The translations under genes and the position numbers were made by a program. From Candidatus Iainarchaeum sp. (GTDB lineage Archaea; Iainarchaeota; Iainarchaeia; Iainarchaeales; JAZDDZ01): DNA of 64,000 nucleotides. Of this stretch, positions 1 through 64,000 are shown one piece after another. Position 1 is the stretch's first letter, and the number at the start of each line of letters is the position of its first letter. Location of the stretch: positions 14,434-78,433 of the forward strand of contig JAZDDZ010000007.1 in NCBI GenBank assembly GCA_043809245.1, given 5' to 3'. The notes under the pieces are model-generated. The model ran no database searches and was not told where the DNA came from. It worked only from the letters and a program-made list of their open reading frames with translations.

Positions 1-2790
1 GGCGCGCCGATAATTGCTGAGGCCAGGCTTGACATTAACGGCGCTGCAATAAACCCTTATGCAAGGGCGCAGCCGCGTGACTTCATCCAGACAGGGGTAA
101 GCTCAATTGACGCGATGAACACGCTTGTAAGGGGCCAGAAGCTTCCTATTTTTTCGGGAAGCGGTTTGCCGCACAATGACCTCGCGGTGCAGATTGCAAG
201 GCAGGCAAAAGTTTTAGGCAAAGAAGAGCAGTTCGCTGTCATTTTTGCAGCTGTTGGAATAACGCACGAAGAGGCAAGCTTTTTCATGCAGGACTTTGAA
301 AGGACTGGGGCGCTTGAAAGGGCAGTGCTGTTCTTGAATTTGGCTGATGACCCAAGCGTTGAAAGGCTTATTACGCCGAGGCTTGCATTGACTACAGCCG
401 AGTATCTTGCTTTTGAAAAGGGAATGCAGGTGCTTGTGGTAATAACTGATATGACGAATTACTGTCTAGATTCTGGTACGGAGATGATACTTTCAAACGG
501 TGAAATAATAGACATCGGATCATATGTTAACTCAAATTTAAAAGAAACCCCCAATACATTTTTCTTAAAACAACCAGTAGCTGTTGCTGGCAAAGGTACG
601 CTACAATTGGAGGCTATCACTGCAAACAGCCAGCCAAATAAAATCAAAGTTCTTTCATGGGGCGAAAATAAAACTAGGCCCATGAATGTTTTGGCATTCC
701 AAAAGATTAAAGCGCCGGCAAAAATGGTGGAACTAAAAACTCGCTCTGGACAAAAAATATTGCTAACCGAAGACCACAAAGTGTGCGTTGATACAATAAA
801 TGGCCCGGCAATGGTTGAGGCGGGGAAGATAAGCAAAGGAGACGAAATATTAGCGGCTTCAAAGATTTCACTTGAAAGCGAATGGGCGCCAAGCATACTG
901 GAACTTATTTGCAGCGATAACGCGCCAAAATTATTCGTACACCTAAACAAAGACACAAAAGAAAAGTTGAAAGAAGCGCTCAAGGAAAAATTTGAAAGCT
1001 TAAATAAAGCTTGTAAAATGCTGGAATTAAACTATGATTCAATAACGAACCCAAAGTGCGGCATAGAATCAAGAGAGTTAAGTAAAATTTGCAGAGAAAC
1101 GGACTTCACATTAAGCTATTTATCCAGCCGCATAGAGCGAATAGCCTCAGAAAAAAGCAAAAGCGTTAGAATTGGGTTTGACAAAGTGAATGCAGATCTA
1201 CTGTATTTATTCGGTTTAATTGCGTCTGATGGAAGTGTTATTGTAAATGAAAGAAGCGGCATATATAGAGTTGACTTTTCAAACAAAAATGAAAAATTAA
1301 TTAGCACATATGTTGAAAAGATGCATAAATTGTTTCCGCAGCTGAAAATAAGCCTGTTCAGCTCAAAAAGCGGCGTAATAATAGCCAGAATAAATTCAAT
1401 CTTCTTGGCTCATGTTGCTAATATGCTTGGCATTGTTGACATGAATCTTAAACCAGTGTTCAAGCTATCTGAGCAAAACATTGCTTGCTTTTTGAAAGGC
1501 TACTTTGACGGTGACGGCACAATTACTGGCTTGAAGCGTTCTCTGAAAGTGGCTTACACAACTGTAAACAGGCTGACTGCAAAAAGAATTCAGTTGCTCT
1601 TGAAGAGACTGGGCATCAGAAGTGTAATCGTTGAGAGAAAACCAACAAAAACATCATTTGGAAGAAGTAATGTGTTCGACATTGTTGTAAGAGGAAAAAA
1701 AGATATGCTGAACTTTATCAGCAAAGTAGGCAGTAACCACCCCCAAAAATTGGAAAAAATGGGATTCGCGGCTAAAAACAGGTTTATTGGCGGAAAAAAC
1801 TGTTATTCAAATGATTTTGACAAAGTTCCAAAAGCATGTTCCGCAATTTTTAAAAATTTAAGAAAGCGGAATAAAATTTCACAAACCATGATTTGCCAGG
1901 GCGGATTTATAAGTGAGTTCGAAAACAATAAGAAGAGAATATCCAAGGAGCAGTTATGTTCCTGGATATCTAAATTAAAAAAGCTAATAGCAGTTGATGA
2001 ATCTAACAAAAAAGCGTTGCAGATATTAGATGGCTATACCTCGGAAGAATTCTATTTTGACAAAGTTATTAGCACAGCCACTATAGATTACGCTAAAGAA
2101 TTTGTGTACGACATAACTGTTGAAGGTACGCACAAATTCATAATAGAAAATGGTTTAATAGTTTCAAACTGCGAGGCATTGAGGGAGATTTCAAGCGCAA
2201 GGGAAGAGGTGCCTGGAAGAAGGGGCTACCCAGGATACCTTTACACTGACTTAGCGTCAATTTACGAGCGTGCTGGAGTGATTAAGGGAAAAAATGGGTC
2301 AGTGACACAATTCTCAATTCTTTCAATGCCAGGGGATGACATAACGCACCCGATTCCAGACTTAACTGGCTACATAACGGAGGGCCAGATTGTTTTAAGC
2401 CGCGATATTCACAGGAAAGGCATTTATCCTGCAATTGATGTTTTGCCCTGTCTTTCAAGGCTGATGAATCTCGGCATAGGCGAGGGAAAAACAAGGTCTG
2501 ACCACCGCGGGGTCGCAGACCAGCTTTACTCTGGTTACGCGGAAGGAAGGGATTTGAGGGCTTTGAGCGCTGTTGTGGGGGAAGAGGCCTTAAGCGAAAC
2601 AGACAAGAATTATCTGCGCTTTGCGGATGCGTTTGAGCAGAAATTTGTCCAGCAGGGAAAACACGAGAACAGGAGCTTAGAGCAGACTTTTGAAATTGCC
2701 TGGGATTTGCTGTCAACCCTGCCGAAAGAAGAGCTAAAGAGGGTCAAAGAAAAATTCATTGACCAATATTATAAGCCAAAAAAAGAGTGA
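1..2790 (+). CDS. atpB: A/V-type ATP synthase subunit B, 5'-truncated by the window edge and interrupted by an in-frame intein
   Basis: Frame +1 is open from nt 1 ([59 protein letters not shown]), so the real start lies upstream of the annotated Met at 115. After removing nt 463-2169 the exteins join as VVITDMTNY|[36 protein letters not shown], the conserved subunit B core. atpD follows, as in archaeal atp operons. Confidence 0.93.
463..2169 (+). mobile_element. Intein (569 aa) with a LAGLIDADG homing-endonuclease domain, inserted in atpB
   Basis: Starts with Cys ([14 protein letters not shown], block A). Has a TxxH block B ([10 protein letters not shown]) and two LAGLIDADG motifs ([14 protein letters not shown]; [12 protein letters not shown]). 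C-terminal blocks F/G read [22 protein letters not shown], followed by the +1 Cys of CEALREIS. In frame, with no stops. Confidence 0.9.
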
Positions 2791-3425
2791 CTTTTGTGGC
2801 GGAACAATTCAATCCCACGAGAATGGAACTGATTAAGGCAAGGCAGCGGGCAAAGCTTGCGGCAAAAGGCCACCAGCTTCTCAAGCAAAAGCGTGATGCG
2901 CTTGTAATGGAGTTCTTCAAAATAATGTCAAAGGCAAAGGACTTGCGCGGGGAATTAGAGGAACAAATGGCGCGCTCTTATGCCTCTCTTGGAGTTGCAC
3001 AGGCATTCCATGGAATTTTTGAGGTAGAGCACGTTGCGCTTGCAACCCCGAACATTTCAGGCGTGAATTTGGAAGTGAAAAACGTGATGGGAGTCAAGAT
3101 TCCCTCGCTTGAAGAGGTGCAGGTGAAAAAAGGAGTGCTTGAAAGGGGCTATAGTTTTGTTGGCTCCAGCGCAAAAATAGACGAGGCAACTGAAGCGTTT
3201 GAGAATTCCTTGCATCTTGTATTGAAGCTCGCGGAAACCGAGAACGCAATGAAAAAACTGATTACTGAAATAGAGAAAACCAAGCGCAGAGTGAACGCGC
3301 TTGAATACGTTGTCATCCCACGCCTGAAATCGCAGGCAAAGGCAATCTCTTTCCGCCTTGACGAAATGGAAAGGGATAATTTTTTCACGCTGAAAATGAT
3401 GAAGGGAAAACTGAAGGCGAAATGA
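2787..3425 (+). CDS. atpD: A/V-type ATP synthase subunit D
   Basis: [35 protein letters not shown] plus a C-terminal coiled coil is typical of subunit D. The GTG start overlaps the atpB stop by 4 nt. Confidence 0.9.
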
Positions 3426-3426
3426 A

Positions 3427-3843
3427 TCACATCAGCCTATGCGGCCTGCGCTGCAATGGTTTGGGTTTTCTTTTTTCCCTTGCCCCAAGTGCGAGTTTGT
3501 AAAAATCCAGTTCAAGTTTCTTTTTTCTTTGCCTTCCTTTTAGAAAATCTATTTCTTCAAATTCGTTGCAAATAACTGAATCATTCATCCGGTTCTGCCC
3601 GTGATGTACTCTGATTACATTCTCTTGCCGAAGAACCGCTAATCTGGCTTTTTGCATAGCTTTTTTTGTTATTTCAAGATTTGCTTTGCAAGCAGTTATT
3701 GGAATAAACTCCTTGCTTTTGTTTTCAATTGAAAAAACAGCCTTCAATTGGCTGGGTTCTTTAAAAAGCTTAAGCCAGTTATTGACGCACTTTAAAAGTT
3801 CAGCCTGCATTTGGCGGTCTATTTCGAGTTCTTTTTCACCCAT
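3427..3843 (-). CDS. Hypothetical protein (139 aa from MGEKELEID), third gene of the toxin-antitoxin operon
   Basis: Open reading frame only. The internal ATG at 3843 overlaps the toxin stop by 8 nt, and the longer 3873 start would lie inside the toxin gene. Basic C-terminus. I recognise no family. Confidence 0.4.
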   Translation of the reverse strand: MGEKELEIDRQMQAELLKCVNNWLKLFKEPSQLKAVFSIENKSKEFIPITACKANLEITKKAMQKARLAVLRQENVIRVHHGQNRMNDSVICNEFEEIDFLKGRQRKKKLELDFYKLALGAREKRKPKPLQRRPHRLM

Positions 3844-4084
3844 ACGCGTGCCCTCTGCCGTCAATCCATGCAAATTTCACTGTTTTGCCCTGAACTGTGT
3901 AGATTATTCTTAGCTTTTCAATTCTTTCACTTTTGAAGTTCTGCAAAGGGTAATGCAATGGTTTTCCCGCTTCAGGGTTTTCTGCAATTTTTATTATTTT
4001 CTTTTTGACCAGTTCCTGCAGCCGGGAATCAAGCTTTTTGTACGCTTTTTTGAATTTGCCAGAATAAGAAGAAAGATAATCCAT
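3836..4084 (-). CDS. Type II toxin, RelE/ParE family
   Basis: 82 aa. The pattern FKKAYKKL..LQELVKKKIIKIAENPEAGKPL...KLRIIYTV...IDGRGHAY matches the RelE/ParE fold signature. Its start overlaps the upstream small gene by 1 nt. Confidence 0.75.
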   Translation of the reverse strand: MDYLSSYSGKFKKAYKKLDSRLQELVKKKIIKIAENPEAGKPLHYPLQNFKSERIEKLRIIYTVQGKTVKFAWIDGRGHAYG

Positions 4085-4296
4085 CAGGCATCAAGCTCTG
4101 CAAGCATTTCTTTAACGGATTCAAATTTCTTTAATTTGCCCTGCTGCACTTCTTCAACTGCATTCCAAAATTCTGGGTCGCTAAATAATTCCAAGTCTTC
4201 AAGGTAATCCTTAAAATCCGCTTTCAGCCTTGAGGCTTCTGCAATCATTCCCTTAACTGCCTTTTTTTGGATTAAAACAGTTTTGCCATTAGCCAT
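4084..4296 (-). CDS. Putative cognate antitoxin (70 aa)
   Basis: Small acidic ORF immediately upstream of, and overlapping, the RelE/ParE gene. A GGAG Shine-Dalgarno (SD) sequence and a TATA-like TTTTTATAGGG lie upstream on the minus strand (4333-4343). Confidence 0.55.
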   Translation of the reverse strand: MANGKTVLIQKKAVKGMIAEASRLKADFKDYLEDLELFSDPEFWNAVEEVQQGKLKKFESVKEMLAELDA

Positions 4297-4359
4297 AATT
4301 TTTCTCCTAAAATATTCATTGGGCTAAAGCCCTATAAAAAGCTTGTGCACGTACTGATT

Positions 4360-5580
4360 TCACTTTTTCCCGAGTATTTCCAGCCCTGGAAGGGTTCCAT
4401 CGGAAAGGTATTGGAGCAATGCTTTTCCCGCCAGGCTCATGTGCTGAAAGTCAGAGGGAAGCAAACCCAAATCGCTTAAAGCCCTTTCAGTGTCCCCGCC
4501 CCCCAAAATGGAGTAAGTGCGGGAGAATGCAAGGCATTCAAGTATCTTCTTGGTGCCTAGGCGGAACGCGGTTTCCTCGTAAACCCCCATTGGGCCGTTA
4601 AAAACAGCCAGGTTTGAGGCCTTAATTTTTGACTTGAAGAGCTCAACAGTGTCATAACCTATGTCCATTGTGTCGAATTCCGTTGGCAAATCCTCTGCCT
4701 TTAACTCCTTTCTTTTATGCTTATTCGTGCTTCCATTGGCTTTAAACGCCAAATCCACGGGCAAAACAATCTTTTCCCCGAATTCCTGGAGGATTTTTTT
4801 GGCTTCAGGCAAAAGCCTGTCATGGCCTTTCATTTCAAAAAAACCGTCTTTTTTGCCCAATTCAAAGCCCTTGGCTTTTAGGAAAAGTTCGCCAAACAAG
4901 CCCCCCAGACAGGCCTCATCTGCTTTGCCTGATTTAAGCATTTTATGCAAAAGCTTAATCGAATCAGCGAGTTTTGAACCGCCCAAAACCAATAGCTTTT
5001 TGTCCTTTATTTCCTCAAGCTTGTGCAGTGCCTCCAATTCCTTTGAAAGAAATGGGCCTGCAACGCAAGGCAAGTGGTGCGCGAAGCCGACAACAGTTGC
5101 GTGCGAGCGGTGGCAAATACTTAAGGCGTCCTGCACAAACAAGTCGCCTAAAGGCGCGAGTTTTTTCACCATCTCGCACTGGGCGTGCTCCGAGGAAACG
5201 AGTTCCTTGTGTTCGTCTGAAACCATTCGCGTGTTCTCAAGCACGAGAATTTCACCGTTGCTTAAGCCCTTAATTGACTGCGTATAATTGTCCTCCCATG
5301 TGTTGAAGCCAACAGGCCTGTCAAGCAGCTTTTTTATGAGCTTTGCATGGCGGTAAAGGGAAACGAAATCGTCATCCCCGGGCCTTCCCTGGTGCGAGAG
5401 TACAGCCACTTTTGCGCCTTCCTCAACGAGATAGTAAATGCTTTTCGCGTGCTCCCTTATGCGCGAGGAAAGCACCACGCGCCCCTCAACCACTGAACTG
5501 TTGAGGTCTGCGCGCAGAAAAACGGTTTTTCCCTTCAAGTCCGGAACATCGTAAACAGATTTAAAATGCAATAAGCCCAC
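4360..5580 (-). CDS. pgk: Phosphoglycerate kinase
   Basis: 406 aa, GTG start. DLKGKTVFLRADLNS N-terminal motif, HQGRPG, and C-terminal SILGGGDT..A motif. Confidence 0.92.
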   Translation of the reverse strand: MGLLHFKSVYDVPDLKGKTVFLRADLNSSVVEGRVVLSSRIREHAKSIYYLVEEGAKVAVLSHQGRPGDDDFVSLYRHAKLIKKLLDRPVGFNTWEDNYTQSIKGLSNGEILVLENTRMVSDEHKELVSSEHAQCEMVKKLAPLGDLFVQDALSICHRSHATVVGFAHHLPCVAGPFLSKELEALHKLEEIKDKKLLVLGGSKLADSIKLLHKMLKSGKADEACLGGLFGELFLKAKGFELGKKDGFFEMKGHDRLLPEAKKILQEFGEKIVLPVDLAFKANGSTNKHKRKELKAEDLPTEFDTMDIGYDTVELFKSKIKASNLAVFNGPMGVYEETAFRLGTKKILECLAFSRTYSILGGGDTERALSDLGLLPSDFQHMSLAGKALLQYLSDGTLPGLEILGKK

Positions 5581-5600
5581 CGAATAAAAGGGGTTCGGAT

Positions 5601-5620
5601 AAAAATAAATATATAAGCAT
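5601..5620. promoter_or_regulatory. Candidate shared TATA element for divergent pgk and cupin-PGI genes
   Basis: AAAAATAAATATATAAGC is the only strongly AT-rich element in the 71-nt divergent spacer. It sits ~30 nt from the pgk start and ~41 nt from the ATG at 5652. Confidence 0.3.
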
Positions 5621-5651
5621 TCGAATTTAAGGGTTTAATAAGGCGGAAAAA

Positions 5652-7445
<1,794 letters not shown>

Positions 7446-7525
7446 TCAAGCCAATAGAATTGGAGGGGGAATTATTTTAAAGCGAACCGCGGATTCATAA
7501 TAGTACCGAACGCACAGGTGTTTTT

Positions 7526-8989
7526 TTGGACATGCCTAAACTTGATTTCTTCAAGCGCCCATATACAATCATTAATTTTTTCCTTCTGGTGCTTTTATTT
7601 GTCCTTATTTTTAATGTGTTTGCGGTTTTCAGCGATTTTCCCGGGCAGGATTACTCTTCGCACCTTGCTTACACGCATTTTTTTGGGAAATACGGGTATG
7701 CTGGTTTTGTGCCTAATTGGTACAATGGGTTCACAATGTTCGCGGAGTATCCCCCCGGCTTTTTCTATTACGAATCATTATTTATGCAGGCAGTCCAGCA
7801 GCCTGTGTTAGCTATGTTAATAGCACTTGCAGTCATTGTTTCTCTTATTTTTGCATTGGCTTTCATTATAGGCGACGAACTTGGATTTGAAATTGAAAAA
7901 AAACTGTTTTTAGGGCTTATTGCAATCTCCAGTTTTCCAACAGCAACCAATATTTTTTATGGGCGGATGCCCGAGCTGTTTGGCTGGATTTTCTTTTTAT
8001 TGGGAACTTGGCTGTTTTTAAGGTATTTAAACAAAAAGATTGATTTGTTTTTTTCAGCTTGCCTATCACTCATACTTTTCATGCTAATACTTTCCTACGT
8101 CAAAGTTTTTCTCCTGTTTATTTTTTTATTTGCAGGCTTTTTTCTTGTAAAAAGCTGGGCTGAAAAGCTAAAACTCGGGGCAATCGCATTGGCTGCTACA
8201 ATAATGGCTAGTTTTTGGCTTTTGCCGGCAATTATGAATTTCGGCAAGATTCGCATATTGGCAGAAAATGTTTTGTTAGCATCAATTCTGCAGAAGATTG
8301 ATTTTGCTATTGTTAACTTGTTTTTGTTTACGTATTTTTTTGCATTTATCACTTTTTCATTGCTTGCATTAAAAAAACTTTTTGATTTACGGCATGAACA
8401 ATTTTTGCAGCCGGCCTTTTTATTGTCTTTTTTCTGTTCATCATTACTTGTAGTTTTTATCCCTTTTTTAATTTATGTCGACCCTCATTCTTTTGCATTT
8501 TTTTTCATAATTATACTCTCAATCATTTTCCTAAAAGAAAAGAATGGCGAAAGAAGCATTCTTTTCAGCATATTTATTTTTCTTTTATTTTTATTTTCAG
8601 TAGTCGCTGTTTTTGGTTTTCCATTTTCAACTGTTGATACCTCTACACCGCCATTCGGCCTTTTGCCGGACGTTAATGAAAAATTCGTGCTAATGGAGCA
8701 CTATTCTTCCGGTTTTTCCTCGAACTTTTATGCATACAGCGCTATTTTTTATGACGCCAATACTTCTTTTGGCTGGAGACCAGTTCTGCAAAGCAGGGAG
8801 AGCGAGCAGATAATGCATTCTTTCGGGGGTCTACTGGAAGAAAAGAACTGCGCCCAAATTAAGGAAAACCTTGAAAAAGTGCAGGCAAAACAGGTTATTG
8901 CTGAGGAAAATGACTGCAACGTGCTATTGGAATGTGGTTTTTCTTTGAAGAAAAAAATTGAAAATTACTGCCTGTTAAATAAAACTTAA
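7526..8989 (+). CDS. Polytopic integral membrane protein, possible GT-C-type glycosyltransferase
   Basis: 487 aa with more than 10 hydrophobic helices. The N-terminal loop (DYSSHLAYTHFFGKYGYAGFVPNWYNGFTMFAEYPPGFFYY) resembles the conserved first loop of uncharacterised archaeal GT-C-like membrane proteins. The functional call is weak. Confidence 0.5.
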   Translation: MDMPKLDFFKRPYTIINFFLLVLLFVLIFNVFAVFSDFPGQDYSSHLAYTHFFGKYGYAGFVPNWYNGFTMFAEYPPGFFYYESLFMQAVQQPVLAMLIALAVIVSLIFALAFIIGDELGFEIEKKLFLGLIAISSFPTATNIFYGRMPELFGWIFFLLGTWLFLRYLNKKIDLFFSACLSLILFMLILSYVKVFLLFIFLFAGFFLVKSWAEKLKLGAIALAATIMASFWLLPAIMNFGKIRILAENVLLASILQKIDFAIVNLFLFTYFFAFITFSLLALKKLFDLRHEQFLQPAFLLSFFCSSLLVVFIPFLIYVDPHSFAFFFIIILSIIFLKEKNGERSILFSIFIFLLFLFSVVAVFGFPFSTVDTSTPPFGLLPDVNEKFVLMEHYSSGFSSNFYAYSAIFYDANTSFGWRPVLQSRESEQIMHSFGGLLEEKNCAQIKENLEKVQAKQVIAEENDCNVLLECGFSLKKKIENYCLLNKT

Positions 8990-9088
8990 CCAGCCCCATT
9001 ATGCGCCCGGCAGAATTAAAAAAAACAACGTGCCTTAAATGATGTGTGTCTTTAATAGGCAAAAACCATTGGCTTTCGGTGGGATTTA

Positions 9089-9859
9089 GTGCAGCAAGAA
9101 AAAGAGCGTAGCGCAATAAAAAAAGGGCATTATCCAGAGCCGGGGATTTCATTGGTGCTCGCTTGCTATAACGAGGCTGAAATTTTCAAGGATTCCTCGA
9201 AAAAAATTGAGGAATTCATGGAATCCCAGGGCTACTCTTACGAACTGGTTTTTGTTGAGGATAAGAGCGTTGACAACACCGTGGAACTAATAAGGGAATT
9301 CGCGAGCAACCATAAAAAGGTGAAAACAATTTTCCACGAACACAATATGGGCCGCGGCAGGACAGTTGCAGACGGCATTCGCGCCGCAAAAGGAGAAATA
9401 GTCGGATTCATTGACATTGACCTGGAAGTCCCGATAAGCCAGATTGCGCCACTGGTGAATGAAATAAGGGGTGGCGCGGATGCTGCAATAGGAAAAAGGG
9501 TATATTTCACGGGAATAAGAACAATTCACCGGCACATTCTAAGCAGGGCTTATTCACTGCTTAGCAGGGTTATGCTGAACCACGACTTTTCCGACACAGA
9601 AGCAGGCTGCAAATTTTTTAAAAGGGAAAAAATTCTCTCTTTCCTTTCCCAGATAAAGGAGAACCACTGGTTTTGGGACACCGAGATAGTGCTTAGGCCC
9701 TATTTTGCAGGGCTGAAAGTGAAAGAGGTTCCAGTGCTATTCATAAAGAATCGAAATGCGTCCAGCACAGTTAAAATCTTTTCAGACGCGGCATACTATC
9801 TCAAAATGCTTTGGAAGTATGCCCCGGAATTCCAGGAGCTTTCACGAAAAATGCTTTAA
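9089..9859 (+). CDS. Family 2 glycosyltransferase (dolichyl-phosphate sugar synthase-like)
   Basis: ISLVLACYNEAEIF, FVEDKSVDNT and FIDIDLEV (DXD-type) motifs. GTG start. Confidence 0.85.
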   Translation: MQQEKERSAIKKGHYPEPGISLVLACYNEAEIFKDSSKKIEEFMESQGYSYELVFVEDKSVDNTVELIREFASNHKKVKTIFHEHNMGRGRTVADGIRAAKGEIVGFIDIDLEVPISQIAPLVNEIRGGADAAIGKRVYFTGIRTIHRHILSRAYSLLSRVMLNHDFSDTEAGCKFFKREKILSFLSQIKENHWFWDTEIVLRPYFAGLKVKEVPVLFIKNRNASSTVKIFSDAAYYLKMLWKYAPEFQELSRKML

Positions 9860-10450
9860 GGTTTTCGCGGGAACGCCTGCAAGAATTTCGTTGCCACTGT
9901 TGTTTTCCACAACTACTGCGCCAGCGGCGACGGCTGTTTTCTCCGCAAGAACAGTTACTCCTACTATTATGCCGCCGAAACCGATGAATGAGTTTTTCCT
10001 TATAGTAATAGGGTTTGTTTTCTTTGGGAGGAATTTTTGGAGCGCATGGTCGACATAACCGACATTTGTGTGTGTAATCAGCGCGGAGCGCGAGGCGAGG
10101 GTGACATTTTCTTCAAGGGTTATTTTGTCGGACAAATCAAGTAGGCATTCCTGCCCCAGATAGCAGTTGTCGCCTATGGATAAAGCAGAAAAGCCCTTTT
10201 TGTGCGCATTGATGAACTTAACGTTTTCAATTACAACATTTTTACCGATCCTTGCGCCAAAAATCGAAAGAAAAAAAACCCTGAACGGAGAAACAAAGAG
10301 AAGGGAAAAAAGTCCGCAGGCAATTGAATAAAAAGCATATTTCAGCGCTTGGCCCCACCCTATCTCAGTTATTGCATTCATCCACAGAGAAATAGCCCCC
10401 GATAAACTAATATAAATAACCTTGATGTGTGGATAAAATGAATGGCGCAA
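9842..10450 (-). CDS. Hexapeptide-repeat (left-handed beta-helix) sugar O/N-acetyltransferase with an N-terminal membrane segment
   Basis: FGARIGKNVVIENV, IGDNCYLGQECLL and IRKNSFIGFGGIIVGVTVLAEKTAVAAGAVV are hexapeptide repeats. The TTG start at 10450 is uncertain; the first ATG is at 10381. Confidence 0.8.
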   Translation of the reverse strand: MRHSFYPHIKVIYISLSGAISLWMNAITEIGWGQALKYAFYSIACGLFSLLFVSPFRVFFLSIFGARIGKNVVIENVKFINAHKKGFSALSIGDNCYLGQECLLDLSDKITLEENVTLASRSALITHTNVGYVDHALQKFLPKKTNPITIRKNSFIGFGGIIVGVTVLAEKTAVAAGAVVVENNSGNEILAGVPAKTLKHFS

Positions 10451-10474
10451 TTAGTGGCAAAAAAGGAAGTTCAG

Positions 10475-11650
10475 CTATTTTTTCAGGTTTTTTTTCAAAA
10501 TGCGCTTCACATTTGTAATTATATGTTCCACTTCCTGTTCTTTCAACGCAGGTGATAAAGGAAGCGAGATTGTCCTGTCTGAAATGAATTTGGCGTTTGG
10601 AAAATCATTTTCACCATAATTAAAGTTTTCTTTGTAGTACGGGTGCAAATGAAGTGAAATGAAATGAATGCCTGTGCCTATGCCCCTTTTATGAAGCATC
10701 TGCTGAAATTCGTCCCTTGAAATGCCCAGCATATCAATGTCAAGCAGAGGCGTGTATAGGTGAAATGAATGCTTGCTGTCCTCCTCGGGTTCTTTTGGCA
10801 AAATAAGCGGCAAACCGCTTAATTGCTCTTGATAGCTTTCCCAAATCTTCTTTCGGATTTTCCAGTTTTTTTCTATTCTTTTAAGCTGATGAATGCCCAA
10901 CGCCGCCTGGAGGTCAGTCATGTTGTATTTGAAGCCAGGGTAAAGAACTTGATAATGCTTAAACCCGTTCCACGAATATCTTTCCCAGGCATCGGCGCTT
11001 ATTCCATGCAGACTCATCACCCTGATTTTTTCAGCCCATTCGTCATTGTTGGTTGTAACCATGCCGCCTTCACCTGTAGTTATATTTTTCGTCACATAAA
11101 AGCTGAAACACGCAGAAGCCCCCACATTTCCAATTTTTTTCCCGTTTTTTGTTGACTCAATGGCATGCGCTGCATCACCGATGACGTTTAAGCCGTGCTT
11201 TTCTGCAATCTCAATAATCCGGTCCATCTCACAGGGCCTTCCAGCGAAGTGAACAGGCAGGATTGCCTTTGTTTTTTTTGTAATTGCCGATTCGATTGCG
11301 TCTTCGTCAATGTTCATTGAATCCTTATTCACATCAACAAAAATTGGTTTGGCTCCAACATGAACTATCGTGTTGGCTGTTGCAGCAAAAGTTATGGGGG
11401 AAGTTATTACTTCGTCACCATTTCCTACGCCCGCCGCAATAAGTGAAAGGTGCATTGCCGCAGTGCAGGAATTAACCGCAATAGCGTGCCTGCAGCCTAT
11501 ATATTCCCTGAATTTTTTCTCAAAGGCCTGCGTTTTGGGTCCAGTGCCAAGCCAGCCTGTCTTAAGGCTATCGACAACTTCTTCGATTTCGTCATCCTCG
11601 ATTTTGGGCTTGCCAAAAACAATGTAATCGCTTGCATTTTTGCTTATCAT
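10475..11650 (-). CDS. DegT/DnrJ/EryC1/StrS-family PLP-dependent sugar aminotransferase
   Basis: Motifs GTGPKTQAFEKKFREYIG, AVNSCTAAMHL, FSFYVTKNITTGEGG (PLP Lys region) and ISLPLSPAL. ATG at 11650; the ORF track uses TTG at 11653. Confidence 0.9.
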   Translation of the reverse strand: MISKNASDYIVFGKPKIEDDEIEEVVDSLKTGWLGTGPKTQAFEKKFREYIGCRHAIAVNSCTAAMHLSLIAAGVGNGDEVITSPITFAATANTIVHVGAKPIFVDVNKDSMNIDEDAIESAITKKTKAILPVHFAGRPCEMDRIIEIAEKHGLNVIGDAAHAIESTKNGKKIGNVGASACFSFYVTKNITTGEGGMVTTNNDEWAEKIRVMSLHGISADAWERYSWNGFKHYQVLYPGFKYNMTDLQAALGIHQLKRIEKNWKIRKKIWESYQEQLSGLPLILPKEPEEDSKHSFHLYTPLLDIDMLGISRDEFQQMLHKRGIGTGIHFISLHLHPYYKENFNYGENDFPNAKFISDRTISLPLSPALKEQEVEHIITNVKRILKKNLKK

Positions 11651-11727
11651 CAAACCACTGAATATGCATTAACTATAGTCAGAAAGCTATTTATTCAATT
11701 ATAGCAGATGCCCTAGGTTGATACGCC

Positions 11728-11745
11728 AAATAAACAGAAAAATCT
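11728..11745 (-). terminator. Candidate oligo-T terminator after the 892-aa surface-protein gene
   Basis: The minus strand reads GATTTTTCTGTTTATTTGG just downstream of the TAA at 11753-11755. Archaeal terminators are T-runs. Confidence 0.3.
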
Positions 11746-11752
11746 TTTCCGC

Positions 11753-14431
11753 TTAAACCCTTATCGCTTTTCTTCTCGTGAGCTGTTTTATGAGGTAGTT
11801 GAGCAATAATAGGAGCACGACTTCAGCCAAGGCAATGATTATTGCAATGGTTGCATTTGAAAGCCTGTTGACCAAAAGGGGCAATGCGAAGAAGGCGATT
11901 GCAATGCTTAAGCGTGAAAGGAGCTCTTTTCTTTTCTCGGAAGTGCTTTTGGCTTTCCTGCGCATCATTGAAGCTGACTTGTTGTATGCGAGCACTGCCG
12001 CGGCAATGCTTAACGCGAGCAGCAGCAGCAAAAGCAGCGGCGTCTTTAGGATTGCCTCGCCGAAAATCGCAAGAATGCCTTTCCCAAGGAAGCCGAACAC
12101 TGCCTCAACTCCGCCCGAGACCTCTACTTTTGCTTCAAGCGCTTTCACGCCGTTCCTTGAAACGACAATCGTGTTCGTTCCCCCGCTTGAAAATTTGAGC
12201 AGAATATTTCCCTGCGCACTGGAAGTGAAATTAGAGGAAAGCCCGAAATCAGGGGTAACGGAAATATCCGCGTTTGGAACTGTTTTTCCGCTGGCTGTCT
12301 TAAGGGTCACGGCTGCCTCATCCCCTGCATTTGCTGTCTGCGGCAATCCCTCCAATACAAACCTTTGGATGAAGAAGGAGCCCGAGTAGGATTCAAATCC
12401 TGTCTTTGAGGCAAAAACCGAGTAGTTGCCTGGCTCGCTTAAAACGAATTCAACAGCGCCCGCGGCATCGGATGAAAAGTTAAGTGTTTTTCCCGAGGGA
12501 AAGACGGCTTCCACGAACGCCCCTTCAACAGGGTTTCCCCTTGAATCCATTACAATCATCTGCCTTGAATCCCCGATCAACTCGGTTTCATTGGCGTTCA
12601 GCCTGACTTCAAGGTAAGGCATTCTAACAGTGAAAGGCCTTTCAGCAGCGTTGTTTTCTTCGTTTGTTTCCTGAACAGAGTTATCGGGATCGGCAATTAT
12701 TTTAAGCGAGTAAACCCCCAATGGCTTGTCTGCCTTGAATGAAAAATCAATGAGCTTTATCTGGTCCTGGCTTAATGTTCCAATTGTCTTTGCATCCATT
12801 TCCTCGTCATCAAGGTTCAGGGCCATTTTAAAGAAAGCGGATTTGCTTAAGCCAACGTTTTTCAGCTGGACAACAACCGAAACGTCAACTATTTCCCCGA
12901 CAACCGCATTAGCCGGAGCGTCAACTGACTGGATCATTATGTCAGGCAGGAAAACGCAGTCCTCATCAACGTAACCGTCTCCATCGTCATCGATTTTGTT
13001 GTTGCATATTTCAGGGCAGCCTAAGACGCCCTTTGGAATTAACTTGAACCAACGGTAATGCGTGTTCTCCGAATCCGCGTTGCCCAGAACATCGGTTGCC
13101 GTGACCCTTGAAGAAAGCATTGCGAATTCGCCTTGAAGCGGGCCGAGCATGCCCTTATAGGTTCCATCCGCCTGTTTTTGCAGTGGAAGTGAATGGCTGT
13201 AATCGTTTTGCGTTAAGCCGTAAAAGAGCGTAACTGATGACACTGCGTTCAATGCATTAATGTCAGCCAAAACATCGATGAAGAAAGCGGTCTTGTCATC
13301 GTTTAGCCTTGCGCTCATTGAGGCGCTTTTAACTGTTATCTGCGCAGGGCCTTGTTCTGGCGGCGGAACAGGGGGAGTGTAAGGCAGTATTTGCTGCAGG
13401 AACTGGACATTGACAATGCTTCCATCATTGTCCATGAAATTGTAATAGGCATCGGCGTTCGCAGGAAGCGTTATCCCCAGATTCTGGCCTTTCACTACAT
13501 TTGTGAATGAATGCTGCTGGTAAGAGCCCCCCACAAGCACAAACACATCCAGTGAGCCGATGCTTGCGTCGTCATCGTATAGGTCGGAAACGAAAAGCGA
13601 GCGGTCTGTTGTGCGCATTGAAACAGTTATTGTTGAAAAGCCAGTGAAATCAAACAGGGCAATGTCTTTCTGCTCTCGCAGAACCTGCGATTCCGCGGGG
13701 GAAAGGCTTGCAGTTGAACCTGAAGCGCATTCTGTGAGGTCAGGAGTCAAAAGGCTGAAATAGTGAGGCAATAAAAGCACGGTTTCCTTCCTTCCGGTTA
13801 AGTCAGTTGCAGTGATTTTTCCGTCAAAAATTATTTCGTTGGTGAACGGGCCGAGGATTTCCTTGTAGGAGCCGTCAGGCTGCTTTGACATTTCAAATTG
13901 CTCGGAGAAATCCCCTTCCGCAAAGCCGAAGAAAAGCACGATGTTGGAGTAAGGGTGCAAGTTGTTTACGTCCACGGAAACGTTTACGTAAAAGGAACGC
14001 AAGTTGTCGGATACATCGGGTTCAACTGAAAACGAGTAAATCATTTTAGGCGGTGTCTCCGGAGGCGGGCAGTTAGGGCAGGGCTCTGGAGGCGCCTGAT
14101 AATCGGTGATGTAACGCATGTATTGAACGTTTTGAACCGTGCCATCGTTGTCCATGAAGTTATAGTACGCGCTTTCCCCCGCATTAATTGTTGCGCCTGA
14201 AAGGATTTGCCCTTCAATTACTCCTGAGTAGCTGTAGCGCTGCAGCCCTGCTGCCTTTGAAATGAATACATCCGCAAAAGCAATGCTGCCATCGTCGTCA
14301 AAAACATCTGATGCCAGGACTGAGCCGTCGGCTTGCTTTACTAAAATCAATTCCGAGTACTCGGCCGCCGCTGCGATTGAGGAAAGGAAAAGCATTGCGC
14401 AAAGCAAAAGCAGGATTTTTTTGCCCATCAT
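11753..14431 (-). CDS. Secreted surface protein (~892 aa) anchored by three C-terminal TM helices: duplicated 240-aa module, D-rich Cys motif, CARDB-like domain and two carboxypeptidase-regulatory-like domains
   Basis: Signal peptide MMGKKILLLLCAMLFLSSIAAAAE. Two paralogous modules, each ending YYNFMDNDG(T/S)..NVQ..., followed by a Pro-rich linker. Also CPEICNNKIDDDGDGYVDEDC; a CARDB-like end (DPDNSVQETNEENN); VMDSRGNPVEGAFVEAVFPSGK; and C-terminal helices (LLLLLLLALSIAAAVLAY, LSIAIAFFALPLLV, IAIIIALAEVVLLLLL). I prefer the start at 14431 because its ATG overlaps the giant gene's TGA. Confidence 0.8.
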   Translation of the reverse strand: MMGKKILLLLCAMLFLSSIAAAAEYSELILVKQADGSVLASDVFDDDGSIAFADVFISKAAGLQRYSYSGVIEGQILSGATINAGESAYYNFMDNDGTVQNVQYMRYITDYQAPPEPCPNCPPPETPPKMIYSFSVEPDVSDNLRSFYVNVSVDVNNLHPYSNIVLFFGFAEGDFSEQFEMSKQPDGSYKEILGPFTNEIIFDGKITATDLTGRKETVLLLPHYFSLLTPDLTECASGSTASLSPAESQVLREQKDIALFDFTGFSTITVSMRTTDRSLFVSDLYDDDASIGSLDVFVLVGGSYQQHSFTNVVKGQNLGITLPANADAYYNFMDNDGSIVNVQFLQQILPYTPPVPPPEQGPAQITVKSASMSARLNDDKTAFFIDVLADINALNAVSSVTLFYGLTQNDYSHSLPLQKQADGTYKGMLGPLQGEFAMLSSRVTATDVLGNADSENTHYRWFKLIPKGVLGCPEICNNKIDDDGDGYVDEDCVFLPDIMIQSVDAPANAVVGEIVDVSVVVQLKNVGLSKSAFFKMALNLDDEEMDAKTIGTLSQDQIKLIDFSFKADKPLGVYSLKIIADPDNSVQETNEENNAAERPFTVRMPYLEVRLNANETELIGDSRQMIVMDSRGNPVEGAFVEAVFPSGKTLNFSSDAAGAVEFVLSEPGNYSVFASKTGFESYSGSFFIQRFVLEGLPQTANAGDEAAVTLKTASGKTVPNADISVTPDFGLSSNFTSSAQGNILLKFSSGGTNTIVVSRNGVKALEAKVEVSGGVEAVFGFLGKGILAIFGEAILKTPLLLLLLLALSIAAAVLAYNKSASMMRRKAKSTSEKRKELLSRLSIAIAFFALPLLVNRLSNATIAIIIALAEVVLLLLLNYLIKQLTRRKAIRV

Positions 14432-17400
14432 GCCCCGCCCCCAAGGAATTGCTGCCACCAAATCATGCTCAAATTGTTAATCCTTTCATAATGCATTCTC
14501 TTTAAGAACACAGGGTCAAGCCACCATGAAACGCTTGTGCCGTTAATCTGCGAATATGCGGCTGACATGTTTTTGTCAATGATTGAGAAGTCATGCGAGC
14601 CGAAAGACACTGCGTTCTTTGAAATATTCAAAGTGTAAGGCGCATTTGTGGAAAGGCTTGAGTTAAGGTAATTGGAGCTGAAGGAATAATCGGGATTGTA
14701 TTGTGTTTCGCTTATCTCCCTTGAAACCGCAAGGGAGTTTCCCTGCACGCTGAAAGCGTAAGCGCTTGAATCAGCCAAGGGCTTCCAGAATCCCGCGACA
14801 ATCTGCTCCTGCTGCAAAAACTTTGCATAGGAGTAAATCAGCTCGGTTCCGGCTTCAACGAAAACAAGGTGGAATTTGTTGTTGTTAGTTTCATCACTCT
14901 CGGCTATAAGGTTTGAGGGGTCAATGAGTATGTTTATGTCATGGGCTCCGGAAATGCTTCCCGAATTCACGGAGAAGTGCACATTGGCTTTTGCACCTGG
15001 CGCAAGAGAGGGCACATTGCCTGATGCAACGGTCTGCTTGTCAAGCAGAACTGAAACCGCGAATGCCCCTGAATCAGCCTGCGAATTGTTTGCAATCACA
15101 GCATTAACATCTATCCTCTGGCCCTGGAAAACCGTTGCGGGAACAGATGAACTTTCAAAGGAAAGGTCAGTGATCAAAGAGCCTATGTCAACCTCCATTA
15201 TGTTGTCCTGCTCGTTTGATTCCGTCACGACTTCAGTTGAGTCAACGAAGACGTAAAAAGTGCTTGCCGTGCCCTCTGACTGGAAAAGCGCTGTTGCCGC
15301 TGGCTGCTTTACCGCGCCCGCGGTGTTGATTGTTATCACCTGCGCCACTGGCTCCTCGTAATAGAAGAGCATGATTACATCCTTGTCTTTTTTCAGTGAG
15401 CCGATGAAAGTGACTGCGATTCCCTGTGAAGCCAGGGTGTTCTCGAAGAATGAAACGTAAAAGTTGTTGGAGTCAAAGTCCTCTGAGCTTATCAGGACAT
15501 TAAAGTCAACTCTTACAAGGTCTCCTGCAACAAAGACTGGCTTGCCCACGTCAATGCGCTTGAAGAAGAGGTTTGGAATGCAGCCCTCATCAACCAATCC
15601 GTTCAGGTTGTCGTCGAACAGGTTTCCGCACAGCTCAGGGCCTGCGAAGTAAACTGTTGTCGACGCATTGTTGTTTGCCTCGTTTGACTCTGCCACGGAG
15701 TTGTCAGGGTCAACGACTTCATAGAATGAAATTGTTTTTCCCTGCCATGAAGCCATTGCCGCGTCGTTTGCGTCGTAAGTGAATTCAAAGAGCAGGCTTG
15801 TTCCGTCGCTTCCCGCAAGGCTGTTCACGGTTCTGCTTGCGATTTCCCTTCCTGAAGGGCTTCCTTCCCTTAACGAAACCCTGAAGCTTGTGGCGGAAGT
15901 TGAGCCAAGATTGTATACTGCTGCAGCAAATGAAACCTTTGAATTGTTCTGCGCGATTCCACTGCTTGTAAGCGTTGCTGTAAGGTCTGCCTGGACTGAA
16001 GTGCAGCTTCCGTCGGTGTTGCAGGTGTCCCCTGAATTAGGGCAGCCGCAGTCAGAGCAATCGTTCACCAAAGAGCCATTTGAGCAGAACAATGGCTTTG
16101 CCGCAGAGCAGGCGTTATATGCCGTGCCATCAGAGCAGGATTGCGCCGGGCAGTCGCCTGCACAATTTGCGCTTGATTCATATGGCGAGTCGCAAAAGCT
16201 ATCGCCGCAAACCCAGCAGTCAGCAGGGCAGTTTGCCCTGGTTTCAGATGTGGTGCAGGAACCGTTGCCGCAGACCTCGCCCCCGGTTGGCCCCCCGCCT
16301 GAAGTTACTGTAATGGTAACGCTTTCAGTTGAGCTGTTCTGGTCAAGGTTGTCAGTTGCAATAACTGAATAGGCGTGTTCTCCCAATTCCTGCAAATCGA
16401 ATGAATAGGAAGTATTGGTTGAATTGTTTATCCAAGCGCTGCTGTCCACTTTGACCCAATAATTTTTGATGCCCGCGCCTGAATCAGATCCAGTGTAAAC
16501 AATTTCAACTGTTGATGAGGACTGCGAGGCGCCGTCGCTTGGGAAAGTGATTGAAAGCGTTGGCGCGGTTGAATCGTAATAAGTTGAATCGCTTAAAGCG
16601 CTTGACCAGTTGCCAGAATCATCTGAAACCTTAACGTAAACAGTTGCCGCCCCGTCAGTTGAACCGCAGCCGTAAGAGCCGGAGGCAATGTCAAAGTTTG
16701 TTACGCTTGAAGTATATGCTTGGTTTAGCCAGGGCCCTGAAGCGGAACAGCTGATGTTCATGTCAGAGGCATCAGCGCTTGCGACAAGCGTGATTGTGGG
16801 AGTTGAATCGCTTGTGCAGCCCTGTGCCTGATTGCATGTGCTGTCTGAAATCGTTGCGGATGCAAGCGTTGGCGCATTAGTGTCCTCTCCGTAACCCCAG
16901 GGCGAGAAGTGGTTCATGTCAGCGGTGATTTTGTTGTTCACGGTGTCAACTGTTGATTGCATTGCAATCCAGTCATTGGAGTCAACATCCCAGCGGTAAA
17001 TCTTGAGCTTCTGCTCGTCAGCGGTTGAGCAGGTTGGGGCGCAGCTTAGTTCGCCTTCGCTGTATGTGAGTGTGAGCTTTGCGGGCTTGTCGCTCAGGAA
17101 AGTAAGCGTTCCTTCGGGTGCGTCAAAGTTGAACGCGGCATACAGCCTTCCCCTCTGGAACGTTGGCGGAGAGCTGTTGTAGTCAATGCTTATGTTCGTG
17201 TCAGCGCCTGAAGCCATTCCGGTTGAGGGAATGAAGAGGTTGTAATCTCCGTAAGATGTGCTTCTCACGATTGCCCTTCCGTTTGTGTATGGAACCTGGA
17301 AAGGCGATTCCTTGTCGATTGTGCATCTCTTTGTTGTGGAGTTCGCCTTGTTGCCGACGCTGTCGTATGTTTCCACGCGGTAGTACATGAATCCGTCAAG

Positions 17401-20400
17401 CGAGCCCTGGAATGCGTTAAAGCTTTTTCCGCCTGAAAGCGCAGAGGTGTCATTTGTCGGCACGCAGCCGTTAATGCATGCATTTCCGACTTCACAGGAA
17501 CTATTGTCCGTTATGCAGTTCTCGCCTATGTCACAAGTGCCATCTCCGCAGACGTAATTGACTGTGGTGGTTTGAACGCAGCCGTCAACTCCCGCGCCTC
17601 CCTTGCATACCCAGTCAGAACCATAGGCATCATAGCAGTAAGAGTTGTCGTAAATGCAGTACTCGCCTGTGCTGCAGGTTCCGTTGCCGCATGGGTTTGT
17701 GGGGTCATTGATTATCGTGTTCTGGTCAGGCTGGCAGCCGCTTCTGCAGAAGAATCCTGCTGCGCAACCATTTAAAGTGTCTGTCGGGCAGTATTCCCCT
17801 GGCGAGCATATTCCGTCACCGCAGGAATAATTAGTTGTTGTTCCTGTCTGCGGCCTGCAGCCGCTTGTGCATGCAGTGCCTATCGGGCAGTTAAGGCTGT
17901 CATTTGGGCAGTTTTCGCCGGGATTGCATTTTCCGTCACCGCAGACTCCATTGAGGTCAACTGCAAGGAAGTTAAAGTCATAAGTGGTTTCACCAGCAGT
18001 TGAGGTCTGGTGCAGTTCCTGCCATGCCTGGCCGTTCGGGGAAATGAATATCTTGAAGTATGCAAGTGAATTGCTGTCTGATGCCCCAGCCCATGCAAGT
18101 GAAACATTTTCGCTTTCAATGAAGTCAGGGCAGTCCTCTAACTCTGCCGCGGAATCAATGTTCATGTCCACATAGATTGTGTCAAAGAAGAAATGCGACA
18201 AGTTGTCAAGCGAATCCCTGAATTGGACGTAAACTTCCCTGAAGCCCTGGCCTGCAATGCAACCTCCAATTGTTGTGTCAAATATGTTGAAGTCAGAGTA
18301 AGTTGTTGCGTAATTCACATACTGCGCCCATGTGTAGCTGTCGCAGCTGAAGCGCATGTCCTTGAGGCCAATGCCTCCGTTGTCTGCCGCGGAAAGCGTT
18401 AGGGTTGGAGTGTCATTGTTTGTTGTCTGGCTTCCCCCTTCAATCTGTATTGTGCCGCTTGGAGCTGCCCTGTCAAGTGTTGTTGTGTCAGAGTAAGAGG
18501 AGGAAATGTTTCCGGCTGAGTCCCTGAATTGCACGTAAACTGTCTTTGAGCCGTCTGATGAAGTGCAGCCCGCTGTTGAATCAATGAGGCTTAAGCCAGA
18601 GTAGCGTGAAGAGAAAGCGGCCCAGCCTGTCCAGTTGCTGTTGTCGCAGCTGAAGCGCATGGATTCAACGGAACTGGTTGAATCAGTGGCTGAAAGGTTT
18701 AAGTCGGGGTTAGTGCTTCTCGTGTAGCCGTTCGTGTCAAGCACAGCAATTGAGCCTGTTGGATTGGAATTGTCTACTATGAAATAAGTTGTTGCACTGC
18801 TGTGATTTGCGGCTGTGTCCTGTGCCTGCGCTTCAACCCAGAAAATCGTGCCGTCTGAATAGGCTGAAAGGTTTGCTGTTGTGCCAAGGTATTTTGAGGT
18901 TGTGGCTGTTGCCGCAAGGCCGCTTGCTGACTGCGTGCTTATAACTGAATTGCCGTCGGAATTGTTTTTCACCTGCACGTTGGCGTCGTCAAGCAGGAAA
19001 TGCTGGAAGTAAACATTGTAGTCAATTGAGCCGCTGTAATACCTGTTGTTCGGGTTTGGCACAAGGAACTGTATTGTCGGAGCCGCCCTGCTTACCGCAA
19101 AGCTGCGCTGTGCTGTTGAGGTGTTGCCTGCCCTGTCAACAGCGTAAACCGAAAGGGCGTAGAGATCCTCTGCAACAGGGGAATCTGAATTCCAGTCAGC
19201 ATCCCAGCTTTGCGCGGAGGAGAGATTCACGTCAAATGGATAGCCTGCTGTTGTTCCCTCCGGGCCGGCAGCGGAGTTAATTGTAAGCCAGGCGCTGCTT
19301 ATGCCTGAGCCGCTGTCTGAAATTGTGTTGTAAAGGAGCACGTTTCCGCTCACAAACTGGTTTTCCCCTGGCGCATCAATTGAGACGCTTGGCACAACAG
19401 TGTCAACATAGAATGAGTCAGCGCCAATGCCTGAATTGCTTACAACCGAGAAAACCCCTGCCTTGTCCATTACTTCAACGTAAATTGTCTTGTTTCCGTC
19501 CTCTGCAGCGCAGCCGTTGAATCCGCTTTTTACGTCAAAGTCGTTTGTTGAGGAATTGTATGTGTCGCTTCCGTCAAATGCAAACCAGTCAGTGAAGCCA
19601 AAGCCGTTGCAGCTGAACCTTGCCTTGCTCAGGCCTGAGATAGTGTCATCTGCGGTCAGCAGGAACTCCGGCGTGCTGTCATTTGTGTATCCGCCTAAGC
19701 CAGTGAAAACTTCAATTGATATTGAAAGGTTAAGGGGTGCATTCTGGTCCAAAATCCAATAGCCTGTGTTTGCTTCGCCTGAAACATTGTATGCCCTGTC
19801 CCTGAACCTGACGTAAATTATTTTCTGCCCCTGGCCTGTTGTGCAGCCATATTGTTGTGCTGCGGGCCTTGCGTCAAAGGTTGAGTACCTGTAAGAGTAT
19901 ACAATCCAGGGGTAAGTCCAGTCAGAGTTGTCGCAACTGTACTGCATTTCGTATACGCCTGATGTTGCATCCGTTGCAGCCATTACAAGCGGTGGCGCAT
20001 CATCAAAAGTGTAGCCTGATTCTCCTGTCCAACGCTCTATAAAGATTGACGGGTTTTGCGGTGCCTGAGTGTCAACAATAAGTGAGCGCGCTGCGCTTGC
20101 GCTGACATTGTATGCCCTGTCCCTTGCCCTCGCGTAAACAGTTGTGCTTCCGTCAGTTGAACCGCAGCCGTAAGAGCCTGATTCAAGGTTGAAGTTGGAT
20201 TTTGTTGAAGCGAAAGCCTCCCAGCCTGTCCAATCGCTTGCATTGCAGGAGAACTGCATTCCGGACAATCCGGATAAACCGTCTGTTGCCGATAAAGCCA
20301 GTGCCGGGGTTGCAGTGTTAATGTATCCGTCCAGGCCGCTGTAAGTTGTTGAAAGCGCTAAGCTTGTCGGAGGGGCAGTGTCAAGAACAAATGAAGCCGT

Positions 20401-23400
20401 GTTTACCGCTGCGGCAGAGTTGCCAGCGTAATCCAAGTAAATTGCGTAAACAGTCCTGTTGCCGTCTGAAGTTGGGCAGCCGTAAGCTGTTGCCTGTGGC
20501 TTGATGTTGAAAGAATTGTATGTTTCGGAATAAATTGCGGGGTTAGTGTAAGTTATGCCGTTGCAGCTTAGCCTAACCCGGTTTGCGCCTGTGCTTGAAA
20601 GCGCAAATGTGGGAAGCGCGGTATTTACATAGCCTGTTGCGCCGGTGTAATTAACAGCAATCGAATTGCCTGTCGGGGGCACTGTGTCATAAGTGGTTGA
20701 ATCGCTTGCGACATAGCCCCATGTGCCTACAGAGTCCTTGAATTGCACGTAAACTGTTTTTGAGCCGTTTGCAGTGGAGCAGCCGTTTGAGCCTGAGGCA
20801 ATGTTAAAGGACGAGTATGTTGTGTTGTATGGAACCTCGGCTGCCCATGCGCTGTTGTCGCAGCTGAAGCGCATGTGAGTAAGCGTTGTTCCGCTTACAT
20901 TTGTTGAAATGTTCATTTGCGGAGTTGCATTGTTTGTGTAGCCGAAATTATCGATTATTGTAATGGAGTTTCCACCGGTTATCGGCGTCCAGTTGAGGAT
21001 GATTGAATCTGATGCAGCTTCGCCTATGTTGCCAAGCGTGTCCCTAAGCCTTACGAAAACATATTTTGTGCCCGCGGCGTAAGTGCAGCCGCCCAATGCA
21101 GAGTTTATAATATTGAAGTCGGAATATGCTGCGGAGAAGTTAACCCATGCCGCGTTCCATGTGCTTCCATTGCAGGAGAACTGCATTTGTGAAACCCCTA
21201 TTCCCGTGCCGTCGTTTCCGGTTATTGAAAGCGCAGGGGTATAGTCTGATGTTGTTTCTGCGCCGCCTTCAATTGAAATCGTTGCAGTAGGACCAGTGGT
21301 GTCAACGTACACTGAATCGCTTCTTATTTCATTGCTGATGTTGTATGCCTTGTCCCTTAGTTGCGCGTAAAGCGTTACGTTGCCGTCAACGCTGTTAAGG
21401 CAGCCGTTAAAGCCATACCTTAAATTAATGTTTGGAACCATTGAAGAGGAATAGCTTGCCCAGGCGCCCCATGATGTGCCGTTGCAGCTGAACCTTGCCT
21501 CATGGACGCCTGAAGTTGCATCTGAAGCGCTTAAGGTGGCTGAAGGAGTGGTGTCACTGGTGTAACCGCTTGTTTTTGTTATGCTTAAGCTGTTTAGTGC
21601 TGGCTTGCTTCTGTCAAGGTAGAAGTAGCCGCCGTTCGCGTAAGTGCTCACAGGGGCAGAGGAATTGTTTGTGTCATCCTCGAATATTGCGTAAACCTGT
21701 TTTGCGCCGTCAGTGTTTGAACAGCCTGCGCCTGTCGCAATGTCAAAGGAACTGTAACTGCTTGAATAAGGCGTGTTGCCTGAAAAGCTTGAGGGATTGC
21801 TTGAGCAGCTGAAGCGCATATAGCTTGCGCCGTTGCTGGAAATTGCAAGCGGCGGTGTTGTGCTGCTTGTATACCTTGGAGTTCCTGTAAAGCCAGTTAC
21901 GGATATTGAATTGTTCACAGGCGGGCCTAAGTCAACAAGGATTAAATCCGAAGCGCTCGGGCCTACATTTCCCACTTTATCCCTGAACCTTACGTAAATT
22001 CTCCTTAAGCCGTCAGACAGGCTGCAGCCGTAAGAGGTGGTGTAAATGTTGAAAGCCGAATAGCTTGTCGCATAAGGCACCCAGCCACTCCAGCTGCTTG
22101 CATTGCAGGAGAACTGCATTTCCGTAACGCCTGAAGCAGCATCAGAAGCTGAAAGGGACAGCAATGGGGTTGAATCGTTTGTTGACGCAGCGCCGTTTTC
22201 AATTATAATTGTTCCTGTCGGGGCAGCAGTATCATAGTATGTTGAATCGGAAACAACTGCACTTTCATTTCCGGCAAGGTCAACGAGCTTTGCGTAAACA
22301 TTTACTGAACCGTTTGCGCCGCTTAGGCAGCCATAGCCTGCCTGTGAAACGTCAAATGATGCAATTGAGCCCTGTGAGATTTTGTAGGAGAATGCCTGCC
22401 ATGTGCTGCTGTTGTTGCAGTTGAATTTAATGTATGATGCATCCCCTGTTGCGCTTACAAATATTGCTGGCTTGCTGCTGTTGGTGTAGCCGCCTATATC
22501 CGATATTGTTATTGAGTTAAGCGTTGGCTGAATTGCGTCAATTGATGCTGTCTTTGACTTCAATGATTCAGTGTTGCCTGCATTGTCAAGCGAGTAATAG
22601 TACACTGTGTTTATTCCCTCAAGGTTCAGCACAAAAGGCGATGAATAGAAAACCCATCCCCCTGAATTTATTTTATAGTATGTTCTCTGGCACCCTGATG
22701 GGCCGTTTGCGTCAGAGCATGTTAAGGTAACAGTTATTGATGTCTGCCAGCCTGAGGGAATGTCGTCTGTTGTGGTTGGCGCGGTTTTGTCTAATCCCAA
22801 ATAATATGCATAGTCATAAACCGAGTAGTTTGCCGCATTGTCCTTGTATCTGCATCTTATCGCAAAGTTCAAGTCGTTTGCGGGCGTAACCCATGCATAG
22901 CTTCCGTCTGTGTCCCCTGTTGCCAGTTCAGTCCATCCTGTTCCGTCATCGCTTAAAGTGTAGTCGAAATCATATGATGCGACATCGCTTGCGGTTGCAG
23001 TGCAGGTAAGGGTTACGGTTGCTCCTCTAACCCATGAGTTCTTTGCATAGCCGTCAATTCCAACTGATGGAGTTGTTGTTGCGGAAGTATCGAATATGAT
23101 GTCGTCAAACTGAACCTCGCTTTGGTTGTACGCCTTGTCCCTTACAACCGCGTAAACCCTTCTTCCTCCCTCGCCATTAGTGCAGCCATAGACAGGAGAG
23201 AGGATATTGAAGTCCGAAATTATTGACGAATAAGAGTAGGTTCTCCATGGGCCGCTTGAGCCGCAACTCATGTTGAGGTCGTAAAGCCCTGAAACAAGGT
23301 CATAGGCACTTATTGAAATGGCTGGCGCGGAGTCAGCGGTTGTGTTGTTCATTGAGGAGTCAACCAAAACCGATGAAAGCGTTGGGTTTTCAGTGTCAAG

Positions 23401-26400
23401 CCACCACACGCCTGTGTCAGCGGAGCCGACAACAGCGTTTCCTGCGCGGTCCGTGATTCTGATGTAAACTTTTCTCTGGCCGTCACGCGTAGTGCAGCCA
23501 TACTGTGTGGAATTGGGCTTCACGTCAAAGTTGGAATAATATTTTGTGTATTGCCCTTTTGGGCTGAAGTCAACGCCATTGCAGCTGAAAGCCATGTCAT
23601 GCAATCCCGCGATTAAGTCTTTTCCGTTCACAACCAATGGAGGCGCATCATCGTTCGTGTAGCCTAATGTGCCGCTCCACTGCGCCACATCAAGCTCCAC
23701 ATTCACATCATATGGGTTTGTTGTGTCTATTACAAATGAATCGCCGTCATCGAAAAAGATAAGGCCGCCGAAATCAGTTTTATCTCCCTGCAAGGTAAGC
23801 ACTGTGTCATTGCTTGAGTTGGCGAGAATCTGGTTGCCTGCCTTGTCCTTGAATTTAACGTAAACAGTCTTGTTTCCGTCAGTGTTGGAGCAGCCTCCCT
23901 GCGAATCGTCCAATAAGTTGAAGTCAAAGTACTGCGACTTGTATACAACCCATCCAGTGAAGTTGTTTGCATCGCAGCTGAAGGACATTTCATGCAATCC
24001 CGAGAGGGCATCTGAAGCGGTTGTGTTAAGCAGGGGCGTTGTATCGCTTGTATAGCCTGTTACATAGTAGGCAGCGGCATTGATTGCAACGCTTCCGGAA
24101 GGCACTGTCGCATCATATGTTGTTGAATCCGATGCGGTGTAAGCCCAGCTTCCTAATGAAGGGGAATAGAACTGCGCGTAAATTGTTTTTGCGCCCTCTG
24201 ATGCGCTGCAGCCCGCGCCGGAGGTAATGTTGAAACCGTTGTAGTCGCTTTGCATTACCGCTTCAGCGCCCCAGGTGCTGTTGTCGCAGCTGAAGCGGAT
24301 TGCATTCACATCAAGTGATGCTCCCGCCTGTATTCTCATTTGCGGGTTTGCGTTGTTTGTGTAGCCTGAATTGTCTATAATGTCAATGTCTACTTCGCTT
24401 GGGCCGATTGGCAAGTCAAGCGTTGCAGTTGTGTAAACCGTGACCGTGTTGTTCAAATTGTCCCTGGCCTTGGCGTAAATTATTATTGCGCCGTCGTTGT
24501 TGGAGCAGCCTGCGCCGGAAAGGGCATTGAAGTCAATCAAGGCAGCCCTGTTTTCATCAACATAGTAACTGTTATAGTCATACCAGGAGCTGTAAGAGGA
24601 ATTGTCACAGCTTAGGGCGAAATCTTTTACTCCCGAGCCGTCATCGTATGCCGAGATTACAAGCAATAAGTTTGCATCGGTTAGAACAGGCGCATTGCTT
24701 GCAATTGAAACGCTTGCATTCGGGGGATTGATGTCATAGTAGGTTGTGTCCGAAATTATTTCGCTTTCATTGAATGCCTTGTCCCTGGCTTTCGCATAAA
24801 CCGTTACAAGCCCGCTCTCATATCCCGGGCAGCCGAGATTATAGTCGCCTATGTTGAAGTCATCTGTTGAAGCATTCAAAGTGGCTGAATAATTGAACCA
24901 GTTGCTCCAGTCCTTTCCATTGCAGGAGAACTTCATTGAATCCAAGCCGCTGCTGCCAGTGTCAGTTGCGGTTATGTCAAATTGCGGGGAAGTGTCATTT
25001 GTGTAGCCGCTGGAATCTGTTATTGTGAAAGAGGAAACTATCGGGATTGTGCGGTCCAAGTACAGGGAATTCGCGGGCGAAATCTGGACCGCTGATGCGC
25101 TGTTGCCTATGCTGTCGGAGTAAATCGCGTAAACAGTCCTGTTGCTGTCGGATGAAGAGCAGCCGTTTGCTATAAGGGTCACGTCAAATGCGCTGTAGGC
25201 AGAGGCATAGCTTGCATTGGATGAATAAGTCGCATTGTCGCAGGAGAACTTCATGTAATATGCAAGGGTTGAGGTTGTAGACATCGGGGGCGTGATGTTG
25301 TTTGTGTATCCGTTTCTTCCGCTGAAAGTTGAAATGTTCACTGAGTTGCCTGTTGGAGCGCCTGCGTCATCGTAAAAGATTGTGTCATAGGCGCTTGAGC
25401 CGTTGTTGTCTTCCGCGTCCTGGAACCTGGCGTAAACTGTTTTTGAGCCGTAGCCGCTGCTTGCCTCCGCATCGCAGCCCACTGCGCTGTTGTCAGCGCT
25501 TAAAATGCTGAAAGACTTTGTGCTGGAAACCGATTCCCATGCAGTCCACGCTGTTCCATTGCAGCTGAATGACATGTTTGCAACGCCTGAAGCGTCATCG
25601 GAATATGTGAGGGATAGGTCAAGCGTTGTGCTTGTCGTGCCAATGTCTCCGCTGTTAATCAGTATCGAGCCAGTTGGGCCTGTTGTGTCGGCAAAATTTG
25701 AAATAATGAGTTTTGCGGGTGAAGAAATTGTTTTGCTTTTTCCCTGGTCGTCAAAGATGTTTATGTCAATGTAGTATTCGCCTGTTGCAATTGCTGAAAG
25801 GTTCCAGTCATAGCCGCAGTCAGCCTGGTTTGAGAAGTTAACGTCAGAGCAGGGCTGCGGGAACGCGAAAAGTTTTTCCCTTAACAGCTCGCCTTTTGAA
25901 AGCGCGCGGTTGTAGAGCTTTATTTCGTCAATGCTTAACATTCCCGGGTAATTGGGCAGGGTGCCTGTGTTGGTCATCCTCATTCCGAAATAGGTTGTAT
26001 TAGTGTAATTTGGATAAATGCAGGGCACGCTGGCAGGCAGTGTTGCGCTTGAATCAGCGTAACCGTTAACGTAAAGGCTGATTGCACTGTTTTCCTGAGA
26101 GCAGGTAACTGAAAGATGGTTCCAAACATTGTAAGTGAAATTGGATGTGGATGTGATTGTGGTCAAGTAATTTGGAGTGGACTCTACACTGCGACTGTAT
26201 GAGACTGTTCCTCCACTGTTCCTTGTAAGCACACCCAACCAATCTGACAGCGCCCAGGTCTGCGCAGAGCCTGAATCCTTAGGGTATACCCACATTGAAA
26301 GCGTGAGCGCGTTGGTTAAAGTTGAAAAAGTGAAATCATTGGCGATTCTCAGCTTTTCAATTGTGTTTAAGTCAACTGCCCATTGCCCCATTTTTCCCGC

Positions 26401-29400
26401 AACCCAGTGGGAGCCCACATTGGTGTATGTAGAGCCGCTGCTTGCGAATATGAGCCCTAAATTAGTGCCGACTCCCCCTTTATCGTGGGCTGTGTACCCG
26501 CTGCCTTCGTCCAAGGGCCAGTAACCAATAAGGCTTGGGTTTGCAAGAGAATTCAGGTCAAAGTTCTGCACTAGGGAATTGGAGAACTGCCCTGGAGAAG
26601 AGGAATAGTAAATGCTTGCGTGGAGGTTTCCGCTGAAAACATTGAAGTCAGCGTCAGTCACATTGAAGTCTATGAGGAAATTGCTGTTGTATCTTGCGTT
26701 AATTGTTGTGTCCTGCAACAGGACATTGAAGTTTGCGTCGGGCGCAACAGGAGTTCCGATTACAGCGTGCATTGTATTGGTTGGCTCTGTTTTGCCTAAA
26801 TTGTCAATGCTGTAAAACTGGATTGCATAATTTCCGTCAGCGCTGAATGCAATTGCCGAATTGTAGTCAGCCCAGGAACCGTATGACACTGCGTTTGAGG
26901 CATCAGAGTCAAGCCTGTATTTTGTGGAAGCGCAGGCTGAATTGTTTTGCGAATAGATTTCCTCGCCTCCAAGCAAGTATGATGGGGGCGTGGCAATGTC
27001 TTTTTTTACGCTTAAATTGTCAAAGGAAGCGGCAACGCTGCCTGAATAAACCTGTGAAAACAAGCCAAAGTAAGGCGCACTCGCGGATAAAGGCGCTGAA
27101 TTAAGGGAAACATAGGAGCCTATTTGCGTCCAGTCAGTTCCGTTAAATGAGATAAGGTAAAGGTTATAGCCGCCCCTCCGTATAATTCTCAGCCACGCAG
27201 GCAGGGTCGTGGAGGCATAGCTTGGCATGCTTCCCACATAACACCCGTCAGGATAGCGCCTTACTACTTGGAAATTATCTCCTTCCCCTATAGCTTCCTC
27301 CCCACAGTATACGCTCCTACTTGCATACTTATACCTTCCAAAATAGTCTGCAGCTATACCGCTGGTGCCAACCGATAAATTGCCAACATATATGCCTGTA
27401 TGCGTGTCATTGTTAACAGTATAGCTGTTCAGCTTTGCAGTCAAAGCCCAGTCACCTGAATTGCCTATATTGAAAGCCAGAATCTCATAATCATTAGTGG
27501 AGTTAAACAACAGCCTTCCGCTTGTTTCCACAAGTATGTTTGCGTCACTGCCATTATTTGTTCTGAAACCCCTTGCTGGAAGCGTTTTAAGGCTGTTGTC
27601 GTTGAAGTTGTCCCCTAAGTAAAAAATGTCAGGGTAATTGTTCGGCGGCGACCCAGCGCTTGGGTTTCCGTAAAAAAGGAAGTAATTGTAGTCAATTGTT
27701 CCCGCAGAAATCGTGTTTTGCAGCTTGAATTGGATTACAGTATTTGTTGTATTGCAGCCGATTACTTCCCTGCTTAACTCTGTTGTGCCGTTATAGGCAA
27801 CCCTTAAGTCACTGCAGTTGCTTTTCATTTTTCCCGCGGCAATAAGCGCTGCAGTGTCAATTGCGTTGACGTCAAGGGTATACGTGTTGTTAAGCGTGGT
27901 TGCTGACGCGGAATTGTCAATTGTTATGATTTTCCTGTAAGCGTAATCCGAGTCAAGCCAGCCGCGCGGCGAAGAGCAGAAAAGGCTCGCGCTAAAGCCG
28001 CTTGGAATGAAACCGCTGTTTATGTCGCTTGAAGTAACAGGGCCAAGCGCGTTAACAAGGAATGAAACCATGCCAGTGCTTGAGGTGTTAAGCAGTGCAT
28101 CCCTGCACGCATAATAGCGGGTATAATTTCCGTCGGCAAGATTGCCTAAATCGCATGAGAATTGGCTGGCGCTTCGCGTGCAGGAATTGGGGAGAGAGGC
28201 AAATGAAAGGTTTGCTGTTCCCCAGCTGCAGGAAACACTCGCGGCATTAAAGTCAGTTATGTCAAGCACAATGCCTGTTGAAGAATCATTGGTTGAATCA
28301 AGGTATGGAGCGGTTGAATCTCCGCCAATGTTGTTGATTGCAATAACTGGAGCAGTGTTATCCAATTCAAAGAATGCATCAGAGGAATCAACTGCGTTAT
28401 TGTCCTGCGGGTCAAAGGCATTCAGGTCAATGAAGTAATTGCCGTCTGCCACGCCATTGATTGTTTTCCACAGGTAAACGCATTTTGTTGAATCAGAGAA
28501 ATCGCGGTCAGCGCACCATGAAATCCTGCTTGCCTCAGCTGCGCTTAAAGCCCTTCTGATGAAGAAGGGCTCGTCAATCGTGCCGGCAAAGCCCTTGCCA
28601 ATGTCTATTTCTTCGCTGTTGTTCATGTTTGCAGTGGAATTGTCTGTTCCAGTGCAGGCAAGTGCGCCGTCAACGTAAAGATAACAACTGTTAGTTGAAA
28701 CATTCCTAACGCCTATGATGTGGTGCCAGTGGTTGTCGGCAATGCGTGAGCCATAGCATACACAGGATAAGCCGTTCCAAAGATTGTTTCCGACAGAAAA
28801 TGTGGCTAGTCCATAAGGAACGCTAATAGCCCAGCCTGCAATGGGCAAAGCATAATAAGTAGAGTATTTGCTGATTAGGTCCCCTGACAAATCAGTTGTT
28901 TTGACCCACATTCCAACGCTGAAACTGTCAGCCAATTTAATGTCAAAGTCAGGGTCATCGCCTCTTGTGGCGTAAGAGTCAGGGCTGTCCGAAAAAGTTA
29001 TTGCCTTGTCAAAAACCCCTGAAACCCAGCTTACGGAGCCTGAGAGCGCTAGATTATTTGCAGCCGTGGTGTTTGCGTCGCGCAGTGTTGTTCCACTGCC
29101 TTCACCGAACTTCCACCAGGACTGGTAAGTGGCGGGCACAGTAAAAGCATTGGCAAGATTTACATTGTCAGCAATTTGGTTCTGGAAAGCGCCAGCTGCA
29201 CTGGAATAATAAATGTCTGCGTATAACACGCTGCTGTCTGAATCCAAAACATTGAAGTCAAGTAAATAGTTTCCGTCATTCGGGTAAGAGATTTGCTCTC
29301 CGCCATTCGGAAGCGCGAGCACAACTGTTGGAGCTGCACCGCTGTTGTTTATGCGGAAGTTCTGGTCAGAGGAATCAACCGCGTTATTGTCCTGAGGGTC

Positions 29401-32400
29401 AAAAACGTTGATGTCAATGAAGTAATTGCCGTCAGGAAGAGCGGAGTAATTCCAATCGTAAGTGCATCGCCTTGAAACCGAAAAATTGGAGCTGGCACAC
29501 CTTCCCGGAACGGAAAGATTATAGTCGTTAAGTATTTGGTTCTCAAAAGCGCCGGGTGTTGAAGAATAATAAATGTCGGCAAACAACTGGTTGCTGTCTG
29601 CATCAGATACATTGAAGTCAAGGGTTTTGTTTCCCTGCAGGAAATACGTCCATGTTTGGTTTCCGTTGGGGGAATTAACCAAAGCGGTTGGCGCAGCGCC
29701 TTGTACAGTGAATGAAACCGCGGCAGCGGTTGAAGCATTCAATGCATTATCCCTGCAAGAATAATAATAAGTATAAGAGCCGCCAGTCAAGTTTGTGAAA
29801 TCGCAGGTTACTTGGCTGCCGGAAATCGCGCCGCAGGCATTGGCCATGCTAGCATAGGCAACATTCGTTGAATCCCATTTGCAGGAAACACCATTTGAAT
29901 TGAAATCCGAAATTGAAAGCAAAAGATTGGTGTCATTGTCAGAAACACTGTCAAGATAAGGCTCTTCGGTGTCCCCTGCCAAAGAAACAACCGAAAGTAC
30001 AGGCGCTGAATTGTCAAGCGAGAAATACGCATCAGAGGAATCAACGCTGTTGTTGTCCTGAGGGTCAAAAACATTTATATCAAGGAAATAATTGCCGTCG
30101 GAAACAGCGATAATGTTCCAATCGTAAGTGCATCTCCTTGAAACCGAGAAATTTGAGCTGGCGCACCTTCCGACAACAGACAAATTCCAGTCATTCACAA
30201 TCTGTGTGGTAAAAGCGCCAGCGGAAGAAGAATAATAAATGTCGGCAAACAACTGGTTGCTGTCCGCGTCTGAAATGTTAAAATCAAGCACCGCATTCTT
30301 ATCTCTAACATAAGAATTCGTGTCACCGCCATTAGGGGAATTTACCCGAATTGTTGGCGCAGCGCCTTGTACAGTGAAGGAAATCGCTTCTGCGGTTGAA
30401 GCATTCAATGCGTTGTCACTACAGGAATAATAATAATCGTAAGTTCCTGCGGCAACACTTCCGAATGCGCAAGTTATTTGATTGCCATCAATGGCGGAAC
30501 AATCATTCGCCATGCTCGCATAGGCGACATTCGTTGAATCCCATTTGCAGGAAACACCCGCAAGATTGAAATCCGAAACCGAAAGAAGGAGATTGGAGTC
30601 GTTGTCAGAAACACTGTCAAGATAAGGCGCCTCAATGTCGCCAGCCAAAGAAACAACGGAAAGAATTGGCGCATTATTGTCAACAGTGAAAAACGCATCG
30701 GATGAATCTGCTGTTGCGGCGTTTGATGGGTCAAACACGTTTATGTCAATGAAGTAATTGCCGTCGCCCAAAGAAGAAAGCATTGTCCAGCCGTAATTGC
30801 AGTCAGTGGAGTCAAGGAAATTGGTGTCAGCGCATTGCCCCAAAGCATTTAGGTTCAAGTCATCAACTATCTGCGTGGTGAAAGCGCCTTGGCTGTCTGA
30901 ATAATAAATGTCAGCGTAAAGCCAGTCGTTGTCAGCGTCCATTACATTGAAGTCAATCGCATAATTGCCGTCCTTTGCGTAAGAAATTGTTTCACCGCCA
31001 TTGGGTGCGTTTACGTTTGCATCAGGCGCAGTGTTTGCAACGTTGACTGTGAAGGAAAGCGTGGTGATTGCGGAGTTGTTGTCCATTGCGTCGCCGCAGA
31101 CGTAAAAGCGGTTGTAATCGTTGTTCATCAGGTAGCCGAAATCGCAGGCGTAAAGATTGCTGTTCTTGGCGCATTCTGTTGGCGAAGCCATTTGGGAATC
31201 GGAACTCCACCAGCATTTCACTCCAGCAAGCTCAAAGTCGTTGACGTCAAGGATTGCGTTTGTGTCAAAGTCCTTGAGTGTGTCCTCCCAAGGCGCGGAA
31301 GCGTCATTGGCTAAGCTTGACACGGAAATTGTTGGCGCAAAATTGTGCACCAAAAAGTTGTAATCGCTTGAATCCGTGGCGGGCGTGTTCTCTCCGTCGG
31401 AGACATTCAAGTCAATGAAGAAATTGCCGTCAGGGACAGCGGAAAGATTCCAGTTATACCAGCATTTTGTTGAGGAAGCAAAGGAATTGTTAGTGCAGGA
31501 AATTTTGTACAACTGCATTATTTCATCCGCGGAAAGCGCGCGGCTGAATATGCGGAGGTCGTCTGCTTTTCCTGTTGAGTAGGCGCCGCCAGTGGGGTCA
31601 TAGCCTAAATACAGTGCGCCGCTGGAATCGTTGACGTCGCCTGAAGCTGAAGCGGAATTGCATTCCCCGCCGTTAACGAAAATTTTCCTGTCAGAGCCGT
31701 CAAGAGTGCAGGAAACCATATACCATTTGTTTGCGTCAAAGGTTCTCGTGCAGGAAATTGAGTCGCCGCTGGAAGCGGTTGCAAGATAGCATGTGGCGGA
31801 AGTGGTTGTAAGGCTTAAGCCCTTGTCTTCAGCGCCTGAAACCCATTTCCTTAACATCATGCTAGGCGTAGCCCACATGGAAATCGTCGCACTGGTTCCG
31901 AGTGCAAGTGAAGTCGGGCCGCTTGCATACTTGTTTGTTGCTGCCTGCAAGCCCGGGCCGAATTTTCCTGAAACCCAGCTCATTCCTCCATAAGTTGTTC
32001 CATTGCCTCCATTGCCGCTAAGGTCATTCACAGTGCTGCCGTTGTTTTCATCAATTGGCCACCAGAGCAGAAGCGAGGCGTCGCTTAGGATTCCGAGGTT
32101 TGCGTCCAAAAGTTTTGTGCCATATGCTGCTGGAGACATTGAATAGTAAATTGATACATTTAAGTCAGTTGAATCTGCATCGCTTACGTTGAAGTCAATT
32201 GAGATGTTTCCGTCGCGGTTATAGCTGTAGCGCTCGTAGCCAAGGGGCGAGAAAAGTGTTGCGTAAGTCGGCTGGGTTGACAGAACTTGGAAGGAAATTG
32301 AAGCGGTTGCAGAGGTATTAAGGCCAAGGTCTTTGCAGGCATAATAGCGGTCGTAAGCGCCTGAGCTTAAGTTTCCGAACGAACAGGTTTTAAGGCCTGT

Positions 32401-34560
32401 TGAACCAGAGCAATCGTTTGCCATGCTCGCATAAGCCACATTGCTTGAATCCCATTTGCAGGAAACCCCATTGGCGTTCAAATCGGAAATTGAAAGGGCA
32501 AGGTTTGTGTTGGAATCAACTAGAGAATCAGTGTAAGGTGCAGTGCTGTCGCCGTCAAGGTTGTTAATTGAAACTACTGGCGCATTGTTGTCAAGCTGGA
32601 ATAAAGCGTTGGAGGAATCTGTTCCAATGTTCTGCATGCTGTCAAACAGGTTTATGTCAATGAAGTAATTGCCGTCGCCTAAGCCCATTAGGTTCCAGTC
32701 GTAATAGCATTCTGTTGATGCGGCGAAGCTGGTGTCGCGGCAGCTTGTAAGGTAAAGTGCCTGTATCTCCGAGGAAGTTAGTGCGGTTTTTGTGAAAAAG
32801 GGGTCGTCTATTAAGCCGTTGAAGTGCCCTCCGCAAGTTCCAAGCGAACAAGTTATACAAGCAGGGTAAGCTCCGATTGCCAATGGTTGAGTGTTATTCA
32901 TGTTTGCATTGCTGTTATCCGTTCCCTGCCCTTCTAATGCTCCGTCAACGTAAATATAGCATTTGTCGTCTGCAACGCTTCTTACACCTATTACATTGTG
33001 CCATTGGTTGTCGTTTAAATCCGTTGTGCCTGTTGCTTGGCAAAACTTTGTTCCGTCACCCCAATCGCCAATGTAAACGTTTGCCTTTGCATTTGGGGCC
33101 ACATTTATTCGGTAACCAATTACTGTGCAAATTGTTTTCGCAATTATTGCTTCCCCGCCCCCTCCAAGTGTTCGCACTTGTTCTATCGGGTGCTTTATCC
33201 ACGCTCCCATTGAAAAACTTGTCGTTAAAAGCACGTTAAAGTCTACATCGTCGTTTCTGTATAGGTATTGGTTTTGGTCTGGATTAAAGGATATTGCTGA
33301 ACCATATCTCCCGTTTGCAGTCCAAGTTGGCGCATAGTTTCCTGTGCCGAATGAAAGATTGTTGGCGCCCGATGTGCTGTCAAGAGTTGTGGTGCCTGAG
33401 CCCTCGGAAAAATGCCACAGGCCTTTCAGGAGACCTGAGCCGTAAACTGAAAGGTTTAAGTCGTCTGCAATTTGCTTTGTGAAGGCGCCTGCAGTTGAAG
33501 AATAATATATGTCTGCGTAAATGGAATTGCTGTCTGAATCCGTTACATTGAAGTCGATTGAAATGTTTTTGTCGCTGTTGTAAGAGAATGACTGGCCTCC
33601 ATTGGGGTAATTGACCAAAGCGGTTGGCGCGTTGCCTGAAACAGTGAAGTCAACTGAAGCGGTTGAAGAGGCGTTTGCAACCGCGTCCTGGCAGGCATAG
33701 TAAATTGTGTAAGAGCCTTTGAGCCCAGTGGCCTTGCACGATGACTTTCCTCCGGAAATTGCACTGCAGGAATTCGGAAGCGAAGCGTATGCAACGTTTG
33801 TTGTTCCCCACTTGCATGCCGCCGGGCTTCCCACGCCTGCATTTGAGTCGGAAACATTCAGTAGCACGTTTGTGCTGCCGTTGTCAATCGTGTCCTCATA
33901 TGGGCCTGTTGTGTCGCCTTCCACGCTGTTCAAGGAAACCGTTGGCGCGATTAAATCTGTTGTGTAATTGCCTGTAATTGGATTGTTTGTTGCTGCAAGC
34001 GTGTTGTCGAAAAGGAAAGCAAACCAATTGTGCGTTGCGTTGTCTGATTCTGAAGTGAAGGAACAGGAGGGGTTTGCGGCGTAACTGCTTTGGCTGACTG
34101 AGCAATAGGTGCCTGCGCCGCAGCCGGAAATTGTTGCGCTGTTTGTCTGGCAGACGAATAGCTTCAAGGGATTGCTTTCGGAATCCGTCGCGCTTGTGCA
34201 GATGTAAACAGTTGAGCCGCCCTTTATTGTTGTCGCGGCTGTGCCGCAGCCCGCAACTTTTCCATCGGAAGCTGAAGTGAATGTCGGAGCGTAAGTGCCG
34301 AAGTAAATTATGTCTTCAACTGTCTTGTCGCTTACTTCCGCTTCAACTGCAGGGAATAAAAGGGTTTCCTGCGCGGCGGAGAGATTGTCCTTGAAAACCG
34401 TTGAGTCAAGCTCTTCCTGCGTGAAGGCATTGCGCCAGTCAAGGAAAGAGAAGGCATCGGAGCCTTTTGAAAAATCACCGAATGCGTTAACAAGAAGGGA
34501 AAGGCATACAATGCAGAGAATTAACGCTAAAGCTAACCTGATTCTGCCGCTTTCATTCAT
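14428..34560 (-). CDS. Giant secreted multi-domain surface protein (6,710 aa), putative adhesin
   Basis: Single uninterrupted 20,133-nt ORF. N-terminal signal/anchor MNESGRIRLALALILCIVCLSLLVNAFG, with no other obvious TM segment. Mosaic of Ig-like modules, LamG-type jelly rolls, a DUF2341-like block, 21 Cys-pair repeats, Cys-rich knots and CARDB-like domains (see sub-features). N/S/T/D-rich, with many N-X-S/T sequons. Confidence 0.9.
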   Translation of the reverse strand: MNESGRIRLALALILCIVCLSLLVNAFGDFSKGSDAFSFLDWRNAFTQEELDSTVFKDNLSAAQETLLFPAVEAEVSDKTVEDIIYFGTYAPTFTSASDGKVAGCGTAATTIKGGSTVYICTSATDSESNPLKLFVCQTNSATISGCGAGTYCSVSQSSYAANPSCSFTSESDNATHNWFAFLFDNTLAATNNPITGNYTTDLIAPTVSLNSVEGDTTGPYEDTIDNGSTNVLLNVSDSNAGVGSPAACKWGTTNVAYASLPNSCSAISGGKSSCKATGLKGSYTIYYACQDAVANASSTASVDFTVSGNAPTALVNYPNGGQSFSYNSDKNISIDFNVTDSDSNSIYADIYYSSTAGAFTKQIADDLNLSVYGSGLLKGLWHFSEGSGTTTLDSTSGANNLSFGTGNYAPTWTANGRYGSAISFNPDQNQYLYRNDDVDFNVLLTTSFSMGAWIKHPIEQVRTLGGGGEAIIAKTICTVIGYRINVAPNAKANVYIGDWGDGTKFCQATGTTDLNDNQWHNVIGVRSVADDKCYIYVDGALEGQGTDNSNANMNNTQPLAIGAYPACITCSLGTCGGHFNGLIDDPFFTKTALTSSEIQALYLTSCRDTSFAASTECYYDWNLMGLGDGNYFIDINLFDSMQNIGTDSSNALFQLDNNAPVVSINNLDGDSTAPYTDSLVDSNTNLALSISDLNANGVSCKWDSSNVAYASMANDCSGSTGLKTCSFGNLSSGAYDRYYACKDLGLNTSATASISFQVLSTQPTYATLFSPLGYERYSYNRDGNISIDFNVSDADSTDLNVSIYYSMSPAAYGTKLLDANLGILSDASLLLWWPIDENNGSTVNDLSGNGGNGTTYGGMSWVSGKFGPGLQAATNKYASGPTSLALGTSATISMWATPSMMLRKWVSGAEDKGLSLTTTSATCYLATASSGDSISCTRTFDANKWYMVSCTLDGSDRKIFVNGGECNSASASGDVNDSSGALYLGYDPTGGAYSTGKADDLRIFSRALSADEIMQLYKISCTNNSFASSTKCWYNWNLSAVPDGNFFIDLNVSDGENTPATDSSDYNFLVHNFAPTISVSSLANDASAPWEDTLKDFDTNAILDVNDFELAGVKCWWSSDSQMASPTECAKNSNLYACDFGYLMNNDYNRFYVCGDAMDNNSAITTLSFTVNVANTAPDANVNAPNGGETISYAKDGNYAIDFNVMDADNDWLYADIYYSDSQGAFTTQIVDDLNLNALGQCADTNFLDSTDCNYGWTMLSSLGDGNYFIDINVFDPSNAATADSSDAFFTVDNNAPILSVVSLAGDIEAPYLDSVSDNDSNLLLSVSDFNLAGVSCKWDSTNVAYASMANDCSAIDGNQITCAFGSVAAGTYDYYYSCSDNALNASTAEAISFTVQGAAPTIRVNSPNGGDTNSYVRDKNAVLDFNISDADSNQLFADIYYSSSAGAFTTQIVNDWNLSVVGRCASSNFSVSRRCTYDWNIIAVSDGNYFLDINVFDPQDNNSVDSSDAYFSLDNSAPVLSVVSLAGDTEEPYLDSVSDNDTNLLLSISDFNSNGVSCKWDSTNVAYASMANACGAISGSQVTCDFTNLTGGSYTYYYSCRDNALNASTAAAVSFTVQGAAPTALVNSPNGNQTWTYFLQGNKTLDFNVSDADSNQLFADIYYSSTPGAFENQILNDYNLSVPGRCASSNFSVSRRCTYDWNYSALPDGNYFIDINVFDPQDNNAVDSSDQNFRINNSGAAPTVVLALPNGGEQISYPNDGNYLLDFNVLDSDSSVLYADIYYSSAAGAFQNQIADNVNLANAFTVPATYQSWWKFGEGSGTTLRDANTTAANNLALSGSVSWVSGVFDKAITFSDSPDSYATRGDDPDFDIKLADSFSVGMWVKTTDLSGDLISKYSTYYALPIAGWAISVPYGLATFSVGNNLWNGLSCVCYGSRIADNHWHHIIGVRNVSTNSCYLYVDGALACTGTDNSTANMNNSEEIDIGKGFAGTIDEPFFIRRALSAAEASRISWCADRDFSDSTKCVYLWKTINGVADGNYFIDLNAFDPQDNNAVDSSDAFFELDNTAPVIAINNIGGDSTAPYLDSTNDSSTGIVLDITDFNAASVSCSWGTANLSFASLPNSCTRSASQFSCDLGNLADGNYTRYYACRDALLNTSSTGMVSFLVNALGPVTSSDINSGFIPSGFSASLFCSSPRGWLDSDYAYRKIITIDNSASATTLNNTYTLDVNAIDTAALIAAGKMKSNCSDLRVAYNGTTELSREVIGCNTTNTVIQFKLQNTISAGTIDYNYFLFYGNPSAGSPPNNYPDIFYLGDNFNDNSLKTLPARGFRTNNGSDANILVETSGRLLFNSTNDYEILAFNIGNSGDWALTAKLNSYTVNNDTHTGIYVGNLSVGTSGIAADYFGRYKYASRSVYCGEEAIGEGDNFQVVRRYPDGCYVGSMPSYASTTLPAWLRIIRRGGYNLYLISFNGTDWTQIGSYVSLNSAPLSASAPYFGLFSQVYSGSVAASFDNLSVKKDIATPPSYLLGGEEIYSQNNSACASTKYRLDSDASNAVSYGSWADYNSAIAFSADGNYAIQFYSIDNLGKTEPTNTMHAVIGTPVAPDANFNVLLQDTTINARYNSNFLIDFNVTDADFNVFSGNLHASIYYSSSPGQFSNSLVQNFDLNSLANPSLIGYWPLDEGSGYTAHDKGGVGTNLGLIFASSGSTYTNVGSHWVAGKMGQWAVDLNTIEKLRIANDFTFSTLTNALTLSMWVYPKDSGSAQTWALSDWLGVLTRNSGGTVSYSRSVESTPNYLTTITSTSNFTYNVWNHLSVTCSQENSAISLYVNGYADSSATLPASVPCIYPNYTNTTYFGMRMTNTGTLPNYPGMLSIDEIKLYNRALSKGELLREKLFAFPQPCSDVNFSNQADCGYDWNLSAIATGEYYIDINIFDDQGKSKTISSPAKLIISNFADTTGPTGSILINSGDIGTTSTTLDLSLTYSDDASGVANMSFSCNGTAWTAWESVSSTKSFSILSADNSAVGCDAEASSGYGSKTVYARFQDAEDNNGSSAYDTIFYDDAGAPTGNSVNISTFSGRNGYTNNITPPMSTTSTLAYYMKFSCDNATYSSNASYASAYSAFDVTLIANGCSSSDSNRTVYAIYSDSIGNSASAVQISPANSLYLDRTIPIVSSFTITDSSGYTNDTSPQFDITATDTGSSGLDSMKFSCNGKDWSNWFNYSATLNASTDDFNIGDYNLGCPGYESGLVTVYAKARDKAFNESEIISDTTYYDINPPNASVSIASNAPVLTDANLLLVISAYDDGSGVKDFALSCDNSSYSSWYDYNSYYVDENRAALIDFNALSGAGCSNNDGAIIIYAKARDNLNNTVTVYTTATLDLPIGPSEVDIDIIDNSGYTNNANPQMRIQAGASLDVNAIRFSCDNSTWGAEAVMQSDYNGFNITSGAGCSASEGAKTIYAQFYSPSLGSWAYTASDSTTYDATVPSGSVAINAAAYYVTGYTSDTTPLLNTTASDALSGLHEMSFSCDANNFTGWVVYKSQYFDFNLLDDSQGGCSNTDGNKTVYVKFKDKAGNQILANSSNDTVLTLQGDKTDFGGLIFFDDGDSFVIDTTNPYDVNVELDVAQWSGTLGYTNDDAPPLVVNGKDLIAGLHDMAFSCNGVDFSPKGQYTKYYSNFDVKPNSTQYGCTTRDGQRKVYIRITDRAGNAVVGSADTGVWWLDTENPTLSSVLVDSSMNNTTADSAPAISISAYDLVSGLYDLNMSCGSSGPWRTYSYSSIISDFNILSPVYGCTNGEGGRRVYAVVRDKAYNQSEVQFDDIIFDTSATTTPSVGIDGYAKNSWVRGATVTLTCTATASDVASYDFDYTLSDDGTGWTELATGDTDGSYAWVTPANDLNFAIRCRYKDNAANYSVYDYAYYLGLDKTAPTTTDDIPSGWQTSITVTLTCSDANGPSGCQRTYYKINSGGWVFYSSPFVLNLEGINTVYYYSLDNAGNTESLKSKTASIDAIQPTLNSITISDIGGYTNSSKPAIFVSATGDASYIKFNCNNSSTWQAFSYKISQGSIASFDVSQAGYGCLSGANGSVNVYAKLVDLAGNESAVVSDSTYYDTAAPTGTIIIENGAASTNDSTPLLSLSASDAASGVTEMQFSCNASSWSGWVPYATSYSAFNIYTTSYGCSLSDGLRRIYVRFRDKVGNVGPSASDLILVDLGPPVNNSISVTGFTGTPRYTSSTTPPLAISSNGASYMRFSCSSNPSSFSGNTPYSSSYSSFDIATGAGCSNTDGAKQVYAIFEDDTNNSSAPVSTYANGGYFYLDRSKPALNSLSITKTSGYTSDTTPSATLSASDATSGVHEARFSCNGTSWGAWASYSSSMVPNINLRYGFNGCLNSVDGNVTLYAQLRDKAYNISNEIRSDSVYVDTTGPTATISIEGGAETTSDYTPALSITGNDGTGIGVSQMQFSCNGSTWNAAWVNFSAAYSDFNIINSALGGCTYAAGTKYVFVRLRDTLGNIGEAASDSIILNWTPITGGNSITIIDNFGYTNNATPQMNISTNVSGTTLTHMRFSCDNSAWAAEVPYNTTYSSFNIASGSNGCSTANGSKTVYVQFKDSVGTWGYVASDSTTYDTVPPTGNSIAVNYTGATGYVNTALPTFALSSTGANRVRLSCNGITYTNPAIYSETYNSFNIKPQATAYGCPTSDGNRTVYAIYLDYAGNSAAAVNTASFVLDTAPPTSLALSTTYSGLDGYINTATPALALSATDGLSGLSGMQFSCNASDWTGWEAFASTKSNFNLESGSYGCGSTDGSTTVYARARDRAYNVSASAARSLIVDTQAPQNPSIFIERWTGESGYTFDDAPPLVMAATDATSGVYEMQYSCDNSDWTYPWIVYSYRYSTFDARPAAQQYGCTTGQGQKIIYVRFRDRAYNVSGEANTGYWILDQNAPLNLSISIEVFTGLGGYTNDSTPEFLLTADDTISGLSKARFSCNGFGFTDWFAFDGSDTYNSSTNDFDVKSGFNGCAAEDGNKTIYVEVMDKAGVFSVVSNSGIGADSFYVDTVVPSVSIDAPGENQFVSGNVLLYNTISDSGSGISSAWLTINSAAGPEGTTAGYPFDVNLSSAQSWDADWNSDSPVAEDLYALSVYAVDRAGNTSTAQRSFAVSRAAPTIQFLVPNPNNRYYSGSIDYNVYFQHFLLDDANVQVKNNSDGNSVISTQSASGLAATATTSKYLGTTANLSAYSDGTIFWVEAQAQDTAANHSSATTYFIVDNSNPTGSIAVLDTNGYTRSTNPDLNLSATDSTSSVESMRFSCDNSNWTGWAAFSSRYSGLSLIDSTAGCTSSDGSKTVYVQFRDSAGNISSSYSDTTTLDRAAPSGTIQIEGGSQTTNNDTPTLTLSAADNGGIGLKDMRFSCDSYTWAQYVNYATTYSDFNIFDTTIGGCIAGQGFREVYVQFRDSLDNLSHFFFDTIYVDMNIDSAAELEDCPDFIESENVSLAWAGASDSNSLAYFKIFISPNGQAWQELHQTSTAGETTYDFNFLAVDLNGVCGDGKCNPGENCPNDSLNCPIGTACTSGCRPQTGTTTNYSCGDGICSPGEYCPTDTLNGCAAGFFCRSGCQPDQNTIINDPTNPCGNGTCSTGEYCIYDNSYCYDAYGSDWVCKGGAGVDGCVQTTTVNYVCGDGTCDIGENCITDNSSCEVGNACINGCVPTNDTSALSGGKSFNAFQGSLDGFMYYRVETYDSVGNKANSTTKRCTIDKESPFQVPYTNGRAIVRSTSYGDYNLFIPSTGMASGADTNISIDYNSSPPTFQRGRLYAAFNFDAPEGTLTFLSDKPAKLTLTYSEGELSCAPTCSTADEQKLKIYRWDVDSNDWIAMQSTVDTVNNKITADMNHFSPWGYGEDTNAPTLASATISDSTCNQAQGCTSDSTPTITLVASADASDMNISCSASGPWLNQAYTSSVTNFDIASGSYGCGSTDGAATVYVKVSDDSGNWSSALSDSTYYDSTAPTLSITFPSDGASQSSSTVEIVYTGSDSGAGIKNYWVKVDSSAWINNSTNTSYSFDLQELGEHAYSVIATDNLDQNSSTESVTITVTSGGGPTGGEVCGNGSCTTSETRANCPADCWVCGDSFCDSPYESSANCAGDCPAQSCSDGTAYNACSAAKPLFCSNGSLVNDCSDCGCPNSGDTCNTDGSCTSVQADLTATLTSSGIAQNNSKVSFAAAVYNLGSTSATSFRVSLREGSPSGREIASRTVNSLAGSDGTSLLFEFTYDANDAAMASWQGKTISFYEVVDPDNSVAESNEANNNASTTVYFAGPELCGNLFDDNLNGLVDEGCIPNLFFKRIDVGKPVFVAGDLVRVDFNVLISSEDFDSNNFYVSFFENTLASQGIAVTFIGSLKKDKDVIMLFYYEEPVAQVITINTAGAVKQPAATALFQSEGTASTFYVFVDSTEVVTESNEQDNIMEVDIGSLITDLSFESSSVPATVFQGQRIDVNAVIANNSQADSGAFAVSVLLDKQTVASGNVPSLAPGAKANVHFSVNSGSISGAHDINILIDPSNLIAESDETNNNKFHLVFVEAGTELIYSYAKFLQQEQIVAGFWKPLADSSAYAFSVQGNSLAVSREISETQYNPDYSFSSNYLNSSLSTNAPYTLNISKNAVSFGSHDFSIIDKNMSAAYSQINGTSVSWWLDPVFLKRMHYERINNLSMIWWQQFLGGGA
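14880..16000 (-). other. Three CARDB-like domains, with an intervening D-rich Cys motif, near the giant protein's C-terminus
   Basis: DLTATLTSS...AAAVYNLGSTSATSFRVSL...VDPDNSVAESNEANNN; ELCGNLFDDNLNGLVDEGC; VFVDSTEVVTESNEQDN; DLSFESSSVPATVFQGQRIDVNAVIANNSQADSGAFAVSVLLD...IDPSNLIAESDETNNN. Confidence 0.65.
16005..16290 (-). other. Second Cys-rich knot region of the giant protein
   Basis: EVCGNGSCTTSETRANCPADCWVCGDSFCDSPYESSANCAGDCPAQSCSDGTAYNACSAAKPLFCSNGSLVNDCSDCGCPNSGDTCNTDGSC. Confidence 0.7.
17470..17950 (-). repeat. Four tandem Cys-rich ~35-45-aa units in the giant protein
   Basis: VCGDGKCNPGENCPNDSLNCPIGTACTSGC / SCGDGICSPGEYCPTDTLNGCAAGFFCRSGC / PCGNGTCSTGEYCIYDNSYCYDAYGSDWVCKGGAGVDGC / VCGDGTCDIGENCITDNSSCEVGNACINGC. 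Confidence 0.75.
18165..25700 (-). repeat. Array of 20 tandem ~104-108-aa Cys-pair beta-sandwich-like repeats (8 + 10 + 2, separated by other Ig-like domains); a 21st copy lies at ~16560-16870
   Basis: Consensus by eye: ..GYTN...P.L.(L/I)SA.D..SG(V/L)..M.FSC(D/N)...W..W..Y...Y..FN.....GC...DG.KTVYV.F.D.AGN.S.....D...(Y/V)D...P. The 'FSC' and 'GC' cysteines are kept in every copy. Interruptions at ~22545-23100 and ~18790-19420. Confidence 0.75.
25880..26535 (-). other. LamG-type jelly roll 4, nested in B-domain 7
   Basis: LIGYWPLDEGSGYTAHDKGGVGTNLGL...HWVAGKMGQWAVDL...LTLSMWVYP...NVWNHLSVTC...ISLYVNGY...GMLSIDEIKLYNRALSKGELL. Confidence 0.7.
26990..27970 (-). other. DUF2341-like domain (~27640-27970) followed by a second concanavalin-like jelly roll (~26990-27640)
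   Basis: WLDSDYAYRKIITIDNSASATTLNNTYTLDVNAIDTAALIAAGKMKSNCSDLRVAYNG...YNYFLFYGN matches the DUF2341 pattern. Next comes DNFNDNSL...GDWALTAKL...WLRIIRRGGYNLYLISFNGTDWTQIG...FDNLSV. Confidence 0.6.
28515..29130 (-). other. LamG-type jelly roll 3, nested in B-domain 6
   Basis: QSWWKFGEGSGTTLRDANTTAANNLALSGSVSWVSGVFDKAITF...FSVGMWVK...NHWHHIIGVRN...CYLYVDGAL...GTIDEPFFIRRALSAAEASRI. Confidence 0.7.
31505..32080 (-). other. LamG-type jelly roll 2, nested in B-domain 2
   Basis: LLLWWPIDENNGSTVNDLSGNGGNGTTYGGMSWVSGKFGPGLQ...ISMWA...NKWYMVSCTLDG..RKIFVNGG...ADDLRIFSRALSADEIMQLY. Confidence 0.7.
32750..33440 (-). other. LamG-type (concanavalin-like) jelly roll 1, nested in B-domain 1 of the giant protein
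   Basis: LLKGLWHFSEGSGTTTLDSTSGANNLSF...GRYGSAISF...FSMGAWIK...NQWHNVIGV...CYIYVDGAL...GLIDDPFFTKTALTSSEIQALY is the LamG_3-style pattern. Confidence 0.7.
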
Positions 34561-34618
34561 GAAATTACGCCTACCGTTAAAGCGATTTTCGCTGTGATGC
34601 CCCTGTGTGGTTTTATTG

Positions 34619-34660
34619 CTTAATATATCTCTTAATATATCATCTCTAATATTTATAAAT
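34619..34660 (-). promoter_or_regulatory. AT-rich tandem 12-nt repeat plus TATA-like element upstream of the giant gene
   Basis: The plus strand reads CTTAATATATCT (34619-34630), CTTAATATATCA (34631-34642), then TCTCTAATATTTATAAATTTT. On the coding strand this places TTTATAAATATT and 2x GATATATTAAG 60-100 nt upstream of the ATG at 34560. Confidence 0.35.
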
Positions 34661-34703
34661 TTTGGCTAAAAGGAGGCTGGAAAATGCTTGTTTTTTGAAA
34701 AAA

Positions 34704-36320
34704 TCAGCTGCTTGGAGTGAATTCGTAAATTAATGCGTTGCCTGAATTGAACCGTTCAACAAGGAAAGGGCATTGCTGCAGGGGGATTGAAACTGTTTCT
34801 CCGCCTAGCACCATTGCCTTTGGCTGCAGCAAAAAATTGGCGCCATAATCTTCTAAAAGCTTTTTCTTTGAATCGCATGAAGCGAAAAAAAGCTTTACGA
34901 ATGCCTCGCTTAATTCAGGCGTGCACTGGAAGCGCGTTGGGGAAGTGCATAACGCTTTTCTGCCTGTGTAAATGGCCACTGGCTTTGCCAGAGCCGGCGG
35001 CAGGATAACAAAAACACTTTCCTTAGAAGTGTTCGAGGAAATCCATTCAAGCAGCGGAAGGCTTTGCCCGTCAATGGATTTGTAAAAGCTTGAGTCAAAG
35101 GAAAACGGGAGGAAAAACAGCAAAAAAATTGTGGCTGCAAAAAAAGCCGCGGGGAAAAATTTTTCCGGAGCGCCTTTCGCATCAGCGGAAATTTTTTTGA
35201 ACAAAAGGCAAAAGCCCGCGCCGGAAAACGCAAGGCAGAAAAGCAGAAAGAAATTCAGCGCGCGCTCAAATGGAACCATGAGATTGAAGCCCAATGCAAA
35301 CGGGAAGAAAAGGAAGAAAGCGAGCGAAAGGAAAACCGGGAGGAAAAATTTTTCATTTCCGGTTTTTTCTGAAAAAATTTTCTTCAGCAGGAAAATGAAT
35401 GGAATTGCCACAACTGCAAGCGACAGGAGCAGCAGCGCGGGGTTGAATGGCTGCAGGGAAAAATTTTCAAAACTTGCGGGCGCGGACAAAAGGAAATTTT
35501 CAATGACCGCCGCGGGACCCCAGATGAATATCATGGGAAAGGAAGCCAAAAGTTTTTCCACGCCAAAGCCGCCGGAAAAAGAATAGTAAATGCTGAACAG
35601 GACCGTGGCAATTTCAATTGAAAGCAGGCCGGCGAAAAAGGCGGTTAACTTTTTTCTCAGCGTGGAACGGGTGAAAACAAAAAACAGGAAAAATGAAAGC
35701 GCTGCGAAAATAAATGCGGGGGGATAGGCTGCCGCGGAAAAAAGCATGAGAATCAGAAAAATGGAAAGGTATTTTTTTGAGCTGAATGATTTTTCCATGA
35801 AAAAAAGCAGGGGAAAAAAAAGCGCCAAGCCAAGGGAAGATGGAACCATTAGCTGCATGCCGAGAAGCCATACGCTGGAGGGAAGGAACAGCGAGAAAAT
35901 TGCCGCGGAGAATGCCGCGTTTTTTTCTGGAAAAAATTTTCGGAACAAAACAAACGCGGAAAGCGAGAGAATGAACAGAAGCAGTGCGGGAAGGAAAAAA
36001 ATCAGCTGTTCTGCGGGAATTCCTGAAAAAATTGAAATGAATGAAATGAGTGAAGTGAAGCCGTTCTCCAGGCCCGGCTGTTCCGGGAGGATTGCGGAAA
36101 GGCTTTCAGGAATGTACGGGTCTTTGCCTGAAAGCACGCCTGAACTGATCGTGCCTTGCGCTGCGGCGATTGAATCGTATTCGTCTCCGTGAAGCGGGAA
36201 CAAGTAGCCGAGCCTTGGAAGCGCTGCAATGAAAACAGATGCCAGCAGAAGCGCAAGCAAAATTAATTTTGGGTTTAATGCCTTTTGCAAGCCAAGCATA
36301 TGAAAGTGAAAGTGCTGCAT
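34704..36320 (-). CDS. Polytopic integral membrane protein (538 aa), possible GT-C-type glycosyltransferase
   Basis: At least 12 hydrophobic helices, an N-terminal loop GYLFPLHGDEYDSIAAAQ and a soluble C-terminal ~110 aa. No WWDxG oligosaccharyltransferase motif was seen. The functional call is weak, and the start may be the internal MLGLQ. Confidence 0.55.
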   Translation of the reverse strand: MQHFHFHMLGLQKALNPKLILLALLLASVFIAALPRLGYLFPLHGDEYDSIAAAQGTISSGVLSGKDPYIPESLSAILPEQPGLENGFTSLISFISIFSGIPAEQLIFFLPALLLFILSLSAFVLFRKFFPEKNAAFSAAIFSLFLPSSVWLLGMQLMVPSSLGLALFFPLLFFMEKSFSSKKYLSIFLILMLFSAAAYPPAFIFAALSFFLFFVFTRSTLRKKLTAFFAGLLSIEIATVLFSIYYSFSGGFGVEKLLASFPMIFIWGPAAVIENFLLSAPASFENFSLQPFNPALLLLSLAVVAIPFIFLLKKIFSEKTGNEKFFLPVFLSLAFFLFFPFALGFNLMVPFERALNFFLLFCLAFSGAGFCLLFKKISADAKGAPEKFFPAAFFAATIFLLFFLPFSFDSSFYKSIDGQSLPLLEWISSNTSKESVFVILPPALAKPVAIYTGRKALCTSPTRFQCTPELSEAFVKLFFASCDSKKKLLEDYGANFLLQPKAMVLGGETVSIPLQQCPFLVERFNSGNALIYEFTPSS

Positions 36321-36351
36321 TATGGTTAAAAGAATTCCTTAAACTGCGCTT

Positions 36352-37380
36352 TCAAAGCTCCAGGAATTTCGCGGTTGTTTTCTCCCTGTATTCCGGAAAG
36401 TTAACCATGCACTGGCCGGTGCAGTAAGGGAATCTTTTGAAGTCTTTCTCTATTTTTTTGTGGATTTCTTTGATGTCTTCATTCCAGATGTTGCCGTAAG
36501 AGTAAGGCACCGGGGGGCAGGGGGTTACTTCGCCGTTTGGAAGGATGTTTACGTGAAGGTTTCCCATTCCCCTGCATAAGCCTGATTCCTTTTTGAATTC
36601 CACGGCAAGCTTGTCTGAAGCATTGAACCTGTTTCTCAGTTCATTCCTTTCCTTTGGCGAAAGGTTTTTTTCAAATGAATTGAATAGCCTTCCTGAAAGG
36701 ATTGGAAGGAAAACAAAAACCCTTTTAACGCCAAGCCTTTGCCCAAGGGATTCAAGCTTTTCCAGCTTGTTTTTTTCGCCTTTCATTGCAAAACTCCATA
36801 TCTCGGTGTTCAAGCCGAGCGCAGCCGAGGACTTAATTCCTGAAACAGCCTTTTCAAACAAGCCGGGCATTCCCCTGTTTGAATCATGCTCTTTGCTTTC
36901 CGCGCTGTCAAGGGAAAAAATCATGAGGAAAATTCCCGCCTTTTTCAGGCTTTCAAGGGTTTCGGGGGAAACAGTTGAGCCGTTGGTTACTATTGCCGGA
37001 AGCAGGCCCAAAGATTTTGCGTATGAGACAAGTTCAAGGGCGTCAGGCCGTAAAAGGAATTCCCCGCTGCAGAACACGACAATGCATGCGTGAAGCCGCA
37101 GGATTTTTTGCATGGCTTCCTTTGCCTGTGCAGTTGCCATATAGTCCTGCATTTTTTCCCTTTCGGGGAAAAGCTCATAGCAGTGCATGCACTTCAGGTT
37201 GCATTGCCTTGAAGGGGAAAGGAACACTGAGAAAAGACGCTGCATTCCGAGGAATTTCGCGGCATTGAATTTCAGTACGCGCGTTTTTTGCCTTGAATCA
37301 AGGCCCTTTAAGAAAAGCGCCTGCAACGCGGTTATTGTGTCGCCTGGAAAGCTGTCTTCCTTGGAATTGAAAAAGCCCAT
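36352..37380 (-). CDS. Radical SAM enzyme with a twitch/partial-SPASM C-terminal domain
   Basis: CNLKCMHCY (CX3CX2C) near the N-terminus. C-terminal CRGMGNLHVNILPNGEVTPC fits CX13GX4C, followed by YCTGQC. Confidence 0.85.
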   Translation of the reverse strand: MGFFNSKEDSFPGDTITALQALFLKGLDSRQKTRVLKFNAAKFLGMQRLFSVFLSPSRQCNLKCMHCYELFPEREKMQDYMATAQAKEAMQKILRLHACIVVFCSGEFLLRPDALELVSYAKSLGLLPAIVTNGSTVSPETLESLKKAGIFLMIFSLDSAESKEHDSNRGMPGLFEKAVSGIKSSAALGLNTEIWSFAMKGEKNKLEKLESLGQRLGVKRVFVFLPILSGRLFNSFEKNLSPKERNELRNRFNASDKLAVEFKKESGLCRGMGNLHVNILPNGEVTPCPPVPYSYGNIWNEDIKEIHKKIEKDFKRFPYCTGQCMVNFPEYREKTTAKFLEL

Positions 37381-37450
37381 TTTCCTGCCTTAGATAGTTT
37401 TCTTTAAGAAATCAATTTAAATTATTGCAACCATAGTTCATCTTGGTTGG

Positions 37451-38215
37451 ATGGGGTTCAGGACTTTATTGTACGAGGCCATTGGAAGCACTGGCTTGGT
37501 TTACTTCAACAGGCCTGAAAAGATGAATTCGTTCAACAGCCTTATGGTAAGGGAAACAAGGGAGCTTGCAGAAAAGCTGAAAGCGGATGAAAGCATAAGG
37601 TCTGTTGTAATCAGCGGAAAAGGCAGGGCTTTTTCAACAGGAATTGACCTAAAGGAAATGAGTGGATTGGGCAGGAAAGATTTCGGCAAATTAGTCAAAA
37701 GCGCAACAACCGCGTTCCTTGATTTCATGGGAATGCACAAGCCCGTAATCGCGGCTGTGAATGGCTATGCGTACGGTGGCGGCGCGGAAATAGCGATAAA
37801 CTGCGATTACGTTATAGCGGCAAGCAATGCCTCGCTTTGTTTTCCGGAAATAAATTTTGGATACGTGCCTTTTCTGGGCTCAATCCACAAGCTGCATGAA
37901 TTGGCAGGAAAGCAGAGGGCAAATGAACTGGTCATGCTTGGAAAAAAAATCAATGCGAAAAAAATGCGTGAAATGGGAATTGCAAACGAAGTTACAGGGA
38001 AAAAAAACCTAATCAGGCGCGCGCTTCAGGTCGCCCAGGAAATGAACAAAAAGCCTTTGGGGGCAATGAGCGGCGTTAAAAGGCTTGTGAGAAAAAGGGA
38101 AAGGAAAAAAATTTCAGCTGCGATAGCGGAAGAGCAGATGCTTTTCTGGGAATGCTATGAAAGCAATGAGTGGAAAAAGGAAGCGGAAAAATTTCTGGGA
38201 AGGGAAAAAAAATGA
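37451..38215 (+). CDS. Enoyl-CoA hydratase/isomerase (crotonase) family protein
   Basis: GLVYFNRPEKMNSFN, VVISGKGRAFSTGIDLKE and AAVNGYAYGGGAEIAINCDYVIA are crotonase-fold oxyanion-hole motifs. Confidence 0.85.
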   Translation: MGFRTLLYEAIGSTGLVYFNRPEKMNSFNSLMVRETRELAEKLKADESIRSVVISGKGRAFSTGIDLKEMSGLGRKDFGKLVKSATTAFLDFMGMHKPVIAAVNGYAYGGGAEIAINCDYVIAASNASLCFPEINFGYVPFLGSIHKLHELAGKQRANELVMLGKKINAKKMREMGIANEVTGKKNLIRRALQVAQEMNKKPLGAMSGVKRLVRKRERKKISAAIAEEQMLFWECYESNEWKKEAEKFLGREKK

Positions 38216-39192
38216 AGGCAGCGGGAATTTCCGGAACAGGCTCTTATCTCCCGGAAAGAATTGTTTCAAACAAGGAGCTTGAAAAATCGCTTGACACAAG
38301 CGATGAATGGATTTGGAAGCACATAGGCATAAGGGAAAGGAGGTTCGCGGAAAAAAACCAGCCGACATCGCATCTCTCGCTTAAGGCCGCTGAAAAGGCA
38401 TTGAAGGCAGCGGGAACAAGCGCGGAAGAGCTTGACCTGATAATAGTTGCAACCGCATCCCCGGACATGCCCACGCCGAGCACTGCATGCATTCTGCAGG
38501 ACAAGCTCAAGGCAAACAAGGCAGGGGCATTTGACTTGAACAATGCATGCACTGGATTTGTTTACGGATTGGCTGCTGGAGCCAAATTCATTGCGGATGA
38601 AAGCTGCAAAAAAGTTTTATTGGTGGGAGCGGAAACACCGCACGCGTTCATGGACCCAAAGGACCGCGGAACATATGTTTTTTTCGGTGACGGCGCAGGA
38701 GCGGTTGTGTTAAGCGAAACAGAGAAAGGAAGGGGCGTGCTTGGAAGCTATCTGAGAAGCGACGGCTCAGGCGCAATGGATTTGGGCGTGCCCGGGGGAG
38801 GCACAATGATGCCGCCGTCAATTGAAACAATCAAGAACAGGCAGCACTTCATTAAAATGAACGCGCAAAAAATAAAGGAATTTGTAATAAAAGCGTTTCC
38901 GGATTCAGTGCACGGAACCCTGCGCAATGCGGGTTTAAAGCTGGAGGACGTGGACATGATTATTCCGCACCAGGCGAACGCGCGGCTCATAGAATACGGA
39001 ATGAAAGCATTGGGATTGCCAATGGAGAAAGCCTTCATTAACATGCACAAGTACGGCAACACAATTGGAGCTTCAATTCCCATTGCATTGGATGAAGCCG
39101 TTCACGAAGGAAAGATAAGCAAGGGGGACCTTGTTTTGCTTGTGGGATTCGGAGGAGGCTTAAGCTGGGGCGGAGTAGCATTAAGGTGGTAG
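38212..39192 (+). CDS. fabH: Beta-ketoacyl synthase III (FabH/KAS III family), copy 1
   Basis: Cys-His-Asn triad motifs: DLNNACTGFVYGL, IPHQANARLIE, HKYGNTIGASIPIAL. The ATG at 38212 overlaps the crotonase TGA (ATGA). Confidence 0.88.
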   Translation: MKAAGISGTGSYLPERIVSNKELEKSLDTSDEWIWKHIGIRERRFAEKNQPTSHLSLKAAEKALKAAGTSAEELDLIIVATASPDMPTPSTACILQDKLKANKAGAFDLNNACTGFVYGLAAGAKFIADESCKKVLLVGAETPHAFMDPKDRGTYVFFGDGAGAVVLSETEKGRGVLGSYLRSDGSGAMDLGVPGGGTMMPPSIETIKNRQHFIKMNAQKIKEFVIKAFPDSVHGTLRNAGLKLEDVDMIIPHQANARLIEYGMKALGLPMEKAFINMHKYGNTIGASIPIALDEAVHEGKISKGDLVLLVGFGGGLSWGGVALRW

Positions 39193-39193
39193 G

Positions 39194-39937
39194 ATGAATG
39201 AATTCTCTGGAAAGGTTGCAATAGTCACAGGAGCTTCTGGCGGAATAGGGAAAGCGATTGCCGTGGCTTTAGGGGAACAAAAGGCAAAAGTAGTGGTGAA
39301 TTACAACGGCAATGCATTGGGGGCAAATGAAACAAAGGCGGAAATAGAAAAGCTTGGGGGAAAGGCAATTGCGGTTAAAGCTGATGTAAGCAAGCCGGCT
39401 GAAGTTGAAAAAATGGTTGAAGCCGCGGTAAAGGAATTCGGCGGCATTGATTTTTTGGTGAACAATGCGGGAATCACCGCGGATGCAACTCTGAAAAACA
39501 TGCGCGCGGAGCAATGGAACAGGGTAATGGAAACAAACTTGAACGGCACATTTAACTGCACCAAGGCAGTGCTTCCGTTAATGCTGGGAAAAGGAAAGGG
39601 AAGCATTGTAAACATTTCATCAATAAGCGGCAGCAGGGGAAGCTTCGGGCAATGCAATTATTCCGCGGCAAAGGCCGCGGTCATTGGCTTCACGAAATCG
39701 GTTTCAAGGGAAACCGCGGGAAAAGGCGTTAGGGTCAACGCCATATGCCCCGGCTATGTCAAGACAAAAATGACTGAATCGGTTCCAAAAGAATTGATTG
39801 AAAAATTTGTGGAAATGATTCCAATGAAAAGGCCAGGAACAACCGGGGAAATCGCGGAAGCAGTTCTATTTTTTCTTTCAGAAAAATCAAGCTACATCAG
39901 CGGGCAGGCGCTGAATGTCGACGGCGGATTCATGTAA
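39194..39937 (+). CDS. fabG: 3-oxoacyl reductase, FabG-like short-chain dehydrogenase
   Basis: TGASGGIGKAIA, NNAGI and YSAAKAAVIGFTKS (YxxxK) motifs. Starts 2 nt after the KAS III gene ends. Confidence 0.9.
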   Translation: MNEFSGKVAIVTGASGGIGKAIAVALGEQKAKVVVNYNGNALGANETKAEIEKLGGKAIAVKADVSKPAEVEKMVEAAVKEFGGIDFLVNNAGITADATLKNMRAEQWNRVMETNLNGTFNCTKAVLPLMLGKGKGSIVNISSISGSRGSFGQCNYSAAKAAVIGFTKSVSRETAGKGVRVNAICPGYVKTKMTESVPKELIEKFVEMIPMKRPGTTGEIAEAVLFFLSEKSSYISGQALNVDGGFM

Positions 39938-39949
39938 AGGTGCAATGAA

Positions 39950-40561
39950 ATGCCAAAGGTCGTTGGAATAAACGGAAGCGCAAACAAAAAAGGCAACACT
40001 TTTTTCCTGTTGAATGAATGCATTGAGTCGGCAAAGGAAAACGGCATGGAAACAGAACTGCTTCAGCTAGCTGAATTCAATGTAAAGCCATGCGACCACT
40101 GCCTTGAATGCGTTAAGGGAAAAAAATGCCCAATAAAAGACGATTTTGCAAAAATTGAAAAAAAAATGATTGAAGCTGATGCGATAATTTTTGCAACGCC
40201 TGTTTACTCCGCGGGAATCTCACAGGCAATGAAGAATATAATGGAGAGAAGCTATCCCTTAAGGCTCGGGGGGCTAAAGCTTAAGGACAAATTCGCTTCA
40301 TTCATATGCATGGGCGGCCTTGTGCATGGCTTCCAGGAGCTGGCGGCACTTGAACTCAATGCGTTCGCGCTATACCATGGAATGCTTGTATTCGGAAACG
40401 CTGCATTCGAAGACCCCTTGAAGCCTTATTCAATGGGGCCTTTTGTAATCGGCTCACAGCAAAGGGACGACGGCCTGATGCATTTCGTGAAAAAAGACAA
40501 TTATGCGGTTGAAGGCGCGAAAGCGCTTGGAAAAAGGGCCGCGGAGCTTTTGAAAAAATAA
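39950..40561 (+). CDS. Flavodoxin-fold NADPH-dependent FMN reductase / iron-sulfur flavoprotein (Isf-like)
   Basis: VVGINGSANKKGNTFFLL N-terminus and a compact Cys cluster, CDHCLECVKGKKC (CX2CX2CX5C), as in Isf proteins. Confidence 0.7.
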   Translation: MPKVVGINGSANKKGNTFFLLNECIESAKENGMETELLQLAEFNVKPCDHCLECVKGKKCPIKDDFAKIEKKMIEADAIIFATPVYSAGISQAMKNIMERSYPLRLGGLKLKDKFASFICMGGLVHGFQELAALELNAFALYHGMLVFGNAAFEDPLKPYSMGPFVIGSQQRDDGLMHFVKKDNYAVEGAKALGKRAAELLKK

Positions 40562-40981
40562 TCAGCCGATGAACTTGTCGGTTGAAGTTTCCACAAGAAC
40601 AGTTTCCCCAAACTGGTTCCTGAATTCTGTTGAAAAAACAGCAATCCTTTTTTTCCCTATCTTTTCAATGCACTCAATTGTCGCGGTGATTGTGTCGCCT
40701 GCCTTAACCGGCTTTAAGAACCTGACCTTTTGCTTCATGTAAACATAGCCTGAACCGGGGAGCTTTGAGGAAGCAAGGTCGCTTAACAATGCAATTAGAA
40801 GAGCTCCGGGCACAATCGTTTCCCGGAAAATTGTTTTTTTGGCAAAAGCCAAGTCATTATGGATCGGGTTGCTGTCGCCTAGAAGGCGGTTTGATTCACG
40901 CACATCCTTTTCAGTGAAAGTGCGGGTGGTTGAAGCGGTTTGCCCTATCTTGAGCTCATCAAAAGGAATTTCCGCATTCAT
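40562..40981 (-). CDS. MaoC-like (R)-specific enoyl-CoA hydratase/dehydratase, hotdog fold
   Basis: FTEKDVRESNRLLGDSNPIHNDLAFAKKTIFRETIVPGALL is the MaoC dehydratase signature. Confidence 0.8.
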   Translation of the reverse strand: MNAEIPFDELKIGQTASTTRTFTEKDVRESNRLLGDSNPIHNDLAFAKKTIFRETIVPGALLIALLSDLASSKLPGSGYVYMKQKVRFLKPVKAGDTITATIECIEKIGKKRIAVFSTEFRNQFGETVLVETSTDKFIG

Positions 40982-41443
40982 TCATTTCACCATCAGATCG
41001 CTTAACAGCTTTTCAGTGGAAGAAATCGAAACCAGCAGTTCGCCCCTGCTATTTCTTATCTCTGTTTTGTCACTGAAGCGCCTTTTTTCAAGGTCAACTG
41101 AAACAATTTCACGGGTGATTAACAGCTCATCATCAATCCTTGCGGGTTTCAAAAAATTCGCCTCATAGCTTAAGGCAACTGAGTTTACGCCGTTAAGCGG
41201 ATACGCGCTTGCCGCAATGCCAAGCAAATGCATTCCGTGAAGGATTCTTGAGCGAAAAATTGTTTTGGAGCAATAAGCTTCATCCAAATGCAGCCTGTTG
41301 AAATCACGGCTTAATTCCGCGTAACGCCTTACCCCGCTTTCGCTGACCTTTTTCTTCAGGGAAAATTTTTGGCGGGGCTTCAGCTGCTCAAGCGACAGAA
41401 TATGCGAAGTGCTTTCTCCAGCCATAATTAAACTTGCGCCCAA
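40982..41443 (-). CDS. MaoC-like hotdog-fold protein (second subunit or paralogue)
   Basis: YAELSRDFNRLHLDEAYCSKTIFRSRILHGMHLLG. Directly abuts the downstream MaoC gene (40981/40982). Confidence 0.7.
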   Translation of the reverse strand: MGASLIMAGESTSHILSLEQLKPRQKFSLKKKVSESGVRRYAELSRDFNRLHLDEAYCSKTIFRSRILHGMHLLGIAASAYPLNGVNSVALSYEANFLKPARIDDELLITREIVSVDLEKRRFSDKTEIRNSRGELLVSISSTEKLLSDLMVK

Positions 41444-41460
41444 AAATTCTTTTAATAAGA

Positions 41461-42516
41461 ATGCACGAATCTCAGCTTATGGGAAGCCTGAAAGAAGGTT
41501 ACAGTTATTGCCGCTACGAAAAAGGAGACGGGAAAGGAATAAACCGGCTAATAAATGAAGCGTTTAAAGGGAAAAGGGAGAAGGGCTACTTTGAATGGCA
41601 GTATTTGGAAAATCCAGCGGGAAAGCCTGAGATAAGGCTGTTGAAGGAAAGCCACAACGAAACAGTAGGGCACGCCGCGGCAATTCCCCTGGCATTCAGT
41701 TTTTTCGGTGAAAGGAAAAAATTTTTACAGGGAATGGACGGCGCGCTTGCAGCCAATGCGAGGGGAAAAGGGCAATCAAGGCCTTTCTTTGAAAAATTCA
41801 TGGAAGAGGTTTCAGGCAAAACCGAAGTCTACTTTCTTTTTCCCAACAAGGCACACTTTGAGAGGATAAAAAATCAGCAGGGCTTCAGGCACAAGCCGCT
41901 TTATAGGCTGGTTAAGCCATTGGATTCAACCGCAATTTTGGGAAAAATTTCCAGAAACAAAAGTTTCACCAGGCTTATGAAGCCTTTGGGGGATGTGCTG
42001 TTTAAAGTTTTTTTTCCGCTGAAAAAAGCAGCGCTTGAAGAAGGCGAGGAAATAAAAAAAATTGAAAAATTTGATGAACGGGCTGATGTGCTGTGGGAAA
42101 AAACCAAAAGCGGGAAAAAAATAATTGCTGAAAGGAAAAAGGATTTTCTCAACTGGAGGTATTTCGGCGGAGTGAAGAAATACGAAGCGTTTTCTTTGGA
42201 AAATGCGGGCGCAATGGAAGGGTACATTGTTTTCGCACAGGACGGAAAAACAGGGAACTTTGCTGACCTCGCTGCAACAGGCAAAAAAGCAGGGGAAAAA
42301 CTTCTCTCGCATGCGCTTGAATATCTCGCGGGAAAAGGGTGTGAAGCGGCTTTCTTTTACACGCTTGACGATGCGCTAAAGGAAAGACTGAAGAAAGCAA
42401 GTTTCATTGAAACAAAAACAGACGCCTATTTTTCTTTCATTAAAACAGGCGGAATTGAAAGGGAAATAAGCGCAGATGACTGGTTCATTAACCTCGGGGA
42501 CAGCAACCAGGTTTAA
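41461..42516 (+). CDS. GNAT-family acyl/acetyltransferase (two-domain, ~352 aa)
   Basis: FEWQYLENPAGKP...VGHAAAIPLAFSFFG...GMDGALAANARGKG resembles the GNAT acetyl-CoA-binding region. I prefer the ATG at 41461 because the 41434 alternative start overlaps the divergent MaoC gene. Confidence 0.55.
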   Translation: MHESQLMGSLKEGYSYCRYEKGDGKGINRLINEAFKGKREKGYFEWQYLENPAGKPEIRLLKESHNETVGHAAAIPLAFSFFGERKKFLQGMDGALAANARGKGQSRPFFEKFMEEVSGKTEVYFLFPNKAHFERIKNQQGFRHKPLYRLVKPLDSTAILGKISRNKSFTRLMKPLGDVLFKVFFPLKKAALEEGEEIKKIEKFDERADVLWEKTKSGKKIIAERKKDFLNWRYFGGVKKYEAFSLENAGAMEGYIVFAQDGKTGNFADLAATGKKAGEKLLSHALEYLAGKGCEAAFFYTLDDALKERLKKASFIETKTDAYFSFIKTGGIEREISADDWFINLGDSNQV

Positions 42517-42525
42517 GGTGAAAAA

Positions 42526-43341
42526 ATGTGCGCAAAAATCATTGACACTATGGCTTCCTGGATTTACTCCAAGCCATTGCTGAGAAAAAAATGGTACGGT
42601 TATCTTTCAAGGCTTGACCGTGAAGGGCAGGTTACCTTCATGAACCTAGGCTATGCAGGCATCGGCGCGGAAAAAGGAATGCCCGTGGAAAAAAAAGGAG
42701 AACATGAAAGCTACGGAGAGCTGCTGTACAATCGCGTTGCAGGCAACGCAAAACTTTGTGGGCTTGATGTTTTGGAGATTGGCTGCGGAAGGGGCGGAGG
42801 CGCAGCATACACAATGAAAAAATTCATGCCAAAAAAAATGGTTGCAGCAGACCTTTGCAAAGAGGCAATTGATTTCTGCAAAAAAAATTATGAAATTAAA
42901 GGGCTTTCATTTGAAAGGGAGGACGCGCAGAAATTAAGCTTTGCAAACAGCTCTTTTGATTCGGTTCTAAGCGTTGAATCATCGCACGGCTATGCGTCAA
43001 TGGAAAAATTTCTCAGGGAAGTTAACAGGGTGCTGAAGCAAGATGGGTGCTTTTTGTTCGCTGATTTCAGGGGAAAAAATGAATTGAAAAAACTGCACGC
43101 GCAAATGGAGCGCGCGGGATTTGAATTTGAAAAACAGGAAATGATAACAGAGAATGTAGCCAAAGCGATTGAACTTGACAGCGAAAGGAAACAGGCGCTG
43201 ATTGAAAGGCTTGTGCCAAAGCGGCTGAGAAAGCCTTTCGTGCTGTTTGCGGGAATAAAGGGCACGCCAATGCATGAAGCACTGGTTAAAGGCGAAATTG
43301 AATACGTGAGCGCAGTTCTGCGGAAAACAGAAGCGCCCTGA
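42526..43341 (+). CDS. Class I SAM-dependent methyltransferase
   Basis: Motif I VLEIGCGRGGGAAY, an acidic loop (MVAADL) and FDSVLSVESSH. Confidence 0.85.
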   Translation: MCAKIIDTMASWIYSKPLLRKKWYGYLSRLDREGQVTFMNLGYAGIGAEKGMPVEKKGEHESYGELLYNRVAGNAKLCGLDVLEIGCGRGGGAAYTMKKFMPKKMVAADLCKEAIDFCKKNYEIKGLSFEREDAQKLSFANSSFDSVLSVESSHGYASMEKFLREVNRVLKQDGCFLFADFRGKNELKKLHAQMERAGFEFEKQEMITENVAKAIELDSERKQALIERLVPKRLRKPFVLFAGIKGTPMHEALVKGEIEYVSAVLRKTEAP

Positions 43342-44395
43342 GAAAAAAATCCTTCAAACCGCTGCCTGAAAAAAGCATTGTTTTCCTCTGCGTTGTTTTT
43401 GCGCCCCGCAGTTTTTTTGTTTCAATGTCTGATGAAAGCAAATTTAGTTTGCTAAAGCCGTTGTCGAACGCAAAGCGAAGCGGCGCATAATAGCTTGTCT
43501 CGAAAAAAGCGAAGTTTCCGCCAGGCAAAGCCCCGGAGCCGCTTGAAAAAAAGGTGAGCTCCCTGTTCCCTGCGAAATAAAGCGAAAAACACAAAATCGA
43601 GCCGTTTTTTTCAGCCAAAAAGAAACGCGCTTTTTCCCCCATGTTTCCCTGTATTGAACGGAAAAATGATTCAGTGAAGGGGCTTTTGCAGCCGTTGTGC
43701 TTAAAGAATGTGTTGTCCGCGAGTGATGAAAGCAGGCCGCTGCCCTCGAAGGAAATGGAAGAAAAGAACCTTGTTCCAGAGGCCTTGTTTGCATTCATCT
43801 CCTTTATTACTTTCTGCCTGCGATTTTTAGAAAGGCTTGAAAGAAACGCATCAAAAGAAGCCGCACTGCAGTCTATCTCAGCGCAGTCAAATGCTCCCTT
43901 TGAATAAAAGCCGTTATTTGAAAGCAGGGATTCAAGCAGAGCGCCTTTACCTGAAACATAAGGCGCTGCAATGAACTGGTTTTTTTTGCGTGCCTTTTCC
44001 TTAATTGCTTCAAGCGCAAGGGAAAAAAGTTTTTCACGGTCTGCCGAAAATGCCGAGTTGACCAAGAATCGCGATTCAAGGCAGTAAGGGGAAAAAACGC
44101 TTAAGTAAGAGTTGTCTTTGAATCCGAGAAAGCGGAAAAAAGGGGAAAGGGTTCCGAGTGTTTTTGAAAAGGGAATGAATTCCGCGCCATGCATTTCATA
44201 GCAGGGAAGGAACGCGGCAAGGGTTTTGCCTGAGAAAACCGCGGCATGCATTGGCTTGGCTGGAAGGCACGCCGCTTCCTCTATTGCCTTGAACCATTCA
44301 AATGAAAAAAAAAGGGAATCGCTTAAAGGGTTAAGCTCTTTACTTTCCAGTTCGCTTATTGAAGCCAAAAGCCTTACTGAAAAATTTTTTTCCAT
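43286..44395 (-). CDS. GNAT-fold FemAB/BioF2-like acyl- or aminoacyl-transferase (tentative)
   Basis: 369 aa. The N-terminus (SFEWFKAIEE) and C-terminal half (RFFLAEKNGSILCFSLYFAGNRELTFFSSG) recall FemAB-like/BioF2-like transferases found in polysaccharide loci. Last gene of a tightly packed six-gene minus-strand operon. Confidence 0.45.
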   Translation of the reverse strand: MEKNFSVRLLASISELESKELNPLSDSLFFSFEWFKAIEEAACLPAKPMHAAVFSGKTLAAFLPCYEMHGAEFIPFSKTLGTLSPFFRFLGFKDNSYLSVFSPYCLESRFLVNSAFSADREKLFSLALEAIKEKARKKNQFIAAPYVSGKGALLESLLSNNGFYSKGAFDCAEIDCSAASFDAFLSSLSKNRRQKVIKEMNANKASGTRFFSSISFEGSGLLSSLADNTFFKHNGCKSPFTESFFRSIQGNMGEKARFFLAEKNGSILCFSLYFAGNRELTFFSSGSGALPGGNFAFFETSYYAPLRFAFDNGFSKLNLLSSDIETKKLRGAKTTQRKTMLFSGSGLKDFFLRALLFSAELRSRIQFRL

Positions 44396-44398
44396 AAA

Positions 44399-45298
44399 TC
44401 ATTTCCCCGCGGATTTAACTTTTTCAAAAAACGCTTTTCTTTTTTTCAGCATTTTCGGCAGCAATGGAAGCGCGGAAAATTTTCCCTTGATGAATGGAAT
44501 GCCTTCCCCAAAGTAAAAGTTTCCAGCCAACTCTGAAAAAAAATCAGCCAAAATGAACGGCAGCCTTGAAAAAAATTCCCCCGCGCGCAAATTCTTGAAA
44601 ATAACAAGAAGGCTGTTCCTTGAAATAAGAAAGGGGCGCATTGACCCCATTCCGCGCGTTGTTGCAGACCCTTCATGGACCGCAACCGCTTTTTCTGCAA
44701 AAGCACAGCGCCAGCCCAAGCGCCTTGCCCTCAAGCCGATGTCGCAGTCCTCGTGGTAAATGAAAAAATCATTGTCATAGATTTCGCCTGAAACGCTTAT
44801 TTCTTCAAGCATTTTTTTGCGCCACAGGCACGCGCCGTCATCAGGGCAGAAAACCTTTGAGGCATCATACGTTGGAACAAGCCTGAAGCCACGGAGCAAT
44901 TCAAGGCCAACACACTCAATTTTTCCTGAAGAAAAAAAACGCGTGCATGAAACCATTCCAATGCGTTCATCTGACCCTGCCGCATTAAGCATATGCCTAA
45001 GATAATCTTTATGCAGCACAACGTCGTTGTTAACTGTTGCAATGAATTCGCCTTTGGATGCCGCGATTGCCTGGTTGTTTGCAGCGCAGAAACCCAGATT
45101 TGATTTGTTTTTTATGAGCCTGGCTGATGGAAAATTTTTTTCAATGAATTCAGCAGAGCCGTCGCTTGAGCCGTTGTCCACAGCAATTACTTCAAAATCA
45201 CTGAATGACTGCGCTTGAATCGCTTCAAGGCATTTGCCAATCCGTCCAATGCCATTAAGGTTAACGACAACGAATGAAACAAGCGGGTCCACTGTCAA
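44399..45298 (-). CDS. Family 2 glycosyltransferase
   Basis: VSFVVVNLNG, FEVIAVDNGSSDGS and a DXD-like TVNNDVV motif. The TTG start overlaps the upstream stop. Confidence 0.85.
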   Translation of the reverse strand: MTVDPLVSFVVVNLNGIGRIGKCLEAIQAQSFSDFEVIAVDNGSSDGSAEFIEKNFPSARLIKNKSNLGFCAANNQAIAASKGEFIATVNNDVVLHKDYLRHMLNAAGSDERIGMVSCTRFFSSGKIECVGLELLRGFRLVPTYDASKVFCPDDGACLWRKKMLEEISVSGEIYDNDFFIYHEDCDIGLRARRLGWRCAFAEKAVAVHEGSATTRGMGSMRPFLISRNSLLVIFKNLRAGEFFSRLPFILADFFSELAGNFYFGEGIPFIKGKFSALPLLPKMLKKRKAFFEKVKSAGK

Positions 45299-46299
45299 AA
45301 AAGCACTCTCCTGAATTTAATGGCAGCCAAAAAAGTGAAAAAAAGCTCTGCAAAGGCGACAAGCCAAACCACGAAAAAAGACGAGGCAAGTGAAAAGGGA
45401 TGGAAAAAAACTCTTTTCATAGAAGCGCCCTGCTTGAGCCTAGTGTTAAGAAAAACCGAGAGAGAGTAGAATGCAAGCAAAACCAATGCCCTTAAAAAAA
45501 ACGGGTAAGGGAAAAAAAGAAAAAATGCAAGGGAAAAATAAAAGGGGTAATTCGGCACTAGAACAGGGTTGAATAAGCCAAGGAAAGCGCGCTCCTTTGC
45601 ATAAACTAAAGGGTGTTTTGCCGCGAGCAAAACATTCCAGTAAGAGGTTTTCAGGTTAAGGCGCTTTGAAAGGAATGAGAATGCATTGGAGGGAATAACG
45701 GAATGGAAAACAAGCGAGCCGGGGGAAAATTTTATGATGAATTTTTTTTCTTTTGCACGCCAGGCAAGGTCAGTGTCCTCGCACATCGGAGAGGAAAAAA
45801 CAGGGTCAAAGCCCCCAAGCGAATCAAAGCAGGGCTTTGAATAAAAAATATTGCAGGTAAGAAAGTTTCCGCCTGAAAGGTTCTCGCACTGGAAGGAAAT
45901 TGCGCAGACTTTTTCGGGAGAAGCAATTTTTGTAGCGCCCTCAACGATGTCAACTTTTTCTTTCAAAAAGATTTTTTTTGCGGAGGAAAGCCATTCAGAA
46001 TCCGCAGTGCAGTCGTCATCAATGAACGCGAGAATTTTCCCTTTTGCGGCTGCAGCGCCCGCGTTGCGCGCTGCCGCGGGCCCCTTGTTTTCCTGCCTGA
46101 GAAAAGCCAGGGAAAAGCGCGGTGAAAAAGAGGCAAGGGATTCATGCAATGGTTTTCTTGAGCCGTCATCAACAACAATCACTTCAAATTCATTTGGAGG
46201 AATGCTTTGCCTTTCAAGCGATGAAAGGCAGTTGAAGAGAAGCTCGGCGCGGTCCTTTGAGGGAATCACCACGCTGAAAAAAGGCGCTTTTTCAGGCAT
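45295..46299 (-). CDS. Family 2 glycosyltransferase with C-terminal membrane helices
   Basis: FFSVVIPSKDRAELLFNCLSSLERQS, FEVIVVDDGS and FIDDDC motifs. Hydrophobic C-terminal ~110 aa. Confidence 0.85.
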   Translation of the reverse strand: MPEKAPFFSVVIPSKDRAELLFNCLSSLERQSIPPNEFEVIVVDDGSRKPLHESLASFSPRFSLAFLRQENKGPAAARNAGAAAAKGKILAFIDDDCTADSEWLSSAKKIFLKEKVDIVEGATKIASPEKVCAISFQCENLSGGNFLTCNIFYSKPCFDSLGGFDPVFSSPMCEDTDLAWRAKEKKFIIKFSPGSLVFHSVIPSNAFSFLSKRLNLKTSYWNVLLAAKHPLVYAKERAFLGLFNPVLVPNYPFYFSLAFFLFFPYPFFLRALVLLAFYSLSVFLNTRLKQGASMKRVFFHPFSLASSFFVVWLVAFAELFFTFLAAIKFRRVLF

Positions 46300-47451
46300 T
46301 CAGTTTTCACCCAAAATTTTTTCGTAAAAGGAAAGTGTTTTCTGGGAAATTTTGCCCCAATCAAATTCTTCCAGGCCAGAGGAAGCGCTTATTGAAAGCC
46401 TTTTCCTCAAGGCGCTGTCTTCCGCGAGCAGGGAAATTTTTTCCGCAATCGCTTCAGCGGTTAAAGGGACAACAAAGCCGTTTTCGCCTTCGCGCACCAA
46501 ATCAGAGGCAGCATTGCCAGCGTGAGCAACAGTTATCAGCGGCAGCCCACAGGCAAGGGATTCAAGCGAGGAAATGCTGAAGCCCTCGCGAGTTGAAGGA
46601 AGAACTGAAACACCGCAGGATTTAAGGAAAGAGAACAACTGCAGCTTTTCTGGAAAAAAATCAAGAAAGGAAACACTGTTGGAAATGTTTAGGGAAGATG
46701 CGAGTTTCACCAGTTTTTCCTTTTCAGGGCCATTGCCTATTATCGCCGCGGTCTGCGTTATCCCTTTTTCTTTCAGTATGGCTACTGCTTTCAAAAGCAA
46801 ATCAAGGTTTTTGTGCTTCGCAAGGCGGCCGAAAAAAACCAGGTCAGCGCCTTTGCCGGAAGGCAATGCCTCTTTTACCGCCGTGAAGTCAAATCCGTTC
46901 TCCATAAGCTCGATTTTTTCAGGGGGAATTCCGAGAGTGGAAAGATTCGATGCAACGCGTTTTGAGCCGGCCATGTTGTGTTCCGAGAAAGCCGCTGCAA
47001 GCCTTTCCGTTGCGGATCCGGCAAAGCCAGCCGGGCCGAGATAGCTGAGCCAGTATCGCAGGCCCCAGACCTCCTGCCACATCACGGCAAGAGGAACTGA
47101 ATTCTTATCCGCAAAGCGTTTCGCGGGAAAAAAGGGAAGGAATGGAAAGGCATTGCAGTCAATCACGTCAAACTTTTTTCCATTAAGTGCGCTGCGGAGT
47201 GCGAGGGAAAATTTTAACGGCTCCACAATTGTCCTTTTCCCGGAAAAATTGTAAATTCCGCGGTAAGAGCAGATGCCATGATAATTGATGCCGTCAAGAA
47301 AAAGGTCTTTTTCGCCTTGCCAGCACTTGGATGAAAAAAAATGAATCTCGTGCCCTTGTGCTGCAAGGCGTTTTCCGATTTCATAGTTGCGCAATTCCCC
47401 GCCCCCCACAACAAAGGGATATGCGAGGTCGTAAATGAATGCGATTTTCAT
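46300..47451 (-). CDS. GT-B glycosyltransferase (GT4/Glycos_transf_1 family)
   Basis: MKIAFIYDLAYPFVVGGGE N-terminus and the EGFSISSLESLACGLPLI (EX7E region) motif. Confidence 0.88.
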   Translation of the reverse strand: MKIAFIYDLAYPFVVGGGELRNYEIGKRLAAQGHEIHFFSSKCWQGEKDLFLDGINYHGICSYRGIYNFSGKRTIVEPLKFSLALRSALNGKKFDVIDCNAFPFLPFFPAKRFADKNSVPLAVMWQEVWGLRYWLSYLGPAGFAGSATERLAAAFSEHNMAGSKRVASNLSTLGIPPEKIELMENGFDFTAVKEALPSGKGADLVFFGRLAKHKNLDLLLKAVAILKEKGITQTAAIIGNGPEKEKLVKLASSLNISNSVSFLDFFPEKLQLFSFLKSCGVSVLPSTREGFSISSLESLACGLPLITVAHAGNAASDLVREGENGFVVPLTAEAIAEKISLLAEDSALRKRLSISASSGLEEFDWGKISQKTLSFYEKILGEN

Positions 47452-48137
47452 GAAAAGCGCGCCCCCAAAATAAAGAAAAAATGCTTTAAGCCGTCCCGCA
47501 AGGAATTCATTTTTGAAACCCCTGAACGCGCGGAATAAGTGATTGGAACCTCTGAGATTTCAAGTTTTTGCTTTTTAGCATTCACAAGCATTTCCAATGC
47601 GAACTGCATTCCCAACTGCCTGAACTCGGCTTTCTCCAGAAAAGACTTTTTGAACGCGCGGAAGCCGGAGTGGGTGTCGGAAAGTGAAGAGGAAAAAAAA
47701 AGATTGAAAACAAATGTGAGCAAAGGGTTGCCAATGAATTGGTGCAGGGGCTTCATTGCGCCTGGCGCAATTTTTCCCTTGAAGCGCGAGCCGATTACAA
47801 AATCAGCAGAGCCGGAGTCAATTGGCGAGAGAAGCGATGGAATTTCGGAAAAATCGTAAGTGCCGTCTGAGTCGGCCATCACAATTGTTTCACCTTTCGC
47901 TTCATTGAAGCCAAGGAGATATGCCGCGCCGTAGCCGCGCACGTTCTGGTGCAAAACCTTGACGCCCAAAGCGCGCGCTATTTCAGCCGAGCCATCATTT
48001 GAGCCGTTGTCCACGACAATGATTTCGCCGTTGATTGCATTGGCCCGTAAAACGGATTTTATTTTCTCAATGCAGCGGGAAATGGTTGGCTGTTCGTTAA
48101 GGCAGGGAAGAACGACTGAGACAAATTTTTGGTTCAT
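47448..48137 (-). CDS. Family 2 glycosyltransferase (polyprenyl-phosphate sugar synthase-like)
   Basis: VSVVLPCLNEQPTI, IVVDNGSNDGS and MADSDGTYD (DXD) motifs. Confidence 0.85.
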   Translation of the reverse strand: MNQKFVSVVLPCLNEQPTISRCIEKIKSVLRANAINGEIIVVDNGSNDGSAEIARALGVKVLHQNVRGYGAAYLLGFNEAKGETIVMADSDGTYDFSEIPSLLSPIDSGSADFVIGSRFKGKIAPGAMKPLHQFIGNPLLTFVFNLFFSSSLSDTHSGFRAFKKSFLEKAEFRQLGMQFALEMLVNAKKQKLEISEVPITYSARSGVSKMNSLRDGLKHFFFILGARFS

Positions 48138-48139
48138 GC

Positions 48140-49240
48140 TTAATGGAATTTTTTCCCGAAAAGCTTAACTGCATTAATAACGCGTGAAACCTCGGCAGCG
48201 GAAAGGGCGGGGTGCAGGGGAAGCGAGAGAATGCGCTTCCATTCGCGCATTGCCACAGGAAGGTTTGCGTGCGGAAATTTTTTGTAAAAAGAGAAAAGCG
48301 GCAGGGGCTTGTAGTAAACAGTGGATTCTATTTCCTTGGAGCGCAGGAATTCGGATAATGCATCGCGCTTTCCGTTCAAAACCTTTAAAGTGTAACAGTA
48401 ATTTGAACTTTTAACGTGTTTTCTCTGCTCCAATGGTTCAAGCCAGCCAAGCGAAGAAAAAGCCTCATCGTATTGGCGCGCTATTTCCGCGCGCCTTTTG
48501 TTCATGAATTTGAGCTTTTTCAGCTGCTCTAAGCAGATTGAGGCGTCAATGTCGTTCATCTGAGCCTTGAAGCCTAACTGCTTCACATTGTAAGATAAAA
48601 AATCCTTTTCGCGCTCAACGCCCAGAAAGCGAAGCCGTTCAAGCGCAGGCTTTAGCGAAGCGCGGCTGAAGCATATTGCCCCTGCATCGCCGGCTGAAAT
48701 GTTTTTTCCGCCGCGAAAAGAAAAACAGGAAGCCGCGCCAAAAGAACCTGCTTTTTTTCCACGGAACTCTGCGCCGGTGGCGTGCGCGCAGTCCTCAACC
48801 AATGGAATTCCATTGCGCTTTGCGATTTTTTTGAATTCATTCATCTCGCAGCAGTGGCCGCGGTAATGCACCAAAAGAATCGCCTTTGTGCGGGGGGAAA
48901 TTTTTTCCTCAACCGCGGAAGGGGAAAGGTTTAATGTGCCGGGCTCAACGTCAGCGAAAACAGGCTTTGCACCCGCAAAAATAATCGCGTGCGCAGTTGA
49001 AACAAAAGTCATTGGAGTGGTTATCACCTCTGAGCCTTTAACGCCCCGGGCTTCAAGCGATAAATGCAGCGCGGAAGTGCATGAATCGGTTCCCAAGGCA
49101 AAGCGCGTGCCGATAAAGCTTGAGAATTTTTTTTCGAATTCCCTTGTTTTAGGGCCGGAGATGATGTAACGGCTTTTCAGCACGCGTGCGACTGCCTTTG
49201 CTTCCCTTGAATCGAAAAACGGCTCTGAAAGGCGGATCAT
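48140..49240 (-). CDS. DegT/DnrJ/EryC1-family sugar aminotransferase (second copy)
   Basis: ISGPKTREFEKKFSSFIG, GTDSCTSALHL, FSFRGGKNISAGDAG and LSLPLHPAL motifs. Confidence 0.9.
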   Translation of the reverse strand: MIRLSEPFFDSREAKAVARVLKSRYIISGPKTREFEKKFSSFIGTRFALGTDSCTSALHLSLEARGVKGSEVITTPMTFVSTAHAIIFAGAKPVFADVEPGTLNLSPSAVEEKISPRTKAILLVHYRGHCCEMNEFKKIAKRNGIPLVEDCAHATGAEFRGKKAGSFGAASCFSFRGGKNISAGDAGAICFSRASLKPALERLRFLGVEREKDFLSYNVKQLGFKAQMNDIDASICLEQLKKLKFMNKRRAEIARQYDEAFSSLGWLEPLEQRKHVKSSNYCYTLKVLNGKRDALSEFLRSKEIESTVYYKPLPLFSFYKKFPHANLPVAMREWKRILSLPLHPALSAAEVSRVINAVKLFGKKFH

Positions 49241-49300
49241 GAAATGAATGGGAAGCGATAATTATAAGTGGGTTTCCGTGAAAAAAATTGTTGTGGAAAA

Positions 49301-50239
49301 ATGTTTTCGGAAATAAAAGGCATCGGGGCGCATTTGCCCGGGAAGGAATTGGACAACGAGGAAGTAATTGCAATAAAGGGCATTGACACCTCTGACAAAT
49401 TCATCAGGGAAAGGTTCGGCGTGCAAAAGAGAAGGGTTATTGAAGGCGGTGAAAAGAATTCTGATTTGGGCGCGGAAGCGCTGAAAAAAGCAGCAGAGAA
49501 AGCGGGAATCACGCTGAAAGAAATTGACGCGATTGTCTGCGCGACAATGACTCCTGAAAAGCCCTCGCCGAGCACTGCGTGCATAATCCAGGGAAAACTT
49601 GGATTAAAGGGAGTGCCTGCATTTGATGTGAGCGCTGCGTGCTCAGGCTTTGTTTATGGATTGGATTCCGCTGCAAGAATGGTTTCGGGAGGGGAATACA
49701 AAAACATTGCGCTGGTTGCAACGGAAACAATGAGCAAAATAGTTGACTGGAGTGACAGGGTTGTATGCCCGGTTTTCGGGGACGCAGGAACCGCAACGAT
49801 TGTAAGCCATTCGAAAAAAGAAAAAGTGCTTGCAACACACTTAACTGCTGACGGCGGGGGAAGCGGCGTGCTGCACGTTCCCGAGAATGAAAAATTTTTG
49901 CGGATGAACGGAAAGGACGTGTATGAATTCGCGGTAAAGCTTTTCCCTGAAACAGCGAGAAAAACCGTGAAAAAAGCAGGAATCGGATTAAAGGACATTG
50001 ACTGGGTTTTCCCGCACCAGGCAAACATCAACATCATAAGGGATGGAATGAAAGAGCTTGGCTTGGGAATGGAGAAAACGCATTTGAACATGCAAAAATA
50101 CGGCAACACCGCCGCTGCGTCAATTCCGCTTGCAATAGAGGAAGCGGAAAGAATCGGAAAGGTTAAGAAAGGCGATTTGCTTTTGTGCGTTGGATTCGGC
50201 GCGGGATGGAGTGCAGGGGGCGCGGTGGTTGAGTGGTGA
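49301..50239 (+). CDS. fabH: Beta-ketoacyl synthase III (FabH/KAS III family), copy 2
   Basis: DVSAACSGFVYGL, FPHQANINIIR and QKYGNTAAASIPLAI (Cys-His-Asn triad). Roughly 40% identical by eye to copy 1. I prefer the ATG at 49301. Confidence 0.88.
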   Translation: MFSEIKGIGAHLPGKELDNEEVIAIKGIDTSDKFIRERFGVQKRRVIEGGEKNSDLGAEALKKAAEKAGITLKEIDAIVCATMTPEKPSPSTACIIQGKLGLKGVPAFDVSAACSGFVYGLDSAARMVSGGEYKNIALVATETMSKIVDWSDRVVCPVFGDAGTATIVSHSKKEKVLATHLTADGGGSGVLHVPENEKFLRMNGKDVYEFAVKLFPETARKTVKKAGIGLKDIDWVFPHQANINIIRDGMKELGLGMEKTHLNMQKYGNTAAASIPLAIEEAERIGKVKKGDLLLCVGFGAGWSAGGAVVEW

Positions 50240-50242
50240 GCG

Positions 50243-50590
50243 TTAACGCCTATTTTTCTTCTGCTTTTTTGCTGCCGCAATTGCAACAACTTTCTGTTTC
50301 GGCGAAGTCGCCTCAATTAACCCGATTTCCAGGTTGATGATGTTTTTTACAACAGGGCTTTCAAGGTTGACTGTGTAAAGGCGCGTGTTGCCGAAAGCGC
50401 GCGTCTGCTTTACAATGCCGCTTTCCTCCAATTTGCCCCAGTGCGCGAAAAGCGCGCCCTTGCTTATGCAGGAAAGCTCTTGAATCTCTTTTTTGGAAAA
50501 ATCCGAGCCAACATTGTCAATGAACGCATCCACTATTTTAATGAAAGGCGAAGCGCCAAAAAATTTCACGAGGTTTGATTCGTCAGGCAT
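50243..50590 (-). CDS. Winged-helix transcriptional regulator
   Basis: 115 aa. FSKKEIQELSCISKGALFAHWGKLEESGIVKQTRAFGNTRLYTVN is an HTH plus wing; basic tail. Confidence 0.6.
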   Translation of the reverse strand: MPDESNLVKFFGASPFIKIVDAFIDNVGSDFSKKEIQELSCISKGALFAHWGKLEESGIVKQTRAFGNTRLYTVNLESPVVKNIINLEIGLIEATSPKQKVVAIAAAKKQKKNRR

Positions 50591-50612
50591 AAAAAGAATG
50601 AAATTAGAACAG

Positions 50613-50620
50613 TTTATAAA
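50613..50620. promoter_or_regulatory. Palindromic TATA-like element TTTATAAA, shared by two divergent genes
   Basis: Centred 26-29 nt from both divergent start codons (50590 on the minus strand, 50645 on the plus strand). This spacing fits leaderless archaeal transcripts. Confidence 0.4.
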
Positions 50621-50644
50621 TTAATACTTTGAAAGTCCATTATT

Positions 50645-50923
50645 ATGGACCTCTCTTCCGATGCCTTTTTGCGCGCAAAAATCCTTTTCAGGCTTGCGAG
50701 GAAAAGGAAATGGGGGCACTCGCACACGGCATTTGACAACCTGAAAATGGGATTCAAACCGCGCGAGCATGGAAAGGTGAAAGAATTGGCGGAAACGCTG
50801 ATTAAGGAAGGGCTGATTTTAAGGAAGCCGACAGGTTATGGCCTTCATGTATCGCTGAACCATGAAAGGGCACAGGAAATAAAGCAGATAATTAAAAATA
50901 TGCTGGGTCGGCTTATTGAATGA
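50645..50923 (+). CDS. Small basic protein, possible winged-helix DNA-binding protein
   Basis: 92 aa. GKVKELAETLIKEGLILRKPTGYGLHVSLN resembles a recognition helix plus wing. Weak call. Confidence 0.4.
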   Translation: MDLSSDAFLRAKILFRLARKRKWGHSHTAFDNLKMGFKPREHGKVKELAETLIKEGLILRKPTGYGLHVSLNHERAQEIKQIIKNMLGRLIE

Positions 50924-50929
50924 ATCATT

Positions 50930-51832
50930 TCACTCAATGAACTGCTCATAGCTGTCGCGGTTGAACTTGTAGAGGAAGCGCTTTATTTTCGCGCCCCTGA
51001 AGGAATATTTTTTCAAAACGTCCTTTTTTTCCCCGGAGAATTCATTGAACGGCTTTTTCTGCGAGGGGTCCAATAGGAAAAATTTGCCCCCTAGTTCAGT
51101 TGAAACCACTGCGTGCGTGGAAAGGTTGTCAAGCTCCGCGATAATCACTTCCGCTTTCCTGTCACCCAAAGCCATAAGGCAAGAACACAATAAGACTGAC
51201 AGGTCTTCGTCGTCGCCGAGTTTTTCCGTGAGGATTTCAGAGGGTGAAAGCCAGAAATTTATTTCCAGTTCCGCGTCAACAAATGAAATGTTTGAAACAA
51301 TGAAATCGAATACCTGTTCCGCTGACTGCAGAAAATTTTTTTCAAAGGAATAATTCTCGGGCTTGAAGTCGTTCACAAGTGACTGAACGGAAAGGTCCTG
51401 GCCGTCAACAAGCGCCTTCAGCTCGCCGACTGTTTTTTTTTCGGATTCGTTTATCAGGCCAGTGTATTTTTCAAGAAGGATTCGGTAAAGCCTGAATTTA
51501 ACTGAGTGGTCTTCTTCACTTGGGCCAATTGCTGAAATTGAGCCGTAGCGCTTGCGGAGCTCAGAGTACTTCTGCTTAACATCATCCAATTCCGATTCAA
51601 GCAAAGAGCAGTTGTTTTTCAGCTCCGTGTTGCGCTCCACAAGAAGTTCAATGGAAGGGGAGGAAACATGGGACAACTGCTGCTTGAGCAAAGCGATTTG
51701 TTCCTCCAATTCGATTTTCCTGTCAAAGGAAACGTTTTCGGAAAGTTCAGATTGAAGCGCTTCAAGGGTCCTAAGGAGGGATTGCTCGGCAGAGGTCTTC
51801 CTCAAAGCCTCAAAAGGCAGGGACTTCGCCAT
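50930..51832 (-). CDS. Coiled-coil protein with a C-terminal transglutaminase-like Cys-His-Asp core (tentative)
   Basis: N-terminal heptad-rich ~120 aa. The C-terminal LSVLLCSCLMALGDRKAEVIIAEL..STHAVVSTELGGKFFLLDP fits the C...H...D pattern of transglutaminase-like proteases. No signal peptide. Confidence 0.45.
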   Translation of the reverse strand: MAKSLPFEALRKTSAEQSLLRTLEALQSELSENVSFDRKIELEEQIALLKQQLSHVSSPSIELLVERNTELKNNCSLLESELDDVKQKYSELRKRYGSISAIGPSEEDHSVKFRLYRILLEKYTGLINESEKKTVGELKALVDGQDLSVQSLVNDFKPENYSFEKNFLQSAEQVFDFIVSNISFVDAELEINFWLSPSEILTEKLGDDEDLSVLLCSCLMALGDRKAEVIIAELDNLSTHAVVSTELGGKFFLLDPSQKKPFNEFSGEKKDVLKKYSFRGAKIKRFLYKFNRDSYEQFIE

Positions 51833-51955
51833 AACTAAAATAATCTGCAGGAAAAAGAAGAAAAACCAAACGGATTAAGGCAAAAAACGAAAAAAAGCGG
51901 GAAAAGGGGATTGGTTTAAATTAAGTGCAAGCCTTACATTTAAAGGGAAAAAGTT

Positions 51956-52483
51956 ATGGCAAAAGGAGGGCACGGGCAGCGAGGAAGAACACAGGGTGCG
52001 TTTGGGAAAGGCAGGGGCGGATTCAGAATGCCTGAAAGGAGTAGTGAGGGAGGCTTGATGGACAACCCAATGTATAATAAGGGGGAGTCCAGAACAAGGC
52101 CTACAAGAAAAGGCGATTTACCGGACGTACGACCCAGAGGAGATTATTCGCGGGAAATAAACCATTTACAGGTACTCGAAAGCCGATTGGCGGCATTTGA
52201 AAAACAGTTAAGCCACCCTTACGCCGGACCTGCAATCAGGCAAAAGGCTGACGCGATTATGGCGGAAATACAAAAATTACGCGCAAAAATTCCCGCGGAA
52301 GAACTTGCCGGAAGAAAAGCCGCAGGTCCTAAGAAAGTTAAAATAAGGAAAAGCCGTGAAGAGCTAGATGCACAAATATTTAAAACTACAATAGCAATTA
52401 ACAGCGCATTGGGCAGTAGAAAAAGGCAATTAATTGAACAGCTCGGCAAGCTTAAGAGAGAAAGAGATGGGCTTGAAAAATAA
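51956..52483 (+). CDS. Hypothetical basic protein: RG/RGG-rich N-terminus plus coiled coil
   Basis: ORF only. MAKGGHGQRGRTQGAFGKGRGGFRMPE, then heptad-like segments. No family recognised. Confidence 0.4.
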   Translation: MAKGGHGQRGRTQGAFGKGRGGFRMPERSSEGGLMDNPMYNKGESRTRPTRKGDLPDVRPRGDYSREINHLQVLESRLAAFEKQLSHPYAGPAIRQKADAIMAEIQKLRAKIPAEELAGRKAAGPKKVKIRKSREELDAQIFKTTIAINSALGSRKRQLIEQLGKLKRERDGLEK

Positions 52484-52580
52484 ATTGCATTAATGAAAAA
52501 ATTGAGTTAAAATGCCGCTTTGAAAAACCGCATAGCACTCTTTTTATAGGTTGAAGTCGTTTTATTATAGAGGCTCTCCA

Positions 52581-53243
52581 ATGGATAAAAACGCAAAGTA
52601 CGCGTTAATCATTTGCATTGCAATCATTCTTTTTGCCGCGGCTTATCTGCTGTTGGAGAAGAAACGCCAGGCAATCTGCGGCAACGGAGCCATAGAGCTG
52701 TTAGAGCAATGCGATGGAGTGCTAGGCTGCGCCGAGGGAGAAAAATGCTCGGCTGCGTGCGTTTGCGAAGAAATTGTGAAAGAAAATGCCTGGGAGAGGC
52801 AAACTGATGCAAGCCTTTACGACTGCAATGCATTCAATGGAATAGAGTGCGGCGAGGGAAGCAAATGCATAAGCGGGTTTGAGATTGAGGCAAAGCAGGA
52901 AAACTGCTGTGTTGCGGAAGGCTGCATTGATGTTGGGGGCGAGGAAAACCAGCCTGTTGATGAAAACGCGGGAAAAGTTATTGGGGTTAAGGATGAGAAT
53001 GCTGTAAACAACGGAGGCAGTGGAATCACGCAAACAGAACCGCCTGAAATAACTCCATGCGATTTCAATGCGGAAATAGTTGGAGTGGTTTGCCTGCAGG
53101 ACGACTGTTTGGGGGAATTCAAGGACGGCTGCTGCAACGGCTACTGCTCGAACGAGGAAGCTGAATTCGCTGAATGCGTCAGCAACTGCCTTGCAGCAGG
53201 AACATTTGAGCTTGACGCGTGCAGGGAGATATGCGCTTCATGA
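52581..53243 (+). CDS. Membrane-anchored or secreted Cys-rich acidic protein, first gene of the pilus locus
   Basis: MDKNAKYALIICIAIILFAAAYLL anchor, then ICGNGAIELLEQCDG (CGNG..E..E.CD Cys-repeat style) and many further Cys residues. I prefer the ATG at 52581 over 52551. Confidence 0.55.
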   Translation: MDKNAKYALIICIAIILFAAAYLLLEKKRQAICGNGAIELLEQCDGVLGCAEGEKCSAACVCEEIVKENAWERQTDASLYDCNAFNGIECGEGSKCISGFEIEAKQENCCVAEGCIDVGGEENQPVDENAGKVIGVKDENAVNNGGSGITQTEPPEITPCDFNAEIVGVVCLQDDCLGEFKDGCCNGYCSNEEAEFAECVSNCLAAGTFELDACREICAS

Positions 53244-53271
53244 ATTGGATGAAAAAAAAGAAGGTGAAAAA

Positions 53272-53682
53272 ATGATTGGAAAAAAAGGCCAAGCCGGAGT
53301 GGAATACATGCTGGTGATTGCATTCATTTTGCTTGTGGCAGGAATCCTCTCAGCATATTCTTATACTACACTCGCGGAAAACGTGAAATATGACAAGGTT
53401 TCAAAGGCAGCCAAAAAAATCGGGGACTCAATCGACGGCGTCAACAGTTTCGGGGAAGGGAACACTGTTTTCGCGTCATTCGAGCTTCCGAACGGCGTGA
53501 TATCCGCAAGCGCAATGGGCTCGACAGTCAGCTTTACAGTCAGCACTTCAGCCGGAAACTCGGATTTTGTGGCATATACAAATGCAAGGATAACGCCTGT
53601 CACGCTTCCTTCAGCAGAAGGGCAGCATGAAGTCAAAATTGAAATAATTGACGGGAACGCGCAACTGATCGTGGTTTCATGA
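53272..53682 (+). CDS. Archaeal type IV pilin-like protein (class III signal peptide)
   Basis: MIGKKGQAGVEYMLVIAFILLVAGIL: a basic stretch, KGQ, then a hydrophobic helix. AAGGTGA SD 5 nt upstream. The 53080 ORF extension overlaps the upstream gene. Confidence 0.7.
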   Translation: MIGKKGQAGVEYMLVIAFILLVAGILSAYSYTTLAENVKYDKVSKAAKKIGDSIDGVNSFGEGNTVFASFELPNGVISASAMGSTVSFTVSTSAGNSDFVAYTNARITPVTLPSAEGQHEVKIEIIDGNAQLIVVS

Positions 53683-54041
53683 ATGGAAAGGCGCAGATTT
53701 CAACAGAGGCAATCGGTGCAATTGCCTTCGTGGTGCTGTTGTTGATAGTCATAGGAATCACTGTTTCTGACCTGAACGCACAGAAAGATTACATTGAGCA
53801 GACAACTGAAAACCAGAACGAATGCAAAAAAATTTCGGAAACAATAAGCCTTTTCACACTAGGCGAAGGAAGGGAACAAATGACCATTTGGATGGGAAAC
53901 ACCGCAACAGTTTCAAGCGGTTCGGTAACTGTCGGTGAAAGCTATTGCCATTATTTCGGTGAAGCCTATGACGCAATCCTTTCAGCCGGAAGCGTCAGGG
54001 TATACGATGAAAACGGAGTGGTAAAGCTTGAAAACATTTAA
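53679..54041 (+). CDS. Pilin-like protein (class III signal-peptide-like)
   Basis: MNGKAQISTEAIGAIAFVVLLLIVIGI. The ATG overlaps the upstream TGA (ATGA). Confidence 0.55.
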   Translation: MNGKAQISTEAIGAIAFVVLLLIVIGITVSDLNAQKDYIEQTTENQNECKKISETISLFTLGEGREQMTIWMGNTATVSSGSVTVGESYCHYFGEAYDAILSAGSVRVYDENGVVKLENI

Positions 54042-54525
54042 CAGCAAAGGCCAGGCAATAGCAGTCGACCTAGTCATTGCCACAATAATTTTTGCAATAA
54101 TTGTTTTCACGCTTTTGGGCATCGGCGAGGAAAATGTCGGAGCAATAAATGAAAAAGTTGAACTGAACGAAATCCATTCAAGGGCTGAAGGCGCGTTAAT
54201 GCAGCTGGTTGAAGGAAATGGAAACCCGGAAAACTGGGAGGGAATTCCCGCTGCACAAGTGCAGGAAATCGGCTTGGCTGAAAAAAGGCTTGAAGTGGAT
54301 GAAAAAAAGCTGAACGCGTTAAAAAACTTCGGATATGACGGCGCAAGAACACTGCTTGAAATAAACCCCTATGATTTCTTTTTCGACGTAAACGCATTAA
54401 GCGGCGAATATGTTTTCGCCGGGCTTCCCCCTATTGCGGATGCGACAATTGTTTCAATCAAAAGGGCGGTAACTTACAAGGGAGGCGAGGCTGTTGCCAC
54501 AATTAAGGTCTACAGGGCAAAGTGA
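54028..54525 (+). CDS. Pilin-like protein (class III signal peptide)
   Basis: (M)KTFNSKGQAIAVDLVIATIIFAIIVFTLLG. TTG start is uncertain; 14-nt overlap with the upstream gene. Confidence 0.6.
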   Translation: MKTFNSKGQAIAVDLVIATIIFAIIVFTLLGIGEENVGAINEKVELNEIHSRAEGALMQLVEGNGNPENWEGIPAAQVQEIGLAEKRLEVDEKKLNALKNFGYDGARTLLEINPYDFFFDVNALSGEYVFAGLPPIADATIVSIKRAVTYKGGEAVATIKVYRAK

Positions 54526-57238
54526 AAAAGCATTTGCATTCTCGCTTGACGCGACAATAGCGGTAATCATCCTTGTAAGTGTGCTGGCGGTAATCGGCGC
54601 AAACGCAACCGAAAAAAATCTTTCAGCGGAAAGCTGGCAAAGGCAGGCAACAGCAGACACATTCAATGTGCTGGAAAAAAGCGGTTTCCTGCTTGAGGAA
54701 ATTGACGCGAACGGCGCGGCCTTGGCAGCGCAAAACATACAGCAGAGGGCACTGCTGCTTCTTCCGGAAAACCTTGACCTGAATGTTTGGATAAAAGTGT
54801 ATGATGCAAACATCGGGAGATGCAGGCAAAACCAGCAGTTCAGCGAATGCTTTTCAGGCACGCCAAGCGCAGCCGCAAGCGTGGGAAGCGCGCAGCCAAG
54901 CGGAAAAAACATAATCTCCGGAAAAAAAATTTTCCTCAGAAAACAGCCGCCAAGCGACTGCGAACTGAATTATGCGGGATTCGCGAAGAAAAACGAAAAG
55001 CCATGGAATGCAATCACTTCCCCTGAAGCAATCTTTTTCGATGAAGATATTGGGGCGCGCGTTGACTTCAACGTATTCGTGAGCACAGAAGATGCAATAG
55101 AGTGCGGAATGGATGTAACTGTTACACTGATGGCATCTGTTCCGGACAACATAAGGAATCCTGTTGACATAATGCTCATTCTTGACAGGAGCGGAAGCAT
55201 GGGCTGGCCGCTCACAAGCCTTGACACCTCAGGAACAGGCAATGCAGTATTCGTGGACAACAATTACGCTTACTTGGCGGATGGAAGCGGGGGCTTGAGA
55301 ATAATTGACGTGAACGAACCGCTTCAGCCAGCGCTTGCAGGAACATACAACACAAGCGGCACAGCCTACGGCGTGTTTGTGCAGGGAAATTACGCATATG
55401 TTGCGGATGGACGCGCGGGATTAAGGATAGTGGACATTTCAAGCAAGTCAGCGCCAACGCTTGTGGGAACATACAATTCATCGGGAACCGCAATGGACGT
55501 ATTTGTTTCAGGAAACCTTGCATATCTTGCGGACTACGACAGGGGGCTGATAATTGTTAATGTGACAAACAAAAGCAGCCCGGCTTCTGTTGGAAGCTAC
55601 AATACAGGGGGATACTCTTATGGAGTATTCGTGGACAACAATTACGCGTACGTTGCGGATGGAAGCGCGGGATTAAGGATTTTTGACGTCAACACACAGG
55701 CATCACCGCAAGCGCGCGGAACATACAACTCTTCAGGAAGCGCAAGGGGAGTAAGGGTTATAGGGGACACAGCGTACCTTGCGGATTACGACGGCGGGCT
55801 TAGGATAATTGACGTAACAAACAAAAGCAGCCTGTCATCAATCGGAAGCTACAACACAAGCGGAAGGACATATGGCGTGTTTGTTGAAAACCAGTACGCA
55901 TACATCGCAGATGGAAGCGCGGGCGCGAGAAAAATAGACATTTCAAACCCCTCAAACCCACAGCTTGTAAAGACAGTTGACACGGAAAACAGCCACAACG
56001 GAGTATTCATTGACCGGAATTACGCGTTCATGGCAGCGGGCAGCAGCGGCCTTGAAATAATTGACGCAAACACCTTTTACAACCGGCTAAACTATGCACA
56101 GGTTTCCGCGGATTCTTTTGTTGATTACAATGCATGGCAGTTCGCGGACCAGTTAGGCCTTGCATCATACTCAACAACCGCAACGCTTAACAGGCAGCTA
56201 ATGCATGCAAGCGACGAGAACAGGATTGTGATAAAGTCATCAATTGATGCGCTTGTTGCAAACGGCTCAACCGCGACAGGTGATGGAATAAATGTTGCAA
56301 ACAACGAGCTGACCTCAAGCAGGTCAAACCCTTACGCGAAAAAATTCGAGGTGCTGCTTTCGGACGGCGGCACAAATTACGGAATGTCATCGACGACTGC
56401 AGCACAGCAGGCGGCAGCGGATAACATAGTGATTTACACTATTGGATTCAGTTCCTCGGTTGATGAGGGTGAAATGCAGAACATCGCAAACATAACAGAC
56501 GGAAACTATTACTTTGCCGCGGATGCCAACACCTTGCAGCACATATACCGGCTGATTGCCCTGCAGATACAGGAAAGCGCAAACGATGCCAATGTATCGG
56601 TGCCAGTCATCAGCGGGGCAACAGTAGTGGACATGGGTGGAGCAACAATCGTTGACGGGAACATGCTTTTCAACGCGGGAAGCATCCTGCCGGGAAGGCC
56701 CTGGACAGGAAGCTATGTGCTGAATTTTCCCTGCGACCACATTGCAAACTGCGGAGTAGATGCATTGAGCTTTCCGGGCCCCGGGGCATTCTTCACCTAC
56801 ACAGACTCAAATGGAGTCCATGTGATTGACTTCAATGCCTCGCGAACAGTCTCATTCCTAAACAGGGATTTGACTGTAAACGCATACGGGGCAAGGCTAT
56901 TGGGGGAAAATTTGGTTGAATTGGACGTGAACGTTGCAAACATCGGCGACCTAAACTCAGGGGAAACAGATTTGAATTTTCATTTGGGCGCAATAGACGG
57001 CTTGCCGCTTGGAAAACAAACCGTGGGATTCCTGTGTGGAAAAAACGACGAGGGATGCACGCAGACAGTGCAGCTATTTTCGCCGGTAAGCATCTCACAA
57101 CAGGGCGTCATCTACATAACTGTGAATGACGGCAACGCAGTAAGCGAATGCCCAGGCAACAACACTGATGCCGTAAACTGCTATTCGGTTCCCGCAACGC
57201 AGATAATAGAGCTTGAGTACAGGGTGTGGGAAAAATGA
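54494..57238 (+). CDS. Large pilin-like adhesin candidate: class III-like N-terminus and a vWA domain split by seven LVIVD repeats (beta-propeller)
   Basis: N-terminus RSTGQSEKAFAFSLDATIAVIILVSVLAVIGA. MIDAS motif DIMLILDRSGSM (55166-). Seven repeats of ..YAY(L/V/I)ADG.(G/A)GLRI(I/V)D(V/I)....P......Y (~55225-56085). The vWA fold then resumes (IDALVANGSTATGDGI, FEVLLSDGGTNYG, VIYTIGFSS, GNYYFAADANTLQHIY; to ~56575). The C-terminal ~220 aa is beta-rich. TTG start is uncertain. Confidence 0.8.
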   Translation: MPQLRSTGQSEKAFAFSLDATIAVIILVSVLAVIGANATEKNLSAESWQRQATADTFNVLEKSGFLLEEIDANGAALAAQNIQQRALLLLPENLDLNVWIKVYDANIGRCRQNQQFSECFSGTPSAAASVGSAQPSGKNIISGKKIFLRKQPPSDCELNYAGFAKKNEKPWNAITSPEAIFFDEDIGARVDFNVFVSTEDAIECGMDVTVTLMASVPDNIRNPVDIMLILDRSGSMGWPLTSLDTSGTGNAVFVDNNYAYLADGSGGLRIIDVNEPLQPALAGTYNTSGTAYGVFVQGNYAYVADGRAGLRIVDISSKSAPTLVGTYNSSGTAMDVFVSGNLAYLADYDRGLIIVNVTNKSSPASVGSYNTGGYSYGVFVDNNYAYVADGSAGLRIFDVNTQASPQARGTYNSSGSARGVRVIGDTAYLADYDGGLRIIDVTNKSSLSSIGSYNTSGRTYGVFVENQYAYIADGSAGARKIDISNPSNPQLVKTVDTENSHNGVFIDRNYAFMAAGSSGLEIIDANTFYNRLNYAQVSADSFVDYNAWQFADQLGLASYSTTATLNRQLMHASDENRIVIKSSIDALVANGSTATGDGINVANNELTSSRSNPYAKKFEVLLSDGGTNYGMSSTTAAQQAAADNIVIYTIGFSSSVDEGEMQNIANITDGNYYFAADANTLQHIYRLIALQIQESANDANVSVPVISGATVVDMGGATIVDGNMLFNAGSILPGRPWTGSYVLNFPCDHIANCGVDALSFPGPGAFFTYTDSNGVHVIDFNASRTVSFLNRDLTVNAYGARLLGENLVELDVNVANIGDLNSGETDLNFHLGAIDGLPLGKQTVGFLCGKNDEGCTQTVQLFSPVSISQQGVIYITVNDGNAVSECPGNNTDAVNCYSVPATQIIELEYRVWEK

Positions 57239-58203
57239 ACCGCAGGGGAATAATTTTTTCTTTCACGGCAATGCTTTTGGCTCTCGCTGTGCTTGGCTTG
57301 AGCGGAATCGGCACTTCAATGGAGTCAATGAACGCGCAGAAAAACGCGCAGATGAATTCCGTGAAGCTTGTGAATGAAAAATTCATGGAAATAGGCTCTT
57401 CCGCGACAGCACTTGAAAGGGATGGAAAGGCAAAAGAAATACAGGAAAGGGCGCTTCCGTTTGATTACGAAGTTGACGGGAATGCATTGGTGCTTTCGCA
57501 CATGCTGCCGTTAAGCGAGGCGCGTGTGATTTCATTCTTTGACGCGGTGAACGTTTACCTGCTTTTTGTTTCGGATAAAAATTATGCAAACGCATTCAGC
57601 GGGTTAAGCGTTGACGTTAACAGCATAAGGAACAGCTTTTGGGGAGGCGCCGATTCAAATGCCTCCTTCATCGTGCAGCCTTTCTGCCTTGAGGTGAAAA
57701 TCTTTGACCTGAATTTTGAATTCGGAAAAAAGAATTGCGCTGCAAAAACTTTCAGCGCAGCAGCTGATGTGAAAAGGGCCGACCTGAATATTTTCATCGG
57801 CGCCGGCGAGGACTACAATTCCGTTTCATGCATTTCAAACGGCGCGGCCGTGTGCCCAACAGATTCATTTAACCCGCCGAGTTCGCTGCCCTACTTCTCG
57901 CTGAACATTGACGACACCAATTGCTCCGGCTGCCTGCCTGATGGAAGCGAAAGCATTTCCTGGCATTTTGACCCCGCGCTTGAGAACAGCATAACTGTTT
58001 CATGCATTGGCGGCACCTGCAGCTCAAAGCCGATTGAGCTTGTTTTTGGGGAGCTGTTAAGGGAAATGCATTCAGGGCAGGCAGTTGAAGTGCATTCAAG
58101 GATTGAGTTCAGGAAAAAACTGGAAGCGTTTGAATTCAATGACTTCAATTACAGTGTAAGCATTCGCGACTTCAACCTAATGATAAAAAACAGGGATGAA
58201 TGA
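57235..58203 (+). CDS. Hypothetical pilus-locus protein with an N-terminal hydrophobic (pilin-like) segment
   Basis: MNRRGIIFSFTAMLLALAVLGLSG. The ATG at 57235 overlaps the upstream TGA (ATGA). Confidence 0.45.
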   Translation: MNRRGIIFSFTAMLLALAVLGLSGIGTSMESMNAQKNAQMNSVKLVNEKFMEIGSSATALERDGKAKEIQERALPFDYEVDGNALVLSHMLPLSEARVISFFDAVNVYLLFVSDKNYANAFSGLSVDVNSIRNSFWGGADSNASFIVQPFCLEVKIFDLNFEFGKKNCAAKTFSAAADVKRADLNIFIGAGEDYNSVSCISNGAAVCPTDSFNPPSSLPYFSLNIDDTNCSGCLPDGSESISWHFDPALENSITVSCIGGTCSSKPIELVFGELLREMHSGQAVEVHSRIEFRKKLEAFEFNDFNYSVSIRDFNLMIKNRDE

Positions 58204-59371
58204 AATGGGCTGGAAAATTTTGGCGGTTGTTTTCCTGGTTGCATTGGTTGCACTTGCAGCGTTCATGATTTTGCCGCAGCAAGAGGAAAAAAAAGAAATT
58301 CAGGCAATGGCTGTTGACGTGCTGGGCGCGCCAGAAAGCGTGAGCGCGGGGGAAACTTTTTTGCTCAGTGCGTCTGCGAAAAACGAAAACGGAGTGAGTA
58401 AAATAATATTTGAAGCTGCGGGAAAGGAGAATGCGTTTGATTGCGCGGGAAAAACTGAATGCACTGTTGAGTCTGCAATTGCATTTGGGGAAATAGGCGT
58501 GCAACAGGTGAAAATCAGGGCAATCGGCATTGATGCAAGGGAAGCAGGGAAAAAAATAATCGTGCGGGTAATGCCAAGGGAAAAGCAGTGCAATGACGAA
58601 ACGCCTTTCGGGAAATGTTCGGGGAAAAAACCGCTTTACTGCGAGAATGGGGCGCTGATTGAGATGTGCGGAGAGTGCGGCTGCATAGAGGGAATGGAAT
58701 GTGGGCAGGGAGGGAATTGCTCTGCGAAAGCGATTGCGCTGAAAATTGAGGGCTTGAGCGCCGAGCCGGCAAAAACAAAGCCAATGAGAGCAGTTACGCT
58801 AAAACTGGAATTGGCGAATAAAACCACTATTACCGCCAAAAAAGGCGCTGAGTACAGGTTAAGGGTGGAAATTTTTGATGAAAAAGGCAACAATGTGTGG
58901 GAAAAGGAAAAAAACTTTGTGTTAAATGCTGATTTGGCTCCTAATTCTGGTTTAATCCAGGGTTTTGGGGGAGTTGTGCTTGGCAGGGGAATTTTTTCCG
59001 CGCGCGCGGAAATTTTTGACGGGAACACTTTGCTTGATTCAGCGGAAGCCGCAGGAATTGTTGAAGTGATTGACGAGGATTTAGCGCCTGCCGCGCCTAC
59101 AGGCCTTGGTGCGTTTCCGGTTGTCAATGGGTTAAGGGTTTACTGGAGTGCGAACACGGAAAGCGACCTCGCCGCTTACAGGCTGTATGGAAACGTTGAA
59201 GCAAACTCGGCATACATAAGCTATGCATTCTTGAAGGAAATCAAAGCGCCAGAGACTGGAGTTGAACTGCTTGATTTGAATGCGGGAAAGTATTATTTTG
59301 TGTTGACAGCTGTTGACGGGCTTGGAAATGAAAGCCCTTACAGCCAGATAGCAGCAGCAAATGTTAAATAA
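58196..59371 (+). CDS. Membrane-anchored surface protein: Ig-like region, Cys knot and C-terminal fibronectin type III-like domain
   Basis: MNEMGWKILAVVFLVALVALAAFMIL anchor. CNDETPFGKCSGKKPLYCENGALIEMCGECGCIEGMECGQGGNC (58589-58720). FN3-like APAAPTGLGAFPVVNGLRVYWSANTESDLAAYRLYG...YYFVLTAVDGLGNESP. Confidence 0.6.
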   Translation: MNEMGWKILAVVFLVALVALAAFMILPQQEEKKEIQAMAVDVLGAPESVSAGETFLLSASAKNENGVSKIIFEAAGKENAFDCAGKTECTVESAIAFGEIGVQQVKIRAIGIDAREAGKKIIVRVMPREKQCNDETPFGKCSGKKPLYCENGALIEMCGECGCIEGMECGQGGNCSAKAIALKIEGLSAEPAKTKPMRAVTLKLELANKTTITAKKGAEYRLRVEIFDEKGNNVWEKEKNFVLNADLAPNSGLIQGFGGVVLGRGIFSARAEIFDGNTLLDSAEAAGIVEVIDEDLAPAAPTGLGAFPVVNGLRVYWSANTESDLAAYRLYGNVEANSAYISYAFLKEIKAPETGVELLDLNAGKYYFVLTAVDGLGNESPYSQIAAANVK

Positions 59372-59419
59372 TGGAAATGCATATCATTTTAGGGGAGAAT
59401 TTTCAGGGGGTGGCTTTGA

Positions 59420-60112
59420 ATGAAGAGGCAGGGTTTTTTCAGGCGAATACTCGCAAAAATAAGGCGCGAGAAAAAAGAGGAGAAAAAAAAGGCAAAGCCA
59501 AAGGCACATGCCAAGGCACAGCATCCCTTGGTCAAGCACGGGAAAAAATTTAAAATAGATGAAAAAAAGCTAAGGCACCTGGAGAAAAAGGTAAGTGCGC
59601 TTGCAAAAAAACACAATGTGCCGGAAAAGGAAATTCAAGAGCATGTGAAAAAAATCGAGGCAAAGAAAGTGATACTTAAAGCGCACGAGCTTCCAAATCT
59701 TGAGGAACTGGAGAAAAGGGTTCTACTTGCAAGCGGGCTGCCTGCTGAAGCGCCTAAAGGGCTGAAAACCATTGGCGCTCCCGCGGCTTCAAAAGCCGAA
59801 GAGGTGAAAGCAATCGCGGTCGAGCTTAAAAAGCACAGGATTATTACGGACTTTGACAGGGTTCTTTCGGCAGTGCAGGGGGAAGGGAAGACAAGCGTTC
59901 GGGTGCTAAACCTGGAACTCGGAATAGAAAAGAAAACAATCGATGAATGCTGTGCAATACTCGAGGAAAGTGGGCTGATTGAAATGCGGTATCCTGCGAT
60001 TGGCTCTCCCATGATTGAGGCCGCGGGATTTGAGGCGAAAAGAAAAGAGGAACTCTCGAAGAAAAAAGAGGAAAAAAAAGCCGCAAAGAAAAAGGCCAAG
60101 GGGGGAAGATGA
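59420..60112 (+). CDS. Lys-rich protein with a possible C-terminal winged-helix domain, translationally coupled to the pilus ATPase
   Basis: K/E-rich N- and C-termini. The central TSVRVLNLELGIEKKTIDECCAILEESGLIEMRY looks wHTH-like. The stop overlaps the ATPase ATG (ATGA at 60109-60112). Confidence 0.45.
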   Translation: MKRQGFFRRILAKIRREKKEEKKKAKPKAHAKAQHPLVKHGKKFKIDEKKLRHLEKKVSALAKKHNVPEKEIQEHVKKIEAKKVILKAHELPNLEELEKRVLLASGLPAEAPKGLKTIGAPAASKAEEVKAIAVELKKHRIITDFDRVLSAVQGEGKTSVRVLNLELGIEKKTIDECCAILEESGLIEMRYPAIGSPMIEAAGFEAKRKEELSKKKEEKKAAKKKAKGGR

Positions 60113-61620
60113 TGGCTGACAGGCTCCTGAAGGAATACGACCTTATCATAGATGAAATGAAGGCGAACGTAAAGATTGTGGAAAAGGAAAACGAGTTTGT
60201 CAAAATATACTGGCTTGATTTGCCTGAATTCGGGGAGGGAACAGAGGCGCTGATGAAAAACATAAAGCAAAAACTGCTTGTGGACAGCTCCATCCGCACG
60301 GATAAAATGCTTGACCCGAAATTCATCGATGAGCTTAAGGGAAAATTCAGGGAAAAGGCAGTGAAAATAATACAAAGGGAATTGCCGGCAATCGATGAAA
60401 AATCAAAAATATCGCTGATTGCGGTTCTACTGAATGACATGCTTGGCCTTGGAAAAGTGGAATTCCTTTTGTCTGACGGGAATCTGGAAGAGATTGTCAT
60501 CAATTCCGCGAAGGAGCCCCTTTGGATTTACCACAAGGAATTCGGCTGGCTGAAAACAAACGTTACTGTGGAAAGCGAGGCCGAAACCCAGAACTATGCA
60601 AGCATCATTGCGAGAAGAGTCGGAAAACAAATAACCACGCTTAACCCTTTGCTTGACGCGCACCTCATAACAGGCGACAGGGCAAACGCAACGCTTTTCC
60701 CGATTTCGGGCGCGGGAAACACGATAACAATAAGGCGATTCAGGAGAGACCCCTGGACCGTTACTGACTTTATCAAGAACAACACTGTCAGCAGCGAAAT
60801 GATGGCGTTAATCTGGCTGTCAATGCAGTTTGAATTGAACATCATTTTATCAGGGGGCACGGCAAGCGGAAAAACTTCATTTCTCAACGTATGCCTTCCT
60901 TTCATCCAGCCAAACCACAGGATCATATCAATCGAGGACACCCGCGAGATTGCGCTCCCCGAATTCCTGCACTGGGTGCCAATGACTACAAGGGAGCCGA
61001 ATCCTGAGGGAAAAGGAGCAGTGCAAATGATTGACTTGTTAGTGAACTCTTTGAGAATGCGCCCTGACAGGATAATTGTGGGAGAGGTAAGGAGGCAGAG
61101 GGAAGCGGAAGTGATGTTTGAGGCAATGCACACAGGGCACTCTGTTTACACCACGGTTCACGCAAACACCTCTGAGGAAACAATAAGGAGATTGACAAAC
61201 CCGCCAATCGAGATTCCGGCGGTAATGCTTGAAGCGGTTCACTTGAATGTCGTGATGTTCAGAAACAGAAGGCTTGGGGTTAGGAGAGTGCTTGAGGTCG
61301 GGGAATTCGTTCCGGAAAAAGTCGGGGCGGAAAAGGAAAGGGTCAAGGCAAACATCCTTTACAGGTGGAAGCCGGGCATTGACAAAATAGAAAAGCATGC
61401 GGACAGCATTAGGCTTTTCGATGAATTGTCGCTGCACACAGGGCTGATTGCAAGCGAGCTAGGGGAAGAAATACTGAAAAAGCAGAGGATACTTGACTGG
61501 ATGGTTAAGAATGACCTCCGCTCTTTGAAAGATGTCGGAAGGGTCATGGCAACCTATTACATGCACCCGGAGGAAATAGAGGAAATGGTGCAAAAAAACA
61601 AGACCTGGAAGGGAAAATGA
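60109..61620 (+). CDS. Type II/IV secretion-family ATPase (FlaI/ArlI / archaeal pilus assembly ATPase type)
   Basis: Walker A ILSGGTASGKTSFLN, Asp/His boxes, and RPDRIIVGEVRRQREAEVMFEAMHTGHSVYTTVHA. Confidence 0.92.
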   Translation: MMADRLLKEYDLIIDEMKANVKIVEKENEFVKIYWLDLPEFGEGTEALMKNIKQKLLVDSSIRTDKMLDPKFIDELKGKFREKAVKIIQRELPAIDEKSKISLIAVLLNDMLGLGKVEFLLSDGNLEEIVINSAKEPLWIYHKEFGWLKTNVTVESEAETQNYASIIARRVGKQITTLNPLLDAHLITGDRANATLFPISGAGNTITIRRFRRDPWTVTDFIKNNTVSSEMMALIWLSMQFELNIILSGGTASGKTSFLNVCLPFIQPNHRIISIEDTREIALPEFLHWVPMTTREPNPEGKGAVQMIDLLVNSLRMRPDRIIVGEVRRQREAEVMFEAMHTGHSVYTTVHANTSEETIRRLTNPPIEIPAVMLEAVHLNVVMFRNRRLGVRRVLEVGEFVPEKVGAEKERVKANILYRWKPGIDKIEKHADSIRLFDELSLHTGLIASELGEEILKKQRILDWMVKNDLRSLKDVGRVMATYYMHPEEIEEMVQKNKTWKGK

Positions 61621-61646
61621 AAGGCTCCGGAAAAAAAGTGAAATGA

Positions 61647-62537
61647 ATGAACAGCACAATGATTCCATTCAACCCCTTTCCGCCAAACGTATTGATTGCA
61701 TTAAGCAAAAGGTTCAGGGGGATGGGGGCAAAAGTCGCAAGCGCGTTCCCTTACCTAAAGATTGAGCTGAAGCAGGCTGAAATAGATTTAAGGGCAGAGG
61801 AATACGGCGCGATAATTTTCGTGCTGTCCGCTTTCTACTTTGTAATGCCTGTGCTTATCTTTTACGTGCTTGCAACAAGGTTTTCGCCGGAAAATGCATT
61901 GCCCCTCTCGCTAACGATTGGCGCGATTTTCTCTTTTCTCGTTATCCTGCAGCTCAGCCTATACCCTAAAATGAAAATCAAGAAAAAATTAAGGAACCTG
62001 GAGCAAAACCTTGTGTTTGCGTTAAGGACAATTTTAGTGGAAATAAAGTCAGGGGTAAGCCTTTTTGACTCGGTTAACATGATTGCATTGGGAAATTATG
62101 GCGCGGTAAGCGAGGAATTCAAAAAAGCGGTTGACGCAATAAACACAGGCACAAATGAGGAAACCGCATTGGAGGACATGGCTGCAAGAAACCCCTCGCT
62201 TTTTTTCCGGAGAACCGTGTGGCAGCTAGTGAGCGGGTTAAGGGCTGGGGCTGATGTAAGCGTTGTCATAGGCGCGCTTGTGGACATGCTGATAAAAGAG
62301 CAGAAAAACCAGGTGGTACAGTATGGTTCGGACTTGAGAATGCTTTCGCTTGTTTACATGATGCTTGGAGTGATAATTCCCGCGCTGGGCCTAACATTCC
62401 TCATAATCCTCGCCTCTTTCCCGCAGATAAACGTGACTGAGATGCTTTTCTGGGGAATGCTTGGCGGCATAATAATCGCGCAATTCATGTACCTCGGCAT
62501 AATCAAGTCAAAAAGGCCGACTCTGTTGGGGAGCTGA
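61647..62537 (+). CDS. Pilus platform membrane protein 1 (single T2SSF domain; FlaJ/TadB/C-like)
   Basis: LVFALRTILVEIKSGVSLFDSVNMIAL..YGAVSEEFKKAVDAINTGTNEETALEDMAARNPS..FRRTVWQLVSGLRAGADV, flanked by TM helices. Confidence 0.8.
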   Translation: MNSTMIPFNPFPPNVLIALSKRFRGMGAKVASAFPYLKIELKQAEIDLRAEEYGAIIFVLSAFYFVMPVLIFYVLATRFSPENALPLSLTIGAIFSFLVILQLSLYPKMKIKKKLRNLEQNLVFALRTILVEIKSGVSLFDSVNMIALGNYGAVSEEFKKAVDAINTGTNEETALEDMAARNPSLFFRRTVWQLVSGLRAGADVSVVIGALVDMLIKEQKNQVVQYGSDLRMLSLVYMMLGVIIPALGLTFLIILASFPQINVTEMLFWGMLGGIIIAQFMYLGIIKSKRPTLLGS

Positions 62538-62543
62538 AAAAAA

Positions 62544-63539
62544 ATGTATTACCGCATTTCAGCGCTTGTGCCAAAAAAAGTTTTGGATGCGTTCAGAAAG
62601 GAACTGGACTACCTAAACATAGACATAAGCGAAAAAAAATTCGTTGGCTTCATTGTGAGCTACGGGTTTTTTTTAAGCATTGGAATCGCGCTTAACTTAT
62701 GGCTTTTCCTTGCAATGCCCGTTTACTCTTTCTTTTTGCTTTACGCGCTTTTCCTTGCGGGAAGCTATTTATGGCTGAGCATTACCTCTGAAAGCAAGGG
62801 AAAATTCGCGGAAAAAATTCTGCCGGACGCACTGCAGCTGATTGCCTCAAACGTTAAGTCAGGATTGACAACGGAAAAGGCATTGTTTGCCTCTGCAAGG
62901 CCTGAATTCGGGCCGCTTGAACTGGAGTTAAGGAGAGCCGGGCAGAAAATACTCGGCGGAGTTCCAGCGGAACAGGCATTGAACGATATCCCAAAGCGCA
63001 TCAAATCGCTCACGCTTGAAAGGACAATATGGCTTTTAAGCCAGGGAATCAACAGCGGCGGCCAGATGTCAGACTTGCTGATTCAGTTAAGCGACGACTT
63101 GAGGCAGCAGAATTCGTTGCAGCAGGAAATCAGCGCAAACGTTTCAATGTATGTCATGATGATTTTTTTTGCTGCGGCACTGATTGCGCCAATGCTTTTC
63201 GGCATAAGCAGCTTCATAGTGCAGATTTTCGCAAAGCAAATGCAGCTCATTCCATCAATTCCCGCTGACGCAGTTGCATCTGCGGGAAGCAAGTTCCAGA
63301 TAATAACGCAGTTTGTTACAACGCAGAGAAAGCCAATTGCCCCGGAATTCATTCAGGAATTCTCATTCTATTCGCTTGTAGTGACAGGGGTGTTTGCGGC
63401 GCTGACCATTGGAATAATCAACACTGGAAAAGAAAAAGGCGGAATGAAATTCATTCCCATCCTTTTGATTGTGATGATTGTGCTTTTCTTCCTGACAAGG
63501 TGGGCACTGACCTTGCTGTTCGGGGAAATGCTGCTGTAG
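62544..63539 (+). CDS. Pilus platform membrane protein 2 (single T2SSF domain; FlaJ/TadB/C-like)
   Basis: LPDALQLIASNVKSGLTTEKALFASARPEFGPLELELRRAGQKILGGVPAEQALNDIPKRIKS..LERTIWLLSQGINSGGQM, with TM helices on both sides. Starts 6 nt after gene 1 ends. Confidence 0.8.
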   Translation: MYYRISALVPKKVLDAFRKELDYLNIDISEKKFVGFIVSYGFFLSIGIALNLWLFLAMPVYSFFLLYALFLAGSYLWLSITSESKGKFAEKILPDALQLIASNVKSGLTTEKALFASARPEFGPLELELRRAGQKILGGVPAEQALNDIPKRIKSLTLERTIWLLSQGINSGGQMSDLLIQLSDDLRQQNSLQQEISANVSMYVMMIFFAAALIAPMLFGISSFIVQIFAKQMQLIPSIPADAVASAGSKFQIITQFVTTQRKPIAPEFIQEFSFYSLVVTGVFAALTIGIINTGKEKGGMKFIPILLIVMIVLFFLTRWALTLLFGEMLL

Positions 63540-63591
63540 CAAAAGGTAAACTGCTAACACCAGCCGATGTTGCCCAGCGTAACCTAGCCGC

Positions 63592-63617
63592 TGTCAAAAA
63601 AAGAAAAAAAGAAAGGG
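63592..63617 (-). terminator. Candidate oligo-T terminator for the convergent pilin gene
   Basis: The minus strand reads CCCTTTCTTTTTTTCTTTTTTTGAC immediately downstream of the stop at 63623-63625. Confidence 0.35.
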
Positions 63618-63622
63618 AAACA

Positions 63623-64000
63623 TTAAATTGTTCCCTTGCATGAGCCTGAAACTTGCCTTGTGAAGTCGCCGTCGAAGTAGGATAATACCAAGTCGACTGC
63701 ATGGCTGCCTGCGTTCAAAGTGGTTGGCGCTGTAAAGGTCATGGTTCCTGCCGCGTTTGCCTGCATTGCTTGTGTACCGTCAAATTCTGTTGCCAAATCC
63801 CTCTGTTCACTGGCTGTGTTTGCATCAAATATTGCTGTGGCTGTGACGAGGCTTAAGGCTCTTCCTGTTTCATTCGTGGTTCTTAACGTAAGACCCCCTG
63901 AATTTAACTGGAAGTTTGCGATTGGAATCTTCTCAAACCCGGTGCACCCTGATGTTCCAACCTGTGATGGGTTAATCAGGAACACCAATGCCACAATGAC
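63623..64000 (-). CDS. Pilin-like protein, 5'-truncated by the window edge
   Basis: The frame stays open to nt 64000 (VIVALVFLINPSQVGTSG...), a hydrophobic helix followed by a small Thr/Ala-rich beta domain, as in archaeal pilins. The annotated Met at 63994 sits inside the helix, so the true start is beyond the window. Confidence 0.5.
   Translation of the reverse strand, partial: VIVALVFLINPSQVGTSGCTGFEKIPIANFQLNSGGLTLRTTNETGRALSLVTATAIFDANTASEQRDLATEFDGTQAMQANAAGTMTFTAPTTLNAGSHAVDLVLSYFDGDFTRQVSGSCKGTI

What the first reader, a model, noticed from the sequence alone, without database searches (positions are those of the whole stretch)
14428..34560. 20.1-kb single ORF encoding a 6,710-aa secreted mosaic surface protein
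One uninterrupted reverse-strand ORF takes up 31% of the window. It has a single N-terminal signal/anchor (MNESGRIRLALALILCIVCLSLLVNAFG) and no other obvious hydrophobic helix, so about 6,680 aa would be extracellular. The architecture is a mosaic: 6+7 Ig-like modules (four with nested LamG jelly rolls), a DUF2341-like block plus another jelly roll, 21 Cys-pair ~105-aa repeats, two Cys-rich knots, three CARDB-like domains and a unique ~150-aa C-terminus. N-X-S/T sequons occur throughout. Genes of this size are rare in archaea, and in small-genome symbionts a gene this large is a major investment. The domain types (lectin-like LamG, CARDB, Ig-like) point to carbohydrate or cell-surface binding, so this is a candidate host-attachment or cell-cell contact fibre.
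Basis: partly seen in the sequence, partly recalled or inferred. Interest (0 to 1): 0.85.

Follow-up and report, generated by a model that had tools for sequence, protein, structure and literature searches.

The report
Giant archaeal surface fibre protein
The 20-kb reading frame is real and encodes a 6,710-residue exported protein of about 50 tandem beta-sandwich modules in a DPANN (Iainarchaeota-type) archaeon; it is an unusually large member of a kind of giant lectin-bearing archaeal surface protein that is already recognised but has never been studied experimentally.

Summary
Window 14428-34560 (-) is one 6,710-codon ORF (chance about 1e-144) with a single hydrophobic segment at the N-terminus. 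Only the 'DUF2341-like block plus jelly roll' found no support. The DNA repeats are diverged (82% identity or less), so a collapsed assembly is unlikely.

The 150-residue C-terminus is not unique. It closes a conserved C-terminal module of about 1,100 residues, shared by orthologues of 2,931 to more than 5,365 residues in Diapherotrites/Iainarchaeota genomes, including the complete 1.24-Mb AR10 genome. In 8 of 8 loci a roughly 900-residue CARDB protein with three C-terminal membrane helices follows directly, overlapping the giant's stop codon (ATGA) in the window.

Best reading: a Sec-exported, glycosylated, non-enzymatic fibre of roughly 200 nm. Its conserved C-terminal base is probably held by the membrane-anchored partner, and its variable distal part carries the lectin domains.

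Host attachment is plausible but untested, and Iainarchaeota have been proposed to be free-living. Archaeal proteins of 5,000 residues or more with Laminin_G_3 are already a described class. Verdict: new member of a known kind, moderate interest.

The parts
14428..34560 (-). Giant ORF, 6,710 aa plus stop
   Evidence: the identical protein is already in a public collection (P0004, NCBI, contig of 78,726 bp)
34651..34660 (-). TATA-box-like ATTTATAAAT about 95 nt upstream of the ATG (candidate archaeal promoter; inferred)
   Evidence: read directly from the sequence
34477..34560 (-). Sec-type signal peptide, aa 1-28: n-region with R6/R8, 16-residue h-region, VNA/FG c-region
   Evidence: complete orthologues have the same single N-terminal hydrophobic segment
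33949..34476 (-). N-terminal region, aa 29-204, including an 8-Cys domain (aa 85-204). This would be the distal tip if the C-terminus is the base.
   Evidence: no Pfam family; the same domain type is visible in the AR10 orthologue (read from the translation) and is hit by the in-house HMM in P0019
28048..33948 (-). Alternating modA (x6) and modB (x6) Ig-like modules, aa 205-2171. Three modB copies are split by nested Laminin_G_3 domains (aa 380-590, 831-996, 1814-2000). The 666-nt double module at about 29366-30628 is the most recent duplication (79-82% nt identity).
26959..28047 (-).
25708..26958 (-). OmpL47-like unit (aa 2535-2605), then the seventh modB (aa 2606-2951) carrying the fourth nested Laminin_G_3 (aa 2678-2882; 59 bits, E 6.8e-16)
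18160..25701 (-). Extender region, aa 2954-5467. It holds 20 Cys-pair repeats of about 105 aa in three blocks, interrupted by two OmpL47-type domains (aa 3827-4003) and two Big_7/Big_3_2 Ig domains (aa 5049-5258).
   Evidence: AF2 model pLDDT 96.6; Ig/PKD/FN3-like fold with SiiE and adhesin-extender matches
14431..17946 (-). Conserved C-terminal module, aa 5539-6710: Cys knot 1 (4 x 6-Cys units), 'mid' domain (aa 5702-5890), 21st Cys-pair repeat plus Big_13, Cys knot 2, three CARDB-like domains (aa 6195-6561), C-terminal domain (aa 6562-6710)
   Evidence: 39-45% identity to orthologues over about 1,090 aa
14449..14523 (-). Family-hallmark C-terminal motif WLDPVFLKRMHYERINNLSMIWWQQ (aa 6680-6704)
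11753..14431 (-). Partner gene, 892 aa. Its ATG overlaps the giant's TGA (ATGA). Order: signal peptide, two modules of unknown type, Cys/Asp-rich motif, CARDB, CarboxypepD_reg domains, three C-terminal membrane helices (aa 786-884).
   Evidence: directly downstream of the giant gene in 8 of 8 related loci

Best explanation
The gene encodes a giant cell-surface fibre of adhesin type.

Shown:
- It is an intact gene with one N-terminal Sec-type signal and no other hydrophobic helix.
- About 50 in-line beta-sandwich-size modules, four nested ConA-like lectin (Laminin_G_3) domains and two Cys-rich knots make up the chain. No catalytic domain is detectable.
- The composition is typical of an exported archaeal glycoprotein: 13% Ser, 9% Thr, 8.5% Asn, net charge about -390, sequons enriched, 162 Cys with an invariant pair in each of 21 repeats.
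- Orthologues keep only the last 1,100 or so residues and a tightly linked downstream gene for a protein of about 900 residues with a signal peptide, CARDB and three C-terminal membrane helices. Everything N-terminal to that module differs in domain content and length between lineages.

Inferred mechanism:
- The chain is exported by Sec, N-glycosylated (glycosylation genes flank the locus) and stabilised by disulfides.
- Its conserved C-terminal module, ending in the HYERINNLSxIWW motif, is the base. The base is held at the cell by the co-translated membrane-anchored partner, an arrangement like SlaA on SlaB.
- The repeats act as a stiff spacer about 200 nm long. This assumes about 4 nm per Ig-like domain, by analogy with SiiE, from my own knowledge.
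- The variable distal part, with the lectin domains and the 8-Cys tip, binds glycans on another surface.
- Whether that surface is a host cell, a neighbouring cell, polymer or mineral is not determined.
For: - Real coding.
- Architecture.
- Repeat unit: confident Ig/PKD/FN3-like sandwich (pLDDT 96.6). Its matches include SiiE BIg domains, a large-adhesin extender and the GhpA neck.
- No enzyme or toxin family in any Pfam or NCBIfam scan.
- Composition and sequons.
- Orthologues with a conserved C-terminal module and variable N-terminal parts.
- Complete orthologues (2,931, 4,797, 5,073 and 5,169 aa) all have a single N-terminal hydrophobic segment and no other.
- The partner follows in 8 of 8 loci, and its three C-terminal membrane helices are conserved in the seven aligned partners. 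The start/stop overlap is shown in the window and suggested by the ORF coordinates of L006 and L005.
- Sugar-modifying genes lie downstream on the same strand, and a glycosyltransferase cluster lies nearby.
- DNA repeats are old and diverged, so the assembly is credible.
- Literature: archaeal proteins of 5,000 aa or more nearly all carry Laminin_G_3 (PMC11573180); LamG and CARDB surface proteins are linked to host interaction in cultured DPANN (PMC5498576, PMC6642349).
Against: - There is no expression, localisation or binding evidence.
- The giant-partner contact rests only on conserved linkage. The AF2 model of the C-terminal domain was useless (pLDDT 39.5), and no complex could be modelled.
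- An uncleaved N-terminal signal-anchor would reverse the polarity, putting the N-terminus at the membrane and the CARDB end distal. That cannot be excluded from sequence.
- About 360 residues (aa 2172-2534) and the 'mid' domain have no assigned fold and could hide an activity.
- The lineage may be free-living (PMC6349945, PMC10936187), which weakens host attachment as the specific target.
Confidence: 0.6

Rival explanations
1. The molecule is the same, but its job is not host attachment. It could be a protective or matrix-forming coat, a biofilm scaffold, or a substrate- or particle-binding fibre of a free-living cell, comparable to halomucin or to bacterial biofilm adhesins. In that case the lectin domains bind the cell's own glycans, extracellular polymer or detritus.
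For: Iainarchaeota are proposed to be possibly free-living (PMC6349945, PMC10936187). The window encodes glycolytic enzymes and many biosynthetic genes. Fold matches include the biofilm scaffold RbmA and carbohydrate-binding modules. Large glycosylation clusters flank the locus.
Against: The N-terminal part varies strongly between orthologues while the base is conserved. That pattern is more typical of partner-specific recognition than of a generic coat. In cultured DPANN, LamG-rich giant proteins go with host dependence (PMC6642349).
Confidence: 0.25
2. It is a structural envelope component: the outer subunit of a two-protein S-layer-like wall, with the 892-aa protein as the membrane stalk. 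That would be a true SlaA/SlaB equivalent forming a lattice rather than a fibre.
For: The arrangement is two genes and translationally coupled. The large subunit has no anchor and the smaller one has C-terminal membrane helices. The pair is conserved across the lineage (8 of 8 loci).
Against: As I recall, lattice-forming S-layer proteins are roughly 40-200 kDa, whereas this one is about 700 kDa. Its length varies from 2,931 to 6,710 aa among orthologues, which is hard to reconcile with a conserved lattice. A chain of about 50 tandem sandwich domains is the design of rods, not tiles.
Confidence: 0.1
3. It is a contact-dependent attack or uptake device like the nanohaloarchaeal SPEARE proteins, or a toxin carrier.
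For: It shares giant size, LamG and adhesion domains and a DPANN background with SPEARE (PMC6642349).
Against: There is no protease, nuclease, pore-forming or toxin family in any scan. There is no C-terminal membrane helix and no cytoplasmic part.
Confidence: 0.03
4. It is an assembly artefact, meaning a repeat-driven chimera or collapse, or a decaying pseudogene.
For: The gene is repeat-rich. Every orthologue on a short metagenomic contig that was checked upstream runs open into the contig end. One MAG copy has a frameshift before the C-terminal motif.
Against: The ORF has 6,710 stop-free codons (about 1e-144). No repeat pair is more than 82% identical over 250 nt or more, and there are no tandem-repeat calls. 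Module order is regular and every repeat keeps its Cys pair. Complete orthologues of 4,797-5,169 aa exist on other contigs, and a copy of at least 5,365 aa sits in a closed genome.
Confidence: 0.02

Closest known systems
Archaeal 'huge proteins' (5,000 aa or more) dominated by Laminin_G_3, with Big_13/Big_3_3 and CarboxypepD_reg architectures (survey in PMC11573180)
   Same: Archaeal, longer than 5,000 aa, multiple Laminin_G_3 domains, Big_13/Big_3_3 Ig-like domains, function unknown.
   Different: That class is defined only by size and Pfam content. This work adds a specific orthologous family (Diapherotrites/Iainarchaeota) with a conserved C-terminal module of about 1,100 aa, a terminal HYERINNLSxIWW motif and an obligatory membrane-anchored partner gene.
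SPEARE proteins of Nanohaloarchaeota (up to 8,553 aa; PMC6642349)
   Same: A giant DPANN protein, mostly extracytoplasmic, with LamG and other adhesion domains; proposed to mediate cell-cell interaction.
   Different: SPEARE has serine-protease, toxin-like and restriction-endonuclease domains, and its own membrane helix with a cytoplasmic tail. None of these is present here.
Giant bacterial fibre adhesins built from tandem BIg domains (SiiE of Salmonella, RTX adhesins such as LapA and MpIBP, GhpA)
   Same: Tens of tandem Ig-like extender domains, with ligand-binding domains confined to one part and an anchoring module at the other end. The repeat unit matches SiiE BIg and adhesin extender structures by fold, with a weak sequence match to 2yn3.
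   Different: Those proteins are exported by type 1 secretion with C-terminal RTX signals and are retained in an outer membrane. This one has an N-terminal Sec signal, disulfide-paired repeats, no RTX repeats, and an archaeal single-membrane setting with a separate anchor protein.
SlaA/SlaB S-layer pair of Sulfolobales (functional analogy only)
   Same: A large exported subunit without an anchor, encoded next to a smaller subunit with a C-terminal membrane anchor.
   Different: No sequence relationship was detected. The size and the tandem-domain rod design argue for a fibre rather than a lattice, and the partner has three helices rather than one (the single SlaB helix is from my own knowledge).
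OmpL47-type beta-barrel domain (NCBIfam NF047446) and Big_13 (PF19077)
   Same: The repeat-rich middle third scores 153 bits against a cut-off of 40 for NF047446. An HMM seeded on the clearest OmpL47-type unit recruits the Cys-pair repeats.
   Different: Individual Cys-pair repeats get no Pfam hit and carry an invariant Cys pair. The same repeat occurs in 99 of the 153 scanned sequences from the library search (150 best hits plus three cluster members) in up to 39 copies, including in bacteria. It is therefore a widespread but poorly modelled subfamily.

Membership tests
Archaeal huge proteins with Laminin_G_3 (PMC11573180) | Encoded by an archaeon | tested here: met
   A-type ATPase A subunit with intein in the window. 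Orthologues with synteny lie in 'Candidatus Iainarchaeum archaeon', 'Candidatus Diapherotrites archaeon' and archaeon GW2011_AR10. GAPDH is 62% identical to that of a syntenic relative.
Archaeal huge proteins with Laminin_G_3 (PMC11573180) | Length of 5,000 aa or more | tested here: met
   6,710 aa
Archaeal huge proteins with Laminin_G_3 (PMC11573180) | Laminin_G_3 (PF13385) present | tested here: met
   146.7 bits for the first 2,500 aa. The isolated second and fourth inserts score 57.8 and 59.2 bits against a cut-off of 27.6.
SPEARE (PMC6642349) | Serine protease domain | tested here: not met
   No peptidase family in the Pfam or NCBIfam scans of the whole protein
SPEARE (PMC6642349) | Type III restriction-enzyme-like cytoplasmic domain behind a membrane helix near the C-terminus | tested here: not met
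   No such family. The only hydrophobic segment is aa 3-32.
SPEARE (PMC6642349) | At least one laminin-G domain plus adhesion domains in the extracytoplasmic part | tested here: met
Type 1-secreted RTX/BIg giant adhesins (SiiE, LapA type) | Tandem BIg-type extender domains | tested here: met
   Fold matches to SiiE (2yn3/2yn5) and the adhesin extender 6xi3; Big_13 and Big_3_3 hits
Type 1-secreted RTX/BIg giant adhesins (SiiE, LapA type) | C-terminal RTX repeats / type 1 secretion signal and no N-terminal Sec signal | tested here: not met
   No RTX (HemolysinCabind) hit in the C-terminal third; a Sec-type N-terminal signal is present
   Zero Pfam families for aa 2172-2605 at E <= 1, and for aa 2195-2335 and 2325-2535 at E <= 10. 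HMMER's filters drop most matches above about 0.1, so very weak similarity is not excluded.
CARDB (PF07705) | Score above the gathering cut-off | tested here: met
   97.8 bits against 22.7 with two stretches; PDB CARDB structures 2l0d and 2kut are hit
OmpL47-type domain (NF047446) | Score above the curated cut-off | tested here: met
   153.4 and 63.3 bits against a cut-off of 40. Most single Cys-pair repeats are only linked through an iterated in-house HMM.
PGF-CTERM / archaeosortase substrates | C-terminal PGF motif, membrane helix and basic tail | tested here: not met
   No C-terminal hydrophobic segment. The sequence ends ...NNLSMIWWQQFLGGGA.
SlaA/SlaB-type two-subunit envelope | Anchor-less large subunit encoded next to a membrane-anchored small subunit | tested here: met
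   This is arrangement only, an analogy and not homology.
SlaA/SlaB-type two-subunit envelope | Sequence or fold homology to SlaA/SlaB, and lattice formation | not testable with these tools
   No library hit pointed to S-layer families. Lattice formation needs microscopy.

The most novel reading that the evidence does not exclude
The conserved C-terminal module (Cys knots, 'mid' domain, three CARDB domains and a 150-aa domain ending in HYERINNLSxIWW) and the translationally coupled three-helix CARDB partner together form a previously undescribed archaeal system for mounting very long fibres on a cell that has no outer membrane. The system would be lineage-wide in Iainarchaeota. Interchangeable, fast-evolving lectin 'heads' of 2-5.5 thousand residues would be grafted onto the same base to match different partners.
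Probability: 0.3. Interest if true: 0.6.

Novelty: new member of a known kind. Interest (0 to 1): 0.42.

Why it matters
How DPANN archaea touch other cells or surfaces is largely unknown outside a few cultured Nanoarchaeota, Nanohaloarchaeota and Micrarchaeota. For Iainarchaeota it is not even settled whether they need a host.

A gene that takes about 1.6% of a genome of around 1.2 Mb, and that is kept with its partner across the lineage, must matter to the cell. The conserved base with a variable head gives concrete handles for experiments:
- an antigen for labelling cells in enrichments;
- a peptide set for metaproteomics;
- lectin domains for glycan-array tests;
- a defined pair, the C-terminal module and the partner's ectodomain, for interaction tests.

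If the fibre bridges to another organism, it would be direct evidence on the free-living versus host-dependent question for this phylum. The practical lesson is that these genes break short-read assemblies at the repeats, so their size and frequency in archaeal MAGs are underestimated.

Tried and rejected
- **The search for homologous proteins on long queries:** The three searches that ran returned only 2, 1 and 2 hits. The search with the partner alignment was wasted because the word prefilter saturated.
- **Exact look-ups of the partner protein:** not on record with either start. A 34-mer from the window is not in the GTDB representative genomes. PGK found no close relative there, so the window's own genome could not be named.
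- **AF2 of the C-terminal domain:** with 4 sequences, pLDDT was 39.5 and the model was unusable, so no fold search was made.
- **DUF2341 / jelly-roll label for aa 2172-2534:** no support from Pfam, NCBIfam or PDB sequence searches.
- **Diversity-generating retroelement targeting the 3' end:** no template/variable repeat pair in the window, and all repeats are internal to the gene. I did not scan for a reverse transcriptase, so this is a weak exclusion.
- **tRNA/Rfam scan:** nothing in the window.
- **Walking upstream in AR10 to reach the N-terminus of its orthologue:** the second scan returned the same fixed 8-kb block. Only a lower bound of 5,365 aa was obtained.
- **Data access:** metagenome loci L003-L009 were not exported to the Python sandbox and were handled through tool references instead.
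- **Readings rejected:** SPEARE-type, RTX-adhesin membership, PGF-CTERM sorting, assembly artefact (see the membership tests and rival explanations).


Full report
**1. The observation**

The ORF listing gives one ORF at 14428..34560 on the minus strand, 6,710 aa with an ATG start. Translation shows no internal stop and the window contains no N. The five other frames of the same stretch hold 271-408 stops each, with longest open runs of 129-197 codons. From the base composition of the coding strand, 6,710 stop-free codons have a probability of about 1e-144. The ORF is therefore real coding sequence and takes 31.5% of the window.

A 19-residue hydropathy scan finds one hydrophobic segment, aa 3-32. 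It has an Arg-containing n-region, a 16-residue core and a VNA/FG small-residue c-region, which is a Sec-type signal. The protein is very acidic (D+E 684, K+R 294) and rich in Ser, Thr, Asn, Asp and Tyr compared with 21 other proteins of the window. It has 162 Cys and 158 N-X-S/T sequons, against 120 +/- 9.4 in shuffles.

**2. Architecture**

Pfam finds Laminin_G_3, Big_3_3, Big_13 and CARDB. NCBIfam finds the OmpL47-type domain.

- **modA:** six modules of about 100 aa.
- **modB:** seven modules of about 113 aa. Four are split at the same point by inserts of about 200 aa. All four inserts match Laminin_G_3 above the curated cut-off, two of them only when scanned in isolation.
- **Cys-pair repeat:** 21 full copies in blocks of 8, 10, 2 and 1. 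The copies are 30-47% identical to one another and both Cys are invariant in 21 of 21.
- **Between the blocks:** two OmpL47-type domains (aa 3827-4003) and two Big_7/Big_3_2 domains (aa 5049-5258).
- **Cys-rich knots:** four 32-residue 6-Cys units (aa 5539-5701) and a second Cys cluster (aa 6097-6186).
- **C-terminal end:** three CARDB-like domains (aa 6195-6561), the middle one divergent, then a last stretch of 150 aa with no library match.

One item did not check out. For aa 2172-2534, the 'DUF2341-like block plus another jelly roll', Pfam returned nothing at E <= 1 or E <= 10, and NCBIfam and PDB sequence searches also returned nothing.

**3. Is the assembly credible?**

Tandem Repeats Finder reports nothing in the gene. 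The most similar DNA repeats are the 666-nt modA+modB double module at 79-82% identity over 100-300 nt, and the Cys-pair repeats are 60-85% identical over about 50 nt. Repeats this diverged do not collapse in short-read assembly. Together with the regular module order and the intact Cys pairs, a chimera is unlikely. Only long reads can prove this.

The identical 6,710-aa protein is already present in a public collection (NCBI source, contig of 78,726 bp).

**4. The repeat unit**

AlphaFold2, using the 21 copies as the alignment, gives a confident model (pLDDT 96.6). Foldseek against the PDB returns generic Ig/PKD/FN3-like sandwiches with TM-scores of about 0.55-0.66. Among them are the BIg domains of the giant adhesin SiiE, the extender of a large adhesion protein (6xi3), the neck of the grappling-hook protein GhpA, the biofilm scaffold RbmA, and spacer modules of glycoside hydrolases. 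By sequence the profile has no significant PDB match, only a weak SiiE hit.

An HMM seeded on the clearest OmpL47-type unit recruits the Cys-pair repeats, so they are a divergent, disulfide-bearing branch of that domain type. The exhaustive library search returned its 150 best hits. I scanned those together with three cluster members, 153 sequences in all, and 99 of them contain this repeat, in up to 39 copies. One is a Riflebacteria protein. The repeat is therefore a widespread extender module without a good public model.

**5. Relatives and lineage**

The C-terminal 1,090 aa or so has clear orthologues.

| Source | Identity or length | Completeness |
|---|---|---|
| P0001/L001, JGI metagenome | 39% identity | ORF open to the contig end |
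| L002, 'Candidatus Iainarchaeum archaeon' MAG | 45% identity | cut at the contig start |
| L003-L006, L008 | 33-42% identity | L006 and L003 open to the start of the sequence held; L004 and L005 start at or near a contig end, not checked further |
| P0156/P0006, 'Candidatus Diapherotrites archaeon' | 4,797 / 4,814 aa | complete (the NCBI record splits it into two proteins) |
| P0024 | 5,073 aa | complete |
| P0011 | 2,931 aa | complete |
| P0051 | 5,169 aa | complete, more diverged |

L003 is CP010424.1, 'archaeon GW2011_AR10 chromosome, complete genome', 1,241,428 bp. Its orthologue is open for at least 5,365 codons, and I could not reach its start.

All complete orthologues have one N-terminal hydrophobic segment and no other. 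Most end in the motif [LM]HYERINNL[ST]x[IV]WW; in P0024 and P0051 it is recognisably diverged.

Upstream of the conserved module the domain content differs.
- AR10 has FN3, Laminin_G_3, modA-like and 8-Cys domains.
- P0156 has FN3 but no LamG, modA or modB.
- None approaches 21 Cys-pair repeats.

The window's protein is the longest of the family found.

The window itself is archaeal. It carries an A-type ATPase A subunit with a LAGLIDADG intein and archaeal-type pilus ATPase and platform genes. It shares gene order with the relatives (giant, partner, GAPDH, cupin-type GPI) and its GAPDH is 62% identical to that of L001. I could not name the window's own genome.

**6. The partner gene**

The giant's TGA overlaps the ATG of the next gene (ATGA). 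That gene encodes 892 aa. In order it has a signal peptide, two N-terminal modules of unknown type, a Cys/Asp-rich motif, CARDB, CarboxypepD_reg domains, and three hydrophobic helices at aa 786-884. The loop after the first helix and the tail are rich in Lys/Arg, which fits an outside-N, inside-C topology.

An orthologue of about 880-960 aa lies immediately downstream of the giant gene in all eight loci where the giant's 3' end is present. The three helices are conserved in the seven aligned partners.

The next genes on the same strand are a DegT-type aminotransferase and a hexapeptide acyltransferase. A polytopic membrane protein with no family and a radical-SAM/SPASM protein lie just upstream. 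A cluster of GT2, GT4 and DegT genes lies 9 kb further on.

**7. How it most likely works**

*Shown.* The protein is exported, has no anchor of its own and has no detectable enzyme domain. It is a chain of about 50 in-line sandwich-size modules with four lectin-type domains confined to the N-terminal 43%. It has a conserved C-terminal module and an obligatory membrane-anchored neighbour.

*Inferred.*
- It is exported by Sec, N-glycosylated and stabilised by disulfides.
- The conserved C-terminal module is the cell-proximal base and is held by the partner, as SlaA is held by SlaB. This is analogy, not homology.
- The Cys-pair and Ig-like arrays form a spacer of roughly 175-225 nm. That figure assumes about 4 nm per domain, by analogy with SiiE (my own knowledge), and is comparable to the size of a DPANN cell.
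- The variable lectin-bearing distal part binds glycans on another surface.

The pattern of a conserved base and a variable head is what one expects if the base serves mounting and the head serves partner-specific recognition.

*Weak points.* There is no direct evidence for the giant-partner contact, and the AF2 model of the C-terminal domain failed (pLDDT 39.5). An uncleaved signal-anchor would invert the polarity. Two regions are unassigned.

**8. Rivals**

- **Same fibre, other role.** It could serve as matrix, coat or substrate adhesion in a free-living cell. This is a serious alternative, because Iainarchaeota are the DPANN lineage repeatedly suggested to be capable of independent life (PMC6349945, PMC10936187).
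- **True S-layer lattice.** This is unlikely, given the size and the length variation among orthologues.
- **SPEARE-like attack device.** It fails on its defining domains.
- **Artefact or pseudogene.** This is very unlikely (sections 1 and 3).

**9. Comparison with what is known, and novelty**

A survey of UniProt found that archaeal proteins of 5,000 aa or more are few and that Laminin_G_3 is present in almost all of them. Big_13/Big_3_3 and CarboxypepD_reg architectures come next, and the function is 'not understood' (PMC11573180). SPEARE proteins (up to 8,553 aa) and halomucin (about 9,000 aa) are larger (PMC6642349). LamG- and CARDB-containing surface proteins have been proposed as host-interaction factors in Micrarchaeota (PMC5498576).

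The finding is therefore a new, very large member of a recognised but uncharacterised kind, not a new kind. What this analysis adds is a defined orthologous family in Diapherotrites/Iainarchaeota. The family has a conserved C-terminal module, a terminal motif and a coupled three-helix partner. I did not find this pairing described in the papers I read.

**10. Verdict**

Novelty: new member of a known kind. Interest is moderate at 0.42. The gene is impressive and useful as an experimental handle, but a specialist in DPANN genomics would not be very surprised by it.

Noticed in passing
window 115-2790 (+): The A-type ATP synthase subunit A is interrupted by an intein with a LAGLIDADG homing-endonuclease domain (Intein_splicing plus LAGLIDADG_3 between the two halves of ATP-synt_ab).
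   Followed up: no
window 34704-36320 (-): Directly upstream of the giant gene lies a 538-aa protein with about 11 hydrophobic helices, a soluble C-terminal part and no Pfam or NCBIfam family. An HGDEYD motif sits after the first helix. It may be a GT-C-type glycosyltransferase acting on the giant glycoprotein, but this is a guess.
   Followed up: partly
window 34619-34660 (-): Between the TATA-like ATTTATAAAT and the giant's ATG there is an imperfect tandem, AGAGATGATATATTAAG / AGAGATATATTAAG. It could be a regulatory site.
   Followed up: no
window 36352-37380 (-): A radical-SAM/SPASM protein is encoded two genes upstream of the giant gene on the same strand. SPASM enzymes often modify peptides or proteins. 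No link to the Cys-rich giant was tested.
   Followed up: no
window 37451-39937 (+) and 49268-50239 (+): Bacterial-type fatty-acid-pathway enzymes occur in an archaeal window: two FabH-like ketoacyl synthases, an enoyl-CoA hydratase and a FabG-like short-chain dehydrogenase. Similar genes have been reported in other DPANN MAGs (PMC10936187).
   Followed up: no
window 43286-49240 (-), and 9089-11653: There is a dense glycosylation cluster: three GT2, one GT4, two DegT-type aminotransferases, a hexapeptide acyltransferase and a FemAB-like protein. This fits a heavily glycosylated envelope.
   Followed up: partly
window 54494-63539 (+): A second large surface protein (914 aa, six LVIVD repeats plus a VWA domain) is followed by two genes with no family, an archaeal type IV pilus-type ATPase (T2SSE) and a T2SSF platform protein. 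This may be a pilus-plus-adhesin locus.
   Followed up: no
L002 about 3000-3230 (JAFCCJ010000029.1): In the 'Candidatus Iainarchaeum archaeon' MAG, the last 55 or so codons of the orthologue, including the MHYxRIxNL motif, lie in a different frame from the rest. This is a frameshift, either an assembly error or a real lesion.
   Followed up: partly
window 29366-30628 (-): Two adjacent 666-nt modA+modB double modules are 79-82% identical at the DNA level, far closer than any other repeat pair in the gene. This marks the most recent internal duplication.
   Followed up: partly
window 15500-15600 (-), about aa 6310-6330, and partner aa 470-492: Both the giant (ELCGNLFDDNLNGLVDEGC) and its partner (CPEICNNKIDDDGDGYVDEDC) carry the same short Cys/Asp-rich motif next to a CARDB domain. 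It may bind a metal or form a shared interface. Pfam hit the MopE-type metal-binding motif only in a distant relative (P0103), not in these two proteins.
   Followed up: no

Follow-up and report, generated by a model that had tools for sequence, protein, structure and literature searches.

Gene content of the locus

The DNA analysed here, referred to as the window, is a 64-kb stretch within a 78.7-kb contig of an archaeal genome, probably DPANN. An earlier note had described, at 36352-50239, a FAS-II-like enzyme set amid glycosylation genes; Pfam and NCBIfam calls found each listed gene present, and the gene content of this region matched that list gene for gene and in position. The acyl-type genes comprise two KAS III, a FabG-like reductase, two MaoC proteins, a crotonase and an Isf-type flavoprotein, and the further genes encode a GNAT, a FemAB-like protein, a methyltransferase, a radical SAM enzyme, four glycosyltransferases and a DegT aminotransferase. 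With their neighbours, the features are as follows.

14428..34560 (-): giant surface protein, 6710 aa (Laminin_G_3, Big_3_3, Big_13, CARDB)
34704..36320 (-): GT-C-fold polytopic membrane protein (predicted structure and Foldseek)
36352..37380 (-): radical SAM/SPASM enzyme (Pfam/NCBIfam)
37451..38215 (+): crotonase-type enoyl-CoA hydratase (ECH_1, E=5e-51)
38212..39192 (+): KAS III #1, FabH-type condensing enzyme (NCBIfam FabH subfamily, 385 bits vs cutoff 249)
39194..39937 (+): FabG/acetoacetyl-CoA-reductase-like SDR, 3-ketoacyl reductase (adh_short_C2, E=2e-71)
39950..40561 (+): Isf-type iron-sulfur flavoprotein (FMN_red, E=6e-30; CxxCxxCx5C)
40562..40981 (-): MaoC hotdog (R)-specific enoyl-CoA hydratase/dehydratase (Pfam; D-x-N-P-x-H motif)
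40982..41443 (-): second MaoC hotdog protein (Pfam; variant motif RDFNRLH)
41479..42516 (+): GNAT, 345 aa (Acetyltransf_9, 26.0 bits vs cutoff 25)
42526..43341 (+): class I SAM methyltransferase (Pfam)
43286..44395 (-): FemAB_like protein (PF04339, E=1.6e-17)
44399..45298 (-): GT2a glycosyltransferase (Pfam)
45295..46299 (-): GT2b glycosyltransferase (Pfam; two C-terminal TM segments)
46300..47451 (-): GT4 glycosyltransferase (Pfam/NCBIfam)
47448..48137 (-): short soluble GT2, AglJ-like (NCBIfam AglJ, 157 bits vs cutoff 325)
48140..49240 (-): DegT/PseC/ArnB-like PLP sugar aminotransferase (DegT, E=5e-108)
49268..50239 (+): KAS III #2 (NCBIfam FabH subfamily, 344 bits vs cutoff 249)

The crotonase gene leads an ECH-FabH-FabG-Isf operon, with a 4-nt overlap between its stop codon and the start of FabH. 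The glycosyltransferases are ordered GT2, GT2, GT4, GT2 across 44399-48137 (-). KAS III #2 is divergent from the DegT operon and probably starts at the ATG at 49301.

Two other archaeal contigs, L001 and L002, share the cassette core; one of them is labelled Candidatus Iainarchaeum. Both had the order FabH, FabG, Isf, two or three MaoC and GNAT, then DegT and glycosyltransferases; alongside DegT they carry a GT2, a GT4 and a Wzx-type flippase. As the core order is repeated in these independent contigs, the gene grouping is no chance juxtaposition.

Condensing enzymes and the search for a carrier protein

The Cys-His-Asn triad was intact in both KAS III proteins, which the earlier note had called paralogues; at 41% identity to each other they are not recent ones. 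KAS III #1 was 65% identical to its L001 orthologue and 62% to that of L002, and after these its best matches were Firmicutes-type FabHs (~55% identity). Of the FabH residues, we take K214 and R249 to be ACP-docking and R36 to be a CoA contact; residue numbers follow E. coli FabH and FabG, with the numbering checked via catalytic residues only. R36, K214 and R249 were each kept in 111 of 117 housekeeping homologues. In the four archaeal KAS III proteins (the three #1 orthologues, then KAS III #2), position 36 was H/H/H/R, position 214 was E/G/D/E and position 249 was R/N/N/N. KAS III #1 of the window has R36 replaced by His and K214 by Glu; it keeps Arg at 249 and Lys at 256, which counts against the CoA-based reading set out below. 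In KAS III #2 the substitutions are W32 to Phe, K214 to Glu and R249 to Asn, and residue 257 is Glu. Judged by sequence, the cassette KAS III enzymes show erosion of the basic residues on their ACP/CoA-binding face.

A neighbour-joining tree, limited to the top 120 matches of one query, placed the cassette KAS III enzymes, along with six metagenomic proteins that share their signature, in a clade apart from housekeeping FabHs (bootstrap 80), with KAS III #2 as its basal member (bootstrap 80). Both window proteins nested in this small clade with metagenomic bacterial-type sequences which, together with the identity to Firmicutes-type FabHs, supports the bacterial ancestry previously proposed for them. 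No fab operon was found around the clade members examined, whereas a normal FabH does sit in one. Two members, P0024 and P0052, are housed in a bacterial polysaccharide locus (L010) that encodes four GT4, Bac_transf, two GFO_IDH, two KAS III, a 3-hydroxyacyl-CoA dehydrogenase (3HCDH) and an Acetyltransf_9 GNAT; the contig ends before any DegT appears.

The FabG-like SDR was 60% identical to its L001/L002 orthologues and keeps the Ser-Tyr-Lys triad; it scored 285 bits against the NCBIfam FabG equivalog (cutoff 296) and 262 bits against acetoacetyl-CoA reductase models, and all three orthologues have Gly where the E. coli enzyme has R129. The CxxCxxCx5C motif of the Isf-type flavoprotein was invariant over the three archaeal loci (51% identity to the L001 and 64% to the L002 orthologue). 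Its best PDB match was the flavone ene-reductase FLR (7D38, E=6.6e-14), an FMN ene-reductase related to the Isf-like protein (PMC7862272), making it a candidate enoyl-thioester reductase or electron donor; it could also be a mere reductant for radical SAM enzymes, which counts against the CoA-based reading. The first MaoC has the intact motif GDSNPIH and orthologues in L001/L002, and the second is probably its partner subunit. Both catalytic Glu motifs of the crotonase were visible (GGGAE and FPEINFG), with an orthologue in L002 (40% identity) and none in L001.

The window was translated in all six frames, and an ACP profile run on every stop-to-stop frame of 35 aa or longer found no ACP; the top match (E=0.24-0.34) lay inside KAS III #2, while the same profile detected the genuine ACP of a control fab operon at E=1.5e-23. 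ACP was absent too from the six-frame translations of L001, L002, L009 and L010. Pfam scans of the window, covering non-overlapping ORFs of at least 70 aa minus the middle third of the giant ORF (~19428-29560) and a 123-aa ORF (63623-63994), returned no PP-binding, ACPS/Sfp, AMP-binding, FabD, KAS I/II, FabI, FabK or FabV domain. The earlier observation that the window lacks ACP, PPTase, acyl ligase and a FabI/K/V-type enoyl reductase agrees with both searches. No malonyl-CoA source was visible in the window, which counts against the CoA-based reading, and ACP, PPTase, FabD or acetyl-CoA carboxylase might be encoded elsewhere; we infer both the genome-wide absence of ACP and PPTase and the source of malonyl-CoA.

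The strongest alternative, which we nonetheless consider unlikely, is an ordinary ACP-dependent O-antigen-type acyl module, with its own ACP, PPTase and malonyl transferase encoded at some other genomic site. It would resemble the wfpC-G locus of Flavobacterium psychrophilum, responsible for an N-(3,5-dihydroxyhexanoyl) amino sugar (PMC6519341). The closest described systems, of the wfpC-G type, use ACP (PMC6519341). Such a module would fit the retention of R249 and K256 in KAS III #1, a FabG score narrowly under the equivalog cutoff and a genome visible only in part. It is opposed by the presence of ACP in none of five independent loci with the cassette KAS III clade, the loss of K214 in 4/4 and of R249 in 3/4 archaeal KAS III, the Gly at FabG R129 in 3/3 orthologues and the CoA-specific 3HCDH of the bacterial analogue L010. 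Dedicated ACPs are, moreover, normally encoded within O-antigen-type acyl clusters. The lack of ACP, the residue replacements and the 3HCDH instead favour CoA-based chemistry, as the earlier note had suggested.

Glycan genes, proposed acyl transfer and surface proteins

DegT fell below the cutoffs of the PseC-like and ArnB-like NCBIfam models and was 45-47% identical to the L001/L002 DegT; it is predicted to make an amino sugar. No enzyme making its keto-sugar substrate was found in the cluster and no flippase was identified in the window, both of which count against the CoA-based glycan reading. GT2a (38% identical to the L001/L002 GT2) is kept with the cassette, and GT4 has a counterpart at the corresponding place in L001/L002. 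The short GT2 (47448-48137) resembles AglJ and dolichyl-phosphate hexose transferases, and we propose that it loads sugar onto dolichyl phosphate.

The GNAT consists of an Acetyltransf_9 half and a second, weak GNAT-like half; its assignment depends on a score barely over the Pfam cutoff, which counts against the CoA-based glycan reading. Its R-x-x-G CoA motif is invariant, and the L001/L002 orthologues are syntenic and fast-evolving (26% identity). Relatives lie beside the two KAS III and 3HCDH of L010 and beside a PIG-L deacetylase and GT4 in L004. The GNAT profile matched only amine N-acetyltransferases in the PDB, including glucosamine-6-P and aminoglycoside enzymes, and its proposed role is that of an acyl-CoA:amino-sugar N-acyltransferase. 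The same-family GNAT and DegT travel with the cassette and wfpC-G supplies a published precedent among O-antigen N-acyl clusters (PMC6519341), both in line with the acyl transfer to an amino sugar put forward earlier.

The top NCBIfam models for the methyltransferase were phthiotriol O-methyltransferase (196 bits) and fatty-acid O-methyltransferase (182 bits), both under cutoff; its PDB matches were generic and the gene is missing from L001/L002. The FemAB_like protein, with no PDB relative and no gene in L001/L002, is possibly an extra acyl- or aminoacyl-transferase on the glycan. The radical SAM/SPASM gene, without an equivalog-level NCBIfam match, shares its strand with the GT-C and giant-protein genes and lies upstream of them; it is not kept in L001/L002, which have a B12-radical SAM gene beside DegT instead.

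A rather improbable alternative is that the acyl chain serves as the hydrophobic moiety of a glycolipid or lipoglycan, or is O-acyl or peptide-linked, with the GNAT or FemAB-like protein acylating something besides the DegT product. The acceptor is indeed putative, the GNAT evolves fast, and besides the GNAT the window encodes another acyltransferase-like protein (FemAB_like) as well as a methyltransferase akin to lipid O-methyltransferases. These last two genes, however, are not conserved in L001/L002, whereas GNAT and DegT accompany the cassette in 3/3 archaeal loci, and in L010 a GNAT of this family neighbours the KAS III pair. Long chains are also unlikely because the Pfam scans of the window gave only initiating-type KAS III, without KAS I/II.

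The protein encoded at 34704..36320 had no Pfam match; it has ~11 TM helices followed by a soluble domain at the C-terminus. As the product called for this gene has 531 aa, translation probably begins at 36299. Its AF2 model (30-sequence alignment, pLDDT 80, pTM 0.85) gave 27 Foldseek PDB matches at E<=1e-3, all of them GT-C enzymes, with yeast STT3 at the top (E=9.7e-10, TM 0.64). A P-x-H-x-D motif following TM1 is nearly invariant. The oligosaccharyltransferase-like GT-C fold of the model points to a predicted lipid-linked-sugar glycosyltransferase. Orthologues (30-31% identity) occupy the same place in L001/L002, and in 3/3 archaeal loci the gene stands between the cassette and a giant or large protein, which in L001 is a large Laminin_G_3 protein and in L002 a large protein without a Pfam call, cut by the contig end. 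This arrangement is consistent with surface proteins as targets, as had been suggested, and makes the giant 6710-aa protein a candidate acceptor or functional partner, as context and not part of the enzyme set.

Proposed pathway

Synthesis of bacterial-type fatty acids for DPANN membrane lipids, a housekeeping function gained by transfer, is very unlikely. DPANN MAGs with FabG, FabI and FabZ genes have been described (PMC10936187) and archaea with ACP-independent fatty acid synthesis exist, but the described archaeal system is a thiolase/DUF35 complex (bioRxiv 10.1101/2024.07.05.601840) and the cassette has KAS III. Window Pfam scans revealed no elongating KAS, PlsX/Y/C-type acyltransferase or known enoyl reductase, and the cassette always lies among glycan genes, adjoining the GT-C enzyme. 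A catabolic cassette, such as beta-oxidation-like use of hydroxybutyrate or short acyl-CoAs beside sugar genes by accident, can be set aside almost entirely: crotonase, MaoC hydratases and SDR occur in degradative pathways too, but a KAS III bearing Cys-His-Asn catalyses decarboxylative condensation and is not a thiolase, acyl-CoA dehydrogenase and thiolase are lacking in the window, and synteny with GNAT, DegT and glycosyltransferases is kept in three archaeal loci.

The explanation we prefer, at a probability of roughly 0.55, is that the cassette is a short-chain acyl-building module of bacterial descent, which works on CoA without a carrier protein and has become part of an archaeal surface-glycan pathway. 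KAS III #1 would condense acetyl-CoA and malonyl-CoA to acetoacetyl-CoA, the reaction of the KAS III enzyme NphT7 (PMC5509993), and the FabG-like SDR would reduce this to 3-hydroxybutyryl-CoA. Dehydration of the latter, or inversion of its configuration, would fall to the MaoC pair, alone or together with the crotonase; reduction of the enoyl thioester may be the task of the Isf-type flavoprotein. A second C2 unit added via KAS III #2 would give a C4-C6 acyl-CoA, possibly hydroxylated or methylated. DegT would supply an NDP-amino sugar, whose amine would be acylated from CoA by the Acetyltransf_9 GNAT. The glycan would be assembled on dolichyl phosphate by the AglJ-like GT2 and the other glycosyltransferases and transferred outside the cell by the GT-C enzyme (34704-36320), with the neighbouring giant adhesin-like protein as the most plausible acceptor. 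On this best reading the likely product is a C4-C6 acyl group that is made on CoA, attached to the nitrogen of an amino sugar and shown on a surface glycan; we infer the acyl length and chemistry, the N- rather than O-linkage and the acceptor. If true, the cassette would be an ACP-less archaeal variant of the known bacterial O-antigen N-acyl modules.

Gene content of the island and its conservation

An ORF map combined with Pfam and NCBIfam scans reproduced exactly the gene list that the earlier note had read from the sequence alone.

Genes of the island: window coordinates, strand and product
36352-37380 (-), radical SAM/SPASM protein
37451-38215 (+), crotonase (ECH)
38212-39192 (+), KAS III #1
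39194-39937 (+), FabG-like SDR
39950-40561 (+), FMN_red flavoprotein (Isf-type)
40562-40981 (-), MaoC hotdog protein (MaoC_a)
40982-41443 (-), MaoC hotdog protein (MaoC_b)
41479-42516 (+), Acetyltransf_9 GNAT
42526-43341 (+), SAM methyltransferase
43286-44395 (-), FemAB_like protein
44399-48137 (-), glycosyltransferases in the order GT2, GT2, GT4, GT2
48140-49240 (-), DegT
49268-50239 (+), KAS III #2

The genes were closely packed, and the crotonase, KAS III #1, FabG and Isf genes formed a single operon in which the first two ORFs overlapped by 4 nt. There was no spacer between the Isf (+) and MaoC_a (-) genes (40561/40562), and the methyltransferase (+) and FemAB-like (-) ORFs had a convergent 3′-end overlap of 56 nt (43286-43341). 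Directly downstream of the cluster, 50930-51832 (-) encoded a transglutaminase-like/CEP76-peptidase-like protein, flanked by small ORFs with no Pfam match (50243-50590 and 50645-50923). Other window genes were archaeal, encoding an A-type ATPase subunit with an intein, subunit D, PGK, a cupin-type GPI, GAPDH and archaeal-type pilus proteins. The A/V-type ATPase catalytic subunit (115-2790, +), whose ORF starts near the window edge, was split by an intein with Intein_splicing at residues 183-685 and a LAGLIDADG_3 homing endonuclease at residues 457-539.

A complete type II FAS was not encoded in the window, which is part of a 78.7-kb contig and from which ACP, holo-ACP synthase, FabD, an elongating KAS I/II, FabZ/A and enoyl-ACP reductase were all absent. 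A small ACP profile was run with HMMER filters off on all stop-to-stop frames of at least 35 aa; its best matches in the window and loci L001-L020 (E=0.24-0.34) fell within KAS III #2, and the same profile detected acpP in the fab operon used as a control (L021, plsX-fabH-fabD-fabG-acpP-fabF) at E=1.5e-23. Pfam scans of the window gave no match to a PPTase, AMP-ligase, FabD, KAS I/II or FabI/K/V; they took in the non-overlapping ORFs of 70 aa or more, except for the giant ORF's middle third and a 123-aa ORF (63623-63994). The earlier note had seen no ACP, PPTase, acyl ligase or FabI/K/V enzyme in the window, and these searches found none. A PHA pathway was ruled out because there was no PhaC.

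The core cassette was also present on two other archaeal contigs, L001 and L002. Their gene order was a large surface protein (with Laminin_G_3 in L001), an unannotated protein of ~555 aa, ECH (only in L002), FabH, FabG and Isf, followed by two or three opposite-strand MaoC genes, an Acetyltransf_9 GNAT, a Wzx-type flippase, a Fer4 protein and a B12-radical SAM enzyme, then DegT, GT2 and GT4. Identity to the window proteins was 60% for FabG, 51-64% for Isf, 37-41% for MaoC, 45-47% for DegT, 38% for the GT2 at 44399-45298 (-), 30-31% for the membrane protein at 34704-36320 (-) and 26% for the GNAT. The radical SAM/SPASM, methyltransferase and FemAB-like genes and KAS III #2 were specific to the window. 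L002 carried a third MaoC-like ORF (8463-8870, -), in which D-x-N-P-x-H was missing, against two MaoC genes each in L001 and the window.

The KAS III clade and the acyl-chain enzymes

A search of 5.8 billion proteins revealed only two close relatives of KAS III #1 (65% and 62% identity), both on archaeal MAG contigs, one of them labelled Candidatus Iainarchaeum (DPANN). The next matches were Firmicutes-type FabHs at ~55% identity. A neighbour-joining tree (50 taxa, 324 columns, 100 bootstraps) grouped the archaeal KAS III #1 trio with a bootstrap of 93 and joined it with six metagenomic sequences and KAS III #2 in a clade (bootstrap 80) separate from housekeeping FabHs. These matches and the metagenomic members of the clade agree with the bacterial ancestry proposed earlier, as far as the KAS III genes are concerned. 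The two window KAS III proteins shared 41% identity, which rules out a recent duplication.

None of the clade members with readable context lay in a fab operon; the contigs of three homologues (P0009, P0036 and P0078) were too short to reveal context. A bacterial polysaccharide locus, L010, encoded two tandem KAS III with four GT4, Bac_transf, two GFO_IDH_MocA, a 3-hydroxyacyl-CoA dehydrogenase, a hexapeptide transferase, an Acetyltransf_9 GNAT akin to that of the window (tblastn E=8e-20) and a second GNAT; the profile search found no ACP there. In L009, the clade KAS III adjoined CoA-transferases, a DegT-like aminotransferase and a B12-radical SAM enzyme. In archaea and bacteria alike, the KAS III clade thus co-travels with CoA enzymes, sugar genes and the Acetyltransf_9 GNAT family.

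Both window KAS III had ACP_syn_III and ACP_syn_III_C domains and scored above the curated FabH-subfamily cutoffs of NCBIfam TIGR00747 and NF006829 (249 and 292 bits), KAS III #1 with 385 and 357 bits and KAS III #2 with 344 and 322 bits. The Cys112-His244-Asn274 triad was kept in both and in the L001 and L002 orthologues, and since it is intact a KAS III-like acyltransferase was ruled out. A 13-aa insertion in KAS III #1 relative to PDB FabHs was also present in Firmicutes homologues and is nothing special. Residues were numbered on the E. coli FabH sequence, on which C112, H244 and N274 all mapped as expected. In this enzyme we take K214, R249 and K256/K257 to be the ACP-docking patch and R36 to be a CoA contact.

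KAS III residues at E. coli FabH positions: housekeeping set of 117 bacterial top hits; archaeal KAS III #1 orthologues; KAS III #2
R36: R in 111/117; H, H, H; R
K214: K in 111/117; E, G, D; E
R249: R in 111/117; R, N, N; N
K/R257: K or R in 114/117; A, K, R; E

Unlike the housekeeping FabHs, in which R36, K214 and R249 were kept in ~95%, the cassette enzymes had replacements: K214 was replaced in 4/4 archaeal KAS III and R249 was Asn in three of the four. The six metagenomic KAS III also had the D214 substitution, with N249 in five. Additionally, R129 of E. coli FabG, presumably ACP-binding, was Gly in all three cassette FabG orthologues. Judged from these alignments, the ACP-docking residues of the cassette KAS III appear eroded. 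The main rival explanation is an ACP encoded elsewhere in the genome; we regard it as unlikely.

The SDR kept Ser-Tyr-Lys, and its scores as FabG (285 bits, cutoff 296) and as acetoacetyl-CoA reductase (262 bits) were similar. MaoC_a carried GDSNPIH, which matches the D-x-N-P-x-H motif of (R)-specific enoyl-CoA hydratases (MaoC/PhaJ); MaoC_b had the variant DFNRLH, in which Asp and His were retained and Pro was lost. Both catalytic glutamates were present in the crotonase. The Isf protein matched PF03358 FMN_red (E=6e-30), and its cluster motif C48-x2-C51-x2-C54-x5-C60 was invariant in three orthologues; we take the compact CX2CX2CX4-7C motif to be the Isf signature, as in Methanosarcina Isf. 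Searching metagenomes with the Isf alignment gave four distant matches (30-38% identity) in unrelated contexts. The best solved relative of the Isf protein, over the N-terminal half only, was 7D38 (E=6.6e-14), the flavone reductase FLR, an FMN ene-reductase (PMC7862272). No PDB relative was found for the FemAB-like protein, and those of the methyltransferase were generic only.

The GNAT scored just above the Pfam cutoff for Acetyltransf_9 (26.0 bits, cutoff 25). Its R95-x-x-G98 CoA motif was invariant, with variation at the last position of R/Q-x-x-G-x-G/A. A single-sequence AF2 model reached pLDDT 35. A five-sequence profile matched only GNAT amine N-acetyltransferases in the PDB, among them glucosamine-6-phosphate N-acetyltransferase (E=3.6e-4) and aminoglycoside AAC enzymes. 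A word-indexed homologue search returned no match except the protein itself, and alignment against GTDB representative genomes recovered only the L001 contig and one Sporanaerobacter locus (L004, Sporanaerobacter sp., NZ_CP181252.1, 9983-13212). The latter encoded a trio of GNAT, PIG-L sugar de-N-acetylase and GT4, an arrangement typical of amino-sugar re-N-acylation. The trio is reminiscent of mycothiol- or bacillithiol-type amino-sugar re-acylation, and a fused ACPS-NAD(P)HX dehydratase gene lay 3 kb upstream of it.

The predicted GT-C enzyme and the surface proteins

The protein encoded at 34704-36320 (-) had ~11 TM helices followed by a soluble domain at its C terminus. Exhaustive HMMER searching yielded 184 relatives; among 30 that were aligned, DUF6541 was matched by seven, DUF6798 by four and PMT_2 by one. 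AlphaFold2 on the 30-sequence alignment gave a model with pLDDT 80 and pTM 0.85, and all 27 Foldseek PDB matches at E<=1e-3 were GT-C glycosyltransferases (TM up to 0.65). These comprised yeast and human STT3 (best E=9.7e-10, TM 0.64), PglB and Archaeoglobus AglB, as well as DPY19, AftA/AftD, ALG12 and ArnT. The model thus predicts a GT-C fold. P35-x-H37-x-D39(-E40), in the first external loop after TM1, was near-invariant in the alignment. The WWDxG motif was absent from the sequence, whose sole near-invariant Trp, W419, lies in an analogous place; since there is no WWDxG, an STT3-type or canonical oligosaccharyltransferase was ruled out. The protein resembles STT3/AglB/PglB, DPY19, ArnT and AftA in its predicted fold, its ~11 TM helices, its C-terminal soluble domain and its acidic first-external-loop motif, and differs from them in having no Pfam family, no WWDxG and only 10-15% identity.

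In each of the three archaeal loci the GT-C gene separated the cassette from the gene for a large surface protein, and in the window the GT2 adjoining DegT was AglJ/Dol-P-hexose-transferase-like. This fixed position and the AglJ-like GT2 suggest that a lipid-linked glycan is transferred outside the cell by the GT-C enzyme. From its gene neighbourhood the giant protein is a candidate glycan acceptor. Its ORF (14428-34560, -; 6710 aa) encoded Laminin_G_3, Big_3_3, Big_13 and CARDB domains and was followed, with a 34-nt overlap, by that of a 902-aa CARDB/CarboxypepD_reg protein whose C-terminal part contains TM segments (11753-14461, -).

A second amino-sugar set was located upstream of the giant gene, between 7526 and 11653.

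Second amino-sugar set: window coordinates and product
7526-8989, 487-aa polytopic membrane protein with no Pfam match
9089-9859, GT2
9842-10450, hexapeptide (WcaF-like) acetyltransferase
10475-11653, DegT, ArnB/PseC-like, 38% identical to the L001/L002 DegT

A Cys-containing C-terminal segment of the 487-aa protein matched the GT-C family profile (hhalign 92%, 29 columns). At the other end of the window, 54494-63539 (+) resembles an archaeal type IV pilus-like locus, with a 914-aa LVIVD-repeat/VWA protein followed by several proteins without a Pfam match, a T2SSE-type ATPase (60109-61620) and two T2SSF-type membrane proteins.

A proposed CoA-based acyl module and its relation to known systems

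The earlier note had proposed CoA-based synthesis of an acyl group for transfer to an amino sugar, and comparative genomics, as far as it reaches, supports this. We put a probability of roughly 0.55 on an ACP-less, CoA-based acyl module that feeds a surface-glycan amino sugar. KAS III #1 would condense acetyl-CoA and malonyl-CoA to acetoacetyl-CoA, which the SDR would reduce to 3-hydroxybutyryl-CoA and the MaoC pair dehydrate to crotonyl-CoA; the crotonase could yield the opposite 3-hydroxy configuration. The Isf-type flavoprotein might hypothetically form butyryl-CoA, or alternatively act as a reductant for radical SAM clusters, and KAS III #2 may support a second round reaching C6. The GNAT would then place the acyl group on the DegT-made amino sugar, and the glycan would be built on dolichyl phosphate before transfer by the GT-C enzyme. 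Conservation of the dehydratases and Isf in the three archaeal loci argues for a product that is more than a simple 3-hydroxybutanoyl group.

The closest described system is Flavobacterium psychrophilum wfpC-G, which encodes two ketoacyl synthases, an ACP, a ketoreductase and a PglD-like acyltransferase and, with pglE/pglF, is predicted to synthesise UDP-Qui2NAc4N-(3,5-dihydroxyhexanoyl), a bacillosamine-type sugar (PMC6519341). Both loci have two differing 3-ketoacyl synthases, a 3-ketoacyl reductase, an N-acyltransferase (a candidate in the window) and a sugar aminotransferase, with a short FAS-like acyl group predicted to be amide-linked to an amino sugar. Whereas wfp supplies an ACP of its own, wfpD, and a left-handed beta-helix acyltransferase of the PglD type, no dedicated cluster-encoded ACP was found in the window, where the docking residues appear eroded and the candidate acyltransferase is a GNAT. 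Beyond wfp, the window has two MaoC dehydratases, a crotonase and the Isf flavoprotein, in an archaeal host with a Dol-P/GT-C route.

Like the Arn pathway, which modifies lipid A by means of the ArnB aminotransferase, ArnA N-formyltransferase, ArnC GT2 and ArnT GT-C, the proposed pathway would by analogy comprise a DegT-type amino sugar, cytoplasmic N-acylation, loading of polyprenyl phosphate by a small GT2 and GT-C transfer outside. In Arn, unlike here, the acyl group is a formyl that is later removed, and the acceptor is lipid A. The window shares FabH and FabG homologues with the same catalytic residues (~55% identity for KAS III #1) with the canonical type II FAS initiation operon (plsX-fabH-fabD-fabG-acpP-fabF), and unlike canonical type II FAS has no ACP, FabD, FabF, FabZ/A or FabI/K/L/V and a glycan-locus context.

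NphT7 of Streptomyces sp. CL190 is a KAS III-family acetoacetyl-CoA synthase that uses malonyl-CoA (PMC5509993), and KAS III #1 may, by analogy, likewise condense CoA thioesters without ACP; NphT7 feeds the mevalonate pathway, and the window enzymes have FabH-subfamily scores and fall in a separate small clade. The ACP-independent FAS of Sulfolobus acidocaldarius consists of a ketothiolase/DUF35, an SDR, a MaoC-type dehydratase and an MDR enoyl-CoA reductase (bioRxiv 10.1101/2024.07.05.601840). The window would share with it archaeal CoA-based acyl building without ACP, an SDR ketoreductase and a hydroxyacyl-CoA dehydratase; in place of the thiolase/DUF35 complex it has a putatively decarboxylative, horizontally acquired KAS III, and its sole candidate reductase is the Isf-type flavoprotein. 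FabG, FabI and FabZ genes have been noted without context in DPANN MAGs (PMC10936187), and a full-text literature search found no paper joining DPANN, FabH and fatty acid. Relative to known modules, the present one is new in being ACP-less, GNAT-coupled and archaeal, in its extra reductive steps and in its tie to a new GT-C family.

A bolder reading is a DPANN CoA-based 'mini-FAS', in which an ACP-free KAS III clade serves a full condensation-reduction-dehydration-reduction cycle, the Isf-type protein is a new class of enoyl-CoA reductase and a new GT-C family puts the acylated sugar on giant host-attachment adhesins; we consider this improbable. The CoA-based acyl module, if correct, would be the first indication of archaeal surface glycans decorated with FAS-derived acyl groups, a natural case of ACP-freed KAS III chemistry useful for CoA-based pathway engineering, and a testable candidate for a new type of enoyl reductase. 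DPANN giant surface proteins are thought to mediate cell-cell contact, and for the unannotated membrane-protein family that adjoins them the analysis provides a predicted fold and a likely role. If the model holds, 'bacterial fatty-acid genes' reported in DPANN genomes need not imply bacterial-type membrane lipids.

Follow-up and report, generated by a model that had tools for sequence, protein, structure and literature searches.

A predicted pilin-like adhesin of Iainarchaeota with a vWA domain split by a seven-bladed LVIVD propeller

Little is known about the means by which DPANN archaea recognise partner cells or surfaces and stay attached to them, and we know of no cultivated member of the Iainarchaeota (Diapherotrites). 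A 64,000-nucleotide stretch of Candidatus Iainarchaeum DNA (the window) contains a type IV pilus-like operon with one very large gene among several small prepilin-like genes, which raises the question of what its 914 amino acid (aa) product is and whether it may act in attachment. We favour, at somewhat better than an even chance, the explanation that the protein belongs to an Epd/Tad-like type IV filament system of the Iainarchaeota (Diapherotrites, DPANN) and serves there as a modular adhesin resembling a minor pilin. The operon and its surroundings contain the following genes (a slash marks a putative processing site).

50930..51832, minus strand: transglutaminase-like/CEP76-peptidase-like gene, divergent, conserved upstream of the operon
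53272..53682, plus strand: prepilin-like gene 1, ~136 aa, KKG/QAGVEY
53679..54041, plus strand: prepilin-like gene 2, 120 aa, GKA/QISTE, homologous to gene 1 (hhalign, 96% probability)
54028..54525, plus strand: prepilin-like gene 3, 165 aa, SKG/QAIAVD
54494..57238, plus strand: complete gene of the pilin-like protein of 914 aa with vWA domain and propeller; start codon TTG, preceded at 8 nt by GGAGG
57226..58203, plus strand: prepilin-like gene 5, 325 aa, RRG/IIFSF, no acidic residue at +5 or +6
58196..59371, plus strand: 391 aa, conserved, a single TM segment at the N-terminus
59420..60112, plus strand: 230 aa, conserved and rich in lysine, matches a winged helix weakly
60109..61620, plus strand: secretion/assembly ATPase (T2SSE), related to FlaI and TadA
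61647..62537, plus strand: platform protein 1 (T2SSF)
62544..63539, plus strand: platform protein 2 (T2SSF), ArlJ/GspF-like

The 914-aa gene is thus encoded beside a type IV pilus ATPase, platform proteins and other prepilins, and the neighbouring genes have [KR][GA]/QxxxE or QxxxxD motifs. An earlier note on this DNA, made from the sequence alone, had proposed an open reading frame for 914 aa at 54494-57238, directly after three small pilin genes; both the frame (plus strand, TTG start) and its place after three small prepilin-like genes in a type IV pilus-like operon are borne out. A survey of related loci puts the number with this operon at ~35, mostly from Iainarchaeota (Diapherotrites) genomes. 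The gene order is kept in these: the transglutaminase-like gene on the minus strand, three small prepilin-like genes, the 914-aa gene, the genes for the 325-aa prepilin-like, 391-aa and 230-aa proteins, the T2SSE ATPase and the two T2SSF genes. The locus includes a TadA-like ATPase, and its match to TIGR03819 (9e-55) is below the family cut-off. Scans of the window for tRNAs and Rfam families were both empty.

The evidence supports a protein built as a pilin-like module that holds a vWA domain, which is itself split by a seven-bladed propeller. Its parts, all on the plus strand, are listed here with the evidence for each (AF2, AlphaFold2).

54494..54532, plus strand: aa 1-13 (MPQLRSTGQSEKA), putative class III leader with last residues K12-A13; placed by the start of the family motif, cleavage predicted
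54533..54601, plus strand: aa 14-36 (FAFSLDATIAVIILVSVLAVIGA), hydrophobic N-terminal helix with D19 at +6; conservation, AF2 helix 18-34
54602..54943, plus strand: aa 37-150, N part of the pilin-like module, with helices 43-89, strands 94-105, 126-131 and 141-150, and conserved C110 and C119; AF2, and stand-alone homologues of 143-174 aa align here
54944..55159, plus strand: aa 151-222, connector or stalk with a low-confidence loop (162-186), strands at 191-215 and conserved C156 and C204; AF2, alignment
55160..55210, plus strand: aa 223-239, vWA N-terminal segment, strand beta1 and the MIDAS loop D231-R-S233-G-S235-M; alignment, AF2, excision test
55211..56068, plus strand: aa 240-525, seven-bladed LVIVD beta-propeller; Pfam, repeat register, AF2, Foldseek
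56069..56581, plus strand: aa 526-696, vWA C-terminal segment from alpha1 (531-543) to alpha6 (678-695), with MIDAS T593 and D624; Pfam, alignment, AF2
56582..57196, plus strand: aa 697-901, C-terminal all-beta region with invariant C747, C753, C848, C855, C886 and C896; AF2, alignment
57197..57238, plus strand: aa 902-914 (TQIIELEYRVWEK) and stop, last strand; the stand-alone pilin-like homologues have a homologous strand at their C-terminus

The core observation of the earlier note, a vWA domain split by a seven-repeat LVIVD propeller, is confirmed. In the intact protein, the Pfam VWA match (PF00092) is confined to profile positions 37-172, at aa 551-685; because it begins at position 37, this contiguous match omits the first ~36 positions, which hold beta1, DxSxS and alpha1. 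When aa 241-524 are excised in silico, there is one contiguous match to profile positions 1-172 of 174, and the score is 72.1 bits (63.3 bits for the intact protein). An alignment of the excised sequence to P0147, a bacterial Tad(PF13400)+VWA protein, spans the junction (191 aa, 33% identity, E 2e-20); a natural propeller-less relative of 671 aa (P0193) aligns to the excised sequence too. The AF2 model has the same order: beta1 at 224-231, 28 strands at 240-524, alpha1 at 531-543 and then the remainder of a canonical vWA domain. All elements of the vWA fold (beta1-alpha1-beta2-beta3-alpha2-alpha3-beta4-alpha4-beta5-alpha5-beta6-alpha6) are present though interrupted, and the two halves are predicted to make one fold by this canonical order of secondary structure and by the contiguous profile match.

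The MIDAS motif DRSGSM was reported at 55166, where we find it in DIMLILDRSGSM (aa 225-236, nt 55166-55201; beta1 and the metal-site loop), and the motifs that were read as the resumption of the fold (GSTATGDGI, LLSDGGTNYG and VIYTIGFSS) are all in the sequence. All 40 family members compared have D231, S233, G234, S235, T593 and D624 unchanged, and the MIDAS is therefore complete. Pfam scans matched both VWA and LVIVD; together with the excision test and AF2 they place the propeller within the vWA domain, inserted 4 residues past the MIDAS serines.

The propeller matches Pfam LVIVD (PF08309) with an E value of 3e-62 and six stretches above threshold, and the Pfam propeller matches are limited to LVIVD and Beta_propel. 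Seven 42-aa repeats run in register from aa 246, 288, 330, 372, 414, 456 and 498, of which the seventh is truncated; repeats 1-6 have a mean mutual identity of 52%. Previously placed at ~55225-56085, the seven repeats are now set at nt 55229-56068 (aa 246-525). The 28 strands predicted by AF2 correspond to seven blades, and the strand order suggests that strand 240-244 closes blade 7. Foldseek matched WD40-type propellers with TM-scores up to 0.77. The AF2 model of the whole protein has a pLDDT of 86.3 and a pTM of only 0.50, so the geometry between domains is uncertain. Ten cysteines are invariant in the family alignment of the 914-aa protein, which argues for an extracellular location. An ArnB-like cytoplasmic vWA regulator was rejected in view of these cysteines and the hydrophobic N-terminal segment.

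The N-terminus has the layout of a class III signal, a short charged leader that ends in [KR]-[GA] followed by a hydrophobic run (K12-A13/F14...A36). About 30 orthologues keep the motif [KR][GA]/F-[AV]-F-[ST]-x-D and ~20 hydrophobic residues after it; the version in the window is K12 A13/F14 A F S L D19, and F14, F16 and D19 are each conserved in at least 90% of members. The proposal of a class III-like N-terminus therefore stands in its general form, since the layout is conserved in the family, but the processing site that had been suggested, TG/QS, was dropped. That motif is absent from the orthologues, whereas K[GA]/F.F[ST].D is conserved; TG/QS is probably wrong and KA/FAFSLD is the likely site. 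A point against the favoured explanation is that a screen by hydrophobicity and motif, for multi-TM ORFs containing G.[GHA]D, gave no candidate gene for a prepilin (class III signal) peptidase, either in the window or in 56 related loci.

Small stand-alone homologues also support the pilin-like nature of the protein. Nine complete ones, of 143-174 aa, have the N-terminus and the final ..EYxVW strand in common with the 914-aa protein, and one (P0308) fills the same operon slot in another locus (L079). In the family alignment, Y909 is invariant and W912 is at least 90% conserved. Because the N-terminus and last strand are shared, ~750 aa appear to be inserted into a pilin-like module. AF2 predicts helices at 18-62 and then strands for the N-terminal region, and a Foldseek search of the PDB with a model of aa 1-222 (pLDDT 77) matched no solved pilin (best E 2.9). 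In hhalign comparisons of the N-domain family with four neighbouring pilin-like families, the N-terminal helix alone aligns, at a probability of at most 28%. These two results are counted against the pilin reading, and so are F at +1 and D at +6, compared with Q at +1 and E at +5 in the neighbouring genes. The pilin reading is nevertheless supported by the conserved sequence features, with cleavage and filament incorporation as predictions.

On the favoured explanation, a class III signal peptidase would cut after K12-A13 and release the short basic leader (aa 1-13). The hydrophobic helix F14-A36 would be a membrane anchor and would later be packed into the filament core with four neighbouring pilin-like proteins. 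The pilin-like module would consist of aa 14-150 and the very last strand (aa 902-914), as homology to the stand-alone small proteins suggests, and the ~750-aa cargo within it would comprise the stalk and the vWA domain with its complete MIDAS. By topology, the propeller lies in the vWA beta1-alpha1 loop, 4 residues past the metal-binding serines; in the predicted three-dimensional arrangement, the MIDAS-bound cation and the adjacent propeller may form a two-part ligand-binding head.

It is possible, if rather unlikely, that the protein is never polymerised and is a membrane-anchored surface adhesin or a pilus-base component, with an N-terminus that is uncleaved, or cleaved yet held in the membrane, and acts at the cell surface or the assembly platform. 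The single N-terminal hydrophobic segment and the very large size for a filament subunit are consistent with this, as is the lack of a pilin match for the N-domain in Foldseek, and a platform or anchor role would fit the operon linkage equally well. TadG has been hypothesised to anchor Tad pili to the membrane (PMC4858521). However, the strict conservation of [KR][GA]/F.F[ST].D is typical of peptidase recognition and filament packing, not of a plain anchor, and the bare 143-174-aa homologues are pilin-sized and in the same operon slot. Bulky modular pilins (PilB, GspK, ComZ and CofB) are also known or proposed at filament tips (10.1101/2021.01.27.428410).

An ordinary adhesin, Sec-secreted or S-layer-associated, that is cut by signal peptidase I near IGA36/N and linked to the pilus genes only genomically, is in our view improbable. 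The n-region, h-region and small residues are laid out as this would require (R5 and K12; hydrophobic residues 20-35; I-G-A at 34-36), but it is the start of the hydrophobic stretch that is conserved and not the region after it, and at ~20 residues or more the stretch is long for a Sec h-region. The synteny is also tight, with translational overlap with prepilin-like genes, in ~35 loci, and loss of the first 36 residues would leave the small stand-alone homologues with almost nothing to anchor their fold.

As a modular pilin-like protein, it is most likely an adhesin carried on the pilus. Its closest analogues are TadG/CpaL of bacterial Tad (Flp) pili, as in Aggregatibacter (TadG) and Caulobacter crescentus (CpaL), and PilB of S. 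sanguinis. CpaL, the TadG orthologue, is predicted to have a pilin module and a vWA domain that two beta-rich domains split, and has been modelled at the pilus tip (PMC11870444). Like TadG/CpaL, the 914-aa protein is large and pilin-like, shares its locus with genes for small (pseudo)pilins, for a TadA-like ATPase and for two platform proteins, and has an N-terminal pilin-like segment before a vWA domain with a full MIDAS; the alignment of its vWA halves to bacterial Tad(PF13400)+VWA proteins is given above. It has no PF13400 (TadE/G-like) match at E <= 0.01 in Pfam, so we treat it as a functional analogue and not as a member of TadG/CpaL. The host is archaeal and the N-terminal motif is different. 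The insert of CpaL starts ~40 residues past the MIDAS serines, whereas the LVIVD propeller is in the beta1-alpha1 loop right after DxSGS, and the cargo is nested within the pilin-like module instead of appended as in TadG/CpaL. Through this comparison, the Epd-like systems of archaea would be connected with the TadG/CpaL design of bacteria.

The modular pilin PilB of S. sanguinis has a solved structure and carries a MIDAS-dependent vWA adhesin module, and in GspK of the T2SS and ComZ of Thermus a module is inserted in the pilin sheet, not fused at its end (10.1101/2021.01.27.428410). As in these proteins, a carrier pilin module is joined to an effector module; the effector is a MIDAS-dependent vWA domain as in PilB, and the shared last strand suggests a position in the pilin sheet as in GspK and ComZ. 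The vWA domain of PilB is C-terminal and uninterrupted. The modular-pilin survey (10.1101/2021.01.27.428410), which was based on the bacterial N-methylation signature IPR012902 and has no archaea in its text, describes no further nested layer of the kind seen here, with a propeller within the vWA domain. Our prediction would extend to archaea the modular pilin idea, documented so far for bacteria. The three-level nesting (a vWA domain in a pilin-like module and a propeller in the vWA domain) is unusual and could be a case study for protein evolution. In the 2016 census of archaeal type IV pili, vWA comes up only for the regulator ArnB and in an analogy with TadG, and the words vWA and propeller are absent from the text of a 2026 TFF preprint. 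The literature searched for LVIVD plus VWA, archaeal vWA pilins and a propeller inserted in vWA does not describe the architecture. The earlier suggestion of an uncharacterised adhesin type thus holds for the exact architecture in this literature and not for the design, for which CpaL, PilB and SpaC are precedents.

SpaC of L. rhamnosus GG (6m48_B) is the best Foldseek match to the whole model (E 2.6e-14), with a poor global superposition (RMSD ~32 A over ~600 columns). It too is a pilus adhesin that pairs a MIDAS-bearing vWA domain with beta-rich stalk domains, but it belongs to a sortase-linked pilus of an unrelated type and has no class III N-terminus. RrgA and GBS104 are tip adhesins of sortase pili with decorated vWA domains; in these and SpaC, the added vWA elements are arms, not a propeller.

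The domain pair had also been compared with PilY1. The comparison applies at the functional level only: PilY1/PilC of type IVa pili is a pilus-associated adhesin in which a beta-propeller and a vWA domain occur together. PilY1 itself is no pilin, and its C-terminal propeller, of the PilC/PilY1 type, follows the vWA domain in series, whereas this propeller is LVIVD-type, internal and nested and had no match to the PilC type in Pfam.

In integrin alpha chains with an I domain, too, a seven-bladed propeller and a vWA domain with a MIDAS are combined through insertion of one domain into the other, and in integrins the ligand is bound at the interface of the propeller and the MIDAS domain. The nesting was thought to be the reverse of theirs, and it is: the AF2 order puts the propeller inside the vWA domain, and the repeats are LVIVD, with no FG-GAP match in Pfam. 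No homology to integrins was detected beyond the shared folds.

The loop after DxSGSM is a hot-spot for cargo by comparison of sequences, and can hold a propeller, ConA-like lectin domains or other modules. Among relatives, the insert at this point is 23, 134-159, 258, 300-316, ~450, ~500 or 921 aa long. The 921-aa insert has two Laminin_G_3 lectin-like domains by Pfam, which made no assignment for non-LVIVD inserts of ~120 aa and ~500 aa. Because relatives have lectin-like or other modules at the insertion site, these data suggest that ligand specificity (for a host cell or other surface) may be tuned by exchange of the module beside the metal site. With its invariant site for metal-dependent adhesion and, adjoining that site, a module that can be exchanged, this family of pilus-operon proteins is a concrete and conserved candidate for DPANN attachment.

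More tentatively, and with less than an even chance of being right, we propose that the beta1-alpha1 loop is a cassette for swapping ligand-recognition modules (LVIVD propeller, ConA-like lectins, others) on a pilus-tip pilin in Iainarchaeota. With a propeller in place, the MIDAS cation and the propeller face could form a single-chain, integrin-head-like two-part site that would set which host cell or surface is attached to. It is very improbable that the propeller is instead catalytic and the protein a surface enzyme, such as a hydrolase like some seven-bladed propeller enzymes: the Foldseek match to a propeller phosphotriesterase (5hrm_A, E 4.9e-14, TMt 0.48) is to a generic propeller fold that WD40 scaffolds match equally well or better by TM-score, the lectin-like or unrelated modules of relatives at the same site fit interchangeable binding modules, and the MIDAS is invariant in propeller-bearing members.

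The gene at 54494-57238 on the plus strand of the window encodes a protein of 914 aa. It has a TTG start codon with GGAGG 8 nt upstream, and its first 32 nt also belong to the preceding gene. The LVIVD family (PF08309) is matched in six stretches (E 3.1e-62), and the sequence contains seven 42-aa repeats in register, starting at residues 246, 288, 330, 372, 414, 456 and 498, with the seventh truncated; mean identity among repeats 1-6 is 52% at the protein and 56% at the DNA level. The VWA family (PF00092, E 4.5e-17) matches the intact protein at residues 551-685, covering only positions 37 to 172 of the profile. Residues 225-236 (DIMLILDRSGSM) have the form of the vWA beta1 strand and DxSxS loop, and vWA helix alpha1 lies 290 residues further downstream. 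The coordinates and motifs that an earlier note had read from the sequence alone are right.

That note had also proposed a vWA domain split by a seven-repeat propeller, and four independent lines agree that it is. In silico excision of residues 241-524 makes the Pfam VWA match contiguous (1 to 172 of 174), with a score of 72.1 bits as against 63.3 for the intact protein. Across the junction, the shortened sequence gives an unbroken alignment (33% identity, 191 residues, E 2e-20) with P0147, a bacterial protein that combines PF13400, the Tad N-terminal domain, with a vWA domain. P0193, a natural propeller-less relative of 671 aa, aligns with residues 9-233 in its N part and with 504-914 at 40% identity in its C part, and its vWA domain is contiguous (Pfam profile 2-173). 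The AlphaFold2 model, made from a family alignment of 40 sequences (mean pLDDT 86.3, pTM 0.50), has a strand at 224-231, then 28 strands within 240-524, then alpha1 at 531-543 and the other vWA elements through alpha6 at 678-695. The order of the modeled strands can be read as a propeller of seven blades with four strands each, in which strand 240-244 completes the seventh.

The metal site (MIDAS) is complete, and its five residues D231, S233, S235, T593 and D624 are invariant across the 40 family members. The propeller starts 4 residues past S235 and returns 6 residues ahead of alpha1, and thus emerges from the beta1-alpha1 loop. This loop is carried on the MIDAS face in every vWA domain. The domain content and order of the protein are established, as is the insertion of the propeller in a loop of the MIDAS face; the orientation between the domains is predicted at pTM 0.50 only. 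Mean identity of propeller-bearing orthologues to the window protein is 66% in the beta1/MIDAS segment, 49% in the rest of the vWA domain, 39% in the propeller and 31% in the N-terminal module.

Across relatives, the distance from the N-terminal motif to DxSGSM (211-244 aa) and the length downstream of alpha1 (~370 aa) are nearly constant; the segment that follows DxSGSM differs greatly in length.

Inserts at the hot-spot after DxSGSM among relatives of the 914-aa protein
23 aa
134-159 aa
258 aa
300-316 aa: four to seven LVIVD repeats, detected with a repeat profile made from the window
~450 aa: propeller plus an extra segment without assignment
~500 aa
921 aa: two Laminin_G_3 (ConA-like lectin) domains

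Cargo in the loop beside the MIDAS is exchangeable, a feature that goes beyond the earlier note. The inserts of ~120-150 aa are present once or twice, have in common the motif ..GTW.V.GWND.P..DYNL.. and have no Pfam match. Two loci of MAG Modern_marine.mb.22 (L033 and L059) encode vWA paralogues with different cargo, one insert of ~450 aa containing LVIVD repeats and the other of ~500 aa without assignment. In relatives of ~1056 aa (loci L017, L018, L020, L021, L024, L026, L029, L032, L038 and L043), the propeller interior holds an extra unassigned segment of ~145 aa, the insert is ~450 aa and 5-6 LVIVD repeats are detected. The slot of small gene 2 likewise holds an enlarged gene at some loci of this set, for example L043 (572 aa).

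Four relatives of ~650-670 aa (P0193, P0192, P0195 and P0202) have neither the DxSGSM motif nor the propeller. P0193 is the only one of the four with an alignment to the window protein; it has a degenerate metal-site motif (DQSRP vs DRSGS) and lacks the G-S/G-T threonine. This suggests that an intact MIDAS and an insert may go together. More distant vWA proteins from Micrarchaeota / Ca. Ainarchaeum (P0139 and P0141) have a different N-terminal region with canonical prepilin N-termini (KKA/QASME and RKA/QVSTE; here and below a slash marks the predicted processing site) and an insert of ~100 aa directly past DRSGSM, so insertions into this vWA loop also occur beyond the Iainarchaeota family. At the equivalent position, P0146, a Tad+VWA protein from bacteria, carries a Cys-rich insert of ~30 aa.

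The N-terminus of the 914-aa protein is conserved and class III-like. The TGQS motif, which the earlier note gave for this N-terminus, is not conserved in the family; conserved instead is [KR][GA]-F-[AV]-F-[ST]-x-D, followed by ~20 hydrophobic residues (K12-A13/F14-A-F-S-L-D19 in the window protein). F14, F16 and D19 are kept in at least 90% of family members. When 1.84 billion representative proteins were searched with a profile of the N-terminal 222 residues, 286 relatives were recovered, and in all 150 of those listed the match is at or near the N-terminus; in the short proteins at the end of the listing it covers most of the chain. The family N-terminal motif is also present in nine complete proteins just 143-174 aa long, which terminate in ..(A/V)-E-(Y/L)-x-(V/A)-W.., the last-strand motif of the 914-aa protein (TQIIELEYRVWEK), in which Y909 is invariant. 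The simplest reading is that residues 14-150 and 902-914 form a small pilin-like module, with ~750 cargo residues placed ahead of its final strand. A weak hint that would fit such an insertion is strand 141-150, which the full-length model has and a model of residues 1-222 alone lacks. This nesting of cargo in a pilin-like module is a second feature beyond the earlier note. The family has ten invariant cysteines, consistent with a predicted extracellular protein.

Full-length homologues have 37-44% identity at 94-100% coverage and come almost all from metagenome-assembled genomes; where given, their names are only 'VWA domain-containing protein' or 'LVIVD repeat protein' and their organism is Candidatus Diapherotrites. 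A scan in which each species was represented by one genome gave 76 loci, ~50 with full-length relatives, nearly all in Iainarchaeum/Diapherotrites genomes and a few labelled Micrarchaeota. Membership of the gene in the operon is conserved, and the gene order is kept in ~35 loci.

Conserved gene order, with plus-strand window coordinates of the prepilin-like and vWA genes
Position 1: transglutaminase-like gene, divergent orientation
Position 2: three small genes, prepilin-like (53272-53682, 53679-54041 and 54028-54525)
Position 3: vWA gene (54494-57238)
Position 4: gene of ~325 aa (57226-58203)
Position 5: gene of ~390 aa
Position 6: lysine-rich gene
Position 7: T2SSE-family ATPase
Position 8: two T2SSF platform genes

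Conserved across loci are [KR][GA]/Q-x-x-x-E in small genes 1 and 2, [KR]G/Q-x-x-x-x-D in small gene 3, and [KR]G/[IVL][ILF]F[ST], with no acidic residue, in the 325-aa gene. The window version of the latter is RRG/IIFSF without an acidic residue at +5/+6, as in the orthologues inspected. It recalls GspK and PilX, tip subunits of bacterial systems that lack E5. The ATPase matched the FlaI, TadA and VirB11 models, all below family cut-offs, and is closest to that of archaeon GW2011_AR10 (complete genome CP010424.1, 71% identity). The locus shares its layout of an ATPase and a two-gene platform with the archaeal 'system 1' (Epd-like) and subsystem 4A loci (10.64898/2026.04.22.720090).

The divergent gene directly upstream of the pilus operon (50930-51832, minus strand, 300 aa) encodes an N-terminal coiled-coil-like region and a transglutaminase-like/CEP76-peptidase-like domain and is conserved in ~40 related loci. 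Just upstream of the first prepilin-like gene, 52551-53243 (plus strand) encodes a cysteine-rich protein of 230 aa with an N-terminal hydrophobic segment and no Pfam match. At locus L079, a bare homologue of 146 aa (P0308; 4457-4897, plus strand) occupies the exact operon slot of the vWA gene. It is preceded, in the slot of small gene 3, by an 851-aa gene (1911-4466, plus strand; N-terminus NKA/QAIAYD) whose product has Cys-rich and GDSDNDGDFDD-type repeats and no Pfam match. Different minor pilins thus carry cargo in different lineages.

The closest functional counterparts of the 914-aa protein are bacterial TadG and CpaL. CpaL is predicted to combine a pilin module with a vWA domain that has a full MIDAS and is split by two beta-rich domains; modelling places it at the tip of the Tad pilus (PMC11870444). 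A solved structure exists for the vWA modular pilin PilB of S. sanguinis, and the same work defines modular pilins and describes insertion-type modules in GspK (a T2SS minor pseudopilin) and ComZ, the arrangement read here for the cargo (10.1101/2021.01.27.428410). The best Foldseek match of the whole model is SpaC, a sortase-pilus tip adhesin. The protein is not a TadG family member as Pfam defines it, because it has no PF13400 match; nor a PilY1 family member, because it has no PilC-type propeller and is pilin-like, unlike the PilY1 family; nor an integrin alpha, because it lacks FG-GAP repeats and its nesting runs the other way round. Among the open-access papers searched, we found none on an archaeal pilin with a vWA domain or on a vWA domain that contains an LVIVD propeller. 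The earlier interpretation, a tip or minor-pilin adhesin with a split vWA domain, was largely right in kind. The protein is a new form of a known design, in which a decorated vWA domain is part of a modular pilus adhesin; it comes from an uncultured archaeal phylum, and its pilus function is predicted. For the attachment of DPANN archaea the family offers a concrete candidate, and its nested domains make a striking example.

We propose that a class III signal peptidase would process the protein at K-[GA]/F, and that helix 14-36 would pack into a filament made by the adjacent ATPase and platform. Because of its bulk, the protein would be placed at the tip or in a priming complex, where the MIDAS cation and adjacent propeller could capture ligand, and cargo exchange at the hot-spot may alter specificity. 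The main rival is a non-polymerised, membrane-anchored protein, as once proposed for TadG. Foldseek of the isolated N-domain model gave no match to any solved pilin, profile-profile similarity of the N-domain to the neighbouring pilin-like proteins is confined to the N-terminal helix, and a hydrophobicity/motif screen of the window and the flanks of related loci found no prepilin peptidase gene nearby; these results weaken a firm pilin assignment. A plain Sec-secreted adhesin or a catalytic propeller is less likely.

The window encodes other predicted surface proteins. A single ORF of 6710 aa (14428-34560, minus strand) contains Laminin_G_3 (4 stretches), Big_3_3, Big_13 and CARDB domains. The gene directly downstream on the same strand (11753-14461) overlaps the end of this ORF and encodes a CARDB/CarboxypepD_reg protein of 902 aa whose TM segments are C-terminal. 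Both look like the giant surface proteins that many DPANN genomes encode. Across the whole 64-kb window (1-64000), no tRNA gene was found and no Rfam family passed the gathering threshold. The gene at 115-2790 (plus strand) encodes the catalytic subunit of an A/V-type ATP synthase, whose sequence is broken by an intein that bears a LAGLIDADG homing-endonuclease domain (Pfam matches ATP-synt_ab, ATP-synt_VA_C, Intein_splicing and LAGLIDADG_3).
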